Source: a virus (Duplodnaviria > Caudoviricetes). Taken from it: a stretch of 64,000 nucleotides of DNA. Of the stretch, positions 1-64,000 are shown piece by piece. The notes below the pieces were generated by a model. The model was not told the origin of the DNA. It did not search any database and saw nothing but the letters and a program-made list of their open reading frames with translations. Within the stretch, counting starts at the first letter, position 1. Each line of letters begins with the position of its first letter. The stretch covers positions 64,001 to 128,000 of the IMG/VR virus record IMGVR_UViG_3300033068_001957; one strand, written 5' to 3'. Both the position numbers and the translations under genes were made by a program.

Positions 1-34
1 GCGCTTCAAAATACACATAGCTGGAAAAATTCTC

Positions 35-63
35 TTGACCATATCTTGTCTCAAGTGTATAAT
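35..63 (+). promoter_or_regulatory. sigma70 promoter of hsp20 (leaderless)
   Basis: TTGACC-N17-TATAAT, ATG 7 nt after the -10. Confidence 0.8.
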
Positions 64-70
64 TAAAAAC

Positions 71-637
71 ATGAACTCTTTTGATAACCTATATGTCCCC
101 GATCCTTATTCTGGATCAATTTTGAAGCCGCAAGCGATTTGGATGGTTGACCCTTATACTTGGCCGAATAAACGATTCATTGGAGGCGCTTGGATTGATG
201 ATAAGTGGCCGTTTGATGCTACGCCAACTACAGCGCCGAATATTCCAAAAGTTCCATGGTCAGACGAAGAGCGTCGGCGAAAATCCCAATACGACAAAGA
301 CTATTATGATCTTTTTGAACAAATTAAAAACGCCCAGAAGTCCCGCTTTGGCTTTGAAGCTCCAAAAAGTCCATGGACAAATACTTTAGACGGCGATGTT
401 AAGTTTACTCTCGAATTAGCTGGTTGGTCGAAAGAAAATATTTTTGTTGAAATCAAAGATGATAAACAACTTCTTGTCATTCAAAAAAGTGGCAAAAAGC
501 TTACGCAAACGTTTGATATCCCCAATCCAGAACGGCTAAATCTCGAATCCGCCCAATTAACAATGGAGCACGGTCTATTAGCAATCATCTTTCCGCCAAA
601 AAAGGTAGAGGAGAAAAAGACAATTAAATTGTTATGA
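71..637 (+). CDS. small heat-shock protein (Hsp20/alpha-crystallin)
   Basis: C-terminal FTLELAGWSKENIFVEI...AQLTMEHGLLAIIFP...KTIKL; start moved to ATG 71 behind the promoter. Confidence 0.8.
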   Translation: MNSFDNLYVPDPYSGSILKPQAIWMVDPYTWPNKRFIGGAWIDDKWPFDATPTTAPNIPKVPWSDEERRRKSQYDKDYYDLFEQIKNAQKSRFGFEAPKSPWTNTLDGDVKFTLELAGWSKENIFVEIKDDKQLLVIQKSGKKLTQTFDIPNPERLNLESAQLTMEHGLLAIIFPPKKVEEKKTIKLL

Positions 638-819
638 CCATCGAAGAGTTAATCACAGCTCTGGAAGAAAATCCAGACTCCAATATCTTTCAAATTAGCA
701 AGGGTGCAATTTCTGGCAATGGAGATTTGGCCGAAATGGTCGTTGGACAACCTCAAGAAGTTAAAGACAGACTAAGAAAAGCCTTAAATAAGGGAAACTC
801 TTCAATAGTTAAAGAATAA
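634..819 (+). CDS. hypothetical protein
   Basis: ATGA overlap with hsp20. Confidence 0.6.
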   Translation: MTIEELITALEENPDSNIFQISKGAISGNGDLAEMVVGQPQEVKDRLRKALNKGNSSIVKE

Positions 820-823
820 TAAT

Positions 824-1063
824 ATGAATCAAAAATTCCAAAAACTCTACGAAAAACTCGCCCCCAAAAAGCAAGAAATGATGATTGAAATGTTTGATCT
901 TGTCTTTGAATATGCCGCCAAATTTGGTTACGAAGGAGATGATGAAGAGGGTCCATCGCTATTAACCAGCGAGTCTCTTTTTCAAAGAGATGATCCGCAA
1001 ATAGAAGGTCTAGAATTGGCGGGCAAACTGGTTGATATTTTGAATGGAGAAAATAATCTATAA
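824..1063 (+). CDS. hypothetical acidic protein
   Basis: tightly packed ORF. Confidence 0.65.
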   Translation: MNQKFQKLYEKLAPKKQEMMIEMFDLVFEYAAKFGYEGDDEEGPSLLTSESLFQRDDPQIEGLELAGKLVDILNGENNL

Positions 1064-1136
1064 CACCCGAAAATATTGATAACCTAATCAACGTTTTAGG
1101 ATTTTGTTTTATTATGTGGATTATTTGGAGAGATTA

Positions 1137-1319
1137 ATGTCCACCGTCGAAATCACTAAAGAACAGGCTGACGCTTTCCTAAAAGAGCGCTACGGCTTTT
1201 TCGGCGATAAAAACTTCAAAGGCTCCTACAATGGCGGCAAATACGTAGCAAACAAGAAAAACAAATACTATGAATGCTCAAAATTATCGGAGGCGGCGAA
1301 AGCTTTAGGGTTAATATAG
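1137..1319 (+). CDS. hypothetical protein
   Basis: ATG 1137 preceded by GGAG. Confidence 0.55.
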   Translation: MSTVEITKEQADAFLKERYGFFGDKNFKGSYNGGKYVANKKNKYYECSKLSEAAKALGLI

Positions 1320-1322
1320 GTC

Positions 1323-1712
1323 ATGCCCCTTTTCGATTTCCAACATTCTGAAACGCTAGAAGTTCATGAAGTATTCTTCCATATGAACGACAACAAAGTT
1401 TATAAAGGAAAAAATGGCGATGAAGAGGGTAAATGGGTGCGTTTATATCATGTTCCATTAGCTAGTATAGACACTAAACTAGACCCTCACGACAAAAAGC
1501 AGTTTATTCGCCGCGCCGAAAAATATACTACTATTGGTGATCTTGTCGATAAGTCAAAAGAATTATCTATTAAAAGAGAAGGCCAATCTGGTAACGACGA
1601 AATTAAACGCAAATTCTTCGATGAGTACAAAAATGCCCGTGGAGGAAAGAAACACGTCCAAGACCGTCCTAGTGTTATCGAAAACGCCCGAGTTAAAATT
1701 GAGCTAGACTAA
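1323..1712 (+). CDS. FmdB-like small phage protein (Zn-ribbon cysteines absent)
   Basis: N-terminus MPLFDFQH..T.EVHEVF resembles the FmdB MPxYxYxC start. Confidence 0.45.
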   Translation: MPLFDFQHSETLEVHEVFFHMNDNKVYKGKNGDEEGKWVRLYHVPLASIDTKLDPHDKKQFIRRAEKYTTIGDLVDKSKELSIKREGQSGNDEIKRKFFDEYKNARGGKKHVQDRPSVIENARVKIELD

Positions 1713-1713
1713 C

Positions 1714-2115
1714 TCACTCTTGAATTAGTCCAAATCGTTCAAGCACTCCCAACACATCGGCGGACACTGGATTCTTATCGTCGATAAGCTCTAAAAGCGG
1801 AATCTTCAAAAACGAGCATTCTTCTTGGGTTTCTGATGATAGCTTGTTTGCCTGATTGACGAATTCAATATAAGAATCATCGTCTTGTTTTGTGTGAGGC
1901 TTGATGGAAAATTGTTCTTTTAGACCTTCCAGAACTTTTGGCCAAGGTTTTACTGCGTCTTCACAGATTCTTATGTTTTTGCTGATGTTCCAGCGAGTTT
2001 TGCCCGTAAAGTTAAAAGGAGTAACTACGGTTTGGTCTTTTACTACCTGTTGGTAGTTGGTTAGACGATTGAGGGCCGCTTGAATGCCGAAGATTTCAGA
2101 CAGAGTATATTTCAT
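1714..2115 (-). CDS. hypothetical protein (virion/tail-fibre associated)
   Basis: last gene of minus-strand structural mini-operon. Confidence 0.6.
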   Translation of the reverse strand: MKYTLSEIFGIQAALNRLTNYQQVVKDQTVVTPFNFTGKTRWNISKNIRICEDAVKPWPKVLEGLKEQFSIKPHTKQDDDSYIEFVNQANKLSSETQEECSFLKIPLLELIDDKNPVSADVLGVLERFGLIQE

Positions 2116-2138
2116 TCAATATACTAACGAGCGTTTCT

Positions 2139-2420
2139 CTATTTCGAAAGAATATTTTGAACGGCTTTTTCAATTTCGTCCAGTTTGTCGGGGCGAGCTT
2201 GAACAGCAATACCTAATGCCATTAATCTCTCATTTTCGGCCATAGCGGTTTTTTGCGCTGAGTCATAGTCCTTTATGTATTTTGCCGTCTCTTCTTCGCG
2301 GAATATCTGCGCAAACTGCTCAATAGTGACAGTAGGCTCGCCGCTACCCACGTTGAACTTGTCAACGACGGCTTGCCACGCTGGGATTGAGTCGTCGGGG
2401 ATGATGGTGGTGATGTTCAT
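2139..2420 (-). CDS. hypothetical protein (possible fibre chaperone)
   Basis: 3 nt downstream of the fibre-like gene. Confidence 0.55.
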   Translation of the reverse strand: MNITTIIPDDSIPAWQAVVDKFNVGSGEPTVTIEQFAQIFREEETAKYIKDYDSAQKTAMAENERLMALGIAVQARPDKLDEIEKAVQNILSK

Positions 2421-2423
2421 GGG

Positions 2424-3278
2424 TTACGGCTCGATTGCAATCTGTTGAGCGGCTCCGCTTGAAAACAGAGCCATGAGTTGAGTTTTCCCTGCGCCGTTGT
2501 CCACGGCATAAATTCGGACCTGATTGGCGGCTGGCGCGGCAGGCGCGGTCTGTTCTGCCATCTGAAACGCGGCTCCAGCAGAGCCATCAGCAGAAAGGAA
2601 CAACACTCCCGCAGAGGCCCGCGTTAGAAAAATGTCAGGCGTCCCAGCGGTGCCGTCATTTGTCCAGCGGACTGCTGAGTTTTTACCAAGGCTGACACCT
2701 GGAAGATATGCCTCCCCGCCGATGGCCGTGCCTGACTGGCCACCAAATCCGTTAATGTCCAAGAAACCTATATCGGCTCGGAAGGCCAGTGTGTTCCCAA
2801 CTGAGGTGCCGTTAATTCTCACCGCGCCAGAGGATGAAACTGAGAATTTGCTCGCACCATTGAGTTGCAGGTCAGCCAGTATCCCAACGAACCCACTCGG
2901 TGCATTCACCCCAAGCATCGTTCCGCCCGTATCCCAACCCGTGCTGGCGGTCCCCGCAGGCTCAATCAAGAGCAGCGGCTTTGTCGTTGTCGCGCTTCCG
3001 CCTGTGAACGGAGTTCCCGTGATCGACATTGCAGGCGTGGATGCAGCACCGTTGACCGTGAACACATTCGCCACTCCCAACAACGCCGCCGTTCCCGTAG
3101 CCCCCACAGTTAGAGTAAACCCACCTAATGAGATGGTTCCCCCTCCAGTTATAGAAGTATCACCAATAGTTGTCGTAAACGATCCGCCCAAAGTAATATT
3201 TAGAGCAGCAAGCATTGCCGTTTGACTGGCGGCTTGCATAAATGTGTCAACTGCGGATGATACTGTAAGGTCTGGCAT
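2424..3278 (-). CDS. tail-fibre-like virion protein
   Basis: Gly/Thr/Ala-rich, beta-type composition; GC-rich 3' part. Confidence 0.6.
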   Translation of the reverse strand: MPDLTVSSAVDTFMQAASQTAMLAALNITLGGSFTTTIGDTSITGGGTISLGGFTLTVGATGTAALLGVANVFTVNGAASTPAMSITGTPFTGGSATTTKPLLLIEPAGTASTGWDTGGTMLGVNAPSGFVGILADLQLNGASKFSVSSSGAVRINGTSVGNTLAFRADIGFLDINGFGGQSGTAIGGEAYLPGVSLGKNSAVRWTNDGTAGTPDIFLTRASAGVLFLSADGSAGAAFQMAEQTAPAAPAANQVRIYAVDNGAGKTQLMALFSSGAAQQIAIEP

Positions 3279-3283
3279 ATTAT

Positions 3284-3427
3284 TTAAGGGCGAATATAGT
3301 TACTTATGCCATCTGGGCGCTTATAGGTAGAAATGCCGTCTGGGCGGAAGTAATTATTGATTAAATTTAAAGGATTCCCTACTGCTAGGAAAAATCGTTT
3401 TCCAAGTCTAAGTCCGAATCCAAGCAT
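3284..3427 (-). CDS. 47-aa protein with YxRPDGxS repeats
   Basis: MLGFGLRLG...YFRPDGISTYKRPDGISNYIRP fills the gap between neighbours; below ORF-track cutoff. Confidence 0.65.
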   Translation of the reverse strand: MLGFGLRLGKRFFLAVGNPLNLINNYFRPDGISTYKRPDGISNYIRP

Positions 3428-3428
3428 A

Positions 3429-3701
3429 TTAGTAGAAAAGTTGAATAGCTGCCGAACCAGTATTTAGAGAAATATTTGTGATTGGACCGAGGATTTCCGT
3501 AGGATTCGTTAGACTTCTACCGACAAGATAAGAAATGCCGCTCATATTTATACCAGTAATTCCTCCAAGGATAACGGTTCCGTCAATAGAGCGAAAACCT
3601 ACGAAGCCGTTTGTGTTAGTTGCTGTTTGTCCACCCGTGATGAGAAGACAACCCTTTCCACCCAAAGAAGAAATCGCCGTAGATTGAATAGAATAGTCCA
3701 T
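3429..3701 (-). CDS. small virion protein
   Basis: ATG 3701 lies 10 nt after GTGTAA motif; Gly/Thr rich. Confidence 0.6.
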   Translation of the reverse strand: MDYSIQSTAISSLGGKGCLLITGGQTATNTNGFVGFRSIDGTVILGGITGINMSGISYLVGRSLTNPTEILGPITNISLNTGSAAIQLFY

Positions 3702-3839
3702 ATAAAACAGATTACACGAAAGACCAACAATTAAACCAAAAAGTCCACCCACCCTTTAATTAGGGCATAATCTACTTCTGGCATCTTGACCTTTTGGGCG
3801 CAACCGCTTAAAAACAGAATGGCGGTGAAAATAATCACC

Positions 3840-4265
3840 CTAAATGCGTACCCGATTGATTGAATTTTGTTCATTTTTTGAGAGTTTTAGGGGTTTTCCT
3901 GATTGTGGTTCGATATATATTACGCCGACATTGGTAAATGCTACGTTAATTGAATGATATTCGCCACTGTCTTTGGTGTAGTCAATGGCTCCAACGGCTA
4001 ATCCATCCTGTGTCCCGCGACTATTAAAGTGGCAAACTTGAGAAAGAATCTTATACATGGCCGAAAAGTCTTCACAGTCGAATTTCTTGGACCAATCAAT
4101 GATTCCAAGACGCTCTAGTTCGCTGCAAAAATAAGGGTAAAACTTATTTATTAGCCAATCCTCGGTTGGACAATTGTATGAATCGTCTCCAAATGTTGTG
4201 CCCGATGGGTAGATTTTCGCCACAAAGGGAAATTGCAAAAACCACGCGACGGGGACACTTTTCAT
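3840..4265 (-). CDS. papain/transglutaminase-like cysteine peptidase domain protein
   Basis: FDCEDF...YHSIN...IEPQ pattern. Confidence 0.6.
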   Translation of the reverse strand: MKSVPVAWFLQFPFVAKIYPSGTTFGDDSYNCPTEDWLINKFYPYFCSELERLGIIDWSKKFDCEDFSAMYKILSQVCHFNSRGTQDGLAVGAIDYTKDSGEYHSINVAFTNVGVIYIEPQSGKPLKLSKNEQNSINRVRI

Positions 4266-4330
4266 GTATTAAATTACACTTATTTGTTTGAGGGGCGTTA
4301 GTATAATGTGTAAAAAAAATACATATATCT

Positions 4331-4846
4331 ATGACTCTATCCTTCTGGAAACCTTCCCCCTTCGAAAAAGATGGCCAATATACTGGCGCAGCATTTTCAT
4401 TTAAACTAATGAAAACTCCAGACGGCCCAAAATTCATAATGTCAGGGGTCAAGCAAAAATCTTACGACCCAGTAAAGAAGCTTGGTTCTTTTTACAACAA
4501 CAAAGATCATCTAGAGCATAGCGTTTCTGTCAAATTTAATGAAATCGAACTTGGCAACCTAATCCATTCGATCAAAAATTACAAAGACTTTTCTGCCTTT
4601 CATAGTTTTAAGGACGATAAAACTACGATTACCTTCAAACCCTATACCAAAAAGCCGAAACAGGGGGAAGTTGAGGGCGTAAAGGCTTTTTCTCTTACCG
4701 TTAAGAAGAATGGAAGTTTACAGATTGGTCTTGGCATCGAACTTGGAGAAGCAGAAGCATTATTAGTTTTTGTCCAAACGGCGCTTATCGAGATGTTTTA
4801 TGCTAGTGGGCAACAGCCACAGAAAGAAGAACGTTCGGGAGAATAA
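4331..4846 (+). CDS. putative ssDNA-binding protein (Whirly/PC4-like)
   Basis: duplicated beta-strands+helix pattern (VKFNEIELGNL / IELGEAEALL). Confidence 0.4.
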   Translation: MTLSFWKPSPFEKDGQYTGAAFSFKLMKTPDGPKFIMSGVKQKSYDPVKKLGSFYNNKDHLEHSVSVKFNEIELGNLIHSIKNYKDFSAFHSFKDDKTTITFKPYTKKPKQGEVEGVKAFSLTVKKNGSLQIGLGIELGEAEALLVFVQTALIEMFYASGQQPQKEERSGE

Positions 4847-4847
4847 T

Positions 4848-5579
4848 ATGCTCGTCTGCTATTTCGGGAAAAATAGTTTAAATAATTCTGGAATCTATAA
4901 AATATCTAATTCTATAGATGATAGAATATATATTGGATCGTCCAAAAGTTTTCGCGCCCGTTTTAAAAAGCATGAATTTGATTTGGCGGAAGGAAGGCAT
5001 CACTCTATCCATATGGAAAGGTTTTGCTCTAAATATTTCGAAGATGTCATTTTTTATTTTGAGATTTTAGAGATTACAGAAAAAGACCAACTCATAAATC
5101 GAGAACAATATTATTTAGATACCTTGCTACCATTTGGCGAAAAGGGCTTTAATATGAGAAAGAAGGCAATTTCTTCGGCTGGGACACAAAAGGTCAAAAG
5201 GTCATTTTATCAATACGATAAGGATGGAAATGAGATTTCTTTTTTAAATATAGAGGAAATGGCGTCTTCGACTGGACTAAATAAAAACACAATGAGAGGA
5301 GCCTTGACGGGGCAATTTAAAACGTGTGGAGGTTTCATTTTTTCCTATGATAAACTTTCAAAAGAAGAAGTAAATAATATTTTGGCAGACAAAAGAAAAA
5401 CGAGATACACTAGACCAAATCTAAATCGTAGAGTTACGGCAATTTCCCTTGAACACGGCAAACATGAGTATGAAACTGCATTGAAAGCATCCCAAGAGCT
5501 TGGCATATGTGATATTTCTATTAGAAAAGCTTGTAGGAAAGGCCATTATTATAAAGGCTATAAGTGGAGTTATTCTTAA
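4848..5579 (+). CDS. GIY-YIG homing endonuclease with NUMOD-type C-terminus
   Basis: GIYKI...IYIGSS...R...REQYYLD...FN; IRKACRKG..YKGYKWSY. Confidence 0.9.
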   Translation: MLVCYFGKNSLNNSGIYKISNSIDDRIYIGSSKSFRARFKKHEFDLAEGRHHSIHMERFCSKYFEDVIFYFEILEITEKDQLINREQYYLDTLLPFGEKGFNMRKKAISSAGTQKVKRSFYQYDKDGNEISFLNIEEMASSTGLNKNTMRGALTGQFKTCGGFIFSYDKLSKEEVNNILADKRKTRYTRPNLNRRVTAISLEHGKHEYETALKASQELGICDISIRKACRKGHYYKGYKWSYS

Positions 5580-5597
5580 TGAGTTAATATATACTCG

Positions 5598-7520
5598 ATG
5601 AACAAAAAGAAAATTCTATTCCAAGGTAATGCCTCCTTCCTAAATACTGGCTTCGGCGGAGTAAAAAAAAGAATCATGCGCTGGTTTTTTAAGCGCGGCT
5701 GGGAAGTAATTGAGTGTTTGAATGGAGTTGAATGGGATGATCCTCAGTTAAAAAGACTGCCGTGGAAGGCGTACGGCATGAATCCATCCGCCGAACAAAG
5801 AAATCAGATTCAGTCTATTCAAGACGCTGGACAAAGAGATGGCGCAATGCGTTCTGCCAGTTACGGTCTCTATCGCATTGACGAAGTAATGAGGTTGGAA
5901 AAGCCGCAAATTCAATATTTTCTAGAAGATTCGTGGGGATTTGGAGATATTTATAAAAAACCTTGGGCGCAAAAAACTAATCCATATTTTCATTGCACCA
6001 TAGATTCAAAACCGTTGCTCGATTCTCAAATAGAATTAGGATTACATGCTAAAAATCTTCTAGTATGGGCATCATTTGCAGAACAGCTTTATTATGAGAA
6101 GGGATACACTCACGTAAGAACTTTGCCAGGATGTATTGACCCCGAAGAATTTTATCCAATTCCAGAAGATTGGCGTAATGAGTTAAGAAAGAAATTTAAT
6201 TTACAAGATCAATTTGTTACATTATTTCTCGGAAGATCGCAGTTACGAAAGCAGTTCCCTAATTTATTGGATGGATTTAAGCTTTTTAAAGAAAAGAATC
6301 CTGATATTAAAGCTAAGTTGATATTTCACTGTTCATGGGTTGAGGGATGGCCGCTGCCACAGTTGATTCAAGAAAAGAGTATCGATCCTAATGATGTATT
6401 AACGACTTATTATTGTCGCGCCTGTCGTGGATATGAGATTCGCCCGTTTACTGGTCAACCTCTAGACTGTCCTCTTTGTGGCGCGAAACAGAGTTTTAAT
6501 ACTACTGACATTATGCATGGAGTAGGTGAATCTGACCTATGTGATATCTATGGATTGTCTGATCTAGTAGTTAATCCAATTTCCAGCGGCGGTTTTGAGC
6601 TAAGTAGCTTTCAAGCTAAGATGTGCGGTAAAATATTAGCAACGACATCTTATTCTTGTGGATTGGACGCATGTTCAGAAGAAAGTGCTGGTATTCCTCT
6701 CGATTGGGAAGCATATACGGAACCAAACACGGTTTTTACGAAAAGCACAACAAGGCCATCATCAATTTGTGACGCTATGGAAAAAGTCTATTCCATGCCT
6801 AAAAATGAAAAACTAGCGATGGAAAAGAAGACTAGAGATTTCGCCGTGAACTATTGTTCTACAGATGCAGTTTGCGAAAGGCTAGAAAAAATGTTTCTAG
6901 AACATCCAGACGTAGAACTTTTAGACAGTGATTTCGACCCCCAACCCAAAAACCCCCATTATATCCCGCCAAATGGGTTAAGCCCAGAATCCTTCGCCAT
7001 CGACATCCTTACCAATATGATGCTCGAAAAAGTGGACGCTAACACTTCTCATGTGAAAAATTGGGCCGCGCATCTTCGCAAGTCCAACGATTATCAGGGC
7101 GTTTACAATCATTTCCAAAAGCTGGCGCTGCAATTCAACGCCAATCTTGATAACAAACCAATAGATTTAGGCGACCTACTAGACAAAGATGACGCGCACA
7201 AACGGCTGGCAATCGTAATCCCTGAGAGCGCGGGCGACATCATCATTATTAATTCTTTGCTGAAAAAGTTTAAGGCGCTCTACCCAGAGCAAAACCTTTA
7301 CTTCTTCACGCGGCCCGAATTTTTCCCTCTCCTCGAAGGACATCCCTCTATCTATAAACTTATGGAGTATTCTCCAATTTTAGAAAACATGTTTTTTATG
7401 ACGGGCAATAATGGACATTCTGGTTACTTCACCCATGTCTTCTATCCCCATGCTCTTACTCAAAAAACAATGAGCTATCAAAATGGAAATACCGAAGCGC
7501 GTGCGGAATGGTTAAGTTAA
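5598..7520 (+). CDS. glycosyltransferase (GT-B/GT4-like) with Zn-finger insert and C-terminal GT9-like domain
   Basis: TGFG N-motif, GRSQLRK, GGFELS..AKMCG, CRAC..CPLC, SAGDII..NSLL. Confidence 0.8.
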   Translation: MNKKKILFQGNASFLNTGFGGVKKRIMRWFFKRGWEVIECLNGVEWDDPQLKRLPWKAYGMNPSAEQRNQIQSIQDAGQRDGAMRSASYGLYRIDEVMRLEKPQIQYFLEDSWGFGDIYKKPWAQKTNPYFHCTIDSKPLLDSQIELGLHAKNLLVWASFAEQLYYEKGYTHVRTLPGCIDPEEFYPIPEDWRNELRKKFNLQDQFVTLFLGRSQLRKQFPNLLDGFKLFKEKNPDIKAKLIFHCSWVEGWPLPQLIQEKSIDPNDVLTTYYCRACRGYEIRPFTGQPLDCPLCGAKQSFNTTDIMHGVGESDLCDIYGLSDLVVNPISSGGFELSSFQAKMCGKILATTSYSCGLDACSEESAGIPLDWEAYTEPNTVFTKSTTRPSSICDAMEKVYSMPKNEKLAMEKKTRDFAVNYCSTDAVCERLEKMFLEHPDVELLDSDFDPQPKNPHYIPPNGLSPESFAIDILTNMMLEKVDANTSHVKNWAAHLRKSNDYQGVYNHFQKLALQFNANLDNKPIDLGDLLDKDDAHKRLAIVIPESAGDIIIINSLLKKFKALYPEQNLYFFTRPEFFPLLEGHPSIYKLMEYSPILENMFFMTGNNGHSGYFTHVFYPHALTQKTMSYQNGNTEARAEWLS

Positions 7521-7528
7521 TATAATGC

Positions 7529-8683
7529 ATGAATTTAGCCCATGCTTATAGCAACTACCTCGGAGTCGTACCGACTGAACGGCCAATATTAAACGAACAA
7601 TTTTTTCCCCTCAAAGACGAAAAGTTCATTACGATTCACAATGATAGGAAATTAGAATCAAAATTCTTCGAGTATTTTCCAGAAGTTATTTCGCTACTAA
7701 AACCCATTCTTTCTCAACTTGGATATAAGATTTATCAAATCGGCGGGCCAAATGATCCAATTTTAGATGGGACGGATTCTCAGTTTTTGGGTCTATCATG
7801 GCCACAAAGCGTTTATATCCTTAAGCGCAGCAGTCTTCACATAGGTATTGATAGTGCTCCTGTACACATTTCGAGCGCATATGATGTGCCAACGATTATT
7901 TTATATAGTCACATATATAGCCAACAAGCTCGCCCGATTTGGGCCGACCCGAAAAAGACAATCATTCTAGAACCAGACTGGGGCGATAAAAAACCCTCCT
8001 ATTCCCCCGTCGAAAACCCAAAAATGATTCGCACAATCAAAGTCGAATCAATCGTCCAATCGGCATTCAAGCTTCTCGATATTGATGTAAAGCTGGACAT
8101 GAAAACCCTCCGTGTCGGTAATGATTACCACGAAGCGGTTATGGAAATTATACCAGACTTTTTCGCCGAAAATCCCGCGTTAAAGAATGGGCTTTTACAT
8201 TTTAGAATGGATTTAACCCACAATGAGCCATGTCTCTTTCATTGGTTGAAAAGCGGTTATCGGGCGAATATTATTACCAGCAAACCAATTGATGTTGCCG
8301 CGCTAAAACAATTCAAGTCGCAAATTCATCGCATTACTTTAATCGCCGAAAATACAGACTCTTACACGCTCGATTACGTAAAAAACGTAAAAAGTCTTGG
8401 CCTAGATGTTTTGATGATGGGGCCGAATAAAGAAACCCTTCCTTGGGTGCGCGAGAAGTTTTTCGATTATTCTGTTGAAAGTTTGGACTATCCAGAACGT
8501 TCTCTTGTTGACAAGATTCCGCCGTATGCTAAATTCTTCTCCAAGAAACAAGTCCATAGCAACGGCAAAATCTTTCCTAGCATCGCCCATTATAAGCAAA
8601 ATTTGTGTTTTGCAAAATCGAATAGGATTATAGATTCGCAAGAATTCTGGTTAGATATAGAATATTTTTATTTTTACCTATAA
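7529..8683 (+). CDS. glycosyltransferase family 9 (heptosyltransferase-like); last 29 codons belong to the TnpB cassette
   Basis: QIGG...HIGIDSAPVHISSAYDVPTIILY. Confidence 0.8.
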   Translation: MNLAHAYSNYLGVVPTERPILNEQFFPLKDEKFITIHNDRKLESKFFEYFPEVISLLKPILSQLGYKIYQIGGPNDPILDGTDSQFLGLSWPQSVYILKRSSLHIGIDSAPVHISSAYDVPTIILYSHIYSQQARPIWADPKKTIILEPDWGDKKPSYSPVENPKMIRTIKVESIVQSAFKLLDIDVKLDMKTLRVGNDYHEAVMEIIPDFFAENPALKNGLLHFRMDLTHNEPCLFHWLKSGYRANIITSKPIDVAALKQFKSQIHRITLIAENTDSYTLDYVKNVKSLGLDVLMMGPNKETLPWVREKFFDYSVESLDYPERSLVDKIPPYAKFFSKKQVHSNGKIFPSIAHYKQNLCFAKSNRIIDSQEFWLDIEYFYFYL

Positions 8684-9948
8684 AGGGAGAATTTTAGTAA
8701 AAATAAGTAATTTTTCTAAAATCAAGTGTAATATACTATGAGTGACACATCGCGCATATAAATTCCGAATCTATCCGACTTCAGAACAGGAAGTTCTTTT
8801 ACGAAGGACTATTGGTAGCTGCCGCTATATTTATAATTGGGCGCTGAATATGAAAAGGGAGGAATGGGTTCAAAATAAAAAAAATCTATCTTATGCTAAA
8901 GTATGCAAATCCTTGACGGAAACGAAAAAGGTGCTGGATTATAATTGGCTTAATAATGTATCAAGTGTTTGCTTGCAGCAGTCATTGAGAAACTTAGATG
9001 TTGCATTTGTTAATTTCTTTAAAAAACGCGCTTCTTATCCAAGTTTTAAATGTCGTAAAAATGGCGGTTCTGCGCGCTTCCTTCAAAATGCATTTCGGAT
9101 TAATGGAGATAATTTATTTCTTGCAAAGATTGAATCTCCGATTAAAGTCTCTTGGACGCGAAAGTTAAATGGGAAATCTAACCAATGTGTTGTCTCTCAA
9201 AACGCTGCTGGCCAATGGTTCGCCTCATTTCTTTATGAAGAAGAGATTGAAAAATTAGCGCCGCTAGATAAAGATGTCGGTATTGACTTGGGGATCGAAA
9301 CGTTCGCGTCAACCTCAGACGGGCAAAAGTATGGACAGCCTAAGCGCATTCGTCGATTGAGAAAGAAGTTGGCGCGTTTGCAACGCCAGCATTCTCGCAA
9401 GATTAAGGGTTCAAAGAACCGTGAAAAGGCTCGCCTCAAGGTTGCCCGTTTGCACCAGCACATTTCAGATGTGCGCAAAGATTTTCTTCATAAGCTTTCC
9501 ACAAAACTCATTCGTGAAAACCAAACGATTGCGTTGGAGGATTTGGCCGTTAAAAACATGGTTAAGAATCGTAAACTTTCTCGCTGTATCAGCGAACAAG
9601 GCTGGCGAATATTCCGAAATATGTTAAAGTATAAGGCTGAGTGGTATGGGCGAGAATTGGTCATCATTGACCGATTCTACCCGAGCAGCAAGACGTGCTC
9701 TTGCTGCGGAAGAAAAACAAATCTTTCGCTTGACAAACGAAAGTGGACATGCGAATGTGGTGTTACGCATGACCGAGACATTAACGCCGCCAAGAATATT
9801 CTCGCCGCTGGACAAGCGGTGCCATTTGCCTGTGGAGCAGACACAAGACCATCGAAGAACTACGTTCTTCGGGGCAGTCCGCGACGAAGCAGGAAACCTA
9901 AAGCGTGAGCTAAAGAATCTTTGTCATTCGTGGCAAAGAGAATGTCAA
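8594..9948 (+). mobile_element. TnpB cassette: recoded GT9 tail + late promoter + tnpB + omegaRNA/right end; no left-end hairpin
   Basis: starts after TTAT (8590-8593); ends GAAT-CTTTGTCA-TTCG-TGGCAAAG-AGAATG-TCAA (IS608-type right end). Confidence 0.85.
8742..9908 (+). CDS. tnpB: RNA-guided endonuclease TnpB
   Basis: HRAYKFRIYPT; RuvC GIDLG / LEDL / DRDINAAKN intact; CSCC..CEC Zn finger. Confidence 0.95.
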   Translation: MTHRAYKFRIYPTSEQEVLLRRTIGSCRYIYNWALNMKREEWVQNKKNLSYAKVCKSLTETKKVLDYNWLNNVSSVCLQQSLRNLDVAFVNFFKKRASYPSFKCRKNGGSARFLQNAFRINGDNLFLAKIESPIKVSWTRKLNGKSNQCVVSQNAAGQWFASFLYEEEIEKLAPLDKDVGIDLGIETFASTSDGQKYGQPKRIRRLRKKLARLQRQHSRKIKGSKNREKARLKVARLHQHISDVRKDFLHKLSTKLIRENQTIALEDLAVKNMVKNRKLSRCISEQGWRIFRNMLKYKAEWYGRELVIIDRFYPSSKTCSCCGRKTNLSLDKRKWTCECGVTHDRDINAAKNILAAGQAVPFACGADTRPSKNYVLRGSPRRSRKPKA

Positions 9949-9968
9949 AAGCAAAACATTCCATTCTC
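9830..9968 (+). ncRNA. TnpB omegaRNA with predicted guide AAGCAAAACAUUCCAUUCUC
   Basis: overlaps tnpB 3' end; CGAAGAAC-TAC-GTTCTTCG hairpin shared with second element; 5' boundary approximate. Confidence 0.7.
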
Positions 9969-10038
9969 GAAAGCCAATAGAATAATTGATAGTGATGATT
10001 TTTGGCTTGATATTGAGTATTATTACTTCTATCTTTAA
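9949..10038 (+). pseudogene. displaced original 3' end of the GT9 gene
   Basis: KQNIPFSKANRIIDSDDFWLDIEYYYFYL*, 22/29 aa identical to 8594-8683, both 90 nt. Confidence 0.9.
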
Positions 10039-10041
10039 TTT

Positions 10042-10884
10042 ATGACCGATACGACATCTGCCACTCCCGAGCAAGAAACAACCGCATTTCCAATTAGCAA
10101 TCCAAAATACAAAGATGGCCCAGAAAAACTTCGCCGTAATGAATATGGGTTGTTTGAGAATGTTGATTACAAATATACTCCAGATGGATTCGTTGACTGG
10201 AAATCCATGATCAATCCAAAGTTCCTCTACCCCAACAAGGCGTGGTTTGAGCGAAACAATAAACCAATCCCAGATTCCATTGATGGCCTACAGGATCATC
10301 AAATCATTTGCAAACTTGGCGGGTATAAAGAATTGGCGCGGCTTCGCGGGTTTTCCAACGTAGAATATAAGCTGGAATACCTTGAAAACGGCGTATCATG
10401 TATTTGCACTATTACATGGATTCCGAACTACGAAACAGCGGTTCATTCCGAAAACAAATATTCGTTTGCTGACACTGTAACATTTTCATCTATTGCTAAT
10501 TCTACCTCAGAGAATTGCGGCGATTCTTCGTCTTCGTTCTCCATGGCGATCTTTAAGGAAACGCAAGCCGAAAATCGTTCGTTTGTTCGCTGTGTTCGCA
10601 ATTTCTTAAACGTCAATGTCGTAGGAGAAGATGAAATTAGCAAAGGCGAAGATTCTACGGCAAAAGCCAATCAGGCTCAAACAAGCGGCCCAGACGCCCT
10701 GAATCCGCGCAAAAATCTAGAATCTCAAGCCCTTAAGAGAGGATACAAGACATTGGCCGATCTAAAAGCCTTCTTGAAGACAAAAAATTATACACCCAAA
10801 GAAAAAACCCCGACCCCATGGGCAAGTTATGACGACATTCCAGTTAGCGAATGCTGGAAAATTAGCCAATTGATTAACGAATAG
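10042..10884 (+). CDS. hypothetical protein, possibly single-strand annealing recombinase
   Basis: AENRSFVRCVRNFL helix loosely resembles Rad52/Sak. Confidence 0.35.
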   Translation: MTDTTSATPEQETTAFPISNPKYKDGPEKLRRNEYGLFENVDYKYTPDGFVDWKSMINPKFLYPNKAWFERNNKPIPDSIDGLQDHQIICKLGGYKELARLRGFSNVEYKLEYLENGVSCICTITWIPNYETAVHSENKYSFADTVTFSSIANSTSENCGDSSSSFSMAIFKETQAENRSFVRCVRNFLNVNVVGEDEISKGEDSTAKANQAQTSGPDALNPRKNLESQALKRGYKTLADLKAFLKTKNYTPKEKTPTPWASYDDIPVSECWKISQLINE

Positions 10885-10885
10885 T

Positions 10886-11122
10886 ATGGATACTAGACTT
10901 TTTAACATGCGGAAGATGGTATTTTGGGTTGGGTTTTTTACGTTTTTATGCTTTTTGTCCCATGATTATCATGCCTTGGAAATGAAGAAATTAGATGCCC
11001 CGAAACAAGACGCGCCTAGTATTTTCGAGAATCTTTATCCCCTGCCAGAACTTGATTTGAAGCCTTGGATTCTGCCCGAATCTCCGCCGAAATTAGACCC
11101 TCACGATAAAAATTCGGCATGA
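10886..11122 (+). CDS. small membrane protein
   Basis: N-terminal hydrophobic segment. Confidence 0.55.
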   Translation: MDTRLFNMRKMVFWVGFFTFLCFLSHDYHALEMKKLDAPKQDAPSIFENLYPLPELDLKPWILPESPPKLDPHDKNSA

Positions 11123-11195
11123 TCTATTTACTATGTATTATGATGGCGCTGATTGGTCTTGGGTTGTTGATTAATGGTTGGCATTCTGATTAAAT

Positions 11196-11639
11196 GTGAA
11201 TGTTCATAAAATTACCAATCCCGCTGATTATCTTAAGTTACTCGATAATTTGGAACAACTTTGGGATTTTGAAAATGAAAATCTTGGTCACATCTTTAAA
11301 ATCGACAAAGCAAGTCTCGCCCAAATAGCAAACGCGCAACTTCTTACTTGGGAATATCATGTTTGGTCCAACGAAAAACTTGATTCAATTATTATGTTTC
11401 AAGGCGGATGGAACCTACTACACGGGAAAAAGTCATTCCAAGAGATAATCTGGCTATCTAAATCAAATTGCGGCCTAAAATTATTGAACGCCGCCCTTGA
11501 CTTTGCTAAGAATCAACGGTATGATATTGTTGTGATGGGATCGGTGGTCAAAGCCCACAATCCAAAATTAGACAAATTATACCAAAAACTAAAACTCCAG
11601 AAAGACGGCGAAATATGGGTGGGGAAAATTGGTATATGA
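11196..11639 (+). CDS. putative GNAT-fold protein
   Basis: GLKLLNAALDFAK and KLYQKL motifs. Confidence 0.5.
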   Translation: MNVHKITNPADYLKLLDNLEQLWDFENENLGHIFKIDKASLAQIANAQLLTWEYHVWSNEKLDSIIMFQGGWNLLHGKKSFQEIIWLSKSNCGLKLLNAALDFAKNQRYDIVVMGSVVKAHNPKLDKLYQKLKLQKDGEIWVGKIGI

Positions 11640-11806
11640 CTCTCGAACAATTCAAAGAAGATTTCGACGCCAAAATGACTGGTCTGACTGACGAAGAACT
11701 CATGGATAGGCTCCGAGCAGTTGGTTGTAAATTTGAAGGCGACGAAGATTTAGAAAAAAAAGACAGTCAAGAACAATACAAAGAAAGTCTAAAACACGAC
11801 TATTAA
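11636..11806 (+). CDS. hypothetical protein
   Basis: ATGA coupling. Confidence 0.55.
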   Translation: MTLEQFKEDFDAKMTGLTDEELMDRLRAVGCKFEGDEDLEKKDSQEQYKESLKHDY

Positions 11807-11807
11807 C

Positions 11808-12485
11808 ATGATTAAATTAATTTCCATTACAAAACCGCTCGTTGAAGGAATCGAAACGGCTAACAGCCTTATTGCTTATTGCGCTCGAATTAGTTCTCCC
11901 CAAAATCAATTAAATGTTGATACTGCTGATAAGCTTCTTAGATATTGTCTAAAACATAAGCACTTTTCGATCTTTGAGCAAGTATCGTGTGGTTTCGAGA
12001 TTGAGACGACGAGAGATATTGGACGGCAGATTTTGCGGCACAAATCCTTTTCATTTCAAGAATTTAGTCAAAGATATGCGCAAGCTGCGGAAGAGCCAAT
12101 CTTTAGAGAATGTAGAACTCAAGACTCTAAAAATCGTCAATCAAGCAACCCATCTACAGATTTTGGATTAATTGACTGGTGGACAGATACTCAGGACAAG
12201 GTTTTTGCGGATGCATACGCTGAATATGAGAGAGCTTTAGAAAAAGGAATCGCAAAAGAACAAGCTCGTGCTTTACTTCCAGAAGGGATGATTAAAACTA
12301 GGATGTTTGTTACTGGAAATCTAAGATCATTTATTACTTGGATCATGGTTCGGGCTGGAAAAGAAACACAAAAAGAACATCGTGATATTGCAAAATCTGC
12401 CGCCAAAATTCTTGAAGAACACTTCCCGTTTCTAAAAGAAGTATTTTTAGAAATCTACAGCGACGAATATTCAGCAGAAAGTTAG
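11808..12485 (+). CDS. thyX: FAD-dependent thymidylate synthase
   Basis: HFSIFEQ, QILRHKSFSFQEFSQRY, EQARALLP. Confidence 0.95.
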   Translation: MIKLISITKPLVEGIETANSLIAYCARISSPQNQLNVDTADKLLRYCLKHKHFSIFEQVSCGFEIETTRDIGRQILRHKSFSFQEFSQRYAQAAEEPIFRECRTQDSKNRQSSNPSTDFGLIDWWTDTQDKVFADAYAEYERALEKGIAKEQARALLPEGMIKTRMFVTGNLRSFITWIMVRAGKETQKEHRDIAKSAAKILEEHFPFLKEVFLEIYSDEYSAES

Positions 12486-12644
12486 TATAAAACATGAGAA
12501 AATCTACCGCCAAGAAAATCCGCGCCATTGTTAAGCCAGTTGATTCTATTACGCGCCGAGTTTATCGGCGGCTGAAAAAATCCTACGTCAGTCTTTCCAA
12601 GGAAGAAAAGAAGCGTTTCTTTGAAAGTGCTGGAAAAGTTTTCT

Positions 12645-13271
12645 CTAATACTGAGTCATAGTAGCCCAAGAACCGCTGCATAGCGCAACAGTATTAATAC
12701 CGCTGCTCTCCTTGCCAGCATAGAGAGAGATAGAATTCGTTGTTGGAGAATTCACAAGAAGAACATTGAGCGTAATCAATCTTCTATCCGTTGCTCCATG
12801 GAAGTGTCCATGTAAATCATATCCAGAAATAATAAAACCCTCTGGACTATTATTGAAATCATCAATAATGCCATTCCCAGCGAAAAATGGGCAAGGGTTT
12901 GCACCGCTTAATGCAACACTAATTCCTTCTGAGGTGGAAGATCCGCTATATTGCAGGCGATATTCTAATTTATAAGTTTTATTTGCGGCTAAAGGAAAAG
13001 TTAGACCAGTGACAAGCCCAGTAATATATTGAACTGGGAAATCGCCAGTTAAATAATTAGCTATAAATCTTCCAGTAACTTCTGCGCGAGTAATTACCTC
13101 TTCCGATCTTCCATTGTAGATGACTTCTTGGGAATATCCATAACCCGTGCCAGTAAGATAGATATTCCTAAACGATTGGGCAGATGATCCCAAATTTCCA
13201 GTATTAGTAGAAAAGAAATCGCCCGAAACATATTCAGGCCCGATAACGAAAAAAGTTGATTGCGCGTTCAT
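12645..13271 (-). CDS. virion structural protein
   Basis: end of tail-tip operon, TG/SG-rich. Confidence 0.6.
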   Translation of the reverse strand: MNAQSTFFVIGPEYVSGDFFSTNTGNLGSSAQSFRNIYLTGTGYGYSQEVIYNGRSEEVITRAEVTGRFIANYLTGDFPVQYITGLVTGLTFPLAANKTYKLEYRLQYSGSSTSEGISVALSGANPCPFFAGNGIIDDFNNSPEGFIISGYDLHGHFHGATDRRLITLNVLLVNSPTTNSISLYAGKESSGINTVALCSGSWATMTQY

Positions 13272-14503
13272 TAGAGAATAGTGCGTAGAAGTTTAAAAGT
13301 TCCAGTTGGATAATTTACTCTTGCCAACAAGCAAAGAGCGCCGCTGCCACTAATATAACCAGAGCCAGAGACAATGAACTGAGCCGTTTGCGCATTGTCA
13401 CTAACAGCATATTCTGAATATCTAATTCCCGTTAAGGCAGTACCAGTTCTAGATGTGCTATTATCCGTGATTAATATTTCTCGGCTAGAAACATTCCCTG
13501 TTCCATCTGTTATTTGGGCTAAATATTTAACAGTTCTGAATGGATAAGTTTGATTTTGGGTGAAGTCACCACTGGCATCCACATTATACCATCCATGCAA
13601 ATTAACGTTCCCAGAGGTATTTAGCAGCCCATCAATAATAGTATATCCAGTGCCAGTGATATTGCCGTAGTGATATGTCTCGATGCAGTAGTTGCCGTCA
13701 TTCAATAAAATGATGTTTTTCCCCGTCACATTGTTAACCGTAAATGCAGGAGCTACAACAGAATACATTTTACCGCTGATCGGCGGCGAAGAATAAAGCG
13801 TCCCAGAACCAAAGTTGTCGTAGGGAAGAATCTTATAAAAATAAAACCTATCATCGAACGGTTGTTCGCCATCATTAATTGTGAGAGTATATTTTTGCTT
13901 TTGCTCAAAGATTGAGATGCTTTTCATTCTATTTGCGCCAGCACCAGTACCAGTCACGACGGCAAAATTAGAGGCATTACCAGTATAAATTTCAAACTTT
14001 GATACAGAATAGTAAGAACTATTTGCCATCGTAAGATTAATATCAATAGTGCCAGTCCTGTTCCTAGTGGTGCCGCTAATCAATCTTCCATCTAAAACTC
14101 CAGATATTCCAGAGACTTGAGCTTCATTATGATAAACATTAAATCGACCTGATGAAGTTGTCGCTGGAGATTCTTCCGACAACTTGAATACTAAAGAATA
14201 TTGTCGTTGAGGAACACCGCTAAAAGCCAAAAGATTGTCTTCGTAGGTGAATGTATAGTTTGGGTCTTTTTTGCCTGTGTCGAAATTAAGCCCATATGGA
14301 GCGATGGTTCCATTAGAATAGCGAACATCGACATTATAGGATAGATTATTTTGATTAGAGTATTGATCTCTACTAGAGACATTTAATCCATATTTATCTA
14401 TAGCAAGAATATTAAATTTTGGTGAAGAGCTTAAGGAGTAGCCAGCGCCAGTCCCAAGCGCTGGTGGAGTTGCGTATTTAAATGTTTGAGCGGCAGAATA
14501 CAT
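13271..14503 (-). CDS. tail-associated structural protein
   Basis: coupled to gpJ; beta-rich, YYKILPYDxFG-type motif. Confidence 0.6.
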   Translation of the reverse strand: MYSAAQTFKYATPPALGTGAGYSLSSSPKFNILAIDKYGLNVSSRDQYSNQNNLSYNVDVRYSNGTIAPYGLNFDTGKKDPNYTFTYEDNLLAFSGVPQRQYSLVFKLSEESPATTSSGRFNVYHNEAQVSGISGVLDGRLISGTTRNRTGTIDINLTMANSSYYSVSKFEIYTGNASNFAVVTGTGAGANRMKSISIFEQKQKYTLTINDGEQPFDDRFYFYKILPYDNFGSGTLYSSPPISGKMYSVVAPAFTVNNVTGKNIILLNDGNYCIETYHYGNITGTGYTIIDGLLNTSGNVNLHGWYNVDASGDFTQNQTYPFRTVKYLAQITDGTGNVSSREILITDNSTSRTGTALTGIRYSEYAVSDNAQTAQFIVSGSGYISGSGALCLLARVNYPTGTFKLLRTIL

Positions 14504-17500
14504 TTAGTTAATTGTTATATTTTTAATATACGGCGTAATATATGTAGTCGTGGAGAATACGTTGATTCCGCTAGATGAAGTCTTTGATGTATATCCGAGA
14601 GATGGGTTTTTCGCCGTCACAAGAAGACGGTAGAAGCCAAGTTGAGTTTGATCGTTCAGGATGTAACTGTTTCCAGTAATTGATTCGGTTGTTTTTCTAC
14701 CATTTGGGGCGATTATATTAACGAGATAATTTGACGCGCCATCAATTAATGACCAGCTTCCAGAAATATCCAGACTATCATTTTGACCATCGTAGTTTCC
14801 AGTTTGGAATGAATTGATTGTGGGTGGGTCTAGTTGATATGTATTAACTGACTCAACAGTCGGAGTTGTCGCACTCTGAGTTCCAATGAAAGAGAATGTA
14901 TTGTAAAAATCATCTAAGTTTTGAGTGCTTTCAATTTGAGCAAACTTACCACTATTAAATTTAATGGCGGACATTTCGTATTCATTGACATTTGATTCTC
15001 TAATAGACGATATTTTATAAGTTTCTTTTTCCAGTCCAGACATCGTGATGCCAAACGGAAAACCCTGCTTTACGCGGGACAAAAATTCAATATTAGAGTT
15101 GTCAAACGATGGCGTGTATAAAGCTCCGCCAGTAATCCATGATCCAGAATAAGGTTCTAATTGATTAGGTTCTCCAGTGCTTAGCCTGTTGCCAGATGTA
15201 TAATTTCTTAGCGACCAAAATATCTGAATTCCAGAAATGTCGGAATCTATTGCTATATAATAACCAGTATCAGTAATCCCAGAATACGTAGTATAACCAC
15301 TGATTGATCCATTGCCAGAATATAGCCCAGTAATTGCGCCACCAGTAAAAGTGATTAAGTTGTATTCTGTCTTTGGTTGGACGTAAATATTGGAGCCGTA
15401 ATCAATTGTATTATCGTATCCAGTTATTTTAAACGTCTGGATTTGAGGGATGTCGCTTTCGTAAATATCTCTGTAAGAAACTCCGCCACTGGCTTTGGCC
15501 ATACCAAGCATTTCATCGAAACTTTTCGTTCCTGTCGGAGCGAGTAGAGTAATTTCATTAAGGGCATATCCAGATGGGAATTTCTCATTAATATAAACTT
15601 TGCCATCTAGAGGATTAATGTCTAAAACGCGCCCGAAATTTCTTTGTTGAGTTTTTAATTCATCATTGATATTAATCAAATCTCCAGGTTTCAGAAAGAG
15701 GCATTCCACGCCGCCCACAAAGCTTACGGCTTGGTTTTCATTCGTAGTAGCATAGATAACATGCTGGCCTATTCTATTCGCTAAAGCATAAGATGTGATT
15801 CCAAAAGAATCTATCCGAGTGCTTAAGACGCCCCTTCTTCTGATATCGTCTGAGTTTTCAATATACGCGACTTTGGCATTGAAGTTATCGTTTTCGTCGA
15901 GATAAGACACTTCGGCGACATTGAATTCTTCATCAATTCTCGAATTTGTATAAGAAAACGTTCCTTCTTTAACGTTTGCATTATTGAATTCCATCATCGG
16001 GATCTTCAATCGGTCATCCGTGAAATCTATATAAGAATTACTGTAAAAGATATTTCCGCGAAAAACAGTCGCGACAGCATTCAACGTATCGAAGATACTA
16101 ATCTTATCGGCTAAAATAATATTAATCGCATAACGCGGTTCTTTCCCGCCGTAAGAGTTATCGACCCCTTGGAAAACGCCATTTTTATCCACAGCATCAG
16201 AGAATCTTCCAATTTTATAAAGCTCCCAAATATTCACCTGAGACGCCGTTATAGAGGAACCGAGTCCATACTGAGGATCAATCAAAAGATCAAAAAGAAC
16301 CCAAGCTGGATTATCCGTCCAGCCTTCTTTGAAAGTCCCGTCCCAATTTCCATTGTAAATTTGCAAATCAGTCGATGTTGCGGCGGCAAAATCTGTTGCT
16401 GTTTTATAGCGACGCTTATCTCTGCCGTCTGGAGCAAGAGGGAAATAGTTACTTGGAATAAGAACCCTCTTGAGTCTTAAATCGAAGCTTCGCGGCGGAA
16501 TAGCAGATAGATTTCTTGAATCAAGCTTCGTGCCAATAATGGCGGAACCTGGATATGAAAAACGGGTATTAATTACTTCAGTTATCTTTTCCAAAGAAAT
16601 TTCACGCTTTAGAAGGACGCTTGAAGTTTCATAGGTTGTTCGGGTAATCCTAATAAATCTTTTAGAGTCTCCCGTGACTGCGGGCAAAAGTAGTTCCGTA
16701 GAAGCATTGATTTCAGAATTTCCACGGGTAGCTTGAAGAAATTTATAATTATTTAATATAGAAGAAACTTCGCCTCTTCCAATATCGACAAGAGATGCTG
16801 AATCGGCCATCCCGACTATCTGATAGATCCTTTCCTCGACAGAAGATTGAACATCTTTACCCGTATGGTCTTGGAGGCCAATTTCCACCTTGAACCTTAC
16901 TACGGCTGGAATTCTACTGCCAGCTTGAACGGAGCCAATCCCAGGTAAGTAAGTATCTACTTGATTCGTATCGTTCAACGCTCTAACGCCCAAGGTAATA
17001 TAAACCTGATCAACATTTGGATTTTCAATTATATGAGTAATTGGAGATGCACTTTCAATGAACTGAGTTCGATTATTACCAGCGTAAGAAGAGAAACTTT
17101 GACCGTTTCTAGTATCCGATGATCCCTCATTTGTAATATTTGCTCCCAAAGGAAATTCATAAACTCCTTTAATTCTATAACCAGTATCGTCATTAAAATT
17201 CGTGACCTTTAATACTTGATTGGATACATCAAATGGTCCAGTGAGTCTAACGCCGTATTCTTTATCTACATGAACCTTCTTAAAATAGGAGAGCGGCGTT
17301 TGAAGATCGTTACCCTCTCGGATTTCGGCCAGCACATTGCTATAGTTGTATTTTTCGTTGTCGGGGCGAACGATAAGCAATGATTGAATGTGCTTCTTAA
17401 TCGCGTCGATACTTTCCCTTGTCGGAGCGCTTGCGCCGTTTTTATATCCAAAAGCGATAACACAACCAGCCATGTCAATATTCGTCGAAGTTGTTTTCGC

Positions 17501-18568
17501 CGCATAAGTAAGATCAATGTATTTGATTGGTTGGATTACTCTTTTGACATTTACGTCTTCAATTTCAATTCTCTCAAACACTTGGTTAAAGATGTCATCT
17601 TTCAAAAGAAAGCTCGTGTTCTTATCTAGAACGAAATCAGAATCTACGGTTGCCTGTTTTTCATTAACATCAAAATATACAAGAGGATTGCCACAATCAG
17701 AATAAAGCGTTTCTCTAAATGGCGAACCAATTTCAAATTTGATGGCAAAAATAGGATAATCGTCATCGCTTTGGTCGAGATAGTAAGGAAGCAGGGCTTC
17801 TTTTACGTCGCTCCAATTCTGATAATTATAACGCAGGATTTTCGTTCCCGCAATATTAGAGGCATCTTCGCCATATACAGAGGGCGCGGAAGAAACTGTT
17901 TTCAATAAGTCAATACCCTTGTAAATGCTTTTGGCTATGTCATTTCTTGTCCAAGTAATTTCCATCTGCTTGTCGCGAACATAGGGGTCGGGGCAATTAA
18001 AAAGATTCCCAGAATTACCCGTATGAACAATCGGCGCATAGGTCAAAGAAAGATATGGATCATTAACAGAAGTATCATCGGCGAAATATGTTGTATTTTT
18101 AATTATCGCCGCTCTTGTCCCCGAAACAGAATTGCCAATCGAATCGCCCGTAGCAATAGAAGCTCTTACGTCTGTGAAATTGTTTGGGATGTATTGACCG
18201 CTTCTATACCACAGCCCAGAAATTTTAGAGCATAAAGGAGCCAGAGAATAACCCGTTACTTCAACAAAGTTTGAACCAGTATAATTTACATCGAAACTTT
18301 TCTTGACTGGTGTATTATCAAAATAGATGCTTTCAAAAATTCTTTCGCCGTAAACATATTGGCCGTTTTGATTTACAAGACCTTCGATTGGGCCGTCTGA
18401 TACAAGATCAATAATCTCAGCATACGAATAAGATGCGAGAGTTTGAAGCTTGCCTAGTTTCGGTGGTTGAAGTTGGGATGGTGGTGGACCGCCTCCGCCT
18501 CCCCCACCGCCTCCGCCCCCACCAGCGCCTTGTAGGTTATTTATGTTCTTGGTTAAAAAGTGCTTCAT
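14504..18568 (-). CDS. central tail tip / host-specificity protein (lambda gpJ-like)
   Basis: DLVSDGPIEGL, WDGTFK..WTDNPAWVLFDLL..YGLG, EPRY, LKPGDLI. Confidence 0.92.
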   Translation of the reverse strand: MKHFLTKNINNLQGAGGGGGGGGGGGGPPPSQLQPPKLGKLQTLASYSYAEIIDLVSDGPIEGLVNQNGQYVYGERIFESIYFDNTPVKKSFDVNYTGSNFVEVTGYSLAPLCSKISGLWYRSGQYIPNNFTDVRASIATGDSIGNSVSGTRAAIIKNTTYFADDTSVNDPYLSLTYAPIVHTGNSGNLFNCPDPYVRDKQMEITWTRNDIAKSIYKGIDLLKTVSSAPSVYGEDASNIAGTKILRYNYQNWSDVKEALLPYYLDQSDDDYPIFAIKFEIGSPFRETLYSDCGNPLVYFDVNEKQATVDSDFVLDKNTSFLLKDDIFNQVFERIEIEDVNVKRVIQPIKYIDLTYAAKTTSTNIDMAGCVIAFGYKNGASAPTRESIDAIKKHIQSLLIVRPDNEKYNYSNVLAEIREGNDLQTPLSYFKKVHVDKEYGVRLTGPFDVSNQVLKVTNFNDDTGYRIKGVYEFPLGANITNEGSSDTRNGQSFSSYAGNNRTQFIESASPITHIIENPNVDQVYITLGVRALNDTNQVDTYLPGIGSVQAGSRIPAVVRFKVEIGLQDHTGKDVQSSVEERIYQIVGMADSASLVDIGRGEVSSILNNYKFLQATRGNSEINASTELLLPAVTGDSKRFIRITRTTYETSSVLLKREISLEKITEVINTRFSYPGSAIIGTKLDSRNLSAIPPRSFDLRLKRVLIPSNYFPLAPDGRDKRRYKTATDFAAATSTDLQIYNGNWDGTFKEGWTDNPAWVLFDLLIDPQYGLGSSITASQVNIWELYKIGRFSDAVDKNGVFQGVDNSYGGKEPRYAINIILADKISIFDTLNAVATVFRGNIFYSNSYIDFTDDRLKIPMMEFNNANVKEGTFSYTNSRIDEEFNVAEVSYLDENDNFNAKVAYIENSDDIRRRGVLSTRIDSFGITSYALANRIGQHVIYATTNENQAVSFVGGVECLFLKPGDLININDELKTQQRNFGRVLDINPLDGKVYINEKFPSGYALNEITLLAPTGTKSFDEMLGMAKASGGVSYRDIYESDIPQIQTFKITGYDNTIDYGSNIYVQPKTEYNLITFTGGAITGLYSGNGSISGYTTYSGITDTGYYIAIDSDISGIQIFWSLRNYTSGNRLSTGEPNQLEPYSGSWITGGALYTPSFDNSNIEFLSRVKQGFPFGITMSGLEKETYKISSIRESNVNEYEMSAIKFNSGKFAQIESTQNLDDFYNTFSFIGTQSATTPTVESVNTYQLDPPTINSFQTGNYDGQNDSLDISGSWSLIDGASNYLVNIIAPNGRKTTESITGNSYILNDQTQLGFYRLLVTAKNPSLGYTSKTSSSGINVFSTTTYITPYIKNITIN

Positions 18569-19221
18569 TAAATTTCTTGATTATTAAGGACCGCCATGGA
18601 AGCTTGGCCCTCTTGAGTTGCTTGGTTAGTGAATTCGTCGAATGTGGAGATGCTGTTGGGATAGTTTTTAATAGAATGCTGAATGACGGCACTGCCAATT
18701 CTTAGACGGCCATATCCGAGAGGAACGGGGTTCCCTTGGGCCGTGATGTTTTCTCGATTTCCAAAGAGAAAGCTTTTTGAAGTGGCGTTCGTTGTACCTG
18801 TCGCTCCTGGAATATTTGACGATGGAGGTTTTGCTAGAAGCGATGTAACGCCGTAAGAGATGGCCGCAAATGCCACGGCAACTAATACGGCAGCAAGCAC
18901 GCCTGTTGCATAATAAGAAGCTCCAAGGGCTACTACGCCGACAACAATAGCTCCGATAGCCCCAGCACCAAAAATAGTGGGAATAAAAAACACCTCCTTA
19001 ATCTTTCGCTTTCCAACAAAATCATCAACCGATCCAATGATTTGATCATCTGCAATCAAGGTATAATGAGCGCCATCTTTTGCAAGTTCAGCAATTCGTT
19101 TCACAAAGCCCTCTTGATTTGCGTCGATAGCAGCAACAACATCTTTTGGAGCGGAAATGCTAAAATCAAATTCTTCGCCAAATTCCTTTCCTAGTAGGCC
19201 ATAAACGTGTACTTTTGTCAT
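18568..19221 (-). CDS. tail assembly protein (lambda gpI-like)
   Basis: VHVYGLLGKEFG; QGNPVPLGYGRLRIGS. Confidence 0.9.
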   Translation of the reverse strand: MTKVHVYGLLGKEFGEEFDFSISAPKDVVAAIDANQEGFVKRIAELAKDGAHYTLIADDQIIGSVDDFVGKRKIKEVFFIPTIFGAGAIGAIVVGVVALGASYYATGVLAAVLVAVAFAAISYGVTSLLAKPPSSNIPGATGTTNATSKSFLFGNRENITAQGNPVPLGYGRLRIGSAVIQHSIKNYPNSISTFDEFTNQATQEGQASMAVLNNQEI

Positions 19222-19589
19222 AGTTTGTCTTTTAATTCAATAACATCGCATTTATGATCTGGCGGTTCATAAAGACCAAATTTTTCTTGCGCCAAAGAAT
19301 AAATAAGAAATGGATAAAGCGTATTATCAGAATTAACCTTGTCAAAACTGCTCGGCGAACAATCACCCACAATATGAGAATGAAAAACTGCTACCATGTT
19401 GTGAGAGCGCGAAAATCTTAACGATTCCATCGGATCAATAGAGAAGTATTCTTTGGGGTTTTGGTGTTTGTTTTTTACAATTTTGCAAGAATATTCGCCG
19501 CCCTTCTCTCCCAAAAAGCCGCAAATTTCCATCGCCCTACAAAGCATGGACTGTTCCTTAAAATAAGATAGACACTCTTGAATAGTCAT
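19218..19589 (-). CDS. tail assembly protein K-like, JAB domain only
   Basis: EICG...FHSH...PSSFD; no NlpC/P60 domain. Confidence 0.85.
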   Translation of the reverse strand: MTIQECLSYFKEQSMLCRAMEICGFLGEKGGEYSCKIVKNKHQNPKEYFSIDPMESLRFSRSHNMVAVFHSHIVGDCSPSSFDKVNSDNTLYPFLIYSLAQEKFGLYEPPDHKCDVIELKDKL

Positions 19590-20521
19590 TGGGAAAATCT
19601 ATATCTTTCTGTGCCGCAGTATCCGCCAAATCGAATATGTCCCAAATAGGCGGGATTAGTTATATCATCGACAAACCGTTTCTTGCATCCTGTAATTGTT
19701 TTGGAGCACTCGTCTTTTTCCCAATAGGCCGCGCCGTCCAATTTGTTTGGGCTGTTTAGGGCGGTAGCAATGTGGGCAACCTTGCAGACGAAGACGGTTC
19801 TAGGCGGGTCAACTCTGTTTTCCACATACACAATATTACCAGCAGAATAAGTTGTTCCTTCAGTCCATAGATTTTGGGCGGAAGATATGCTGTAATTCTC
19901 GTCTGGAGTCACGGTAAAAGCGGTATCGTCTTTTTTCACTATTGGTTTGCCGCAGTAATTGCAGCCCTTGCCGCGATACTGAAATGGGCAATAACGACTC
20001 AATACAATGCGTCCTGGCGTCGTCTGATTCGCCAAATCAAATGGAGCAGAAAGAGATAGCGACACATAGATTTTATTTTCGGCCAGCTTTTGATAAACGA
20101 TAAATGTTTCGCGGGAAATTTCTGCGTTTGGGTCGGGAACTCCATATGGATTTTCGCCCGAATCAAAGTTTACATCGTCAATATATTTTAGCAGCGTTTG
20201 GATTCTTACCAGTTTGGCGTTTTTGAAATCATTTTTGCGCCGCATTAATTGGCTTATTTGTTGATTCTTGTTGGAGATTTTAATCTCGGGGCGGTTCATT
20301 CGTCCTAGAGAGTTCTTTTCAATGGGGTCAACCTCACAAGGAATTGGTGTATAAGCGACACCGCCGAAAATAATCGGCATATCTAATCCATTCGTTGACG
20401 CGGAAAAACTGAAAAAGTTTTCGGGTTCATCTATGACATTAAAATACAAGCGCCATAACTGTAAAACAGTATTCCCGTTGATAGGGTCGATAGATTGGGC
20501 GATTTTATCAGATAACCTCAT
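19586..20521 (-). CDS. minor tail protein (lambda gpL-like)
   Basis: CPFQYRGKGCNY...DECSK..GCKKRF..FGGY. Confidence 0.9.
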   Translation of the reverse strand: MRLSDKIAQSIDPINGNTVLQLWRLYFNVIDEPENFFSFSASTNGLDMPIIFGGVAYTPIPCEVDPIEKNSLGRMNRPEIKISNKNQQISQLMRRKNDFKNAKLVRIQTLLKYIDDVNFDSGENPYGVPDPNAEISRETFIVYQKLAENKIYVSLSLSAPFDLANQTTPGRIVLSRYCPFQYRGKGCNYCGKPIVKKDDTAFTVTPDENYSISSAQNLWTEGTTYSAGNIVYVENRVDPPRTVFVCKVAHIATALNSPNKLDGAAYWEKDECSKTITGCKKRFVDDITNPAYLGHIRFGGYCGTERYRFSQ

Positions 20522-20561
20522 TTTTTAGTCCTTGGGCCTTTAGTATAGGTTACACATTGCT

Positions 20562-21047
20562 ATGCCAGAAGAATACTATATTAACGGGAGCAATCCTGAA
20601 CTCGAAAAAGATTTGCTGAGTTTATTCGCCAAGTTTTGCTTTAAGAGTGAGCCTTTACCAATTTTCGGCGAAGGAAGGACTGTTTCTCAAAAGTTTTCGG
20701 CCATTTATAGGTATTTTGATGAGAATTTTAGGGGTGGTATTTGTTTTTATGAGGGAAACAAGGCTTTTGTCATGTATCAAGAAGGCCAAAAATGGCTTGA
20801 CAATGAAATCCCCGAATTCTACGGCAAAAAAGTCGCAGTAATGATAATGGGAGCGAGTCTCAATAACGACATGGAAGAAATGATCTGGTGCGTTCGGGCC
20901 GTAAAAGAAAGTCTCAAAAAATTGAAAGACCACTACAAATTCGACGTTGTTGCTTGGAACATCAACAGAGTTCGTAATAAAAAACCCTTCGAGCGTATAA
21001 TGGAAATTCTTGGCGGCAAAAAATTAAGAGATTGCTATTATGTCTAA
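20562..21047 (+). CDS. hypothetical protein
   Basis: 161-aa ORF divergent from tail operon. Confidence 0.6.
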   Translation: MPEEYYINGSNPELEKDLLSLFAKFCFKSEPLPIFGEGRTVSQKFSAIYRYFDENFRGGICFYEGNKAFVMYQEGQKWLDNEIPEFYGKKVAVMIMGASLNNDMEEMIWCVRAVKESLKKLKDHYKFDVVAWNINRVRNKKPFERIMEILGGKKLRDCYYV

Positions 21048-21199
21048 ACCAGAATTGAGAAATTTGCCCATGTCGGCGTATAGTCTTTTGGACAAGCTCG
21101 GGATGCTATATGAGTTATATCCAGAAGCCACGGGTGAATGGGACATCGACTGTCCTGCGCCGAGAATTTCAGCTAAAGAAAAAATCCTAAATATTATAA

Positions 21200-21712
21200 A
21201 TGGCTTACCAAAATAAACACGATGTCTCAGGAGTTAATTCTAGAGATGGGAATAATGCCGAGGAACTTTTTCGACAACTCGCTGAAAACCAAGGATATAC
21301 CGTTACCGACGCTACAAAAACAGAGCAATTTGCCCACATTGATTTCTGGCTAGAAAAAGATGGGAATAGATGGAGCTTTGACTGCAAAGCAAGAAAGAAG
21401 ATTCGGCGAGAAGATAAGGATTTTTCTGATGAGTTCTGTTGGTTGGAATTCGTGTCAGTTAATAATTCGGCTGGCTGGTTAAGAGGGTTAGCTCGATATA
21501 TCGTTTTCGAAAGGGAGAATGATTTTCTCATTGTTGATAGAAAACTTTTGCTAGAATTGGCCGAAAAGATCGTAGATTTTGATACAATTGTGGATCGTCC
21601 GCATAAAGCATTGCGCAAAATTTATCGCCGCTTCAAGAGAAAAGATCAAATTAGTTACGTAGAGTTCGCAGAAATAGAAAAGCTAGAGCATAAGATTTGG
21701 AAAAAATTCTAG
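21200..21712 (+). CDS. PD-(D/E)XK family nuclease
   Basis: G..AEE.F...HIDF...DCK...WLE...GW. Confidence 0.7.
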   Translation: MAYQNKHDVSGVNSRDGNNAEELFRQLAENQGYTVTDATKTEQFAHIDFWLEKDGNRWSFDCKARKKIRREDKDFSDEFCWLEFVSVNNSAGWLRGLARYIVFERENDFLIVDRKLLLELAEKIVDFDTIVDRPHKALRKIYRRFKRKDQISYVEFAEIEKLEHKIWKKF

Positions 21713-21736
21713 AGCTATTTGGTGTAATTCTCTTAT

Positions 21737-22735
21737 ATGGAAAATATACATCGGTGCATACCAAATGGTTTTTATGTCTATATTTTATTAGATCCAAGGT
21801 ATGAAGGCTTATTTAAATACGGAGAAGATTTAGAATTTTGCTTTCGCCCCTATTACGTAGGCAAGGGTGTAGGCAGAAGATATTTAAGACATTTTCATGA
21901 GTCTGAGTTTAAGAGGACGTACAATCAGCATAAAAATAATATTACGAAAAAGATAATGTTAGAAGGCTATGATCCTATTGATTTTGTTGTTTTCTTTAGG
22001 GATGGAATGGAAGAGAGTAGTGCTTTAGAATTAGAAAAGGAGATTATTTCTAAAATTGGTTGTACGTCATTAAAAAATGGTCCTCTTTCCAATAAAACTT
22101 CTGGGGGAGAAAGCCCAGGCTCATTTTTGAGAGGGCTTACATGGGAGCAAAGATATGGCGAAGATAAGGCGAAAGAGATGAAGATTAAAGCATCTAAGAT
22201 ACAAAAAACAATAAAAAAACCAGATCAAAGCGGCGAAAAAAACGCTTTCTTTGGGAAAAAACATTCAGAAGAAACAAAATTAAAATTAAGAAATTGCTTT
22301 TTGAAGCCTATTGTCAGGATAAGTGAATTTTTGGATATAAAAGAATATTCATCTCCCTGTGTTGCCGCCGAAGAAATGAAAAATTGTTTATCGACTTCAA
22401 TCAGTCACTCAGCGACTCAAACATCCAAAGGGATTCATTGCACGTCAGCTAATTTTGTATGGATATATAAAAAAGCTTTTGAGAATTTTTCTCAAGAAGA
22501 ATTAAAGGAATTTGTGAAAAGATCTTTTTTGCGTAAAAATCACGATAAAAAGAAGATTTGTCAATTAGACAGGAATACGAAAAAAGTAATCAAGGTTTGG
22601 GAGTCTATTTCGGATGCTGCTGAAAATATTTTTGGGAGTAGAAAAAGAACGGGAGATATTTCTGCCGCAATTACGCATGACCGACAATGCATGGGTTTCA
22701 GGTGGGAGAACGCGACAGCGGATGACGTTCCATAA
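21737..22735 (+). CDS. GIY-YIG homing endonuclease with NUMOD3 motif
   Basis: YVYIL...YYVGKG...E..II...N..SGG; GEKNAFFGKKHSEETK. Confidence 0.85.
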   Translation: MENIHRCIPNGFYVYILLDPRYEGLFKYGEDLEFCFRPYYVGKGVGRRYLRHFHESEFKRTYNQHKNNITKKIMLEGYDPIDFVVFFRDGMEESSALELEKEIISKIGCTSLKNGPLSNKTSGGESPGSFLRGLTWEQRYGEDKAKEMKIKASKIQKTIKKPDQSGEKNAFFGKKHSEETKLKLRNCFLKPIVRISEFLDIKEYSSPCVAAEEMKNCLSTSISHSATQTSKGIHCTSANFVWIYKKAFENFSQEELKEFVKRSFLRKNHDKKKICQLDRNTKKVIKVWESISDAAENIFGSRKRTGDISAAITHDRQCMGFRWENATADDVP

Positions 22736-22801
22736 AAAACAAAGAAAAGACTTGCTTTCTATTGTTGAAACGGCTAAAGTGAGGGAAATAGCACAAAAAA
22801 T

Positions 22802-23002
22802 ATGGCCCAAACACAACGCCCCTATCACGTCCTCCTAGAAAAGGCTGGACATATCCTAAAGAGAGAAAGCGACGGAGATGTTGACATCTTTGTTCTCGAT
22901 AATGGTTATCACAATGGGCCAGGATGTGAGCTTTGTGGCGAAAGCTGGTGCCATCACTGTGAAGAAGAAATCGAACCCTGCACTGGCAAAAAAGATGAAT
23001 AA
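22802..23002 (+). CDS. small Cys/His protein
   Basis: HNGPGCELCG..WCHHC. Confidence 0.65.
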   Translation: MAQTQRPYHVLLEKAGHILKRESDGDVDIFVLDNGYHNGPGCELCGESWCHHCEEEIEPCTGKKDE

Positions 23003-23216
23003 ATACCGCGTCTATATCTCTCAAGTAAATCAAACCTACGTCGAAGTTTCGGCCAAAAACGAAGAAGACGCGAGAGAAAAAGGCTACCGCAAGTGGAGAA
23101 AAGAATACGCCCATAGCAATGTCATGTCTGTAGAGGAAATTGATGACCCAAAAGGCGAATATGGATGCCAACCCGAATTTCATCAAAGAAAGGCTTGCAT
23201 GCGAAGATTACAGTAG
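22995..23216 (+). CDS. hypothetical protein
   Basis: VEVSAKNEEDARE motif common in small phage proteins. Confidence 0.6.
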   Translation: MNKYRVYISQVNQTYVEVSAKNEEDAREKGYRKWRKEYAHSNVMSVEEIDDPKGEYGCQPEFHQRKACMRRLQ

Positions 23217-23393
23217 TAGATTGAACATATGAACATAACAATCCCCAAATCCTTCCTCGAAGAAATCCAGCAATGGATGATGGCTAATGATTACGAATGC
23301 GGCCCGCAAGGGTCTGAAATTTATGACAAAATTTCAAAATACCTTGACGCCGCAGAACAATCCGCTATCATTGATTCCACAACACTCTAAATC

Positions 23394-23954
23394 ATGCACC
23401 CAGACCTAAAAATCGGCCAAATCATTATCGGCCCGCAGCAAAAAGATGCTACGCATATTGCGTTAATGCCTGTTGTCGCGGCAGAAAACATGCCTCCTGG
23501 CGCTCATATTGGGTTATCAAATAAAGGAGAAGCCTGCCAAGGGACCAAACATATTGGTATCGTTGACCCTTTTTTGAAAACAAAAGTTTTGCGCGGCGAT
23601 ACTTTCTGGATGTTTATGTATCCAAATACAGTAGCAAATTTGCGCCACGATTGGGATCATCCCGCGCTCGCCAAAATTGAAAAAATCAGACAAAAAGAAA
23701 ATTCTTCAACTTCTAGAGAATGGTTGGTAAGTTATGCCTTAAGAAATATTTATAGCGATACTTCTTATACTGCTGACGAAGCTTACGAAGCTCTTATTGA
23801 TCAAGTAAAGGGCGGCGATTTAACTTTTTATGGCACTGATTGCCATGGTTTGGGAGATGTCCCAGATTCGACAGAATTGTTTCGTCATTTATCCGTGGTT
23901 TTAGACAGAGAAATTACTGAGAAGAGTTTTGATTATTTTGGATGTTCTTGCTAA
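23394..23954 (+). CDS. hypothetical phage protein
   Basis: 186-aa ORF. Confidence 0.7.
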   Translation: MHPDLKIGQIIIGPQQKDATHIALMPVVAAENMPPGAHIGLSNKGEACQGTKHIGIVDPFLKTKVLRGDTFWMFMYPNTVANLRHDWDHPALAKIEKIRQKENSSTSREWLVSYALRNIYSDTSYTADEAYEALIDQVKGGDLTFYGTDCHGLGDVPDSTELFRHLSVVLDREITEKSFDYFGCSC

Positions 23955-23955
23955 T

Positions 23956-24213
23956 ATGAATAAAGCCGCCGAAATCCTTTTTGACCGCGAAAATGTTCGC
24001 AATTGGCAATGTGATTATACCCATGAGAATGGTAATTATGTCAATACCTGCGATTCTTGCCTGCGCAAATTTGTCGGCCACAAAAGAAGATTCACATGCC
24101 GCGAGTGCTATTTAGTTGCCGACTGCTTTAACCCAAATGAGACAGATGAACAGTACTTTCTCCGCCGCAAGAAAGAGTTGGGATTAGACGCATACTACAA
24201 ACACCTAGAATAA
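23956..24213 (+). CDS. small Zn-finger protein
   Basis: CxxC...GHKRR..CxxC. Confidence 0.6.
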   Translation: MNKAAEILFDRENVRNWQCDYTHENGNYVNTCDSCLRKFVGHKRRFTCRECYLVADCFNPNETDEQYFLRRKKELGLDAYYKHLE

Positions 24214-24221
24214 AAACAACC

Positions 24222-24443
24222 ATGGACTTAACAAATTTTACTATTGGCAAATCCCACAGAGAGGGGCCAGTTTTTCTCGGCAAACTATCTAAAGATAGAA
24301 AACGCTGGCTTTCCAGAAAGGAAATCACTGATGAGTTTTTAGAACTTATTATCGCCTACGTAGGAGAAGACAGAACCATTGATATAGAAGACGGAAGTGG
24401 CAAAAAACTCTATGAAATTACAGTAAAGAAAATCAATGTTTGA
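24222..24443 (+). CDS. hypothetical protein
   Basis: packed ORF. Confidence 0.6.
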   Translation: MDLTNFTIGKSHREGPVFLGKLSKDRKRWLSRKEITDEFLELIIAYVGEDRTIDIEDGSGKKLYEITVKKINV

Positions 24444-25104
24444 CGCTCTGCCCACATCCAAGTATAAATGGGTTCACAGCATGATTGCATTGCAGATTCC
24501 AAAAACGGGATCAACATCGCTCTCATCCGTAATCGGCCAAAGAAATTTAATACAAAAACACAAACAGCTTTTCATCAACAAATTCCAAAACCATCCATTA
24601 TACAGGGGAACTTTCGACACACGTCACGCCGTTCCAGCACATGTTTATGAGGTTTTTTCTGATAAAGTGAGGGGATTTTTTTCTTTCGCCGTAAAAAGAG
24701 AGCCATTCTCAAGAATTGAAAGCGCTTTTGCCTTCGGGAAAAAGAAGAAGTTTGGCGGGCTCTATGGATTAAAAGACGATTGTTCTTTCGAGGATTTTGT
24801 TAATTTTCTTTTCGAGAGGTGGCAGCAAAATGCCCAAGACATCTTAATTTTAAAGAGAGAAACCGAGTGGACTCACAGCAGTTACTTTCACCCCAACAGA
24901 ATTCTTTCTTTTGAAAATCTTAGTGTAGATTGGCGTAAAATGCTGGAAGATTATCATATTGAGGGTTTGCCGATTGAATTGCCGAGAGAAAATGTTTCAG
25001 ACAGAGCATCTATAAATTTTTCTTGGACGCCCGAATTAAGGGATAAAGTTTACAAGATATACGAGCCAGACTTCGATTTATTGGGGTACTCATATAAATA
25101 CTAA
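24436..25104 (+). CDS. sulfotransferase family 2 protein
   Basis: IPKTGSTS, KREPFSRIESAF, FENL..D, Y..DF.LLGY. Confidence 0.85.
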   Translation: MFDALPTSKYKWVHSMIALQIPKTGSTSLSSVIGQRNLIQKHKQLFINKFQNHPLYRGTFDTRHAVPAHVYEVFSDKVRGFFSFAVKREPFSRIESAFAFGKKKKFGGLYGLKDDCSFEDFVNFLFERWQQNAQDILILKRETEWTHSSYFHPNRILSFENLSVDWRKMLEDYHIEGLPIELPRENVSDRASINFSWTPELRDKVYKIYEPDFDLLGYSYKY

Positions 25105-25324
25105 GGAAAGTATTCGCCGCCAATTAAAAAACAATTAGAGTTTAATTGAAAGAGTCTCGGACAATGCTCCCCCTCCCCTCATAGAAACAAGGGTTAGGAG
25201 AGTGCTGTATTAGATTTGTTTTGCTTCGCCCTAATATATAAACCCCCAGCGAATTTTCCATTTTATAAAGCGACGGAGCTTGGGTTCTCACTCCCAGCCA
25301 TAACCGCATACAACCGTGTTTGAA

Positions 25325-25445
25325 GCTAAACTTACGATTAGAAAAAGCAAAAGGCTACCGATCTGTAGGGGATTCACGGTAGCCTTCGCTGGTGTCTAAT
25401 CAGGGGAGGATTGATCTTCCCCTACAGAAGACAACCTTATCATAA
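25325..25445 (-). ncRNA. candidate structured small RNA / terminator-switch
   Basis: three mutually interacting inverted repeats downstream of a GTGTAA motif; strand inferred. Confidence 0.45.
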
Positions 25446-25517
25446 CAATATTACACGTCTAAAACGATTTTTCAAAGAAATCCTTGACATTTGTTGTCTT
25501 TTGTTCTAATATAACAC

Positions 25518-25724
25518 GTGAAGTCCCACACCATCATTCGCATTTCCCAAAACCAAGGCATCGAACAAGAAATCACACCCACATGTTCCTGCGGTTGGAA
25601 AGGTTGGACAGAATACGCCCACAATGATCATATGTATTCTAATTTAAAAGAACAGGAAGAAAAACATCTAAAAGATTCCGCCGAAGAGGATAAAAAACAT
25701 CTTGCCGAACAATCAAAACAGTAG
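25518..25724 (+). CDS. hypothetical protein
   Basis: leaderless promoter TTGACA-N17-TAATAT-N5-GTG; CSCGW motif. Confidence 0.65.
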   Translation: MKSHTIIRISQNQGIEQEITPTCSCGWKGWTEYAHNDHMYSNLKEQEEKHLKDSAEEDKKHLAEQSKQ

Positions 25725-25736
25725 TAAGTTGTCAAC

Positions 25737-25949
25737 ATGACTGACCACGACCTAAATCTCCGCGAACACGCCTACGCAATGACTATCGCTGTTCAAACGA
25801 TGGTAGAAGCAATGGGTATGCAAGCCGAAAACCAATTCCGCCTAGGAAACGGCGATTCGATTCTCTATGGGAAAGAATCGTTCGACGACCTTATTAACAA
25901 AAACGGATGCTGCCACAATGGCGTGTTGTCTTTACTATGGGCTTATTAA
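25737..25949 (+). CDS. hypothetical protein
   Basis: own leaderless promoter. Confidence 0.65.
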   Translation: MTDHDLNLREHAYAMTIAVQTMVEAMGMQAENQFRLGNGDSILYGKESFDDLINKNGCCHNGVLSLLWAY

Positions 25950-25950
25950 T

Positions 25951-26316
25951 ATGAAACTTTCTCAAAATGAAAAACGCCTAAAGATTGCAGAGACCTTGGG
26001 TTTTACTGGAATTTTTCAAGAAAAGAATGGCCAATTTTATGGTCATTTTTCTGGCGATATAGATTATATCATTGACGAACATCGAGAGTTGGTTAATTTT
26101 TATCATCTACCGTTTTATTTTGACGATTTAAACGCTTGTATGGATTTTAAGAAATTTCTGAGCGGCGATCAGATTGTGGATTTTATTAATATTTTATATA
26201 ATTTAACTTTTATTCCCAATTCTCTCGATAGGGACTATGGAATCGTCTTTGCCGAAGCAAAACATTATTGTGAGGCTTTCGGGCGGGCTCTAAAACTCTG
26301 GAAAGAAAACGAATAA
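25951..26316 (+). CDS. hypothetical protein
   Basis: packed ORF, start corrected. Confidence 0.6.
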   Translation: MKLSQNEKRLKIAETLGFTGIFQEKNGQFYGHFSGDIDYIIDEHRELVNFYHLPFYFDDLNACMDFKKFLSGDQIVDFINILYNLTFIPNSLDRDYGIVFAEAKHYCEAFGRALKLWKENE

Positions 26317-26321
26317 ATAAT

Positions 26322-26570
26322 ATGCAAAAAACATATAAAGTAGTCGGGTCAAATGGGGCGCACAGTAATTTGCTCAATACAGTCATTACTGGCGAACAAA
26401 CCCCTATCGTAGGATATGATCAATTTTATTCTTTTGTTATGGGCGAAATCGACTACGATCTAGAAATCCAGATGGTCGATATAGTTGACGGGCAAGAATA
26501 TCTCTTTTGCTGGTTGACAAGCGAAGAAAATTGTGGTAGAGTTGCCCTACAGGAGGTCGAAACGCCATGA
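26322..26570 (+). CDS. hypothetical protein
   Basis: packed ORF. Confidence 0.6.
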   Translation: MQKTYKVVGSNGAHSNLLNTVITGEQTPIVGYDQFYSFVMGEIDYDLEIQMVDIVDGQEYLFCWLTSEENCGRVALQEVETP

Positions 26571-26730
26571 AATTAAACAAGTCAAAAGAAAAAACAAAAA
26601 CCCAAAAAGAACAACTTCGGGCGATGTTTCCCGATCTATTTTTCGGCGCGAAAAAGAAAGAAGTCGAAGACTCCAGAAATGAGTTATTTGATTCGCCCGC
26701 GTTCTTGTTTAGAGAGAAAACAAATTTTAA

Positions 26731-27084
26731 ATGAGCCATTCTTATTATCATGCTAAATCGTCTGCCAAAATTCACGGCGGGAAATGGGAAGATTTCATGC
26801 CACTACATTCATGGTTTGATGAAACTAAGGCTCATTTTTGTGATAATCGGCATAGAATTTTACGTCACCATAGCGAAGGAATTTTTTTAGCGGAGAAAAT
26901 TTTTGGCCCCACAATTAAAAATTCAAACAATAAGGACATTCCCACTAGAGTGCTAGGAGAGCAGCATATGATTGAAGATTTCGGCTGGATTCCGAATGTG
27001 GCAGACTGGTTAAACGAACTGCCCATGCAGAAATGGATGTATAAGAAAAGCAAAAAATTAAGCAAAAACCCTACCCTACAATAA
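26731..27084 (+). CDS. His-rich conserved protein (DUF6915-like)
   Basis: HAKSSA..HGG...HSWFD.TK...HR.LRHH.EG...EQH..ED.G.IP. Confidence 0.65.
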   Translation: MSHSYYHAKSSAKIHGGKWEDFMPLHSWFDETKAHFCDNRHRILRHHSEGIFLAEKIFGPTIKNSNNKDIPTRVLGEQHMIEDFGWIPNVADWLNELPMQKWMYKKSKKLSKNPTLQ

Positions 27085-27085
27085 T

Positions 27086-27490
27086 ATGACCCTAAACCAA
27101 GCCGTAAAAAACCACAACGCTCGCCAACAATCCCTAGAGGATGATTTCTTTAAAGATTTGTCTGTCTGGATCAAAAAGATCAAGCCAGACGCCACAAGTT
27201 TTGAATTCGACGGCAATCAAGAATCAGATGATGAGGGCGGATCGACTTATTACTTTTCGAGCTTGACAATTAACGGCGAAAGCTTGGAAGAATCTATTGC
27301 GGCGCTTCCTTTTCAGGATTTGAAGGAAAAATTGCCCGACATTTTCGGCGATCTAGAAGAATCTGAATTTAATGAATACGAAGACGCCGACGAACGTATG
27401 GAAGTTTTGATAGACAGTATGAGAGATGCAATGTATGGTCTTCCAGAATTCATTTATGAGCACGGCGAACATAAGATTAAGATTAAATGA
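27086..27490 (+). CDS. acidic hypothetical protein
   Basis: packed ORF, D/E rich. Confidence 0.65.
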   Translation: MTLNQAVKNHNARQQSLEDDFFKDLSVWIKKIKPDATSFEFDGNQESDDEGGSTYYFSSLTINGESLEESIAALPFQDLKEKLPDIFGDLEESEFNEYEDADERMEVLIDSMRDAMYGLPEFIYEHGEHKIKIK

Positions 27491-27783
27491 ACAAACCAAA
27501 ATTCCCACTCTGGGACCAATTCGTAGAAGATAAATCAAGCTGGATCGGCGGACTTCTTACAGACCACGATTCAATGATGGGCGATCATTCTACAATTATT
27601 AAAGATATTTGTTTAGAAGAAATCGGCGGCGGATGGGCCTTTTGTGTAGAAGGACATGATTTTGGGTGTTCTTTTAATGTAGAAAATGGCGGCATTTCTG
27701 GCCGTCCCATTGAAGATCAGAGCGGAAAGTCTTTGAACTTTTGGGTTTACGGAGGGTTGAGTTTTACCATCGAAAAGCCATGA
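27487..27783 (+). CDS. hypothetical protein
   Basis: ATGA coupling. Confidence 0.6.
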   Translation: MNKPKFPLWDQFVEDKSSWIGGLLTDHDSMMGDHSTIIKDICLEEIGGGWAFCVEGHDFGCSFNVENGGISGRPIEDQSGKSLNFWVYGGLSFTIEKP

Positions 27784-28108
27784 AGCCATTACTCATCTCA
27801 ACAACTTTCGCCGTCATGCTAGTTTGTAGCATGCTATATATTTCCCACGCCAAAATCCCAGTAAAATACTCCCAATATTTTGCCGACAAGAAAATCACTC
27901 TTGTTGAACATATGACTTACGCCCAAAAATTGAGTCTGCCGCGAAAGAATGGGTTTGTGAAGTTGGAAGACTAAATGATTTCGGCAATCAAAAGATTTTT
28001 AAGTATTTTTCGCCACAAGTGCGACTTTCTCATTTTTGAGAGAGAAGACCGACAAATAGTAATCAAACGATGCAAATCGTGCAACAAAACAATTTTTCTT
28101 TATAAATA

Positions 28109-28798
28109 ATGGGCTGCTTAAAACAACAGAATATGATCAAAAAAACAAAAATACAGCAAATAGTAAATTGTTTCGAAACGGGGAGCGCGGAAGGTAATTA
28201 TGGAGCAGTTGATATGTTCTTCGACGGCCCAAATAAGGTCAAACAGCTAACCGCAGGACGAAGTGGTGCGACTCAGTATGGTAATCTGCCAGAGCTTTTT
28301 AAACGCTATGTGCAAGCAAATGGGCAATACGCGCAACAAATCTCTCGATGCTTAAAATGGAGTGTTTCAAATCCAAATTGGACAAGCGATAAAGAATTTC
28401 ATGATTTTATTCGTAAGGCAGGGAACGATCCCATTATGCGAGAAGTTCAAGACAAGCTATTTGACGATAAATACTGGAACCCAGCAATGCTTTGGGCCGA
28501 TAATAATAGCTTCAAAGAAAACTTATCGCTACTCGTAATCTACGATTCTTATATTCACAGCGGCGGAATCCTCTCATTTTTGAGAAAACGCTTCCCTGCC
28601 ATGACGCCAAAAACTGGTGGCGATGAAAAACAGTGGATTACCCAATATCTTGACACGCGCCATCAGTGGTTGAAATATCATAGCAATCCTATTCTTAGGA
28701 ATACCATCTACCGTACCGCAGATATGAAGCGGGCGATTTCTGCTAATGATTGGAATCTTGATTTGACATTTGTTGCTAACTCTGTTAAAGTAGCATAA
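28109..28798 (+). CDS. chitosanase-like (GH46/lysozyme fold) putative endolysin
   Basis: FETG...YG...DG...TAGRSGAT; QDKLFDDKYWNPA; YDSYIHSG; followed by spanin-like genes. Confidence 0.75.
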   Translation: MGCLKQQNMIKKTKIQQIVNCFETGSAEGNYGAVDMFFDGPNKVKQLTAGRSGATQYGNLPELFKRYVQANGQYAQQISRCLKWSVSNPNWTSDKEFHDFIRKAGNDPIMREVQDKLFDDKYWNPAMLWADNNSFKENLSLLVIYDSYIHSGGILSFLRKRFPAMTPKTGGDEKQWITQYLDTRHQWLKYHSNPILRNTIYRTADMKRAISANDWNLDLTFVANSVKVA

Positions 28799-28799
28799 T

Positions 28800-29048
28800 A
28801 TGACCTTTCTTTATACTTTTCAAGCTCTCTGTCAGGCTGCAACAGCATACTTTACACTAAGGAACAAGCTTGCGTTCTTCGATATTGAAGAGAGAGTAGA
28901 TGCCAGACTAGATAAGATGGAAAAAGAACGCGCCAGACTTAGGCTAATCGCAACACAAGAAACCCAAGCTCAAGCAGATTTAGTGATCAATGAAATAACC
29001 GAAGAAAAACGAAAATTCGCCGCCCTTAAGAAAGAATTTAATCTGTAA
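28800..29048 (+). CDS. putative i-spanin
   Basis: hydrophobic N-terminus plus coiled coil, between endolysin and lipoprotein. Confidence 0.45.
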   Translation: MTFLYTFQALCQAATAYFTLRNKLAFFDIEERVDARLDKMEKERARLRLIATQETQAQADLVINEITEEKRKFAALKKEFNL

Positions 29049-29049
29049 T

Positions 29050-29277
29050 ATGAAAATCCTACTAGCAACAACCCTTCTTTTAATTTCTTGCGCCGCTAAG
29101 AAAGAACAAATGACGGCAGTTCAACGTATTTACCAGCCGAAAGTCTTAATTCTTGCACCAGCCACTACTGTAAAAACTATCGACGGCGATTATATCTCTA
29201 ACCCTATCCAGCGAGAAATTTGGCATAGTGCTCAAACAGTTGAAGATTTGGAACAAACACTTTCGAGCTTTAAATAG
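29050..29277 (+). CDS. lipoprotein, putative o-spanin
   Basis: lipobox MKILLATTLLLISC. Confidence 0.55.
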   Translation: MKILLATTLLLISCAAKKEQMTAVQRIYQPKVLILAPATTVKTIDGDYISNPIQREIWHSAQTVEDLEQTLSSFK

Positions 29278-29330
29278 TAGGTTGACAACAATCAAATCAC
29301 GCCCATAGTTACTCCCACTAAATAAAACAC

Positions 29331-29849
29331 ATGACTAGTTACTTCCACCTTCCAAAACAACATCCCTTGGCCGTAAAAATGTTCGCCCTCCTTGAAGATC
29401 AAAAAGTTACTAGAGAAGTTTGGTTGGCGTTTATCGCCGAAATTGGAGCTAAGGATGCAACAGGAAACGGAGTCTTCTTTTTCGCCGAAAATAAAAAACC
29501 AAATAAGCTTTGGATCAAGGCTAAAAAACAAAAATGGGATGAAACAGGTTTCATCGTTTCGAAGAAAACAGAAGAGGGAAAAGCTCTTTACAACAAAATA
29601 TGCGATCTTCCAGAGCGAATTGGCGCAGGCACTTCATTGATGCTCAGACTTTTTGGCGATGAACCAAGTCTTAATATTGTCACAGAAGATAGCTCGCAGT
29701 GTCTTATTTTTGATGCTATCCGAGAGCATGGATATATTGGTCTCAAGAAAAAAGACGATGAAATTTATATGGAAGGATCGTCCTTCTGGCTCTTTGGAAA
29801 CAACGATGGCGTGAAAGAACTTATGGCATCTGAATATTTGAATAAATAG
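29331..29849 (+). CDS. hypothetical protein
   Basis: 172-aa ORF with upstream TTGACA promoter. Confidence 0.65.
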   Translation: MTSYFHLPKQHPLAVKMFALLEDQKVTREVWLAFIAEIGAKDATGNGVFFFAENKKPNKLWIKAKKQKWDETGFIVSKKTEEGKALYNKICDLPERIGAGTSLMLRLFGDEPSLNIVTEDSSQCLIFDAIREHGYIGLKKKDDEIYMEGSSFWLFGNNDGVKELMASEYLNK

Positions 29850-30235
29850 TCATGTGGCCCTTCTCATCTAAACCCGAACCAATCTGGGAACAAGTCGAAA
29901 AAAAGTTCCTCCGCCAAAAGACAGATGTTCCATTGCATGTTTGGGATACTATGGATGTATTTAATGTCTACGCTATCACCTACAAAGATGTTTTGACGGG
30001 TAAAAAGAAAATCGAAGAAATTCACGAATTAGTATGGTAAATTATTATACAGACAGCGCCCGAAAGTCTTTGTGGGTATTATCAAATCCAATGGACGGAA
30101 ATTATAAATCCATTATATGTTTCGCGGCGGAAGAAGATTCGGGCTTTCATGTGGGTCAGCGAGCAAATAATCCCAAGCTTGACAACTCCAACTGGCAACC
30201 CCTCGAAGGCGAGATTTCAATTTCAGATATTCTGT

Positions 30236-30763
30236 ATGTTTAATTTTGACCCCTTCTATAAAGAGCATTTTCCGAAGATCAGAGATTACGCCCGCATTCA
30301 TGGTCTGCAACTTGCAGACTGCGAAGACATTTCTCAAGACATCCTTCATGGTTTTTGGCGGAAAATCCAAGATGGGCGGGCGAATCCAAACGATCAGGGA
30401 GTCTTGAAGTATTTATACAAGCTCGCCAAGTGGCGAATCATAGATAAAGCACGAAAAAATATCACCCACAACAAAAACTACGATCAAGTCGGCCCAGAAA
30501 ATGATCTTGACGAGCTAATTAAGGATGAGGACGAAAACCAAGGCTGGAAACGCGAAATCCTCTGGCGGGCAACAAAACAAATTAAACCATTAGTAACAAC
30601 AAAATATTACAACTGCTTTGTGGCCCAAGTTTTTGAAGATAAACACCCAAGCGAAATGCTCAATCTTTACGGAGTTAAAATCGCCAATGCTTATCTGGCG
30701 CGTCATAGGGTCGGCCAAAAAGTAATCGCCGCCGCAAAAGAACTAATCAAGGATGGAATTTAG
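30236..30763 (+). CDS. ECF-type sigma-70 factor
   Basis: DCEDISQDI...YLYKLAKWRIIDKARK (region 2); AYLARHRV (region 4). Confidence 0.85.
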   Translation: MFNFDPFYKEHFPKIRDYARIHGLQLADCEDISQDILHGFWRKIQDGRANPNDQGVLKYLYKLAKWRIIDKARKNITHNKNYDQVGPENDLDELIKDEDENQGWKREILWRATKQIKPLVTTKYYNCFVAQVFEDKHPSEMLNLYGVKIANAYLARHRVGQKVIAAAKELIKDGI

Positions 30764-31208
30764 CTTTTTTAACTTCTATCGCTGCTCCAAAGGCTGGCAA
30801 ATTACCATCGGCGAGTTCAAATATTTTGACACCCGCAAAAGCTGGTGTATCTTTCTGTTGAACAAAAGAAAAAACCAACCATTTTACCATAAATTCTGTG
30901 TCTGAACAGCCCAAAAAAGAAACCTTTGCAATAACCTTGGCGAAAGCCCATTTAGAATCTGAGATGACCGATTATATTATCTTTGGAGTCGATAGGAAGA
31001 AAGAGCCGCTAGAACTTATCGAATATTATAATGTTGGTTCGGAAGAAACGCTGGCAAAACTATATAAACTATTTTTGGCGAGGACAGAAAAACATGACTA
31101 ATTCAAATGGCAAGGGCGATAAACCCAGAAGCGGCGCAAATTACTCCGCCTATTGGAATAACTGGCATAAAATGAAAATCGTGGGAAACATCTTCGAAAC
31201 GAAATAAT

Positions 31209-31676
31209 ATGAAACTACTCGGATATCATAACGGCAAACAAGTAGTAGCCTCAATGGCTCGTCATGACTATAACGCTATCGAAGGCGCTATGGCCGATGG
31301 TGGACAACCATCTACACTACAATATGGTGGATATAATCGTTGGAACGGAAAATCTATCTGGTTCCAAGTACCTCAGTCTTTTGCAGAACTCTATAACGAC
31401 TATAGAGACAACGCCGCTAATCGTAAATATGGAATTTGGGATCTTAAAGACGTAAAAATTCTTTCTCCCGAAGAAATTCCAGATACAGAATCTTTTGAAT
31501 GGCGAGCAGAAAATGCAATCTGGGGAACCAAGGGTATCGACGGCACACAGCGAACAAAATACGTCCATTTAAAAGACTGTTCAAAAGAACACCTAGAAAA
31601 GATAGTCGAATTGTGTAAGGCGCGGAATGCAAAAGACGTTCTTCAATACGCCGAATACTGGCTTAATCAAAAATGA
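31209..31676 (+). CDS. hypothetical phage protein
   Basis: RHDY...DGG; WGTKGIDG. Confidence 0.7.
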   Translation: MKLLGYHNGKQVVASMARHDYNAIEGAMADGGQPSTLQYGGYNRWNGKSIWFQVPQSFAELYNDYRDNAANRKYGIWDLKDVKILSPEEIPDTESFEWRAENAIWGTKGIDGTQRTKYVHLKDCSKEHLEKIVELCKARNAKDVLQYAEYWLNQK

Positions 31677-31746
31677 AAACAGACGACGAAATCATTGGCA
31701 CCCAAGATTGGGAACTAGAAGGCTGCGAAGATTAACAAATACACAT

Positions 31747-31893
31747 ATGCTGAACGACCTAAAATCACTCTACACGGAAATCTGCGACAGTTGGTCACAC
31801 ATCATTAATCCAATTTTGCTTAAATATCTGAATTTTGCGGATTCTGTTGAAGAAACGCTATTAGTTGCTCTACTACTTCTTGATGACGATTGA
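31747..31893 (+). CDS. small protein whose stop codon is supplied by the IS right end
   Basis: ends GAT TGA; empty-site reconstruction ends GAA TAA. Confidence 0.55.
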   Translation: MLNDLKSLYTEICDSWSHIINPILLKYLNFADSVEETLLVALLLLDDD

Positions 31894-33237
31894 ACTTTGC
31901 CACGAATAGAGCGCGGCATTCATCTTTTGTCGGGCGTTCTTGATTTTTTCCATCCTAAGACGAAGTTTCCAAGCCTCGCGACTCAGTTTTACTCTTTCGC
32001 TGCCGAATGCCGCGAAGAACGTAGTTCTTCGTTGGTCTTCCATCGACTCCAGAGTCAGTAACCACTAATCCAGCGGCCAAAATGTTTTTCGCAGCGTTAA
32101 CGTCTCTTAAGTGGTCAGCGCCGCAGCCGCCACACGTCCATTGCCTTGTTTCTAGGCCAAAGCTGGCCTTCGCCCCACAACACGAACACGTTTTGCTGCT
32201 CGGAAAGAACCGATCTACAACGTGTAGCTCGCGTCCATACCATTCGCATTTGTATTCTAGCATGGTGCGAAAGTCTCGCCAGCCTTGCTCGCTGATACAG
32301 CGAGAGAGCTTGCGGTTCTTGACCATGTTTGACACCGCCAAGTCTTCCAACGCAATCGCTTGGTTTTCGCGAACGAGTTGGGTTGACAGTTTGTGAAGGA
32401 AATCTTTGCGCACGTCTGCGATGTGCTGGTGAACACGGGCGACTTTCTTGCGAGCGCGTTCGCGGTTTTTAGAACCTTTTACTTTGCGAGAATGTAAGCG
32501 TTGAAGGCGGGCTAGTTTTTTACGCAAGCGGCGAATGCGCTTGGGCTGCGAAAACTTGCGGCCATCGCTCAAAGTCGCAAAATGTTCAATGCCAACGTCG
32601 ATACCGATTTTGTTTGAAGAAGGTGGGAGCTTGGCGACTTCTTCCTCACAAAGGAACGAAGCAAACCATTGGCCAGCAGCGTTTTGCGATACGGTAACGG
32701 AGTTTGGTGCTCCCGAGAGAGGGCGCGACCATTGAACTTTGATAGGCTCGCTCATTTTAGCGAGGAAAAGATTATCTTCTTTCAATCGAAAAGCGTTATC
32801 CATAAACCGTGCAGAACCGCCGTTTTTACGAGCTTTAAACGATGGATAAGCGTTTTTCTTTTTAAAGAAATTATTAAACGCCATATCTAGATTTCTCAAT
32901 GACTGCTGCAAGCAAACGCTCGATACATCATTGAGCCACTGGCGTTCGGGAGAATCCTTAAGATCGGTCAAACCTCGCGACGTTGCGCCATAAGTGACGC
33001 TTTTCTTATTCGTAACCCAAGCTTCGCGTTTTTGTGCGAGCGCCCAATTATATACAAATCTGCACGATCCTATCGTTTTACGCAAGATTTCCTCTTGACA
33101 AATTGTTGGATAGATGCGATACTTGTATGCGCGGTGCGTCATTCACTAATAGTTACACTTAACTTTACAAACTTTCCTAAAACAATGCGAAAATTCATCC
33201 CCTTCCTAAAGAAAGGGGTCTTCTTTTCGTCAATTTT
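31890..33237 (-). mobile_element. complete non-autonomous IS200/IS605 (IS1341-type, tnpB-only) element, TAM TTAT
   Basis: LE: TTAT|N15-AAGA-CCCCTTTCTTTAGGAAGGGG; RE: GAAT-GCCGCG..CGTGGC-AAAGT-TCAA. Confidence 0.9.
31955..33142 (-). CDS. tnpB: RNA-guided endonuclease TnpB
   Basis: RuvC GIDVG / LEDL / RDVNAAKN intact; close paralogue of 8742-9908. Confidence 0.95.
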   Translation of the reverse strand: MTHRAYKYRIYPTICQEEILRKTIGSCRFVYNWALAQKREAWVTNKKSVTYGATSRGLTDLKDSPERQWLNDVSSVCLQQSLRNLDMAFNNFFKKKNAYPSFKARKNGGSARFMDNAFRLKEDNLFLAKMSEPIKVQWSRPLSGAPNSVTVSQNAAGQWFASFLCEEEVAKLPPSSNKIGIDVGIEHFATLSDGRKFSQPKRIRRLRKKLARLQRLHSRKVKGSKNRERARKKVARVHQHIADVRKDFLHKLSTQLVRENQAIALEDLAVSNMVKNRKLSRCISEQGWRDFRTMLEYKCEWYGRELHVVDRFFPSSKTCSCCGAKASFGLETRQWTCGGCGADHLRDVNAAKNILAAGLVVTDSGVDGRPTKNYVLRGIRQRKSKTESRGLETSS

Positions 33238-33311
33238 ATAAAATTTCAGCAAAAGACTGGCAAAACCGCTTGCAAGCCAAAGGATACGATGTTATTGTCA
33301 CTGACAAACTT

Positions 33312-33689
33312 ATGAATAAAAACACAAAAACACCAACAAACACCGAAGCCCTTATTAAACTGAAAAACAAGGGTTATCATTGTCGCATCCAGCACCTTCG
33401 CAAGGTCAAAGCCCTTGACATTGGAGAAGATGGGTTGTATTGCTATAAGGTTGATCCTGTATTGCATAATGATTCATATGTTCGCAAGGTCAATAAGGAC
33501 GTATCAGAAGACGAAATTCCATATTTCAAGTATCTGCCAGAGGGCGGGGCCACAATTTTAACTTTGGAGAACGGCGAAGAAAAAATCACTGTTCAGGCTA
33601 CATGCTACGCGAAAGACCATTTCTCAAGACGAGTAGGAGTCGCTACTGCATTAGCGAAACTTAAGAAGCTTTATAACATTGGTGAATAA
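33312..33689 (+). CDS. hypothetical phage protein
   Basis: GGAT...A.C...D.FSRR.G motif. Confidence 0.65.
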   Translation: MNKNTKTPTNTEALIKLKNKGYHCRIQHLRKVKALDIGEDGLYCYKVDPVLHNDSYVRKVNKDVSEDEIPYFKYLPEGGATILTLENGEEKITVQATCYAKDHFSRRVGVATALAKLKKLYNIGE

Positions 33690-33699
33690 TTATTAAAAT

Positions 33700-34164
33700 A
33701 TGAAAACAGCAAAACAATTGGGCCTCACCAAAACCCAACACAAGAATCTCGCGAAACTCACAATTTTTGTGCGTGATTCAATCCCGCCGCCAAAGTTTAA
33801 TATTCGCTCTTTCCATAGCGAAGAAAATGAATATCCCGCAGATGCAACCTATAACGAATGCTCGACTAGTGCTTGTTTTTGCGGCTACGGCCCCCTTGCT
33901 GGCATTAAACCCAGAAAAGCAGAAGATTGGAACGATTATGCAGGCAGGGTATTCGGAGCAAAATTAGAATGTTTTGAAGATCATGCGATTTTCGAACTTC
34001 TTTTCGATGGCACTCATAAAAACAGCAAAGTCGCAGCCATTAAGCGTGGCGCGTATTTCCTTATGAATGGATTGCCAAAGACAAACCTTTATCTTGGTCA
34101 TTGGGAAGCGCCTCGATCTTTCAGCCCAAATTGGCCCGAAATTGAGAAAATTGCGAATTCCTAG
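33700..34164 (+). CDS. hypothetical protein
   Basis: 154-aa ORF. Confidence 0.65.
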   Translation: MKTAKQLGLTKTQHKNLAKLTIFVRDSIPPPKFNIRSFHSEENEYPADATYNECSTSACFCGYGPLAGIKPRKAEDWNDYAGRVFGAKLECFEDHAIFELLFDGTHKNSKVAAIKRGAYFLMNGLPKTNLYLGHWEAPRSFSPNWPEIEKIANS

Positions 34165-34198
34165 TTGACTTGCGGCCAAAATAACCTACAATATCAAC

Positions 34199-34579
34199 AT
34201 GTCCTTAAACACTCCATCCCCCGCTGGCCGCAAACTGCCTAACAAAATCTATAGCTATGTAGGCAACAGTCAGCCAGAATTGCGCGGTCTTCTTTTCCAT
34301 AGAATCGCCGAATTTGATTCTGGCAAAGACGGCAAACAGAGCAAAAACAAATGGCCAGACTCTACCGACGAGTGGAAGTATGGATTCGGCCAAGACACAG
34401 TATTCCTTATGACCATCCCCCAAGATCATTTGCAGCCGCCACCGCTGAGAAAGATGTTTTGTTCGGTAATTGAAACGCCCGAAGATTATACTGTCGGGAA
34501 CGAAGGTGTAGGTGGGTTTCTATATTGCGCGTCTCAAGAGGATTTCGAGAGGGATTTTAAACAGAAAGGGGCGCAATGA
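34199..34579 (+). CDS. hypothetical protein
   Basis: own leaderless promoter. Confidence 0.7.
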   Translation: MSLNTPSPAGRKLPNKIYSYVGNSQPELRGLLFHRIAEFDSGKDGKQSKNKWPDSTDEWKYGFGQDTVFLMTIPQDHLQPPPLRKMFCSVIETPEDYTVGNEGVGGFLYCASQEDFERDFKQKGAQ

Positions 34580-34696
34580 ATTGGACAACCATTGGAGTAG
34601 CCAGTATAATGATTGGGCTAGTTTGGATTCATCCGAGTTTAGGATTAATTGCCTTTGGACTTCTCTGTTTTATTTGGGCGCAAAAAGAATAAAAAT

Positions 34697-34930
34697 ATGC
34701 AAGTAATTTATAAATCTGACCCTCGTTTGATTTTCGAGGTTGAATATCATCCCGAGGAACCAGCCACGGGCGAATACAAATATAGCCTTGGGGAGCCAAA
34801 AATTCCAGCCTATAATGAAATTACCGCCGTGGCATGGTCAGATGGTTACGGAGTCACTGACATCACAGAATTTGTCAAAGACCACTGCGAGAAACTATTC
34901 ACCGAATGGGAGGAAGCATTGAATGACTAA
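34697..34930 (+). CDS. hypothetical protein
   Basis: packed ORF. Confidence 0.6.
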   Translation: MQVIYKSDPRLIFEVEYHPEEPATGEYKYSLGEPKIPAYNEITAVAWSDGYGVTDITEFVKDHCEKLFTEWEEALND

Positions 34931-35483
34931 ATTACAAGGCAAAACAGGCAAAGAAAAATACGGAATCAAGTTGACCGCCACGATCAACAATTCGCCGCTT
35001 CCCGTTCTGGTTGAATATCCAGATGGGCGCGAAAATCCTATTATTAAGGCATATTTTGTGACTGGACGAACGGCAGCGATTAAGATTTTGATTAATGAGT
35101 CGCTAGAAGACGAGATTAAAAAGGGGAAAATCGGCGATTTAGAAGATGAAATTGCTACTTTAAACTCGGATATCGAAGACCTCAGAGGATACAAAGACGA
35201 ACTAGAAGAATGGACAGACGCTTTTGATGGTGACGCCGAAACCACAAAGAATCTTTGGGATGCCATTGAAGACTCCATTAGTCAATTTGCCGATGTGGCA
35301 GGCATGAGTCTGGTTGCGAATGATGCAGATAATATTGATAGACTTTGTAAAAGCTTCGAATTACGACTCGCTGAATTAAAGGATGCCGACGAAATTATCG
35401 ACGAATTAAAACTAGAAAATCTCGCCGCCAAAAGAAAAATCGCCGAATTGGAAGAAATAGCTTGCGGATTGGGCGGAAAGTAA
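34923..35483 (+). CDS. acidic coiled-coil protein
   Basis: heptad, D/E-rich C-terminal half. Confidence 0.65.
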   Translation: MTKLQGKTGKEKYGIKLTATINNSPLPVLVEYPDGRENPIIKAYFVTGRTAAIKILINESLEDEIKKGKIGDLEDEIATLNSDIEDLRGYKDELEEWTDAFDGDAETTKNLWDAIEDSISQFADVAGMSLVANDADNIDRLCKSFELRLAELKDADEIIDELKLENLAAKRKIAELEEIACGLGGK

Positions 35484-35731
35484 GTCATTAACATATGAAT
35501 CTCACAGAAAAATTCTCCTATCTCCTGCCCGCATTTCCGCCGCAGGATTTTGATACAGAAACTTTTATTACTCAAGCAATTGAATCAGAATTTAAAACAC
35601 TAAAAAGTGTGCGCGAAATTCTAAAAGACTATTTGCACGAAATTCCAAGAGATGTTAAGTTGCTGCCTGAGCGAATCAAATATTTGCTTGACAATTAAAG
35701 ATTTCAGAGTAAACTAAAAACCTCAACAAAA

Positions 35732-35803
35732 TCTCTCGTAATTCAACAGTAGAATGCCACTCTTTTAAAGTGGAGGTTGAAGGTGCAACTCCTTCCGAGA
35801 GAA
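35732..35803 (+). tRNA. tRNA-Lys(UUU)
   Basis: TCTCTCG/CGAGAGA acceptor, CCACT-CTTTTAA-AGTGG anticodon arm, GAAGG-TGCAACT-CCTTC T arm. Confidence 0.88.
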
Positions 35804-35818
35804 CTAATTTACAACATT

Positions 35819-37798
35819 ATGTTTAAAGACATCAGAACCCAAATGCAAGCCAAGTTCAACGAAATCGTTGCAACTGGAAAACTTTTCACTGTGAATGCTA
35901 ACCGCGATGAAGTCTGGCAAACTTATCTAAACGCTTTCTCAGAAGATAAGAAGCAAGAAAATACCTGCAATTGCTGCAAATCGTTCATTCGCCAATATGG
36001 GTCTATCGTAGGAATTAATAGCAAGAATGAGAAAATAACACTTTGGGACTTCATAACGACGGACGAAGAATACGCCGAACCGATCAAAGCTCTTAGCAAG
36101 TATATCAAGAGTCTGCCGATTACTGGAATCTTTTTCGCCGAACAAAAGAAATGCGGCGTGGAAAAAAATCCAGATAGCGTGCGGGGAATTATTTGGGATC
36201 ATTATAACATTGAAATGCCCCCGACTTTCGTAAAGAAAGATTTTGGCCCGTTGCAAGCTACCGCTTTGGATAGCAAAAACGTATTAAAGCGTTCATTCGA
36301 AGAAATTACAGATGATGCAGTAGATACTGTTCTTGAACTTATCGCCCAAGGTTCCCTTTATCGCGGCGAAGAACACAAGAAAACCGTTTCAGATTTTCGC
36401 GCCCTAAAAGAAAAATATAAGAAACTTAAAAATACTCAACACAAGGATAATTTCTGCTGGATTGAATCGGCGAAAGTCGGAGGAAATGTTTCGCACATTC
36501 GGAATACTTCTATCGGAACGTTACTTAATGATTTGAGCGACGGGAAAGAACTTGATAAGGCCGTAAGCTCTTTTGAAAAAGTAGTTGCTCCTACGAACTA
36601 CAAGCGTCCTACGGCGCTCGTAACCCCGCGAATGATTGAAGATGCTCAAAAGACTTTGGATGAGCTAGGATTGACTAGCGCTCTCTATCGCCGCATGCTC
36701 TCGACTAACGATTTAAACGTTAATAATAGCTTGTTTGTTTATCGTCCGAAGAAAGTTGAAACGAATATCTTTGATGAATTGAAGAATGCCGCGCCAGTAA
36801 ATCCGAAATCTTTCGCTAAGGTAGAAGAGGTTTCGATTAGCGATTTTGTGGAAAAGATTCTACCTACTTGTAAGTTGGTAAAAGTCTTAGTTGAAAACAC
36901 CCATTTGGGAAATTTTGTTTCTCTTGTTGGGCCGAAAAATCTCGAAGACACTGAAACACTCTTTAAATGGGGCAATAATTTCTCTTGGAGCTATTCTGGG
37001 AATGTTGCTGACAGTATCAAAGAGCGCGTTAAAGCTGCTGGTGGAAATGTCGATGGGGTAATGAGAATTAGTCTCAGTTGGGATAATACTGACGATCTTG
37101 ATTTGCACCTTCAAGGGCCAAATCGCGAGCATGTTTATTATTCATCTAGACATGGCGCTAGTGGAGCTACTCTGGATGTTGATGCAAATGGTCTTGACGG
37201 CATCCGAGAAGACCCTGTTGAAAACATTTACTGGAAATCCCTACCAAAGGATGGAAATTATAAAGTCGTCGTTAACAACTACAATAAACGCGGCGCATCC
37301 AATCAAGGGTACACTCTCGAAATCGAATATGATGGTCAAACTTGCCATTGGTCATCCGAAACAAATAATGCTCCAAATAAAGAAATCGTTTCTTTTGATT
37401 TTTCTAAAAAGACTGGAATTAAATTCTCTACGCCTGTTAGAGCAAGCATTGGAAAATACAATTCAAAAGATAAATGGGGAATTTCTACTGGCGTATTTCA
37501 TAATGTAAAGGCGGTCACTCTTAGCCCTAATTTCTGGAATTCAGCGGTTGGAAACAAGCATTTCTTCTTTATGTTGGATGAATGTAAGTCCGATGAAAAG
37601 ACTCGCGGCATTTATAATGAATTCTTGGACGAAAAATTCTCAAAACATCGCAAGGTTTTTGAAATTTTGGGTAGCAAGGTAGCCGTAGAACCAGTTGTCG
37701 ATGAACTTTCTGGACTCGGCTTCTCAGATACCATTCGCACCGAATTAGTCGCCGAAATTGAAGGAAAATTTAAAAGAACCATCAAAATTAAGTTCTAA
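35819..37798 (+). CDS. large hypothetical phage protein with YfaP/DUF2135-like domain
   Basis: CNCCKSFI; LSWDNTDDLDLH...LDVDAN...PVENIYW; start moved behind tRNA. Confidence 0.7.
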   Translation: MFKDIRTQMQAKFNEIVATGKLFTVNANRDEVWQTYLNAFSEDKKQENTCNCCKSFIRQYGSIVGINSKNEKITLWDFITTDEEYAEPIKALSKYIKSLPITGIFFAEQKKCGVEKNPDSVRGIIWDHYNIEMPPTFVKKDFGPLQATALDSKNVLKRSFEEITDDAVDTVLELIAQGSLYRGEEHKKTVSDFRALKEKYKKLKNTQHKDNFCWIESAKVGGNVSHIRNTSIGTLLNDLSDGKELDKAVSSFEKVVAPTNYKRPTALVTPRMIEDAQKTLDELGLTSALYRRMLSTNDLNVNNSLFVYRPKKVETNIFDELKNAAPVNPKSFAKVEEVSISDFVEKILPTCKLVKVLVENTHLGNFVSLVGPKNLEDTETLFKWGNNFSWSYSGNVADSIKERVKAAGGNVDGVMRISLSWDNTDDLDLHLQGPNREHVYYSSRHGASGATLDVDANGLDGIREDPVENIYWKSLPKDGNYKVVVNNYNKRGASNQGYTLEIEYDGQTCHWSSETNNAPNKEIVSFDFSKKTGIKFSTPVRASIGKYNSKDKWGISTGVFHNVKAVTLSPNFWNSAVGNKHFFFMLDECKSDEKTRGIYNEFLDEKFSKHRKVFEILGSKVAVEPVVDELSGLGFSDTIRTELVAEIEGKFKRTIKIKF

Positions 37799-37843
37799 AA
37801 ACCTATTGACAAACACCTAATTCTTAACTAAAATAACAAACAT

Positions 37844-38236
37844 ATGAGCACTACACCAAACGACCTCTTCATTGAGGCATCTCGCCGCAAACTCCGCTTT
37901 AACTCCAACAAAGGATCGCTCAACGTAGATGATCTTTGGGACGTTCCCCTTGAATTCCTCGATAATCTAGCCGTAGCTCTCGAAGAACAGATTCAGAAGG
38001 CGGGCAAAAAATCATTCCTTGCCAAGAGAAGCGCATCGACTCTTCAGCTTGACATCTCTTTCGAGATTGCGAAATACGTCCTCGAAACCCGCGTGGCAGA
38101 AGATGAAGCTCGCAAGGATAAGGCCAGCAAGGAAGCCAAGCGATCACAACTCAAGGCACTTCTCGAAGAAAAGCAAATGGAGAAAATCAAGGGGCAATCG
38201 GTTGAAGAAATCGAAGCTCAACTTGCTTCTCTGTAA
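37844..38236 (+). CDS. coiled-coil phage protein
   Basis: F..ASRRKLRF...G.L.VDDLWD. Confidence 0.7.
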   Translation: MSTTPNDLFIEASRRKLRFNSNKGSLNVDDLWDVPLEFLDNLAVALEEQIQKAGKKSFLAKRSASTLQLDISFEIAKYVLETRVAEDEARKDKASKEAKRSQLKALLEEKQMEKIKGQSVEEIEAQLASL

Positions 38237-38247
38237 GATTTTTAAAT

Positions 38248-38324
38248 TACGCTTTGTCCGAGTAGTTAGGAGCCTGTCGCTTAAACGGGTCTAGCCTAGA
38301 TGCAAATTCTAGGAGGCGTAACCA
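38248..38324 (+). tRNA. atypical tRNA (apparent anticodon CUU, G33), possibly pseudo-tRNA
   Basis: TACGCTT/AGGCGTA-A-CCA; anticodon loop CGCTTAA; extra base between T stem and acceptor. Confidence 0.55.
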
Positions 38325-38327
38325 AAT

Positions 38328-38397
38328 CAGCCGTTAGTTTAAAGTAGAACGCATCCATTTGGCGGATGAAATCCTTTTGCGAGTATTGGGCGGCTGA
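38328..38397 (+). tRNA. degenerate tRNA (loop reads UUG/Gln; C1-G72/A73 are Pro-like)
   Basis: CAGCCGT/GCGGCTG-A; CATCC-ATTTGGC-GGATG; T stem has two mismatches. Confidence 0.55.
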
Positions 38398-38404
38398 CTA
38401 ATTT

Positions 38405-38434
38405 AAGAGCGGCGATTAATTTCGCCGCTCTTTT
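38405..38434 (+). terminator. intrinsic terminator
   Basis: AAGAGCGGCGA-N6-TCGCCGCTCTT-TT. Confidence 0.8.
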
Positions 38435-38469
38435 CTTGACTAGAAAGAAAATTAAGCTATAATATCGCC

Positions 38470-38850
38470 ATGTACTTCCGAATCTATAACAAGCTGGAAT
38501 CCAAATACGAAGATTCCTCCAAAACCATTGCTCACAATGGGGAAATCGTTGGTTTGAAAAATAAAATCATTGGTGGCTGGACGGTTACATTTTCGCCTGC
38601 TGAAAACTTTATTGTCGAACCATGGACAGGCTATTTCGACAAAAATGGCAAAAAAATCTACAACGGCGATATTCTCGAACAGTACAGCATATTTGATTTC
38701 AAGAGTAAAGTAGTATGGAAAAACGGCGGATTCATGATGGTTCCTATTGATCCAGAAGGGATTGAGAATACCATGGGCTATTCGGGCATCCTAAAAGGTT
38801 GGACAATCACAGGAAATATCCACGAAGTTGAGTATTCTGAGGGAAAATAG
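38470..38850 (+). CDS. YopX family protein
   Basis: FRIYNK...TGYFDKNGKKIYNGDIL...ITGNIHE. Confidence 0.85.
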   Translation: MYFRIYNKLESKYEDSSKTIAHNGEIVGLKNKIIGGWTVTFSPAENFIVEPWTGYFDKNGKKIYNGDILEQYSIFDFKSKVVWKNGGFMMVPIDPEGIENTMGYSGILKGWTITGNIHEVEYSEGK

Positions 38851-38893
38851 AGAATATTGCGTGTAATATAGGATATAACAATCCTTTAAATAT

Positions 38894-39079
38894 ATGCAGT
38901 TTCTCATTGATCATTCTTCCGACATTCTTACCGCCCTAGCTTCCGTAGTCGCATCGGCTGCCGCTATCGCGACAATTTTCGGCAAATCCGATAATAAATA
39001 TATCGAAGGAGCCAGAAAATTTGTTAACTTTTTAGCCCTGAATTTTGGCAAGGCAGAAAATAAAGATGCTCCAAAATAA
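38894..39079 (+). CDS. putative holin-like membrane protein
   Basis: hydrophobic helix plus KFVNFLALNFGKAEN tail; own GTGTAA motif and terminator. Confidence 0.5.
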   Translation: MQFLIDHSSDILTALASVVASAAAIATIFGKSDNKYIEGARKFVNFLALNFGKAENKDAPK

Positions 39080-39105
39080 TCTTCACTCTCAACAATTAAC
39101 CCACG

Positions 39106-39131
39106 AAATCCGCCCATTGGGCGGATTTTTT
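39106..39131 (+). terminator. intrinsic terminator
   Basis: AAATCCGCCC-ATT-GGGCGGATTT-TTT. Confidence 0.8.
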
Positions 39132-39167
39132 GTTGACTTGTTTATGATTTTGGGCTAGAATATACAC

Positions 39168-39485
39168 ATGAAACCGCTAGACCAATTCACCCGTGATGAA
39201 AAATCGCAACTTCTCTATCTCGAAACTCGCCTTGTAGATTATTCTGGCAGAGTAGATACTAGGAAGATGAACAAAACTGATCACGACACCATGGAAAACT
39301 GGAAGAAGGAGGGGTTTGTTTCTTATGGTCGTATTTGTCATGCTGATGTCACTGATGGTGGAACCATGTGGTGCCAATTTTCAGATGAAGCGTGGCAATA
39401 TGCCCATCAAGCGAGAAAAAATCGAGCCACAGCCTCATGGAATAATCGGACATGGCAAACCACCGAAGAATATCGCAACTCTTAA
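39168..39485 (+). CDS. hypothetical protein
   Basis: leaderless promoter TTGACT-N17-TAGAAT. Confidence 0.7.
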   Translation: MKPLDQFTRDEKSQLLYLETRLVDYSGRVDTRKMNKTDHDTMENWKKEGFVSYGRICHADVTDGGTMWCQFSDEAWQYAHQARKNRATASWNNRTWQTTEEYRNS

Positions 39486-39489
39486 CAAC

Positions 39490-39690
39490 ATGGAAACATT
39501 TAACAACGCACACTGGTTTATTTTCGCCACTTCTATTTTTATTAGTTTCTGGATTGGAGTAATTCTAACAAATATAGAATATAAAGCGCCCGAATCTGGA
39601 TTTCAAATTATAATTGGGTTTATTGGGAATGCGGTGCTTATCATTGCTATGTTCTACAATCTCTTTCGAATCGTTCAGCCGCTTCTTTAA
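39490..39690 (+). CDS. two-TM membrane protein
   Basis: two hydrophobic segments. Confidence 0.6.
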   Translation: METFNNAHWFIFATSIFISFWIGVILTNIEYKAPESGFQIIIGFIGNAVLIIAMFYNLFRIVQPLL

Positions 39691-39691
39691 T

Positions 39692-39934
39692 ATGTTTAAA
39701 AAATTCTTGCTCCTATTCCCCCATTTTCAGCGACTCGAAAAATACCGCGCTGAACAAAAAGAAGAGGACCGCTTGAGGCGAGAAGAACTTATTAAACTTC
39801 TTGAAAAAGAAAAATACTGGAACGATCTATATGAAAAACAAGACGCTGAAAACCGCCGCCTTGAAGATATTCGCGAATCTTTGCTCGAAAACCAAAAATT
39901 CTTAAGATTGAGAATATCGCGCCAAACGTTTTAA
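39692..39934 (+). CDS. hypothetical coiled-coil protein
   Basis: packed ORF. Confidence 0.55.
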   Translation: MFKKFLLLFPHFQRLEKYRAEQKEEDRLRREELIKLLEKEKYWNDLYEKQDAENRRLEDIRESLLENQKFLRLRISRQTF

Positions 39935-40569
39935 CGGAGATATTTGTCAAATGCCATCCTAAGTTTCGGCGGAATCTGTTTGTAGGATTTCTGTAAACTG
40001 TCTGGCGCGTGTTTGGCGATCTTTCGAATGCAGCAAGAAACAACGGGCCATTTTCCCGTCTCCCCCATATATAAATAAGAATAAAGATAAGCCGACGACT
40101 GCCTTTGATACTCGGCCAAATCAATATACTTGGTCCAGCGGCGTTTAATTTCGCGAACTGTTTTGCGTTCGCAATCTAATTCGATGGCCAAAGCGGCGGC
40201 GATAGCAGCATGTTTTTTATAAATTCTTTGACCCGACAAATAAGAAAAAAACCTACTATGCCCATGACGGATTCTACCTTTGTACCAGATTGATTTAGGA
40301 TTGAGCCATTGACCCTTGAAGTGGGAAACTTCATGCAGAAGCGTTTGAAAACAAGATGTTAAAGATGAACCAATAGATACGGCCAAAATTTTTCTGCAAT
40401 CATCAAAATAGCCACCTGATCTACCACCACACGAATTAACCTGTTTCCCAGCGCCAACGAAAAATGTTACTCCATGTTGTTTGCATTTTTCATCCACTTC
40501 TAAAAAATAATTTCTTATTTCTTCGGGGAATTTCTTTAGAATTTTTCTTGCCTTTGATGATATTTTCAT
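39931..40569 (-). CDS. putative zinc metallopeptidase-like protein
   Basis: GGYF...TLLHEVSH...ELDCE. Confidence 0.6.
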   Translation of the reverse strand: MKISSKARKILKKFPEEIRNYFLEVDEKCKQHGVTFFVGAGKQVNSCGGRSGGYFDDCRKILAVSIGSSLTSCFQTLLHEVSHFKGQWLNPKSIWYKGRIRHGHSRFFSYLSGQRIYKKHAAIAAALAIELDCERKTVREIKRRWTKYIDLAEYQRQSSAYLYSYLYMGETGKWPVVSCCIRKIAKHAPDSLQKSYKQIPPKLRMAFDKYLR

Positions 40570-41351
40570 ATATTTAATCCATAACCAAACATGTCGCATC
40601 CATCCTTTGGCCGCGATTGATTCTCGCTGGCCCAGAGTGGTCTTAAATTTGAATAGTGAAAGCATCTTTCTTGTTCCTTCTCATCGAAAAGGTTAAAAGT
40701 ATTGCATGGAATAATATGATCAATATGCCATCCATATTTTCCATAATTGTCCCAAGACATCCCTTCTGTAAATTGCTTTTCAATGTAAAGATAGAGAAAA
40801 TCCAGACTGCATCCTGTTAAATTCATCGTTCTTTTTCGCTTTATAGCCTTTCTTTTCGCCAGAGAATAATGAATCACTTTAAGTAGTGACTGATAAATAT
40901 CCCTTTTCCCCCTGACTTTATCTTTGAATTCTTTTACTTCTTCTGAAAATAAATGCGAGCTTTTTGTTCTATAAATGTTTTTTATAGAAAATTCTCCAGA
41001 CCGCTCCTTTAAACAAAAAATTCTTCCTCCAATACTAGCTAATTTTTGCCTACCAGACTTCATCTCATAAACGTATTTTCCTTCATTATCATTGTATGGA
41101 ATATTTAAGTGAATGAATATACTTTTATTTTTTAAACACTCGAACTCTTCTTTAGAGTTTATATCAACAAGAGTAAAAATTAATCGCTCCTTATCTTTTA
41201 AAAGGCAGAGTCTATCAATAACTATTTTGTGTTTTTTATCCATTCTCAAATGAGAGATAAGAGATGGATCAATAGAAAAACATTTAGATATTTCTTTATT
41301 GGTTGCAGTGATGATTTGTTTCGTGATACAGTCGTATATTTCTTTAGCCAT
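40566..41351 (-). CDS. HNH-type homing endonuclease
   Basis: WDNYG..WHIDHIIPC...CFHYSNLRPLW..EN; ATG 10 nt after GTGTAA. Confidence 0.8.
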   Translation of the reverse strand: MAKEIYDCITKQIITATNKEISKCFSIDPSLISHLRMDKKHKIVIDRLCLLKDKERLIFTLVDINSKEEFECLKNKSIFIHLNIPYNDNEGKYVYEMKSGRQKLASIGGRIFCLKERSGEFSIKNIYRTKSSHLFSEEVKEFKDKVRGKRDIYQSLLKVIHYSLAKRKAIKRKRTMNLTGCSLDFLYLYIEKQFTEGMSWDNYGKYGWHIDHIIPCNTFNLFDEKEQERCFHYSNLRPLWASENQSRPKDGCDMFGYGLNI

Positions 41352-41501
41352 ATACATGAAATTACACATTTTCTTAGTCGAAAAGATAATTTTTTAAACA
41401 AACCTTTCATGCTTTAAATTACAGGAAAACTTTGATTTCTTGCTGGCAAAAGATTATTTTTTTTCTTGACAGGGTGAAAAAGACCGCCTATAGTTAAAAA
41501 C

Positions 41502-42458
41502 ATGAAATATCCTAACGCAAAAATCGCCACCTATAATAATGGCAATTCTTATTATGTCAGTTTCGGAAGTAGCCTATACCTAAACAACAAGGGGGATGTC
41601 ATGGATTGGGGCGACAAAAACCTTTCGACAGAAGAGAAAAATAAGTTGGTAAGTTTCCCCACAAAACAATCCGCCGAACAAGCTCTAGATGCCTACAATA
41701 ACATGAACAAAACCCGAGACTACGCCGCCCTAAAACAAGAAGGAATTGATAAGAAACTGTGCCCACCGACTTATGTTTATGTGGGTAGGGGCGATCCAGA
41801 CTATCCATTAGTGTTAGATTGGAAAAGCGATAATGAAATATGTTACACTCGAAATCTTTGCTGTATTAGAGAAAATGGTACCATCGACGATACTGGTTGG
41901 GAAGGGTCGTTCCCAGAAAGAGATTTTTGCGTCCCCAAAGAAATCTGGAACAAAAAATTTCCAACTAAAAAGAAAGAAATTACTCTTAACGAGATTAAAT
42001 CTCAATACGAAGAGGCCAAAAAGTTACTGGGAAAGAAGATTAAGAGACTAATCGGTTATAATGCTGGATCAATCCATAAAGTAGATGAGGTAAATCTTCA
42101 TTTAGAAAATCCTCCGAAGGGAGAACTCCACAATAAGTTTTTCGCCGAAAATGGATACGTTATTTCTCTGCATGAAAGGAATATGCATGAGGTTAATTCT
42201 GTTTTTATGGATGCAGCTTTTCAAGTGGTTGAAGAAATTACTGTCACCAATCATAGTGGACAATCCTATATCGCTAAAAATGAAGGCGACTTTTGGGTTT
42301 TTGGTTGCGCCAGAATCGACAAGTCTCTATTGAAGGCGGCATATGACCTACTCAATGATAAAGCCACAACGAAAGGTAATCGTTCAGCCACAAAAGTAAC
42401 AATTGGTGCTGCTGATTTCGATCTTGAAACACTGAAAAAACTTGTGGAAACCGCTTAA
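41502..42458 (+). CDS. hypothetical protein
   Basis: 318-aa ORF, leaderless promoter. Confidence 0.7.
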   Translation: MKYPNAKIATYNNGNSYYVSFGSSLYLNNKGDVMDWGDKNLSTEEKNKLVSFPTKQSAEQALDAYNNMNKTRDYAALKQEGIDKKLCPPTYVYVGRGDPDYPLVLDWKSDNEICYTRNLCCIRENGTIDDTGWEGSFPERDFCVPKEIWNKKFPTKKKEITLNEIKSQYEEAKKLLGKKIKRLIGYNAGSIHKVDEVNLHLENPPKGELHNKFFAENGYVISLHERNMHEVNSVFMDAAFQVVEEITVTNHSGQSYIAKNEGDFWVFGCARIDKSLLKAAYDLLNDKATTKGNRSATKVTIGAADFDLETLKKLVETA

Positions 42459-43576
42459 TATCCTCCGCCATCTCAAATGTAAATTTAACTACTACGCAGC
42501 AAATTCTACAAATTATTCGGTATCTGCTATGTGTGTGGAAATAAATTAAATTTCACTCGCCACGGATATGCAGTTTGTCCAAACGTAGATTGCCGCAAAA
42601 GATATTGACACTCAAGGTTTTCGCCTTAATATATCACATGTCCACACCCACATTCAAAGCCATTGAAGCCGCCCTATTCTCCTTGATTGACAAGGACGCG
42701 ACAACACCCTACGAGAAGGCTCTAAACGACCTCCTGCTAGATGCCCGCAATGACGCCCAAAAGCTCATCGCAAATATCGAATTGGAAAAGCTCAAAAAAT
42801 AATGCACCATCTCATTTCCCCAACACAAAAATTAGTGCCCCTCGTTAAAAAACACGGCCCATTACTTTTGCCGCATAAAGGAAAAATGATCCCCCATAAA
42901 TATTGCCAAAAAACAAACAAACTTATCCCATATCATGAAACTATTCGCAAATAGATTGTTTTACATACTCTTGTGGATTATTGCGTTGGCAATTATTATT
43001 CCATTGTCGGCAGTGATTTTCCCGATTTGCCTTTTGATTAAGGCACCCGAATCATTTTATTCTGGCTGGCCGCGAAAAATTTTACCGCCAAAGAAAACGA
43101 GAATCCAACAATTCGTTCCAGTTGCTAATAGCATTTTCAGCCAAAATTAAAATATGATTTCCTTAATTCGCGATTGTAGTATTTATGTTGATAATGGAAG
43201 TTTTTGTGGCGATGGTTGCTGCTGGAATGCATGGTGGGAAAGTGAGGAATTTCTCGCGGGCGAAGAGATTGACGAAACTGATCCACATATTGATATTTCT
43301 GGCTTGACATATGGCGAGGACTTTACTAGACTTTAAACTTATGAACAAATCCGCACTACTTGACAAAATCTGCCCCTGCCTGACAGGAAATCCCCGCGCT
43401 GACATTGCGCTTTGCGCCGAAAAATCCGCCGACTGGCAATTTAACATGGAATACCTTATTGGAGGACTGATTAAAAAATATGAGCACCAACCCGACGCCC
43501 TGACAAAGATTAAAAATGATTTGCAGTCTTTGGTTTTTGAATTAAATTCTGTTATTAACAACGCACGCTAAAATAT

Positions 43577-43834
43577 ATGAGCAAACCAGCAGGCACCCAA
43601 TCCTATCTTTCCCCGACTCTCGCGGAACTAATGAAGCTTTATCAGCCAAACGAGCGAATCGACGTTCGCCGAGTTTCGCTGGAGAAGAAAATCCTAGAAC
43701 AGGCAATGACCAACTTTTCCGCGCCACAAACAAAAGAAACGCCGCCAGAACCATCGTTCTCGGTCGAAAACTTTGACGAACCAGAAGAATCACTTTTTGC
43801 TGTGGAATCATTCGAGGGCGAAAACGATAAATAA
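43577..43834 (+). CDS. hypothetical protein with acidic tail
   Basis: packed ORF. Confidence 0.6.
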   Translation: MSKPAGTQSYLSPTLAELMKLYQPNERIDVRRVSLEKKILEQAMTNFSAPQTKETPPEPSFSVENFDEPEESLFAVESFEGENDK

Positions 43835-43869
43835 CTTGATAATCTTCAATCACTAACCTACAATATCCC

Positions 43870-44205
43870 ATGAACAAAGACCAAATCTCAACCAGAATCA
43901 AAGAAATCGAAGCCGAACTCTCAAACCTTCGGGCCGAATTAAACAAGCCAGATCAAATTGTCGATTTTAAAGTCGGCGATGTATTTGCATATGGAGGGGG
44001 GAAAGGAACGAAAGTTCTTATCTTGAGCGCTGGTTACAATTCGGATAGATATGAACTTGGGAACTGTCCTAACGCCCTGAATATTTGGTCTGATTTTTGT
44101 GGGAATGGAGCCACTAGAAAAGAAATTCTAGAAAAACTCAATAATAATTGCGCCAAATTCATCAAAAACATCAACAACGACCTAAACAAACTCGTCAATA
44201 ATTAA
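43870..44205 (+). CDS. hypothetical protein, paralogue 1
   Basis: MNKDQISTRIKEIEAELSNLRAELNKPD. Confidence 0.75.
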   Translation: MNKDQISTRIKEIEAELSNLRAELNKPDQIVDFKVGDVFAYGGGKGTKVLILSAGYNSDRYELGNCPNALNIWSDFCGNGATRKEILEKLNNNCAKFIKNINNDLNKLVNN

Positions 44206-44206
44206 T

Positions 44207-44563
44207 ATGAATAAAGATCAAATCACTGCCCGAATTCAAGAAATTGAAAATGAACTCTCAAACCTGAGAGCCGAACTAAACAAGCCAGACAAGCTTACCG
44301 ACTTTCAAATTGGCGACATTATCACAGCAGAAGGCGGATTATCGCCAGTTCTTATTACGGCCGCTAATTGGACATATGATAAAGACGGATATCAAAAATA
44401 TATGTTGGCGGGCTTGAATGGATTGATTACATTTTCAAATCATCCAGACGGCGCAACGAAAGAAGAAATTCTTAAGCACATTAATGGATACAAAAACCCA
44501 AAAATCAAAGGAAACATTAATGAAGAAGTGGCCGATTTAATCTTTGCTTATGCAAAAAAATAA
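44207..44563 (+). CDS. hypothetical protein, paralogue 2
   Basis: MNKDQITARIQEIENELSNLRAELNKPD. Confidence 0.75.
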   Translation: MNKDQITARIQEIENELSNLRAELNKPDKLTDFQIGDIITAEGGLSPVLITAANWTYDKDGYQKYMLAGLNGLITFSNHPDGATKEEILKHINGYKNPKIKGNINEEVADLIFAYAKK

Positions 44564-44579
44564 TCTAATAAACAAACAT

Positions 44580-44840
44580 ATGAGCAAATACCTAAACATC
44601 GACTCAAAGCAAAACCCTCTTCCAGCGTTGGGGAAAACCAAGGCTCTTGTTGCTGATGGCGCGGAAATCATTTCGCCGCCCTCAAAATGGGAAGAAAATC
44701 TTGTTTGCGTGGCAGATAATGGATTCTTTGAATGCGCCGCTTATTGTTATAGCGAGCAAGAAATGCAAGATTTCGCCTATCCAGACGGCAGACCCAAGCA
44801 GTGGTTGCGATATAAGCATGCAAAAACTCTTGCAAATTAA
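44580..44840 (+). CDS. hypothetical protein
   Basis: packed ORF. Confidence 0.65.
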   Translation: MSKYLNIDSKQNPLPALGKTKALVADGAEIISPPSKWEENLVCVADNGFFECAAYCYSEQEMQDFAYPDGRPKQWLRYKHAKTLAN

Positions 44841-44878
44841 TCTTGACAAATACTCACCAACAAAGTAAAATAAATAAT

Positions 44879-45133
44879 ATGAATACCACCACACCACCAA
44901 ACATCAAACATCTAGTCGAACGGGCGAAAGTTCTTTCGGCGGGAAAAATCCGAAACGCAGGAAGGCCAAAAAATTTAATGGCCGAATCTGAGGCTAAAAT
45001 TATTTCCGCCATGCGCCAACAGAAGTGCTCCGTCTCCAGCATCTTCAAGGTAATGCGAGAAGAAAAACTTACATCGTATGACAATATGCAGAAATTCCGA
45101 TTTGCTTATAATCAATATAAGCTTTACCACTAG
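44879..45133 (+). CDS. small basic, possibly DNA-binding protein
   Basis: GRPK followed by helical segment; own promoter. Confidence 0.55.
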   Translation: MNTTTPPNIKHLVERAKVLSAGKIRNAGRPKNLMAESEAKIISAMRQQKCSVSSIFKVMREEKLTSYDNMQKFRFAYNQYKLYH

Positions 45134-45224
45134 GCAAGAAAAACAATTTGGGCTAATGGCGGCAATCCCGCAACAAATCTTCTCCTGACCTCGCCCGATA
45201 GTCCGCGCAAAGAGAAGGTTTTGA

Positions 45225-45292
45225 CCCGTCAATACGAGAGACGTTCGCGACTCTTAGATTCGCCTAGCGGATCGTGTATTGGCGGGTTTTTT
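45225..45292 (+). terminator. branched terminator-like structure
   Basis: CCCGTCAATAC/GTATTGGCGGG stem enclosing two hairpins, then TTTTTT. Confidence 0.55.
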
Positions 45293-45302
45293 GTTTGACC
45301 GC

Positions 45303-45350
45303 AAATTCATCCCCCACCTAAAGAAAGGGGCTTTCTTTGCGCGTGATTTA
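45303..45350 (-). mobile_element. orphan IS200/IS605 left end
   Basis: TTAC|N16-AAAG-CCCCTTTCTTTAGGTGGGGGATGAATTT, near-identical to the LE at 33191-33237. Confidence 0.75.
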
Positions 45351-45396
45351 GTAAAAACAATTTGACGCCGCGCAGTAATTAATATATCATATACCC

Positions 45397-46326
45397 ATGT
45401 CCGACAACTTCCCAGAAATCCTAGGTCAGAAATCCCTCAAGGCAAAGCTCGACTTTGGCCTTCAAACCTTTGCGGCGAAAGAAGTTTTGCCATTTTATCT
45501 TTTCGCGGGGGCGAAGGGATTGGGCAAATCCATGGTGGCAAAAGCTTTTGGCCGCGCCATTTACAAGAAGGACAAGGAATACAAATGGATCGAAATTAAT
45601 TGCGCCAAATTCAAGAAAGCCGCCGACCTTTTTGATTCGCCCGAGTTTCAGAATGAAATCGTGGGACAGAAACGAGTGGTATTTGCAGATGAAACGCATA
45701 ATTTGCCTTTTGATATTGTTAATTCTTTTCTTACTATCTTTGCGACAGATGGCGGGCCGCAACGAACTATTCCGCATAATGGCTTGACCATTGATTTGCG
45801 CGACCAAATCTTTCTATTTGGAACCAGTGAACCAGACAAAATTTTCGCCCCTTTGCGCGACAGATTTGAGGTTGTAACCATCGCCAAATATTCAAACGCC
45901 GATCTAAAAAATATCCTGATTAATCGTTTCCCCGACATTGCAATTAACTCAGATTTGGCGGAAGAAATTGTTGTTCATACCAAGGGAACACCCCGCTCTG
46001 TAGTTGATATGGCCAAAAAGGTCAATCGCTATTGCTCAATCAAGAAAACAAAAGAGTTTTCCGCCGCTGATTGGAAGGCTCTACTAAAGATGGATGATAT
46101 TAAAATTCATGGACTCGACAGTGTTGAGCTAAATATCCTCAAGATTCTCGCAGAACGCGGCCCATGTTCTCTTAACGAGCTTAGGGCGGTGACGGGATTG
46201 TCTCGCATGGCACTCGTTAATAACCACGAAATCAATCTTCTCAAGACAAACTTCATGAAGATCAACCAGAAGAGAGAGATAACTTCTTTTGGCCGCAAAA
46301 TTCTCGAAAACTTCAAGAACATTTAA
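45397..46326 (+). CDS. ruvB: RuvB-like AAA+ branch-migration ATPase
   Basis: ILGQ..LK; GAKGLGKS; VFADETH; APLRDRF; GTPR; C-terminal winged helix. Confidence 0.8.
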   Translation: MSDNFPEILGQKSLKAKLDFGLQTFAAKEVLPFYLFAGAKGLGKSMVAKAFGRAIYKKDKEYKWIEINCAKFKKAADLFDSPEFQNEIVGQKRVVFADETHNLPFDIVNSFLTIFATDGGPQRTIPHNGLTIDLRDQIFLFGTSEPDKIFAPLRDRFEVVTIAKYSNADLKNILINRFPDIAINSDLAEEIVVHTKGTPRSVVDMAKKVNRYCSIKKTKEFSAADWKALLKMDDIKIHGLDSVELNILKILAERGPCSLNELRAVTGLSRMALVNNHEINLLKTNFMKINQKREITSFGRKILENFKNI

Positions 46327-46557
46327 TATGCAACTCCAACTAAAAAACATCCGCGCATACGGCAAATGGTGTTATGGCTGCGAAAAACACGGCAAGGACA
46401 TCATGCTTGCCTTTATGCATGAAGGCGACGAAAATCCCCATGGCGTACACGATCTTTTTCTTACCCAAGAAATGGCCGAATACCTTGTTTGTGAATTAAC
46501 AGATGAAGTAAACAGAAACAAAGTTTGACTGATGAATAAACAAAAGTATATTCTCGT

Positions 46558-46986
46558 ATGACCAACCAAATCCCAGACGACCGACAAGTATTCGTTTCCG
46601 AAGTAAATCGGGCGAGCGATTACCTCCTATCCGACAAAGAGCGGCCAAAGAAAATCACTCCATATTTCTGCCTCGGGCGCGGCCACAAAACAAGAATTTT
46701 CATCAAGCAATTGAATTTGCCGCCAATTCCGCTGTTTCGCGACAACATCGAACTTCGTGAATCACTTAAGCCAAGAACAAAATCGCCACTTTTCCGAGTC
46801 GTGGCCGCTGCCATTGCCAGCAAAACAAATGATTTAAAGGAACGAATCAGAACGGCCCAAAACTTTTCGCCGCGCCAAGATTATTCCGTTCTTTATCGGC
46901 TGGAACCACCAAAAGAGGGGGAAGAATCTTATTCTCCTTTGACGTGGGAAGATTTTCAGATTATGGTTAAAGATGCAAAAGCCTAA
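46558..46986 (+). CDS. hypothetical protein
   Basis: leaderless promoter. Confidence 0.65.
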   Translation: MTNQIPDDRQVFVSEVNRASDYLLSDKERPKKITPYFCLGRGHKTRIFIKQLNLPPIPLFRDNIELRESLKPRTKSPLFRVVAAAIASKTNDLKERIRTAQNFSPRQDYSVLYRLEPPKEGEESYSPLTWEDFQIMVKDAKA

Positions 46987-47085
46987 GAATTTATATGCAG
47001 TCTTTGTTTTAAAGGAGGGGCAAACAGAGTGGCTAAAACTTTCTGTTGAAATGTCTTATGGGGAAGCCCGCCGTTTTGGCAAACT

Positions 47086-47577
47086 TTGGAAACAAATGAG
47101 AAAACCCTCGGTATGGCGCGAAAAATTAAAGATTCAAAAAGTATGAAGCATTTAACAGTTGACCATAATACTGAATTAAAGACTGGCGACTTTGTAATTG
47201 TTGGTGGCAAATGGGCTGAAATTTACTGTGTCACAGAAGAAGCGGGTATTTTTACATCGCAAGGAAATATCTGCCGCACAAAATTGTATAAATGGCAACC
47301 TAGTCCCGACATCCAGCCTTGGATTGTTTGCGCCGCCAATAGAAATAAAAATAACGGGCGAATCGTTTGTGGAGCACGACATTTTGACCCCATTATGAGA
47401 GCGCAAATTGAAGCCTCCGAAGGATTTGTTTCTTGGCGCAATTCGGACCAAGGATTTATCGACCAATTTGGAAGGTTCTACGATAGATGGGAAGCTTGGA
47501 AAATTGCCGAAAAGAATGGCCAAATCAAGAAAAAAGTCTCAACAGACGGAACCCTCTACTCAGAGAACTGCTGGTAA
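47086..47577 (+). CDS. hypothetical phage protein (start uncertain)
   Basis: IVCAA...GARH...QGFIDQFG.F..R.EA...LYSE. Confidence 0.65.
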   Translation: METNEKTLGMARKIKDSKSMKHLTVDHNTELKTGDFVIVGGKWAEIYCVTEEAGIFTSQGNICRTKLYKWQPSPDIQPWIVCAANRNKNNGRIVCGARHFDPIMRAQIEASEGFVSWRNSDQGFIDQFGRFYDRWEAWKIAEKNGQIKKKVSTDGTLYSENCW

Positions 47578-47967
47578 TATATGCAAGAATTAACCTACAA
47601 ATTCGGCAGCGGCGGAGATATTTATTCAGTCTCTAAGGATGCAATCAATTTTGCCCGCCAACAAGTTGCGAGAGACAGCCAACCAGTAAGGGTTAGATTT
47701 CTTTTCAACGATCTAGAAGTTATTGCTTATAGCTCCAGCAGCCCATACGACATTGTAGAAAAATATAACTTGCAGCATTCCCTTCGCAGGGCTAGGTTAG
47801 GATATGAGGATTAAATACCACCCCGAGCTCCCCCTCGGCCCAAAAATAGAAAAAGGAACGGCCCAAACGTTTGTATTTCATCTGTTGGATAGAAAAGTCA
47901 ACCTACCCGATACAAAAGAGTGGAAAATTAGAATTGACACGGCCAAAAGTCTAAAGTAATATATCTT

Positions 47968-48169
47968 ATGAACAGAGAAACAACTACCAAATCTACCTCC
48001 CGCCTCTATATTTCCAAAAACGATCTAATCAGAGCCTTCAAAAAGATGGGCTGGCTAGACGAGAATGAAAACCGCCGAAATCTTTCTCCCTATTCCTGGT
48101 GGCGGAGACTATTCCAATATGGATTTTGAAATCGAAGGAGACGAAAAGCTTAAAGTAATTGTAAAATAA
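47968..48169 (+). pseudogene. small gene with apparent +1 frameshift
   Basis: alternative frame IPGGGDYSNMDFEI ends 1 nt before next ATG; span is 3n+1. Confidence 0.45.
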
Positions 48170-48170
48170 C

Positions 48171-48458
48171 ATGGAAATCATCGACCACACTCAACCACCA
48201 AAAGAGCCTCAGCCAATCAAACTAATCGGCTGTTTGCAAGCCACCCTAAAAAACGGCCAATTTTCCTTCGGCACAGAAGCAAACAAAGCAACAGGAATGT
48301 TCCCTAAATGGCCTACTCCATATGGATCGAATAAAATTGAGCGAATTTTCCGCCAGAATATTGACGGCGAATTATACGATGTAATGATTATCAGCCGAAA
48401 AGATCAATTGCCATGTTTGTTTATCGGCCAATGGAATGATGGAGTTTGGGTTGATTAA
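48171..48458 (+). CDS. hypothetical protein
   Basis: packed ORF. Confidence 0.65.
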   Translation: MEIIDHTQPPKEPQPIKLIGCLQATLKNGQFSFGTEANKATGMFPKWPTPYGSNKIERIFRQNIDGELYDVMIISRKDQLPCLFIGQWNDGVWVD

Positions 48459-48820
48459 CAATATGCGCCCCCATAAACAACGCATCTATCGCGAATGGAT
48501 CAAACCATCCTGTTTGCACGACTATGGTATTTATAAGGACGAATACCAAAAATTGACTTGCTTTCAAAAACTTGTGTTCTATATTTTTGGCAACTAAAAA
48601 ATAATATGTCAACTATTAATCTAAATAATCCCTCCCACATTGTTGTTGTCCTTTTTATTTATTTTTGCCTTACTGGATTGAATTATCTTTGGACAAGAGC
48701 GCCATGGGATACTTGCAAACTGCGCCTTATAGATGTTGTTTCCATTACTACTGCGGTTCTTAATTTATGCCTTGTATTAACGTTTTTAGGATGCATTGTT
48801 CGCATTATCTATAAAACAAT

Positions 48821-49297
48821 ATGACCCCACAACAAATCGCCCAATCTCTCGCCGTTCGTAAGGCGGGCTGTTTCTTTACTGTCAAAATCCGCCGCCCATG
48901 CAAAACCCGCAAAGGCGTTGACTCAATCATTGAAAAAGAATCAATCTATCAGGGCCAGCTCTGCGACTATAGCGCCAAGTCTGCCGTCAAACAAGGAATC
49001 GAATCGGGCGAACGCGATGCGCCCGAACTTCCCAAAGGCATGAAGGAATCGTTTAAAGACGGAAACGCCAAATTCTACAGAGGATTTAATGACCAAAAAT
49101 ACTTTGGTGTAGTCGTAGATGGGAACAAGCCCAAAAGCAAATATTATAAAAACGGCCAAATCGTTGAAAAAGATCAAATCATAGGAGACCTGTTGGCTTC
49201 TGAACTTTCGCGACCCAAAACGAAACAAGAATTGGCCGAAAAGCGTCAGTCTCCGTTTGTTCTAATCAAGTGTGAGAATGTGTTGGAAATTACTTGA
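48821..49297 (+). CDS. hypothetical protein
   Basis: 158-aa ORF. Confidence 0.7.
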   Translation: MTPQQIAQSLAVRKAGCFFTVKIRRPCKTRKGVDSIIEKESIYQGQLCDYSAKSAVKQGIESGERDAPELPKGMKESFKDGNAKFYRGFNDQKYFGVVVDGNKPKSKYYKNGQIVEKDQIIGDLLASELSRPKTKQELAEKRQSPFVLIKCENVLEIT

Positions 49298-49328
49298 TTA
49301 TGGGATAAAGTTGGTATATCTTCCGAAC

Positions 49329-49904
49329 ATGAACTACCGCAAATATCTCTACCGCAATCTCCACGGCCTTGTTGACAAGGCTAAGGACCATCTAAAGAAC
49401 ACGGGCGAAAACCTCACGATTGGATTTTCCGCCGCTCTTAAAAAGCACGACGTTCTTATGGCAAAAGTTGAAAAGCTTTATGCCGATGCTCGAAAGGGGG
49501 GTTATGATATTGCCAATACCCCACGATGGTCAGAAACGGTTAATAAGGCTGAAAACTTTCGTAGAGAAGCCGAAAAGCTCCTTACCGATAATGTCCGTCC
49601 TTACTCTGGCAAGCAATCTGTAAGCGTTCACGTATTGGTAGGTTATTGTCCGCAAACAATTCCCTACTATCAAAAAATGGTTGAAGAGCTTCAAAAAACT
49701 TTCCCAGAAGCAGAAACGCGGGACATTGAATTGGGCAAAGTCAGCAAATCAAGCTGCGTTCAAGGATTTACGGCGATTATGTGGTGGGCAGGCGAAGTAG
49801 AGCTAGAACAAGATTGTTGTGATGAAGAACGATTCGTTTTGCCAAAAAGCAGAATCGGCGGCAAAGACTTTTATATCAGCGAACAGCAGGATTATTATCT
49901 TTGA
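49329..49904 (+). CDS. hypothetical protein
   Basis: leaderless promoter defines start. Confidence 0.7.
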   Translation: MNYRKYLYRNLHGLVDKAKDHLKNTGENLTIGFSAALKKHDVLMAKVEKLYADARKGGYDIANTPRWSETVNKAENFRREAEKLLTDNVRPYSGKQSVSVHVLVGYCPQTIPYYQKMVEELQKTFPEAETRDIELGKVSKSSCVQGFTAIMWWAGEVELEQDCCDEERFVLPKSRIGGKDFYISEQQDYYL

Positions 49905-50390
49905 ACTTGACGGTTTGAGATAAGCATTATATATTGAAGTCATGAAACTCTATAACCTGATTTGCTTGTTTGTCGGATTAATCCCCCTGTTGGCAATGAT
50001 TGAACAGTGGATTATCAACTAATATGCAAACAACAACCTATTGTCTCCAGCATAAATGGCCAAGCTACCAAACGCAATGGCGCTGGGTTCCAGAACATGA
50101 GGGCTTGACAGAAGAACGCGCCTTTGAATTATTTAATAAATGTAAAATTTGGCATAAAAAGGGAAAAACAGGCTTGAAACAAAGAATTATTAAGACTACA
50201 GTAACTAACGAAGTTGTTAAACGAACGAAATAATATGAGACTAATTTCTGGACTAATTCTTGGTTGGGGCGTTGGCGAGCTTTTCAAAGAGCATCCGAAC
50301 GAGCGTGTTATGATGATTACGATGATGATTTCGCTGGCGATTACACAGATTCAACTTGCAATACTTGAAGCGAAAGAGTAAAGTAATAAT

Positions 50391-50879
50391 ATGGAAATGA
50401 CCTTCCTATCGGCGCTGCCCGAATCTCATTATTGCCATTATTCTAATCCGCAGAGTCAGGGATCATTGATTCGCGAATCTAAAGATTGGCCCAAAGAAAA
50501 GAATTGCGGCAAACAAAAGGAATTTACTAACCCATGGGGCGAATATGCTGTATATAAGGGCAGAAGCTCGTTTAGATTCGGCGAAAAAAGCTATTCCGCC
50601 GAAGTCACAGACGGCGCGAAACAAGCCAGCGCATACTCTGATAGAATCAGCAGTTGGGATTACAAGAGATACCAAGCAGCAAACGAAATCGCTGGCACTG
50701 GTTGTCAGGGATGGAGCCGAAATCTAAAAAACTTATCAGAAAAAGAGTTCTTGTGTTTCGCTGCCGTGGCTTTAAACCTAGAAGATAAGAAAATTCTTGC
50801 CGCAAGGGCAATTCATCACTACAATGTAGGTAATGGCTATTCTTGTCCGACAATTGAAGCGATTTATCTTGAACCATGA
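50391..50879 (+). CDS. hypothetical protein
   Basis: 162-aa ORF. Confidence 0.65.
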   Translation: MEMTFLSALPESHYCHYSNPQSQGSLIRESKDWPKEKNCGKQKEFTNPWGEYAVYKGRSSFRFGEKSYSAEVTDGAKQASAYSDRISSWDYKRYQAANEIAGTGCQGWSRNLKNLSEKEFLCFAAVALNLEDKKILAARAIHHYNVGNGYSCPTIEAIYLEP

Positions 50880-61055: not shown

Positions 61056-61369
61056 GTATCGGTAGCTTAATAGTCAAAGCAGCGAACTCAAAATGGGTCG
61101 GTAGTAAGGAAACTTACTATTTGTAAGGTGTAAATTCGGTGAACGGTTAATTTATTGATCCACCTATAGAGAGGGTAATTATATCTCGAATCAATAAACT
61201 CCCAACGCCGAGCGAAATCCAGAAATGGAGACGTGTAGAGACTATAATCACCAGCCTTTAAAATGGCTAAGGCATAGTCCAGACTACAAACAATTCTTAG
61301 GAATTGGCGGTGAAAACCGTAGTGGTAGGCATAATTCGTTGATTGAGGGTGCGAATCCCTCCCGATACA
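61056..61369 (+). tRNA. tRNA(CAU) (Ile2 or elongator Met) split by an intron; exons 61056-61088 and 61330-61369
   Basis: GTATCGG/CCGATAC; spliced anticodon arm GCGAA-CT^CATAA-TTCGT. Confidence 0.88.
61089..61329 (+). ncRNA. group I intron without ORF
   Basis: U.G pair in P1, AAATTCGGTGAAC (P), AACGCCGAGC (Q), GTAGAGACTA (R), GGCATAGTCC (S), terminal G. Confidence 0.9.
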
Positions 61370-61424
61370 CTAATTTAAACAAAATAAACCTTGCGGCGGA
61401 AATAAAAACCGCTATATTGGTTAT

Positions 61425-61610
61425 ATGAAAACATCAAAAGACATCCAAACTCAATTCAACGCCAAAACAATCACAAAAGGCGCGGGAAATGTTTTCTCTT
61501 GCGGGGTGTTCATTGACGGCGAAAAGCTTTGTGATGGCTTGGGTTCTACGTTGGAAAATGCGGAAGATACAGCCTATTATGCTGCAAAAATCTCTCTTCG
61601 AGACAAATAA
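61425..61610 (+). CDS. small dsRBD-like protein
   Basis: F.C.V.IDG...G.G.T...AE..A pattern; leaderless promoter. Confidence 0.45.
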   Translation: MKTSKDIQTQFNAKTITKGAGNVFSCGVFIDGEKLCDGLGSTLENAEDTAYYAAKISLRDK

Positions 61611-61644
61611 ACCTTGACCCGCCCAAATAAATAACCTATAATTA

Positions 61645-61677
61645 CTCGCCGTAGGGCATCCCTGCGGGATAAAGAAT
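61645..61677 (+). repeat. twin-hairpin motif copy 2 at a predicted transcription start
   Basis: follows TTGACC-N17-TATAAT (61614-61642). Confidence 0.8.
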
Positions 61678-62378
61678 CGAATAAACCCCTTTTATTCTCG
61701 TTTTGGCGCGTCGTAATTTTGGCCGCTGTCCTGATACTCGCGACAAATTTAAACGATTCGATTTTTCGGCCCAAAATAGAAGATTATTCTCAAATTTGAG
61801 AAAACAATTGGCCGCAAATAGTTCTTGTATCATAGAATAATCTAGTTTATATTATACCCATGACCGCGACATATCACCCCACGCATTTCAAAGTGTCAGA
61901 GTTCCCGCTTTCCATAAGAGGCGAGTTTTCGACGTTCCAAGTAAATAGCCATGATAAGATGATTATGCACAATGGCCGCCCCGATGTGGTTTTTCTCATC
62001 ATGAAGATTCTGGCGCGAAATGGTTATAATTTCTAGAATATACTGGTTATGCACGATAAACTCGTTTCTGATAGTGTGCAAAGCTAGTGTATCGTGGATT
62101 AAATAAGCAAATAATCCTTGCGCCGATAATAAAATAGCATTATACTCTCGAATCATGAAAAATAAAATCTACAAACGAGCTTCAACGGCATGGCGTGCGG
62201 GTACTTGGCTTGCCTTGGGTAGTCGCCTCCCTTGGGATTCTGTCAGAGAAGATACGAGAATCTATTGCTACAAGGGTGAAAACTATCTTGTTTATAAAGC
62301 GTAAAACAATTTGCGCCGCCCCAAATAACAGACTATATTGAATCCTCGCCAAGATAAACAATTCAATCACAAGTAAAT

Positions 62379-62561
62379 ATGAGCAAAAAGAATTACATCG
62401 CTATCGCCGCCCGTATCAAATCCCGCCTTGAAAGCGAAACGTCGGAAGATGTCAAAGGAGGCGTACGCCTTGTCGCTCTCGACTTGGCTAATCAATTCTC
62501 TAGCGAGAATGCACGTTTTAACAAACAGATTTTTCTTTCCGCCTGCGGGTGGAATAAATAA
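62379..62561 (+). CDS. hypothetical phage protein
   Basis: MSKKNYIAIA...ENARFNKQIFLSACG. Confidence 0.7.
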   Translation: MSKKNYIAIAARIKSRLESETSEDVKGGVRLVALDLANQFSSENARFNKQIFLSACGWNK

Positions 62562-62816
62562 ACAACTTGCGCCGATTAAATAGATAGTATATTGTACTCC
62601 CATGAAACAAGACTCTCCAAAAAAATCAATTCCTCCGACTGTCCCCTGTGAGTGTGGAAACAAATGGGCGAAATGGTGGGGTGATCCCCATGGACATAGG
62701 CAATACATGTGCTCTACATGCTGGACGAATCAGAAAAGGGCCGCGTCACATGATTTTGATGAATTCGGCGCAAAATAATGCTTGACCAATCATTTCAACT
62801 CTTGTATTGTAACGGC

Positions 62817-63017
62817 ATGAAAGAATCATTCACATTTGAGTACGCCTTGAAGTTCCCAAACGGAAAATATTATACGGGTCGCGTGAATTCCGACAAGCTG
62901 CCGAATTACTGGCAGGGAGAGAAACACGAAGCTTACACCTATACGGAAAAGGGAGCATACGCTAAAAAAGATTCTGGATTTTGCTTCTCATCTTGTGTGG
63001 TGGAAAAGGTGATTTAA
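62817..63017 (+). CDS. hypothetical protein
   Basis: leaderless promoter defines start. Confidence 0.65.
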   Translation: MKESFTFEYALKFPNGKYYTGRVNSDKLPNYWQGEKHEAYTYTEKGAYAKKDSGFCFSSCVVEKVI

Positions 63018-63272
63018 TCCTTGACGGGCCGAAATAAATAGATTATACTCTTGTCATGATTCTCTCCTATCCGCCCAAGCCAGATACCAATCTTTTCCAG
63101 CGTAATTATGGGTATTATCCCGTGCAAGAGGTGGTGAAATGGGAATTCTCCACTACCTTTAACCAATGGGGCGCAACTGTTATTTTCCCCGATGGCAAGA
63201 GGGTATTCACATGGCCAAAGAAATAAGAGAATAAATCTTGCACGGCCAATAATAATGTGATATATTGAATCC

Positions 63273-63506
63273 ATGAAAGCTACTCTTCATTTTTCCAACC
63301 AGCAAACCGTTACCGTCGAAGGAATTGATTCTATTGGCCATGCCGAAGCAGTCGCGAATATCATTGCGTCCCGCTTCTCTGCCAGTTATGGCAAGGCCAT
63401 TTTCCCTACGTGCGTTCAAATAGATCCCAAGAATTTTACTACTATGATGGGTGAGAATGCTATCATGGAAGGTGTAACGGTGATTTCTTCCGTAGGTGGC
63501 AAATAA
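63273..63506 (+). CDS. hypothetical protein
   Basis: leaderless promoter. Confidence 0.65.
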   Translation: MKATLHFSNQQTVTVEGIDSIGHAEAVANIIASRFSASYGKAIFPTCVQIDPKNFTTMMGENAIMEGVTVISSVGGK

Positions 63507-63544
63507 TACTTGCGCCTTTGATTAATTCGCTATATACTCTTATT

Positions 63545-63769
63545 ATGAATAAATCATTCCAGCCGATCAATGCCCAAGGATTTCCAACCGAAGAATTTCT
63601 TTATTCTGAATCTGAGGCGCGAGAAATCGCAAATAGTGGGGAAATCCTGCTAGAAGTCTCGAATGAGAAGTTTTTCAACCGCCCTCACAAAAAGGGAGTT
63701 TGCATTTTGAATACGTGGATGAAATCCGAAAAAGTCGGAAAAGGCGAATTGCTTTTTAAGTACAACTAG
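63545..63769 (+). CDS. hypothetical protein
   Basis: leaderless promoter defines start. Confidence 0.65.
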   Translation: MNKSFQPINAQGFPTEEFLYSESEAREIANSGEILLEVSNEKFFNRPHKKGVCILNTWMKSEKVGKGELLFKYN

Positions 63770-63817
63770 ACCAATCGGTCTAGTATGCTGGCAAATAAAC
63801 CGAATTAAAAATAAAAC

Positions 63818-63851
63818 GAGCGGCGGTCATTAATTTGATCGCCGTTTTTTT
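63818..63851 (+). terminator. intrinsic terminator closing the early-gene array
   Basis: GCGGCGGTCA-N6-TGATCGCCGT-TTTTTT. Confidence 0.7.
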
Positions 63852-64000
63852 ATGCGCGGCCAAATAAAAACTAATTCATTTTGCTGCAAATAATATAGAA
63901 CGCAAATAAAGCAATCAATTTGTTACTAGACTGACCAGTCTAGCGGCGTAAAACATTCTAGGTCAACGACCTACGATGAGTAGGCAAACCATCTACGTTA

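Follow-up and report, generated by a model that had tools for sequence, protein, structure and literature searches.

Judged by sequence comparison, the GTGTAA(T/C) motif of an uncultured phage family is a genuine and conserved signal, promoter-like and in one piece. We give a probability of roughly 0.6 to the reading that it forms the core of a promoter class lacking a -35 element. The sequence-only reading had proposed a phage-specific, -10-only promoter, and this was borne out as a single-element promoter-like signal, without a -35, that is specific to the phage family. These phages are siphovirus-like, have genomes of about 160 kb, and occur in freshwater and marine metagenomes.

The window is a stretch of 64,000 nucleotides, positions 64,001-128,000 of IMGVR_UViG_3300033068_001957 (G000). 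Coordinates are those of the window unless "genome" is stated, and start codons are ORF calls made in this analysis. G000 was compared with a complete 165-kb relative (G001) and with a 98.5-kb marine relative that is 79% complete (G002). No cultured relative was found among GenBank phages by megablast (8 kb) or by tblastn with the portal-like protein, and matches to a conserved 652-aa protein were confined to distant Ackermannviridae-type phages. The host marker NblA was looked for and not found. The sole host lead was the cyanobacterial relatives of TnpB. We found no paper tying GTGTAA to a phage promoter.

GTGTAA sites and their conservation

Nine GTGTAA sites in the window were rechecked on the sequence, and all had the coordinates and strands that the sequence-only reading had given. 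Four of them, all GTGTAA(T), lie 8-10 nt before an ATG. On the minus strand, 3712-3717 is 10 nt before ATG 3701 of a 90-aa ORF (3429-3701; orthologue not found in G001), and 4274-4279 is 8 nt before ATG 4265 of a 141-aa ORF (3840-4265). The minus-strand site 41362-41367 is 10 nt before ATG 41351 of an HNH/endonuclease VII-like gene (40566-41351); the longest ORF here opens at 41369, within the motif. The motif is kept at the G001 orthologues of the 141-aa ORF and the HNH gene. On the plus strand, 21722-21727 is 9 nt before ATG 21737 of a GIY-YIG/NUMOD3 endonuclease gene (21737-22735). Two further sites lie in the left ends of insertion sequences (IS). GTGTAA(T) at 8726-8731(+) is 10 nt before GTG 8742 of tnpB1 (8742-9908) and is kept in L222-L227 and G001, and GTGTAA(C) at 33153-33158(-) is 10 nt before ATG 33142 of tnpB2 (31955-33142). 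Two sites are leadered: GTGTAA(C) at 20550-20555(-), 28 nt before a gpL-like tail gene (19586-20521) whose leader has an A-rich AAAGG opening at +9, and GTGTAA(T) at 38861-38866(+), 27 nt before the gene of a 61-aa single-TM protein (38894-39079). The ninth, GTGTAA(T) at 25451-25456(-), heads a conserved RNA region without an ORF.

The window holds 18 copies of GTGTAA in total, about what chance would give (18.5 ± 4.5 in shuffled sequence). For the positional test, we counted copies followed after 8-10 nt by an ATG or GTG that starts an ORF no shorter than 60 aa. Seven of the 18 copies were so placed, against 1.1% of positions (p = 5.5e-10), and 7/40 were in the rest of the genome (p = 4.7e-7). 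When all 4096 hexamers were scored 6-12 nt before ATG-ORFs, GTGTAA ranked first in G000 (15/58, p = 4.7e-12) and was again the top hexamer in the independent relative G001 (11/61, p = 1.4e-7). The genome-wide enrichment upstream of starts that the sequence-only reading had proposed as a check was thus positive. GTGTAAT was in position in 11/25 cases, against 4.5% for its 210 permutations. Across 41 de-duplicated relative loci, 74 of 272 copies were in position (p = 4e-40). In G002, GTGTA had no global enrichment, and only a few orthologous sites were seen. The tnpB1 and tnpB2 sites count as one event because they lie in homologous DNA (alignment A1), and the positional statistics stand without the tnpB sites. 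Overall, GTGTAA points into genes, either 8-10 nt before start codons or, when leadered, before a conserved A. Back-to-back divergent motif pairs are present in both G000 and G001.

The motif was kept at 15/15 motif-led genes with a G001 orthologue versus 2/76 other genes (Fisher 2.5e-15), with diverged flanking DNA around the kept motifs. The 15 genes include unrelated ones. Moreover, GTGTA lies 8-14 nt before the ATG in almost every one of some 80 portal orthologues, which share 46-89% amino acid identity.

About 27 of about 210 genes in the genome are motif-led. They include virion genes (portal-like, tail-tube-like, tape measure and gpL) and nine out of 14 selfish nuclease genes identified in the genome, all three tnpB genes among them, confirming that the signal is common to structural genes and selfish nucleases. 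The motif also heads the ribonucleotide reductase large-subunit gene, so the class is not purely virion. On gene content only, a "late" timing is plausible; since virion genes make up most of what it serves, the class probably belongs to the middle or late phase.

Promoter architecture and rival explanations

In 31 aligned sites, only GTGTAA(T) was conserved. Each upstream column from -45 to -1 carried less than 0.3 bit, in keeping with the earlier statement that no conserved -35 is visible. A column-wise information scan and a 4-mer dyad search for a -35 yielded only a TTGA...TA class. The genome contains about 40 sigma70-type promoters with the same leaderless geometry (TTGACA-17-TATAAT-5/6-ATG). 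One example, TTGACA-17-TAATAT-5-GTG at 25484-25512(+), is divergent from the promoter of the RNA region. GTG preceded the -10 in 0/45 promoters with a good -35, and GTGTAA occupies the place of the -10 of the sigma70-type class.

Shine-Dalgarno (SD) sites were found in 16/209 genes, which is the random rate, indicating that the genome uses none. In leadered sites, an A is present at +9 in 18/25 cases versus 21/63 at ORF-less copies (p = 0.0017), often within AAGGA. AAGGA was rejected as an SD site; its spacing to ATG varies from 2 to 13 nt, and it is fixed relative to GTGTAA (+9 to +13), not to ATG. We predict that transcription starts at about the 9th nucleotide after GTGTAA, where the A of ATG or a conserved A is located, which would put the motif at about -14 to -9. 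Most mRNAs would then begin at or within 1-3 nt of the AUG. The earlier proposal of mostly leaderless mRNAs thus stands in part: SD sites are absent, and the motif-to-start geometry predicts leaderless or near-leaderless messages. Such messages would suit a genome without SD use.

The non-coding RNA region (25150-25445, minus strand) has a fold z of -5.0. Its first ~100 nt form two hairpins, the second being an intrinsic terminator (about 25345-25390). It shares 73% identity over 312 nt with G001 69862-70164, and the conservation opens exactly at the motif; the sequence upstream is not conserved. No Rfam family matched it.

In the preferred reading, a phage sigma factor would direct the RNA polymerase core to GTGTAA. 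Early genes would be served by host-type TTGACA/TATAAT promoters and mainly virion genes by the GTGTAA class. Free-standing nuclease cassettes and a resident tnpB IS lineage would bring their own copy of the motif.

The host holoenzyme could instead read GTGTAA as an unusual extended -10, with GTG abutting TAAYnn or TATAAT. A phage factor disabling -35 recognition, as in Thermus phage P23-45 and with T4 AsiA, might favor the class later in infection. The element reads GTG+TATAAT, GTG+TATCAT or GTG+TACCAT in some relatives, and a perfect TATAAT would suit the host primary sigma. The spacing from TAAYnn to ATG, mostly 5-7 nt, is also close to that of the host-type class (mostly 5-6), and no sigma homologue was seen in the 79% complete G002. 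However, the TG is one base nearer the hexamer than in the canonical TGn, as GTG abuts it, and TG precedes the -10 in none of the listed sigma70-type promoters scoring 10-12/12. The hexamers TAATCT, TAATTT and TAACTT match TATAAT at 3-4 of 6 positions, with T-7 in 14/31, which would be weak for a promoter without a -35. Host reading would also leave two phage sigma-like genes without a promoter class, and the result in G002 is explicable, its portal gene being 3.9 kb from the contig end, so that a sigma gene beside it would fall off the end. We consider host reading unlikely.

It is improbable that GTGTAA is a non-promoter site, such as an operator for a phage regulator, a place where RNA processing yields leaderless ends, or a signal for SD-independent translation. 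In favor of such a role, the motif is short and near start codons, and another initiation signal might be expected where SD sites are missing. Against this, it leads a small share of the genes, and its place at the head of a non-coding RNA rules out a translation signal. Conservation lies downstream of the motif and not upstream, back-to-back divergent pairs occur, the asymmetric 7 bp are unlike a dimeric operator, and the position is that of the -10 of the sigma70-type class. Chance combined with shared ancestry of IS ends or duplicated cassettes would fit the total count at expectation and the homology of the two window tnpB sites, but it is extremely improbable, as the statistics survive without tnpB, were replicated outside the window and in G001, and are joined by an orthologue test spanning unrelated genes.

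Sigma-like genes and mobile nucleases

Two sigma-like genes were found. Sigma1 (30236-30763, plus strand; 175 aa) is ECF-type by fold search, with sigma2 and sigma4 domains, and lies in a co-directional block opened by the sigma70-type promoter at 25484. G000 and G001 were the only genomes in which it was found. Scanning viral contigs with a pattern for sigma1 relatives brought up two contigs of 53% GC that are unrelated and lack the motif, and these were discarded. The second gene, which we call sigma2 (227 aa), lies outside the window at genome 144188-144871 and adjoins the portal gene. It scored 25.6 bits against Pfam Sigma70_r2 (cut-off 24), and its fold matches, though weak, were sigma factors without exception. 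Sigma2 is present at 39 portal-linked loci. A sub-clade of portal loci (GTGTATCATA type) had no sigma2 within 10 kb. One of the two sigma-like genes encodes a Cys-rich linker and is partnered by a gene for a 94-aa Zn-ribbon protein.

The sequence-only reading had named the ECF gene at 30236 or a sigma factor outside the window as the reader of the motif. The genome indeed has a sigma-like gene beyond the window, conserved beside the portal gene across the family. Sigma2 is the better candidate reader of GTGTAA, linked to it by co-occurrence only, with the ECF-type sigma1 as the alternative.

Both window tnpB genes passed the cut-offs for the HTH_OrfB_IS605, OrfB_IS605 and Cas12f1-like TNB domains. 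Their motif belongs to the IS itself, where it follows the left-end hairpin and precedes the start codon. All close relatives of this TnpB lineage that are carried by phages keep it, 9-11 nt upstream of the start. The IS copies occupy different loci in G000 and G001. With the motif kept, this is the pattern expected of a mobile element that has become adapted to the phage carrying it, and the putative tnpB promoter travels inside the IS. A shared promoter had been taken to support domestication of TnpB; this was not supported, as the motif is inside an IS with copies at different loci, and the two window sites go back to one ancestral event, not two independent acquisitions. Cyanobacterial IS200/IS605 tnpB copies belong to the same protein family (41-48% identity to the phage TnpB), but they have TTGACA-17-TACCAT with a leader of about 22 nt, and GTGTAA in 1/72 only. 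In the phage lineage, by contrast, the start codon is preceded at 9-11 nt by the signal that the phage itself uses.

A wider reading joins these elements into a cascade of two sigma-like factors without SD sites; taken whole, it is doubtful. Host-type, GTTARTAT and GTGTAAY promoters would all fire directly onto AUG, and the reader of the one-piece GTGTAA would be sigma2, family-wide and equipped with a Cys-rich linker and a Zn-ribbon partner. The TnpB IS lineage and the homing endonucleases would have captured this element, which would confine the making of their nucleases to times when many phage genomes are present together. TnpB might then serve in competition between phages, as a homing nuclease guided by RNA.

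GTGTAAY, GTTARTAT or TTGACA/TATAAT 5-10 nt before ATG would make gene starts and transcription units callable. This would give an operational promoter map for widespread uncultured ~160-kb siphovirus-like phages, whose genomes, having no SD sites, otherwise seem devoid of signals. The motif-led nucleases, including TnpB, offer a concrete case of mobile nucleases bearing the promoter of their phage host, and the expression timing and purpose of phage-borne TnpB become testable via the shared promoter.

Comparison with known promoter systems

Middle and late promoters of Thermus phage P23-45 are -35-independent, have a G/T-rich extension above the -10, and give many leaderless transcripts. Their reader is the host holoenzyme, which gp39 and gp76 modify. 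Unlike in P23-45, phage sigma genes are present here and the TG is off the canonical register. T4 late promoters (TATAAATA, with gp55, gp33 and gp45) are likewise one-piece, -10-region-only elements read with a phage sigma-family protein, and free-standing homing endonuclease genes often have their own phage promoters. The signal here is GTGTAAY, not TATAAATA at -10. In addition, the sigmas here have a sigma4-like domain and no known sliding-clamp link, and T4 mRNAs have SD leaders, unlike this genome.

The closest known case is that of the gp36 promoters of phiEco32, whose middle and late promoters contain AATGTA centered at -11.5 and are read by gp36 with gp79 (PMC12276001). In both phages, a single hexamer with a TGTA core is used (GTGTAA here, at a predicted -14 to -9), a consensus -35 is absent, early genes are on host sigma70-type promoters, and a small two-domain sigma-like protein is phage-encoded (PMC12276001). 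Unlike in phiEco32, the motif here has another sequence, two sigma-like genes are present, no gp79-like factor was identified, and leaderless messages are predicted. A profile search of PDB with sigma1 and sigma2 detected no sequence homology to gp36. It returned 9m7y_F, the ECF sigma chain of the gp79-dependent open-complex entry, at E = 0.041 only. Foldseek with sigma1 placed gp36 at rank 22 among ECF sigmas, with a probability of 0.82. Alongside phiEco32, the phages described here may offer a second case in nature where phage sigma-like genes accompany a one-piece promoter of the TGTA type.

Placement of GTGTAA and its inferred start site

The whole IMG/VR virus record is 160,188 bp with 40% G+C, and the window covers bases 64001–128000. 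The window's products include the lambda-like tail proteins gpL and a gpJ-like protein of 1354 aa; the tape measure, also lambda-like (2171 aa), is encoded outside the window. Other window genes encode glycosyltransferases, two IS605-type TnpBs, endonucleases and a sigma-like protein. No close cultured phage was found for this genome. A tRNA-Lys gene (35732–35804) overlaps the longest-ORF start of a conserved 673-aa protein (phrog_1735, 35777–37798), so the true start of the latter is probably near 35840.

The sequence-only reading had listed nine GTGTAA sites as a −10-only late promoter; all nine were present. The window contained 18 copies in total, and shuffled sequences contained 18.5 ± 4.5; the non-random feature was the placement. 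Seven of the 18 copies had the start codon of an ORF of at least 60 aa 8–10 nt downstream, compared with 1.1% of all positions (p = 5.5 × 10−10). The remaining 96 kb of the genome independently gave 7/40 (p = 4.7 × 10−7). Genome-wide, GTGTAA was the top of 4096 hexamers enriched 6–12 nt before ATG-ORFs (15/58, p = 4.7 × 10−12). The fraction for GTGTAAT was 11/25 versus 4.5% for its 210 permutations; T occupied the seventh position in 24 of 31 functional-looking sites, with mostly C in the remainder. As had been proposed, no conserved −35 was found: every upstream column was below 0.3 bit in 31 aligned sites from this genome and one relative. The positional observation was thus confirmed, and sequence statistics together with phylogenetic footprinting make the assignment of GTGTAA(T/C) as a promoter well supported.

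GTGTAA at 25451(−) heads an ORF-free stretch. The initial ~100 nt of this region (25150–25445, −) form two hairpins (fold z = −5.0), with UUUUGCUUUUU after the second. The complete relative G001 (165,329 bp) is similar over 312 nt (73%) from precisely GTGTAA onward, with unrelated sequence upstream. An ORF-free RNA conserved from the motif onward favours a promoter over a translation signal. The first hairpin showed compensatory changes, strong conservation extended beyond the terminator, and no Rfam family matched the region.

SD-like tetramers preceded 16 of the 209 genes called, equal to the random rate, and position-specific composition before starts showed A/T richness only. Across the whole genome, 27 GTGTAA[TC] copies had an ATG-ORF no more than 60 nt away, and 13 of these sat 8–12 nt from the ATG. 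At sites 13–35 nt from the ATG (this genome and G001), the ninth nucleotide after GTGTAA was A in 18/25, versus 21/63 ORF-less copies (p = 0.0017). The same slot is taken by the A of ATG at 8-nt sites, suggesting that transcription would start ~9 nt after the motif, with GTGTAA at about −14 to −9. The proposed leaderless geometry is internally consistent. AAGGA was frequent at +9 to +13 after GTGTAA in leadered sites; it was rejected as an SD because its spacing was fixed to the motif, not to the ATG.

Motif-led genes and their conservation

Motif-led units included the portal-like gene, the tail-tube-like gene, the tape measure, gpL, a 61-aa membrane protein, the RNA headed by 25451(−), the RNR large subunit and a 518-aa gene (genome 158015–159571) with a conserved internal motif-led start. 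In the 518-aa gene, an in-frame ATG follows GTGTAAC (genome 158835) after 20 nt and opens a 236-aa C-terminal product, which looks like a nested scaffold-type gene; this GTGTAAC is kept in G001 (68997, minus strand). A "late" class is plausible but unproven, and is not true of every motif-led unit.

GTGTAA was again the top hexamer in G001 (11/61, p = 1.4 × 10−7). With start-aligned orthologues, GTGTAA[TC] was kept upstream of 15/15 motif-led genes versus 2/76 others (Fisher, 2.5 × 10−15). G002, a more distant marine relative (79% complete), showed no global motif enrichment, and few orthologous sites remained. The portal-like 679-aa protein had about 80 relatives among viral contigs (46–89% identity). 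GTGTA lay 8–14 nt before the ATG in nearly all of them within variable surrounding DNA, and the element took the forms GTGTAAT, GTGTAAC, GTGTATAAT, GTGTAAGATA and GTGTATCATA.

Palindromic boxes of the AAAGTTAACTTT type are repeated just upstream of the portal element (genome 150150–150200) and are present in nearly all portal relatives (loci L015–L094); they might bind a regulator or serve in packaging. A back-to-back GTGTAAT pair, 8 nt apart, lies between divergent genes at genome 5616(−)/5630(+). Its G001 counterpart is 53239(−)/53249(+)/53350(+), where the intergenic region holds a tnpB element with an additional GTGTAAT copy.

Selfish nucleases and tnpB

The genome carries 14 selfish nuclease genes (7 GIY-YIG, 3 HNH/endonuclease VII-like, 1 LAGLIDADG and 3 tnpB). 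Exact GTGTAAY preceded nine, ATGTAAT one, a GTAGTAT-type signal one, a real SD two and nothing recognisable one; the nuclease genes carried the motif significantly more often than the genome's other genes (Fisher, 2.8 × 10−6). The DnaE-type polymerase region (genome 27356–32585) is split by an HNH gene (29994–30560, minus) and a LAGLIDADG gene (31127–31939, plus), both GTGTAAY-led. The SD-bearing genes are both GIY-YIG (window 4770–5579, +, GGGAG; genome 146852–147622, GGAGG). Real SDs are rare in this genome, which suggests that these two genes arrived recently from an SD-using genome.

tnpB1 and tnpB2 share 70% identity, and the DNA ahead of them can be aligned through the motif, so their two sites count as a single event. 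In tnpB3 (52% identity), the motif stands 19 nt before the gene. Six close phage-borne TnpB relatives (71–81% identity) kept GTGTAAT 9–11 nt before the ATG, with a diverged spacer from the left-end hairpin. The motif was absent from distant viral TnpBs and likewise from 72 cyanobacterial TnpBs, which have TTGACA-17-TACCAT and a leader instead. The nearest G001 copies occupy other neighbourhoods. Domestication of TnpB, as had been suggested, was not supported by motif retention in close phage relatives and differing neighbourhoods; the genes are better described as a mobile IS lineage adapted to its phage.

Candidate readers of the motif and other promoter classes

We infer both the timing of the GTGTAA class and the identity of its sigma. 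Two candidates had been offered, the ECF at 30236 or a sigma outside the window; the outside gene exists, and the ECF is the weaker candidate. The window gene (sigma1, 30236–30763, +) does start at 30236 and encodes 175 aa. Structure search indicated a two-domain ECF-type fold, with top matches to Mycobacterium tuberculosis ECF sigmas (including sigma L and sigma H), E. coli sigmaE, AlgU and SigW; phiEco32 gp36 ranked 22nd. The sigma4 domain was dropped as an argument against a −35-less promoter, since gp36 is itself a two-domain sigma homologue and recognises AATGTA, centred at −11.5, in promoters that lack a consensus −35 (2025, PMC12276001).

The product of the outside gene (sigma2, genome 144188–144871), 227 aa long, passes the Pfam cut-off for Sigma70_r2 and also contains a Cys-rich linker and a C-terminus resembling sigma4; its fold matches were sigma factors only, but weak. 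The gene follows a PAS-domain gene and a 94-aa Zn-ribbon gene in an operon (genome 143194–144871) conserved family-wide 5–6 kb upstream of the portal gene. The operon is headed by GTGTAAT-N6-GTTATTAT-N5-ATG, a tandem that recurs in the freshwater relatives. Sigma2 occurred in 39 portal-linked loci, marine ones included, whereas sigma1 was found only in this genome and G001; by this co-occurrence, sigma2 is the better candidate reader. In L015 (IMGVR_UViG_3300033068_001734), the three operon genes match those of this genome at 100% identity and the portal 5 kb away at only 89%, which points to recent mosaic exchange.

The element may instead be read by the host holoenzyme, a less likely reading that is kept because some relatives have GTG adjoining a perfect TATAAT. 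About 40 canonical TTGACn-N16–18-TAnnnT promoters lie 3–9 nt (mostly 5–6) before ATG, so the phage already uses host-type promoters firing onto the start codon. GTGTAAY takes the same position but without a −35, and GTG preceded the −10 in 0/45 promoters with a good −35. The majority of the host-type promoters are in window 34–63 kb on the + strand, such as 51523–51551, 56490–51518 (as printed) and 58138–58166 before short ORFs. A consensus scanner found 85 sigma70-like sites there versus 47.9 ± 6.9 expected. The region 34000–63100 (+) looks like an early region with its own leaderless host-type promoter for almost every small gene.

A third leaderless class was GTTA[GA]TAT, 5–7 nt before ATG in 11/20 copies here and 8/27 in G001 (window 1714–2126(−), 5585–5592(+) and 7518–7525(+); genome 62957, 51336(−), 50957(−) and 38295(−)). 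The genes it leads are glycosyltransferase, sugar-pathway and replication-side genes, and it may be a middle class and may belong to the other phage sigma.

For the GTGTAA class, systems of the same kind are already known in phiEco32 and T4; what is new is the sequence class in an uncultured family.

Follow-up and report, generated by a model that had tools for sequence, protein, structure and literature searches.

Why a phage gene should carry its last codons twice, once on either side of a tnpB gene, is the question raised by the locus described here. It lies in a 64,000-nucleotide stretch of DNA, which we call the window, from a 160-kb freshwater phage whose record is rated 100% complete by CheckV. 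All features below are on the plus strand unless stated otherwise. A GT9-like glycosyltransferase gene (body at 7529-8593, native to the lineage; the Pfam match to Glyco_transf_9 is marginal, with 22.3 bits against a cut-off of 22) is interrupted directly after TTAT (8590-8593) by an insert of 1,355 bp (8594-9948) that ends at an IS605-type right end, TCAA. The insert contains a substitute for the last 29 codons and the stop of the gene (tail 1, 8594-8683, in frame with the body), the remnant of a transposon left end (8684-8741), an intact tnpB of the ISDra2 type (8742-9908, GTG start, 388 aa) and a conserved omegaRNA scaffold with the right end (9800-9948, start approximate). It is followed by the displaced gene end (tail 2, 9949-10038). 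The body comprises exactly 355 codons, and joining 8593 to 9949 yields a frame of 384 codons. The coordinates, counts and boundaries given in an earlier note on this DNA, and the restoration of the frame that it described, all hold. Only TnpB has a family match among the ORFs of the insert; an ORF at 9646-10038, which runs from inside tnpB into tail 2, is taken as chance.

In relatives the GT9-like gene is present in single copy with the next gene directly after it, and the order GT1-like gene, GT9-like gene, 280-aa gene is kept in 22 IMG/VR loci (L001-L022, tblastn). The 280-aa gene (10042-10884), which matched no Pfam or PHROG family, normally abuts the GT9-like gene and here starts after 3 nt of spacing from tail 2, as in relatives. 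The last 29 codons of the GT9-like gene encode a C-terminal FW.D.E.(F/Y)Y(F/I)Y motif that persists even in homologues of only about 40% identity, and this conservation suggests that the tail matters.

Tails 1 and 2 are identical at 60 of 90 nt and 22 of 29 residues, and 14 of these 22 residues use different codons; our recount of residues and codons gave the same figures as the earlier note. When the flanks of tnpB were compared with each other by tblastn, the repeat had E = 2e-14 and stood well clear of everything else in the 22 loci that were scanned first. The tails of close relatives share 70-81 of 90 nt with tail 2 and 51-57 with tail 1. For the relative L045 the values are 81 and 56, and the tail of P0002 is identical to tail 2 at 28 of 29 residues. 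Tail 1 is carried by none of 73 homologues, and an exact search for it in IMG/VR gave no match. Identity to L045 is 87-100% per 45-nt bin over the last 540 nt of the body, and 8593/8594 is the exact point at which it drops to 60-64%; this same relative matches the body as well as tail 2 at 90-100%. The useful GT9-like relatives came from a protein collection, the closer ones in IMG/VR and JGI metagenomes being only 29-44% identical, apart from L051 at 77%. The tails of the relatives thus bear out the earlier view that the downstream tail is the lineage's native one and the upstream tail foreign or recoded, as judged from these alignments.

Codon choice was considered separately. Tail 1 uses other codons than the relatives at 13-17 of 20-22 conserved residues; natural relatives differ in codon from tail 2 at only 5-10 of 23-27. 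Between the two tails, the 14 codon differences at 22 residues compare with 11.4 expected under random codon choice. The synonymous sites of tail 1 are saturated with respect to the relatives, and only saturation is claimed. Active avoidance of tail 2 codons was not robust (P = 0.16 against tail 2, 0.003-0.29 against relatives), and a shift in GC content or codon bias behind the recoding was rejected, with third-position changes going both ways, GC at 25% vs 29% and similar mean RSCU. Tail 1 still keeps clade-specific residues, e.g. NRIIDS, and its second half resembles the natural tail of L051.

The right end of the insert consists of GAAT (9915-9918), a hairpin (9919-9938), GAATG and TCAA (9945-9948); the right ends of all family members read (A/G/T)ATGTCAA or AGTTCAA. 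At the left end, the hairpin and the 5' part are absent. The left-end alignment took in WIN2, WIN3, L023, L026, L027, L028 and L076, and the core GACGAAAAG...CCCC-loop-GGGG was found in the first six and in a diverged version in L076. In the cassette, tail 1 stands in place of this core, and only the 3' part of the left end, starting with AGGGAGAATTTT, and the conserved AAGTGTAAT promoter box remain (the box, AAGTGTAATAT, is at 8724-8734), leaving a gap of only 58 nt between tail 1 and tnpB. The alignment thus confirms the reported lack of a left-end hairpin. The promoter noted at this place is indeed there, but it is not merely a phage promoter: in every related element from another phage, the box belongs to the element itself. 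It also resembles motifs that precede several phage genes. Loss of the left end is not diagnostic by itself, since family members L023-L025 insert in genes without any rescue, and L074 and L077 have neither a left-end hairpin nor a duplicated tail.

As for the target, (T/C)TTAT is found 6-9 nt before the left-end core GACGAAAAG in five of five related elements with an intact left end, and the empty site of L045 reads ...CATTAT|AAAC... The related elements and this empty site support the proposal that the insert is bounded by the IS605 target TTAT, the presumed TAM, and the right end TCAA. Insertion is 3' of TTAT without target-site duplication; at 67% identity the 90-nt repeat is no such duplication. 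The phage genome has three tnpB copies, 52-70% identical. One of them (70%) belongs to a sister element on the minus strand (31890-33237, or 31890-33241 with its TAM) that has an intact left-end hairpin, tnpB and a right end; the TTAT TAM attributed to it was found at 33241-33238, and the element ends in TCAA.

Mobilisation of the cassette by TnpA is unlikely on these grounds: the left-end hairpin is missing, and TnpA should therefore be unable to act on it. In agreement with the earlier proposal of spread without TnpA, no match to Y1 (HUH) TnpA (PF01797) was present in the whole 160-kb record; a TnpA encoded by the host is conceivable.

The nuclease looks functional. TnpB matches the Pfam domains HTH_OrfB_IS605, OrfB_IS605 and Cas12f1-like_TNB with E = 1.7e-19, 1.1e-31 and 1.5e-26, and ISDra2 TnpB structures (PDB 8bf8/8exa/8h1j) match residues 3-356 with E = 6e-69. 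The RuvC D-E-D triad, described before as intact, was confirmed by the family alignment (A1), where D182, E266 and D346 are invariant; in the alignment with a TnpB homologue of solved structure they lie in the motifs DLGI, EDL and DRD. The omegaRNA consensus from eight family members has 52 pairs, 17 of them with compensatory changes (RNAalifold), and its terminal stem is CTTTGTC/GGCAAAG in this cassette (WIN1) vs CCCCGTC/GGCGGGG in relatives. No Rfam family matched the omegaRNA at threshold. Taken together, protein and scaffold look functional as far as conservation and covariation can indicate.

TnpB is usually regarded as a helper that restores the transposon after excision by TnpA. For the element at 8594-9948 we consider it somewhat better than even, with a probability of about 0.55, that it is a TnpB homing cassette which is independent of TnpA and brings a rescue copy for the displaced gene end. 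It would have originated by canonical insertion at TTAT|, which is the only explanation of the exact junction between right end and target. The omegaRNA would be transcribed through TCAA and take up about 16 nt of tail 2 as guide; the first 16-20 nt of tail 2 are thus the presumed guide template. In relatives infecting the same cell, TnpB would then cut alleles that lack the cassette but have TTAT and a matching tail, at a distance of 15-21 bp from the TAM. The break would be repaired from the cassette-bearing genome, the homology arms being the gene body on one side and the remainder of tail 2 with the downstream gene on the other, and repair would copy tail 1, tnpB and omegaRNA as one unit. 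The resident TTAT plus tail 1 would be spared because its mismatches with the guide begin at position 9. As the two tails have diverged, the cassette would also be protected against loss through direct-repeat recombination. The TAM, the length of the guide and the cleavage assumed here are carried over from ISDra2, where the guide is the roughly 16 nt flanking the right end, the TAM is the TnpA target and cleavage falls 15-21 bp from the TAM (PMC8612924). TnpB-driven, TnpA-independent spread of IS605 elements among plasmids has been reported (PMC11870625, as cited in PMC13565253).

The resident site mismatches the guide at positions 9, 10, 12-15, 18 and 19. The recount agrees with the eight mismatches and the contiguous match ending at position 8 reported earlier, and the resident allele is predicted to be immune on account of them. 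Nowhere else in the genome does a TTAT TAM go together with a match to the guide. The empty allele that the earlier note had expected in relatives was found in part: L045 has TTAT|AAAC..., but none of the sampled empty alleles matches the guide exactly, all of them having A at target position 3 (AAA, not AAG). Among them only L045 has a TTAT TAM, the others reading TTAC or CTAC, and the L045 allele also mismatches the guide at position 10. The gene downstream of the GT9-like gene differs in the closest relatives whose DNA was compared (L044, L045 and L046), so that the homology arm on the right may be as short as 90 bp. Searches of IMG/VR, JGI metagenomes and a set of 5.8 billion proteins returned neither a second copy of the cassette or of tail 1 nor a TnpB above 83% identity, and spread is therefore undocumented.

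A survey for protein-level duplications flanking tnpB, as the earlier note had suggested, was run on about 175 phage loci and 78 bacterial loci; IMG/VR alone has more than 500 phage tnpB loci of this subfamily. It revealed one further, independent case, L141, in another phage, with another host gene and another TnpB. Its layout is an HTH/HNH-like gene, tail 1, a promoter without left-end hairpin, tnpB, a right end ...GAATGTCAA| and tail 2, and its tnpB is only 42% identical to that of the cassette. Tail 2 of L141 is identical to the native tail of its relative L156 at 92 of 99 nt and tail 1 at 62 of 99; the 200 nt downstream are identical at 189. The insertion site is AACGAC| in L141, where relatives have AATGAT| or AATGAC|, a difference that may reflect escape from the TAM. 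In IMG/VR, the search for relatives of the L141 tnpB or host gene returned only L141 itself. Other candidates were rejected: in L142/L266 a canonical insertion has hit the second of two Cys-rich paralogues in tandem, and in L031 and L259 tnpB is flanked by two full-length divergent paralogues. None of the 78 bacterial loci has the same layout, the matches there being translations of left-end/right-end hairpins or TPR repeats. The drive-like interpretation of the earlier note is thus favoured by the unit boundaries, the native and foreign tails, the lost hairpin, the intact-looking machinery and L141; against it stand the lack of a further cassette copy in the collections and of an exactly matching target allele among those sampled. 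Tentatively, and with a little less than even confidence, we suggest a more general process, in which phage TnpB elements would repeatedly have become natural RNA-guided home-and-rescue drives: they would have lost the TnpA-dependent left end and gained a guide-immune recoded gene end, and the retained native end would serve both as template of the guide and as homology arm. Cleavage followed by recombination would carry them from one phage to another in mixed infections, with the host gene unharmed.

The same locus could have arisen through a one-off repair. A canonical TTAT| insertion would have truncated the gene, and a later illegitimate recombination with a divergent co-infecting phage would have pasted that phage's tail over the left end, retained as it restored the protein, with TnpB a stranded passenger that does no homing. 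None of the collections searched contains a second such cassette, the sampled target alleles include no exact match, left-end decay without tail duplication occurs in relatives, and a natural donor lineage is plausible in view of the likeness between the second half of tail 1 and the L051 tail. This account nevertheless seems unlikely to us, though worth keeping in view, as the foreign patch starts at most 8 nt from the TAM where a homologous left crossover could fall anywhere in the body, tnpB, promoter and omegaRNA are all intact with covariation, and L141 acquired the same layout independently. Tail 2 is undecayed (28 of 29 residues as in P0002), which points to a recent arrival and not to an old scar. 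Alternatively, TnpB and omegaRNA might mainly serve as a weapon that destroys relatives with an uninterrupted allele, copying of the cassette being a by-product. The predicted cleavage would be the same as in homing, and the different downstream genes of the closest relatives leave little right-arm homology for repair; PMC13565253 discusses the killing of competitors by homing nucleases where sequence divergence is too great for conversion. Exclusion alone leaves native-looking flanks around a foreign-looking cassette unexplained, a pattern that copying into a new genome does leave, and we hold it to be quite improbable.

Two further explanations concern the assembly and the ancestry of the locus. 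The contig comes from a metagenome and the phages are mosaic (P0010), so a chimera was considered in which a shared tnpB links two strains, one strain with an intact gene followed by tnpB and the other with a canonical TTAT| insertion. Such a chimera would still require a strain in which tail 1 abuts a truncated left end; the three genomic tnpB copies, at 52-70% identity, are too distant for misjoining, and the independent assembly of L141 has the same layout, which together make a chimera very unlikely. Insertion in the second of two tandem paralogues, followed by deletion of that copy's body and the left end, has a parallel for its first step in L142/L266. It is hardly credible here: a single GT9-like gene is present in all 22 IMG/VR relatives, in the contigs of P0002, P0003, P0006, P0007, P0010 and P0033 and in L051, and body and tail 2 match the same relative, L045.

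The proposed homing cassette has counterparts among integrative elements (tRNA/tmRNA islands; phage 21 and e14 in icd), which bring a replacement 3' end of their target gene. There too the displaced native end gives way to the one borne by the element, with divergence from the crossover core onwards. Those elements use site-specific recombinases and attachment sites, whereas a nuclease and homologous repair are proposed for the cassette. Engineered home-and-rescue or cleave-and-rescue CRISPR drives likewise pair an RNA-guided nuclease against a needed gene with a recoded, guide-immune copy of the targeted part inside the drive; they are synthetic and use Cas9 in diploid animals, and the cassette differs in these respects. 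For TnpB, we found no description of such a rescue-tail cassette in the literature.

With protein-guided nucleases, however, the layout has a precedent in the mORF endonuclease elements of fungal mitochondria, described in atp6 of Allomyces macrogynus (Paquin et al. 1994, as cited in PMC3630166) and in atp6, atp9, cox2 and nad3 of Glomus sp. (PMC3630166). In both systems a nuclease gene near the 3' end of the host gene brings a foreign in-frame C-terminus, with the native C-terminus downstream, and the native copy is close to relatives while the inserted copy is the outlier. In Glomus, nucleotide identity is 64-81% between the duplicates and 91-98% between the native copy and a close relative (PMC3630166); here the values are 67% and 90%. 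The mORF nucleases are protein-guided LAGLIDADG or GIY-YIG enzymes and that of the cassette is an RNA-guided TnpB, the hosts being fungal mitochondria and a phage, respectively. Unlike in mORF elements, the displaced native tail of the cassette would double as guide template, and its right junction coincides exactly with a transposon end (TCAA|target) and is not a repair scar.

With IS200/IS605 elements that have only tnpB (IS1341 type; references ISDra2 and IS608; for TnpB homing, PMC8612924, 10.1101/2023.03.14.532601 and PMC11870625), the cassette shares an ISDra2-type TnpB, an omegaRNA from the gene's 3' end and the right end, insertion 3' of a T-rich tetranucleotide without target duplication, and a guide from the flank. 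Unlike them, it has no left-end hairpin and bears host-gene coding sequence that repairs its target, and the proposed homing is into other genomes, not a restoration after excision. IStrons, which combine a group I intron with IS605 or IS607 (PMC10690162), are also TnpB elements that dodge the cost of a position within a gene, often with TnpA lost and TnpB kept (PMC10690162). They restore the gene by RNA splicing and the cassette by a replacement tail at the DNA level; consistent with the distinction drawn from IStrons earlier, a scan of the whole window at Rfam gathering thresholds detected no group I intron ribozyme, the only hit being one tRNA.

The cassette and L141 suggest a third lifestyle for TnpB within genes, DNA-level replacement of the displaced coding sequence, next to landing in harmless sites and IStron splicing, and bear on how the many tnpB-only copies in phages persist. 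If the homing cassette is real, it would tie RNA-guided OMEGA nucleases to the classical lifestyle of mORF and homing endonucleases and would give engineered rescue drives a counterpart in nature. The predictions for TAM, guide and immune versus susceptible tail are directly testable by standard interference assays. The sister element sits on the stop codon of an 88-aa ORF, of which it alters only the last residue. The 3' end of the GT9-like gene would mark a limit of genetic exchange between these freshwater phages, which are mosaic; in P0010, the first third is unlike the protein of the window and the rest is near-identical.

The last 90 nt of the GT9-like gene (body at 7529-8593) are present twice, as a cassette-borne tail 1 (8594-8683) and as a downstream tail 2 (9949-10038), at the coordinates the earlier note had given, all of which were correct. 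The two copies share 60 of 90 nt and 22 of 29 residues, 14 of these 22 being written in different codons, and the repeat was recovered with E = 2e-14 when tnpB flanks were compared with each other. Tail 1 is preceded by TTAT, tail 2 by GAAT, a hairpin, GAATG and TCAA. Since the body comprises exactly 355 codons, a join of 8593 to 9949 puts the gene back in frame, as had been claimed. In L045, a close relative, the site is uninterrupted, CATTAT running directly into AAAC, which fixes both element boundaries. Compared with L045, identity of 87-100% per 45-nt bin across the final 540 nt of the body drops to 60-64% exactly at 8593/8594. The tails of six relatives at the DNA level (L044-L048, L051) share 70-81 of 90 nt with tail 2 and 51-57 with tail 1. 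Among 73 homologues of the GT9-like protein in the protein collection, all those at 60-87% identity end like tail 2 (28/29 residues in P0002), and tail 1 was found in none of the 73 (best match 22/29). The order GT1-like, GT9-like and 280-aa gene recurs in 22 IMG/VR loci, the last two genes being separated by only a few bases in almost every locus; tail 2 lies 3 nt from the 280-aa gene, exactly the spacing relation of the relatives. Judged by these comparisons, tail 2 is the native end and the cassette an insertion, which together with the sharp identity drop defines a foreign unit of 1,355 bp between native flanks. The alternative that the duplication is an artefact of a tandem gene family was tested for the cassette and excluded. 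A 130-codon ORF (9646-10038) opens within tnpB in a different frame, shares the frame of tail 2 and stops with it, leaving 3 nt to the 280-aa gene; this ORF is probably due to chance, but could preserve translational coupling.

Tail 1 is saturated at synonymous sites with respect to everything sampled, with 13-17 different codons among 20-22 conserved residues. This is close to or above the 11-12 expected for random codon choice, whereas natural relatives differ from tail 2 in the codons of merely 5-10 of 23-27 such positions. A shift in base composition was rejected as the cause, as it does not explain the differences between the tails. Tail 1 retains the residues specific to the closest clade (KQN..NRIIDS..FWLDIEY.YFYL). 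Three positions are altered, all within the stretch the guide would read: P to C at position 5 and A to S at position 9, both invariant across every homologue with 57% identity or more, and position 7, where its A is found nowhere else. The second half resembles the natural tail of L051, which makes a natural, unsampled donor plausible. The C-terminal aromatic motif is kept in homologues down to ~40% identity, and the tail is therefore probably needed.

The cassette TnpB contains all three Pfam domains and aligns to ISDra2 TnpB structures over residues 3-356. Its RuvC D-E-D triad is intact as previously described, D182, E266 and D346 being invariant in the family alignment. The last ~150-200 nt up to TCAA adopt a fold common to eight family members, with covariation in 17 of 52 pairs, the terminal stem of the cassette copy included. 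Intact left ends in relatives consist of (T/C)TTAT, 6-9 nt, GACGAAAAG and a CCCC/GGGG hairpin, followed by GAATTTTCGCA and then by AAGTGTAAT ~8 nt before the start codon. The absence of the left-end hairpin from the cassette was borne out: tail 1 takes the place of everything up to the hairpin 3' arm, and its stop codon abuts AGGGAGAATTTT. The promoter box is kept; it is phage-like as proposed, but is also present in all tnpB genes of the family, copies in other phages included. Several phage ORFs, and every tnpB gene of the cassette's family, have the motif A(A/C)AGTGTAAT 3-10 nt ahead of their start codons (window 8724; genome 31112, 68280, 133404, 5622 and 143874); it could act as a common -10-like promoter from which near-leaderless transcripts arise. 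An Rfam scan of the window revealed no ribozyme.

The flanks of tnpB were compared with each other in 22, 80 and 75 phage loci, some contigs recurring between the sets, and in 78 bacterial loci. Besides the window, one clear case of tail duplication was found in phages, L141, a 14.6-kb IMG/VR contig, and none among the 78 bacterial loci. Here, the host gene is HTH/HNH-like and ends in a 35-residue tail. The tnpB, merely 42% identical to that of the cassette, starts 32 nt after the upstream tail with a TTGACA-17-TATATT promoter and no room for a left-end hairpin, and the right end, terminating in GAATGTCAA, is followed by the second tail. The two tails have 62 of 96 nt and 18 of 32 residues in common. 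In the closest relative (P0195 on L156) the gene is single, and its tail matches the downstream tail of L141 at 92 of 99 nt and the upstream tail at 62 of 99; the next 200 nt are identical at 189 positions, and an identity of 87-93% in the body gives way to 63-64% at the junction. L141 repeats the anatomy of the window cassette, while its phage, host gene and TnpB lineage are all different. Directly ahead of the junction (L141 1340-1348), six bases read AACGAC in L141 and AATGAT or AATGAC in the cassette-free L156 and L155; the change is synonymous and could be an escape from the putative TAM of that TnpB. Other candidates were rejected: L142/L266 are tandem paralogues, and L031 and L259 have two complete divergent paralogues around tnpB (dCMP-deaminase-like, 30% identical, L031 3330-5838; IscA-like, 37% identical, L259 1053-3178), which could be chance tandem paralogues or nuclease-linked whole-gene replacement.

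In ISDra2, the ~16 nt that follow the right end serve as guide, the TAM is the TnpA target, and cleavage occurs 15-21 bp from the TAM (PMC8612924). By analogy, the cassette guide would start at 9949. The resident TTAT plus tail 1 matches it at positions 1-8 and mismatches at 9, 10, 12-15, 18 and 19, in agreement with the earlier note, and on this model would be immune. At 9949 itself the guide matches perfectly, but TCAA stands in front of it in place of TTAT, and the phage genome holds no other TTAT-flanked match. A weakness of the guide model is that target position 3 is A instead of G in every sampled empty allele. Of these alleles, L045 alone has the TTAT, and it differs from the guide at positions 3 and 10; in the rest, TTAC or CTAC takes the place of TTAT. 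No sampled allele matches the guide exactly. AAGCAAAA, common to both window tails, fits a co-conversion in which the guide region was copied along with the cassette, but is not proof of it. The architecture is real and more than chance. We read it best, with a probability of roughly 55%, as an RNA-guided homing cassette that is independent of TnpA and brings a rescue tail, for which cleavage, guide extent, immunity and spread are predicted properties. The main rival, a one-off repair with no ongoing drive, seems to us rather unlikely.

The cassette resembles, in layout and even in numbers, the fungal mitochondrial mORF elements, whose duplicates are 64-81% identical and whose native copy is 91-98% identical to that of a relative (PMC3630166); an Allomyces atp6 mORF case appears there as a citation. 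TnpB is reported to drive spread among plasmids without TnpA, and a "non-restorative homing" with co-infecting phages as recipients has been proposed (PMC13565253, PMC11870625). IStrons face the same cost problem and solve it by splicing (PMC10690162), whereas the cassette has no ribozyme. The literature searched contained no description of a TnpB element carrying a replacement gene end.

The source record is a single virus of 160,188 bp with 40% G+C, rated 100% complete by CheckV, of which the window covers bases 64001-128000; relatives of the phage are from freshwater metagenomes. No Y1 transposase was found in the complete 160-kb record. Besides the cassette tnpB (8742-9908, plus strand), it carries a copy at 31955-33142 (minus strand, 70% identical) and a third outside the window (genome 156.4-157.5 kb, plus strand, 52% identical), both in harmless places. 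The element at 31890-33241 has inserted at the stop codon of an 88-aa ORF (31627-31893), its minus-strand TTAT TAM overlapping the original TAA; the ORF now stops at a TGA from the right end (TTGA), and the last residue alone is changed, E to D. The third element (genome 156308-157612) keeps its left-end hairpin and terminates on the right in GGATGTCAA. It is preceded by TCAT/TTAG instead of TTAT, and seems to be located shortly upstream of the start of a minus-strand gene. The window further contains a ThyX-type thymidylate synthase gene (11808-12485) and a tRNA gene (35732-35803; Rfam, 64.6 bits).

Elsewhere in the family, L074 and L077 also lack the left-end hairpin, but have no duplicated tail; in both (~1380-1500) an upstream ORF ends ~50-75 nt ahead of tnpB, at the place expected for the hairpin, and a GCTCCACGAA-type motif occurs as a direct repeat in the right flank of L074. 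In L023-L025 the element lies inside a gene without rescue, inserted at TTAT ~45 codons before the gene end (tnpB at L023 2488-3642) with an intact left end and no replacement tail, a plain disruption. The 165-kb phage contig L028 carries a 71%-identical TnpB element whose right end runs straight into the C-terminal half of an HNH endonuclease motif region (~5205-5400); a minus-strand gene lies upstream of the left end, so that the HNH gene seems to be without its N-terminus. In close relatives, a GIY-YIG gene (L044 1444-2481) or a faint LAGLIDADG-like gene (L047 1540-2517) adjoins the two glycosyltransferase-like genes, and the gene after the GT9-like gene varies among the closest relatives compared at the DNA level (L044, L045, L046); mobile nucleases and mosaic exchange seem to have a hotspot here.
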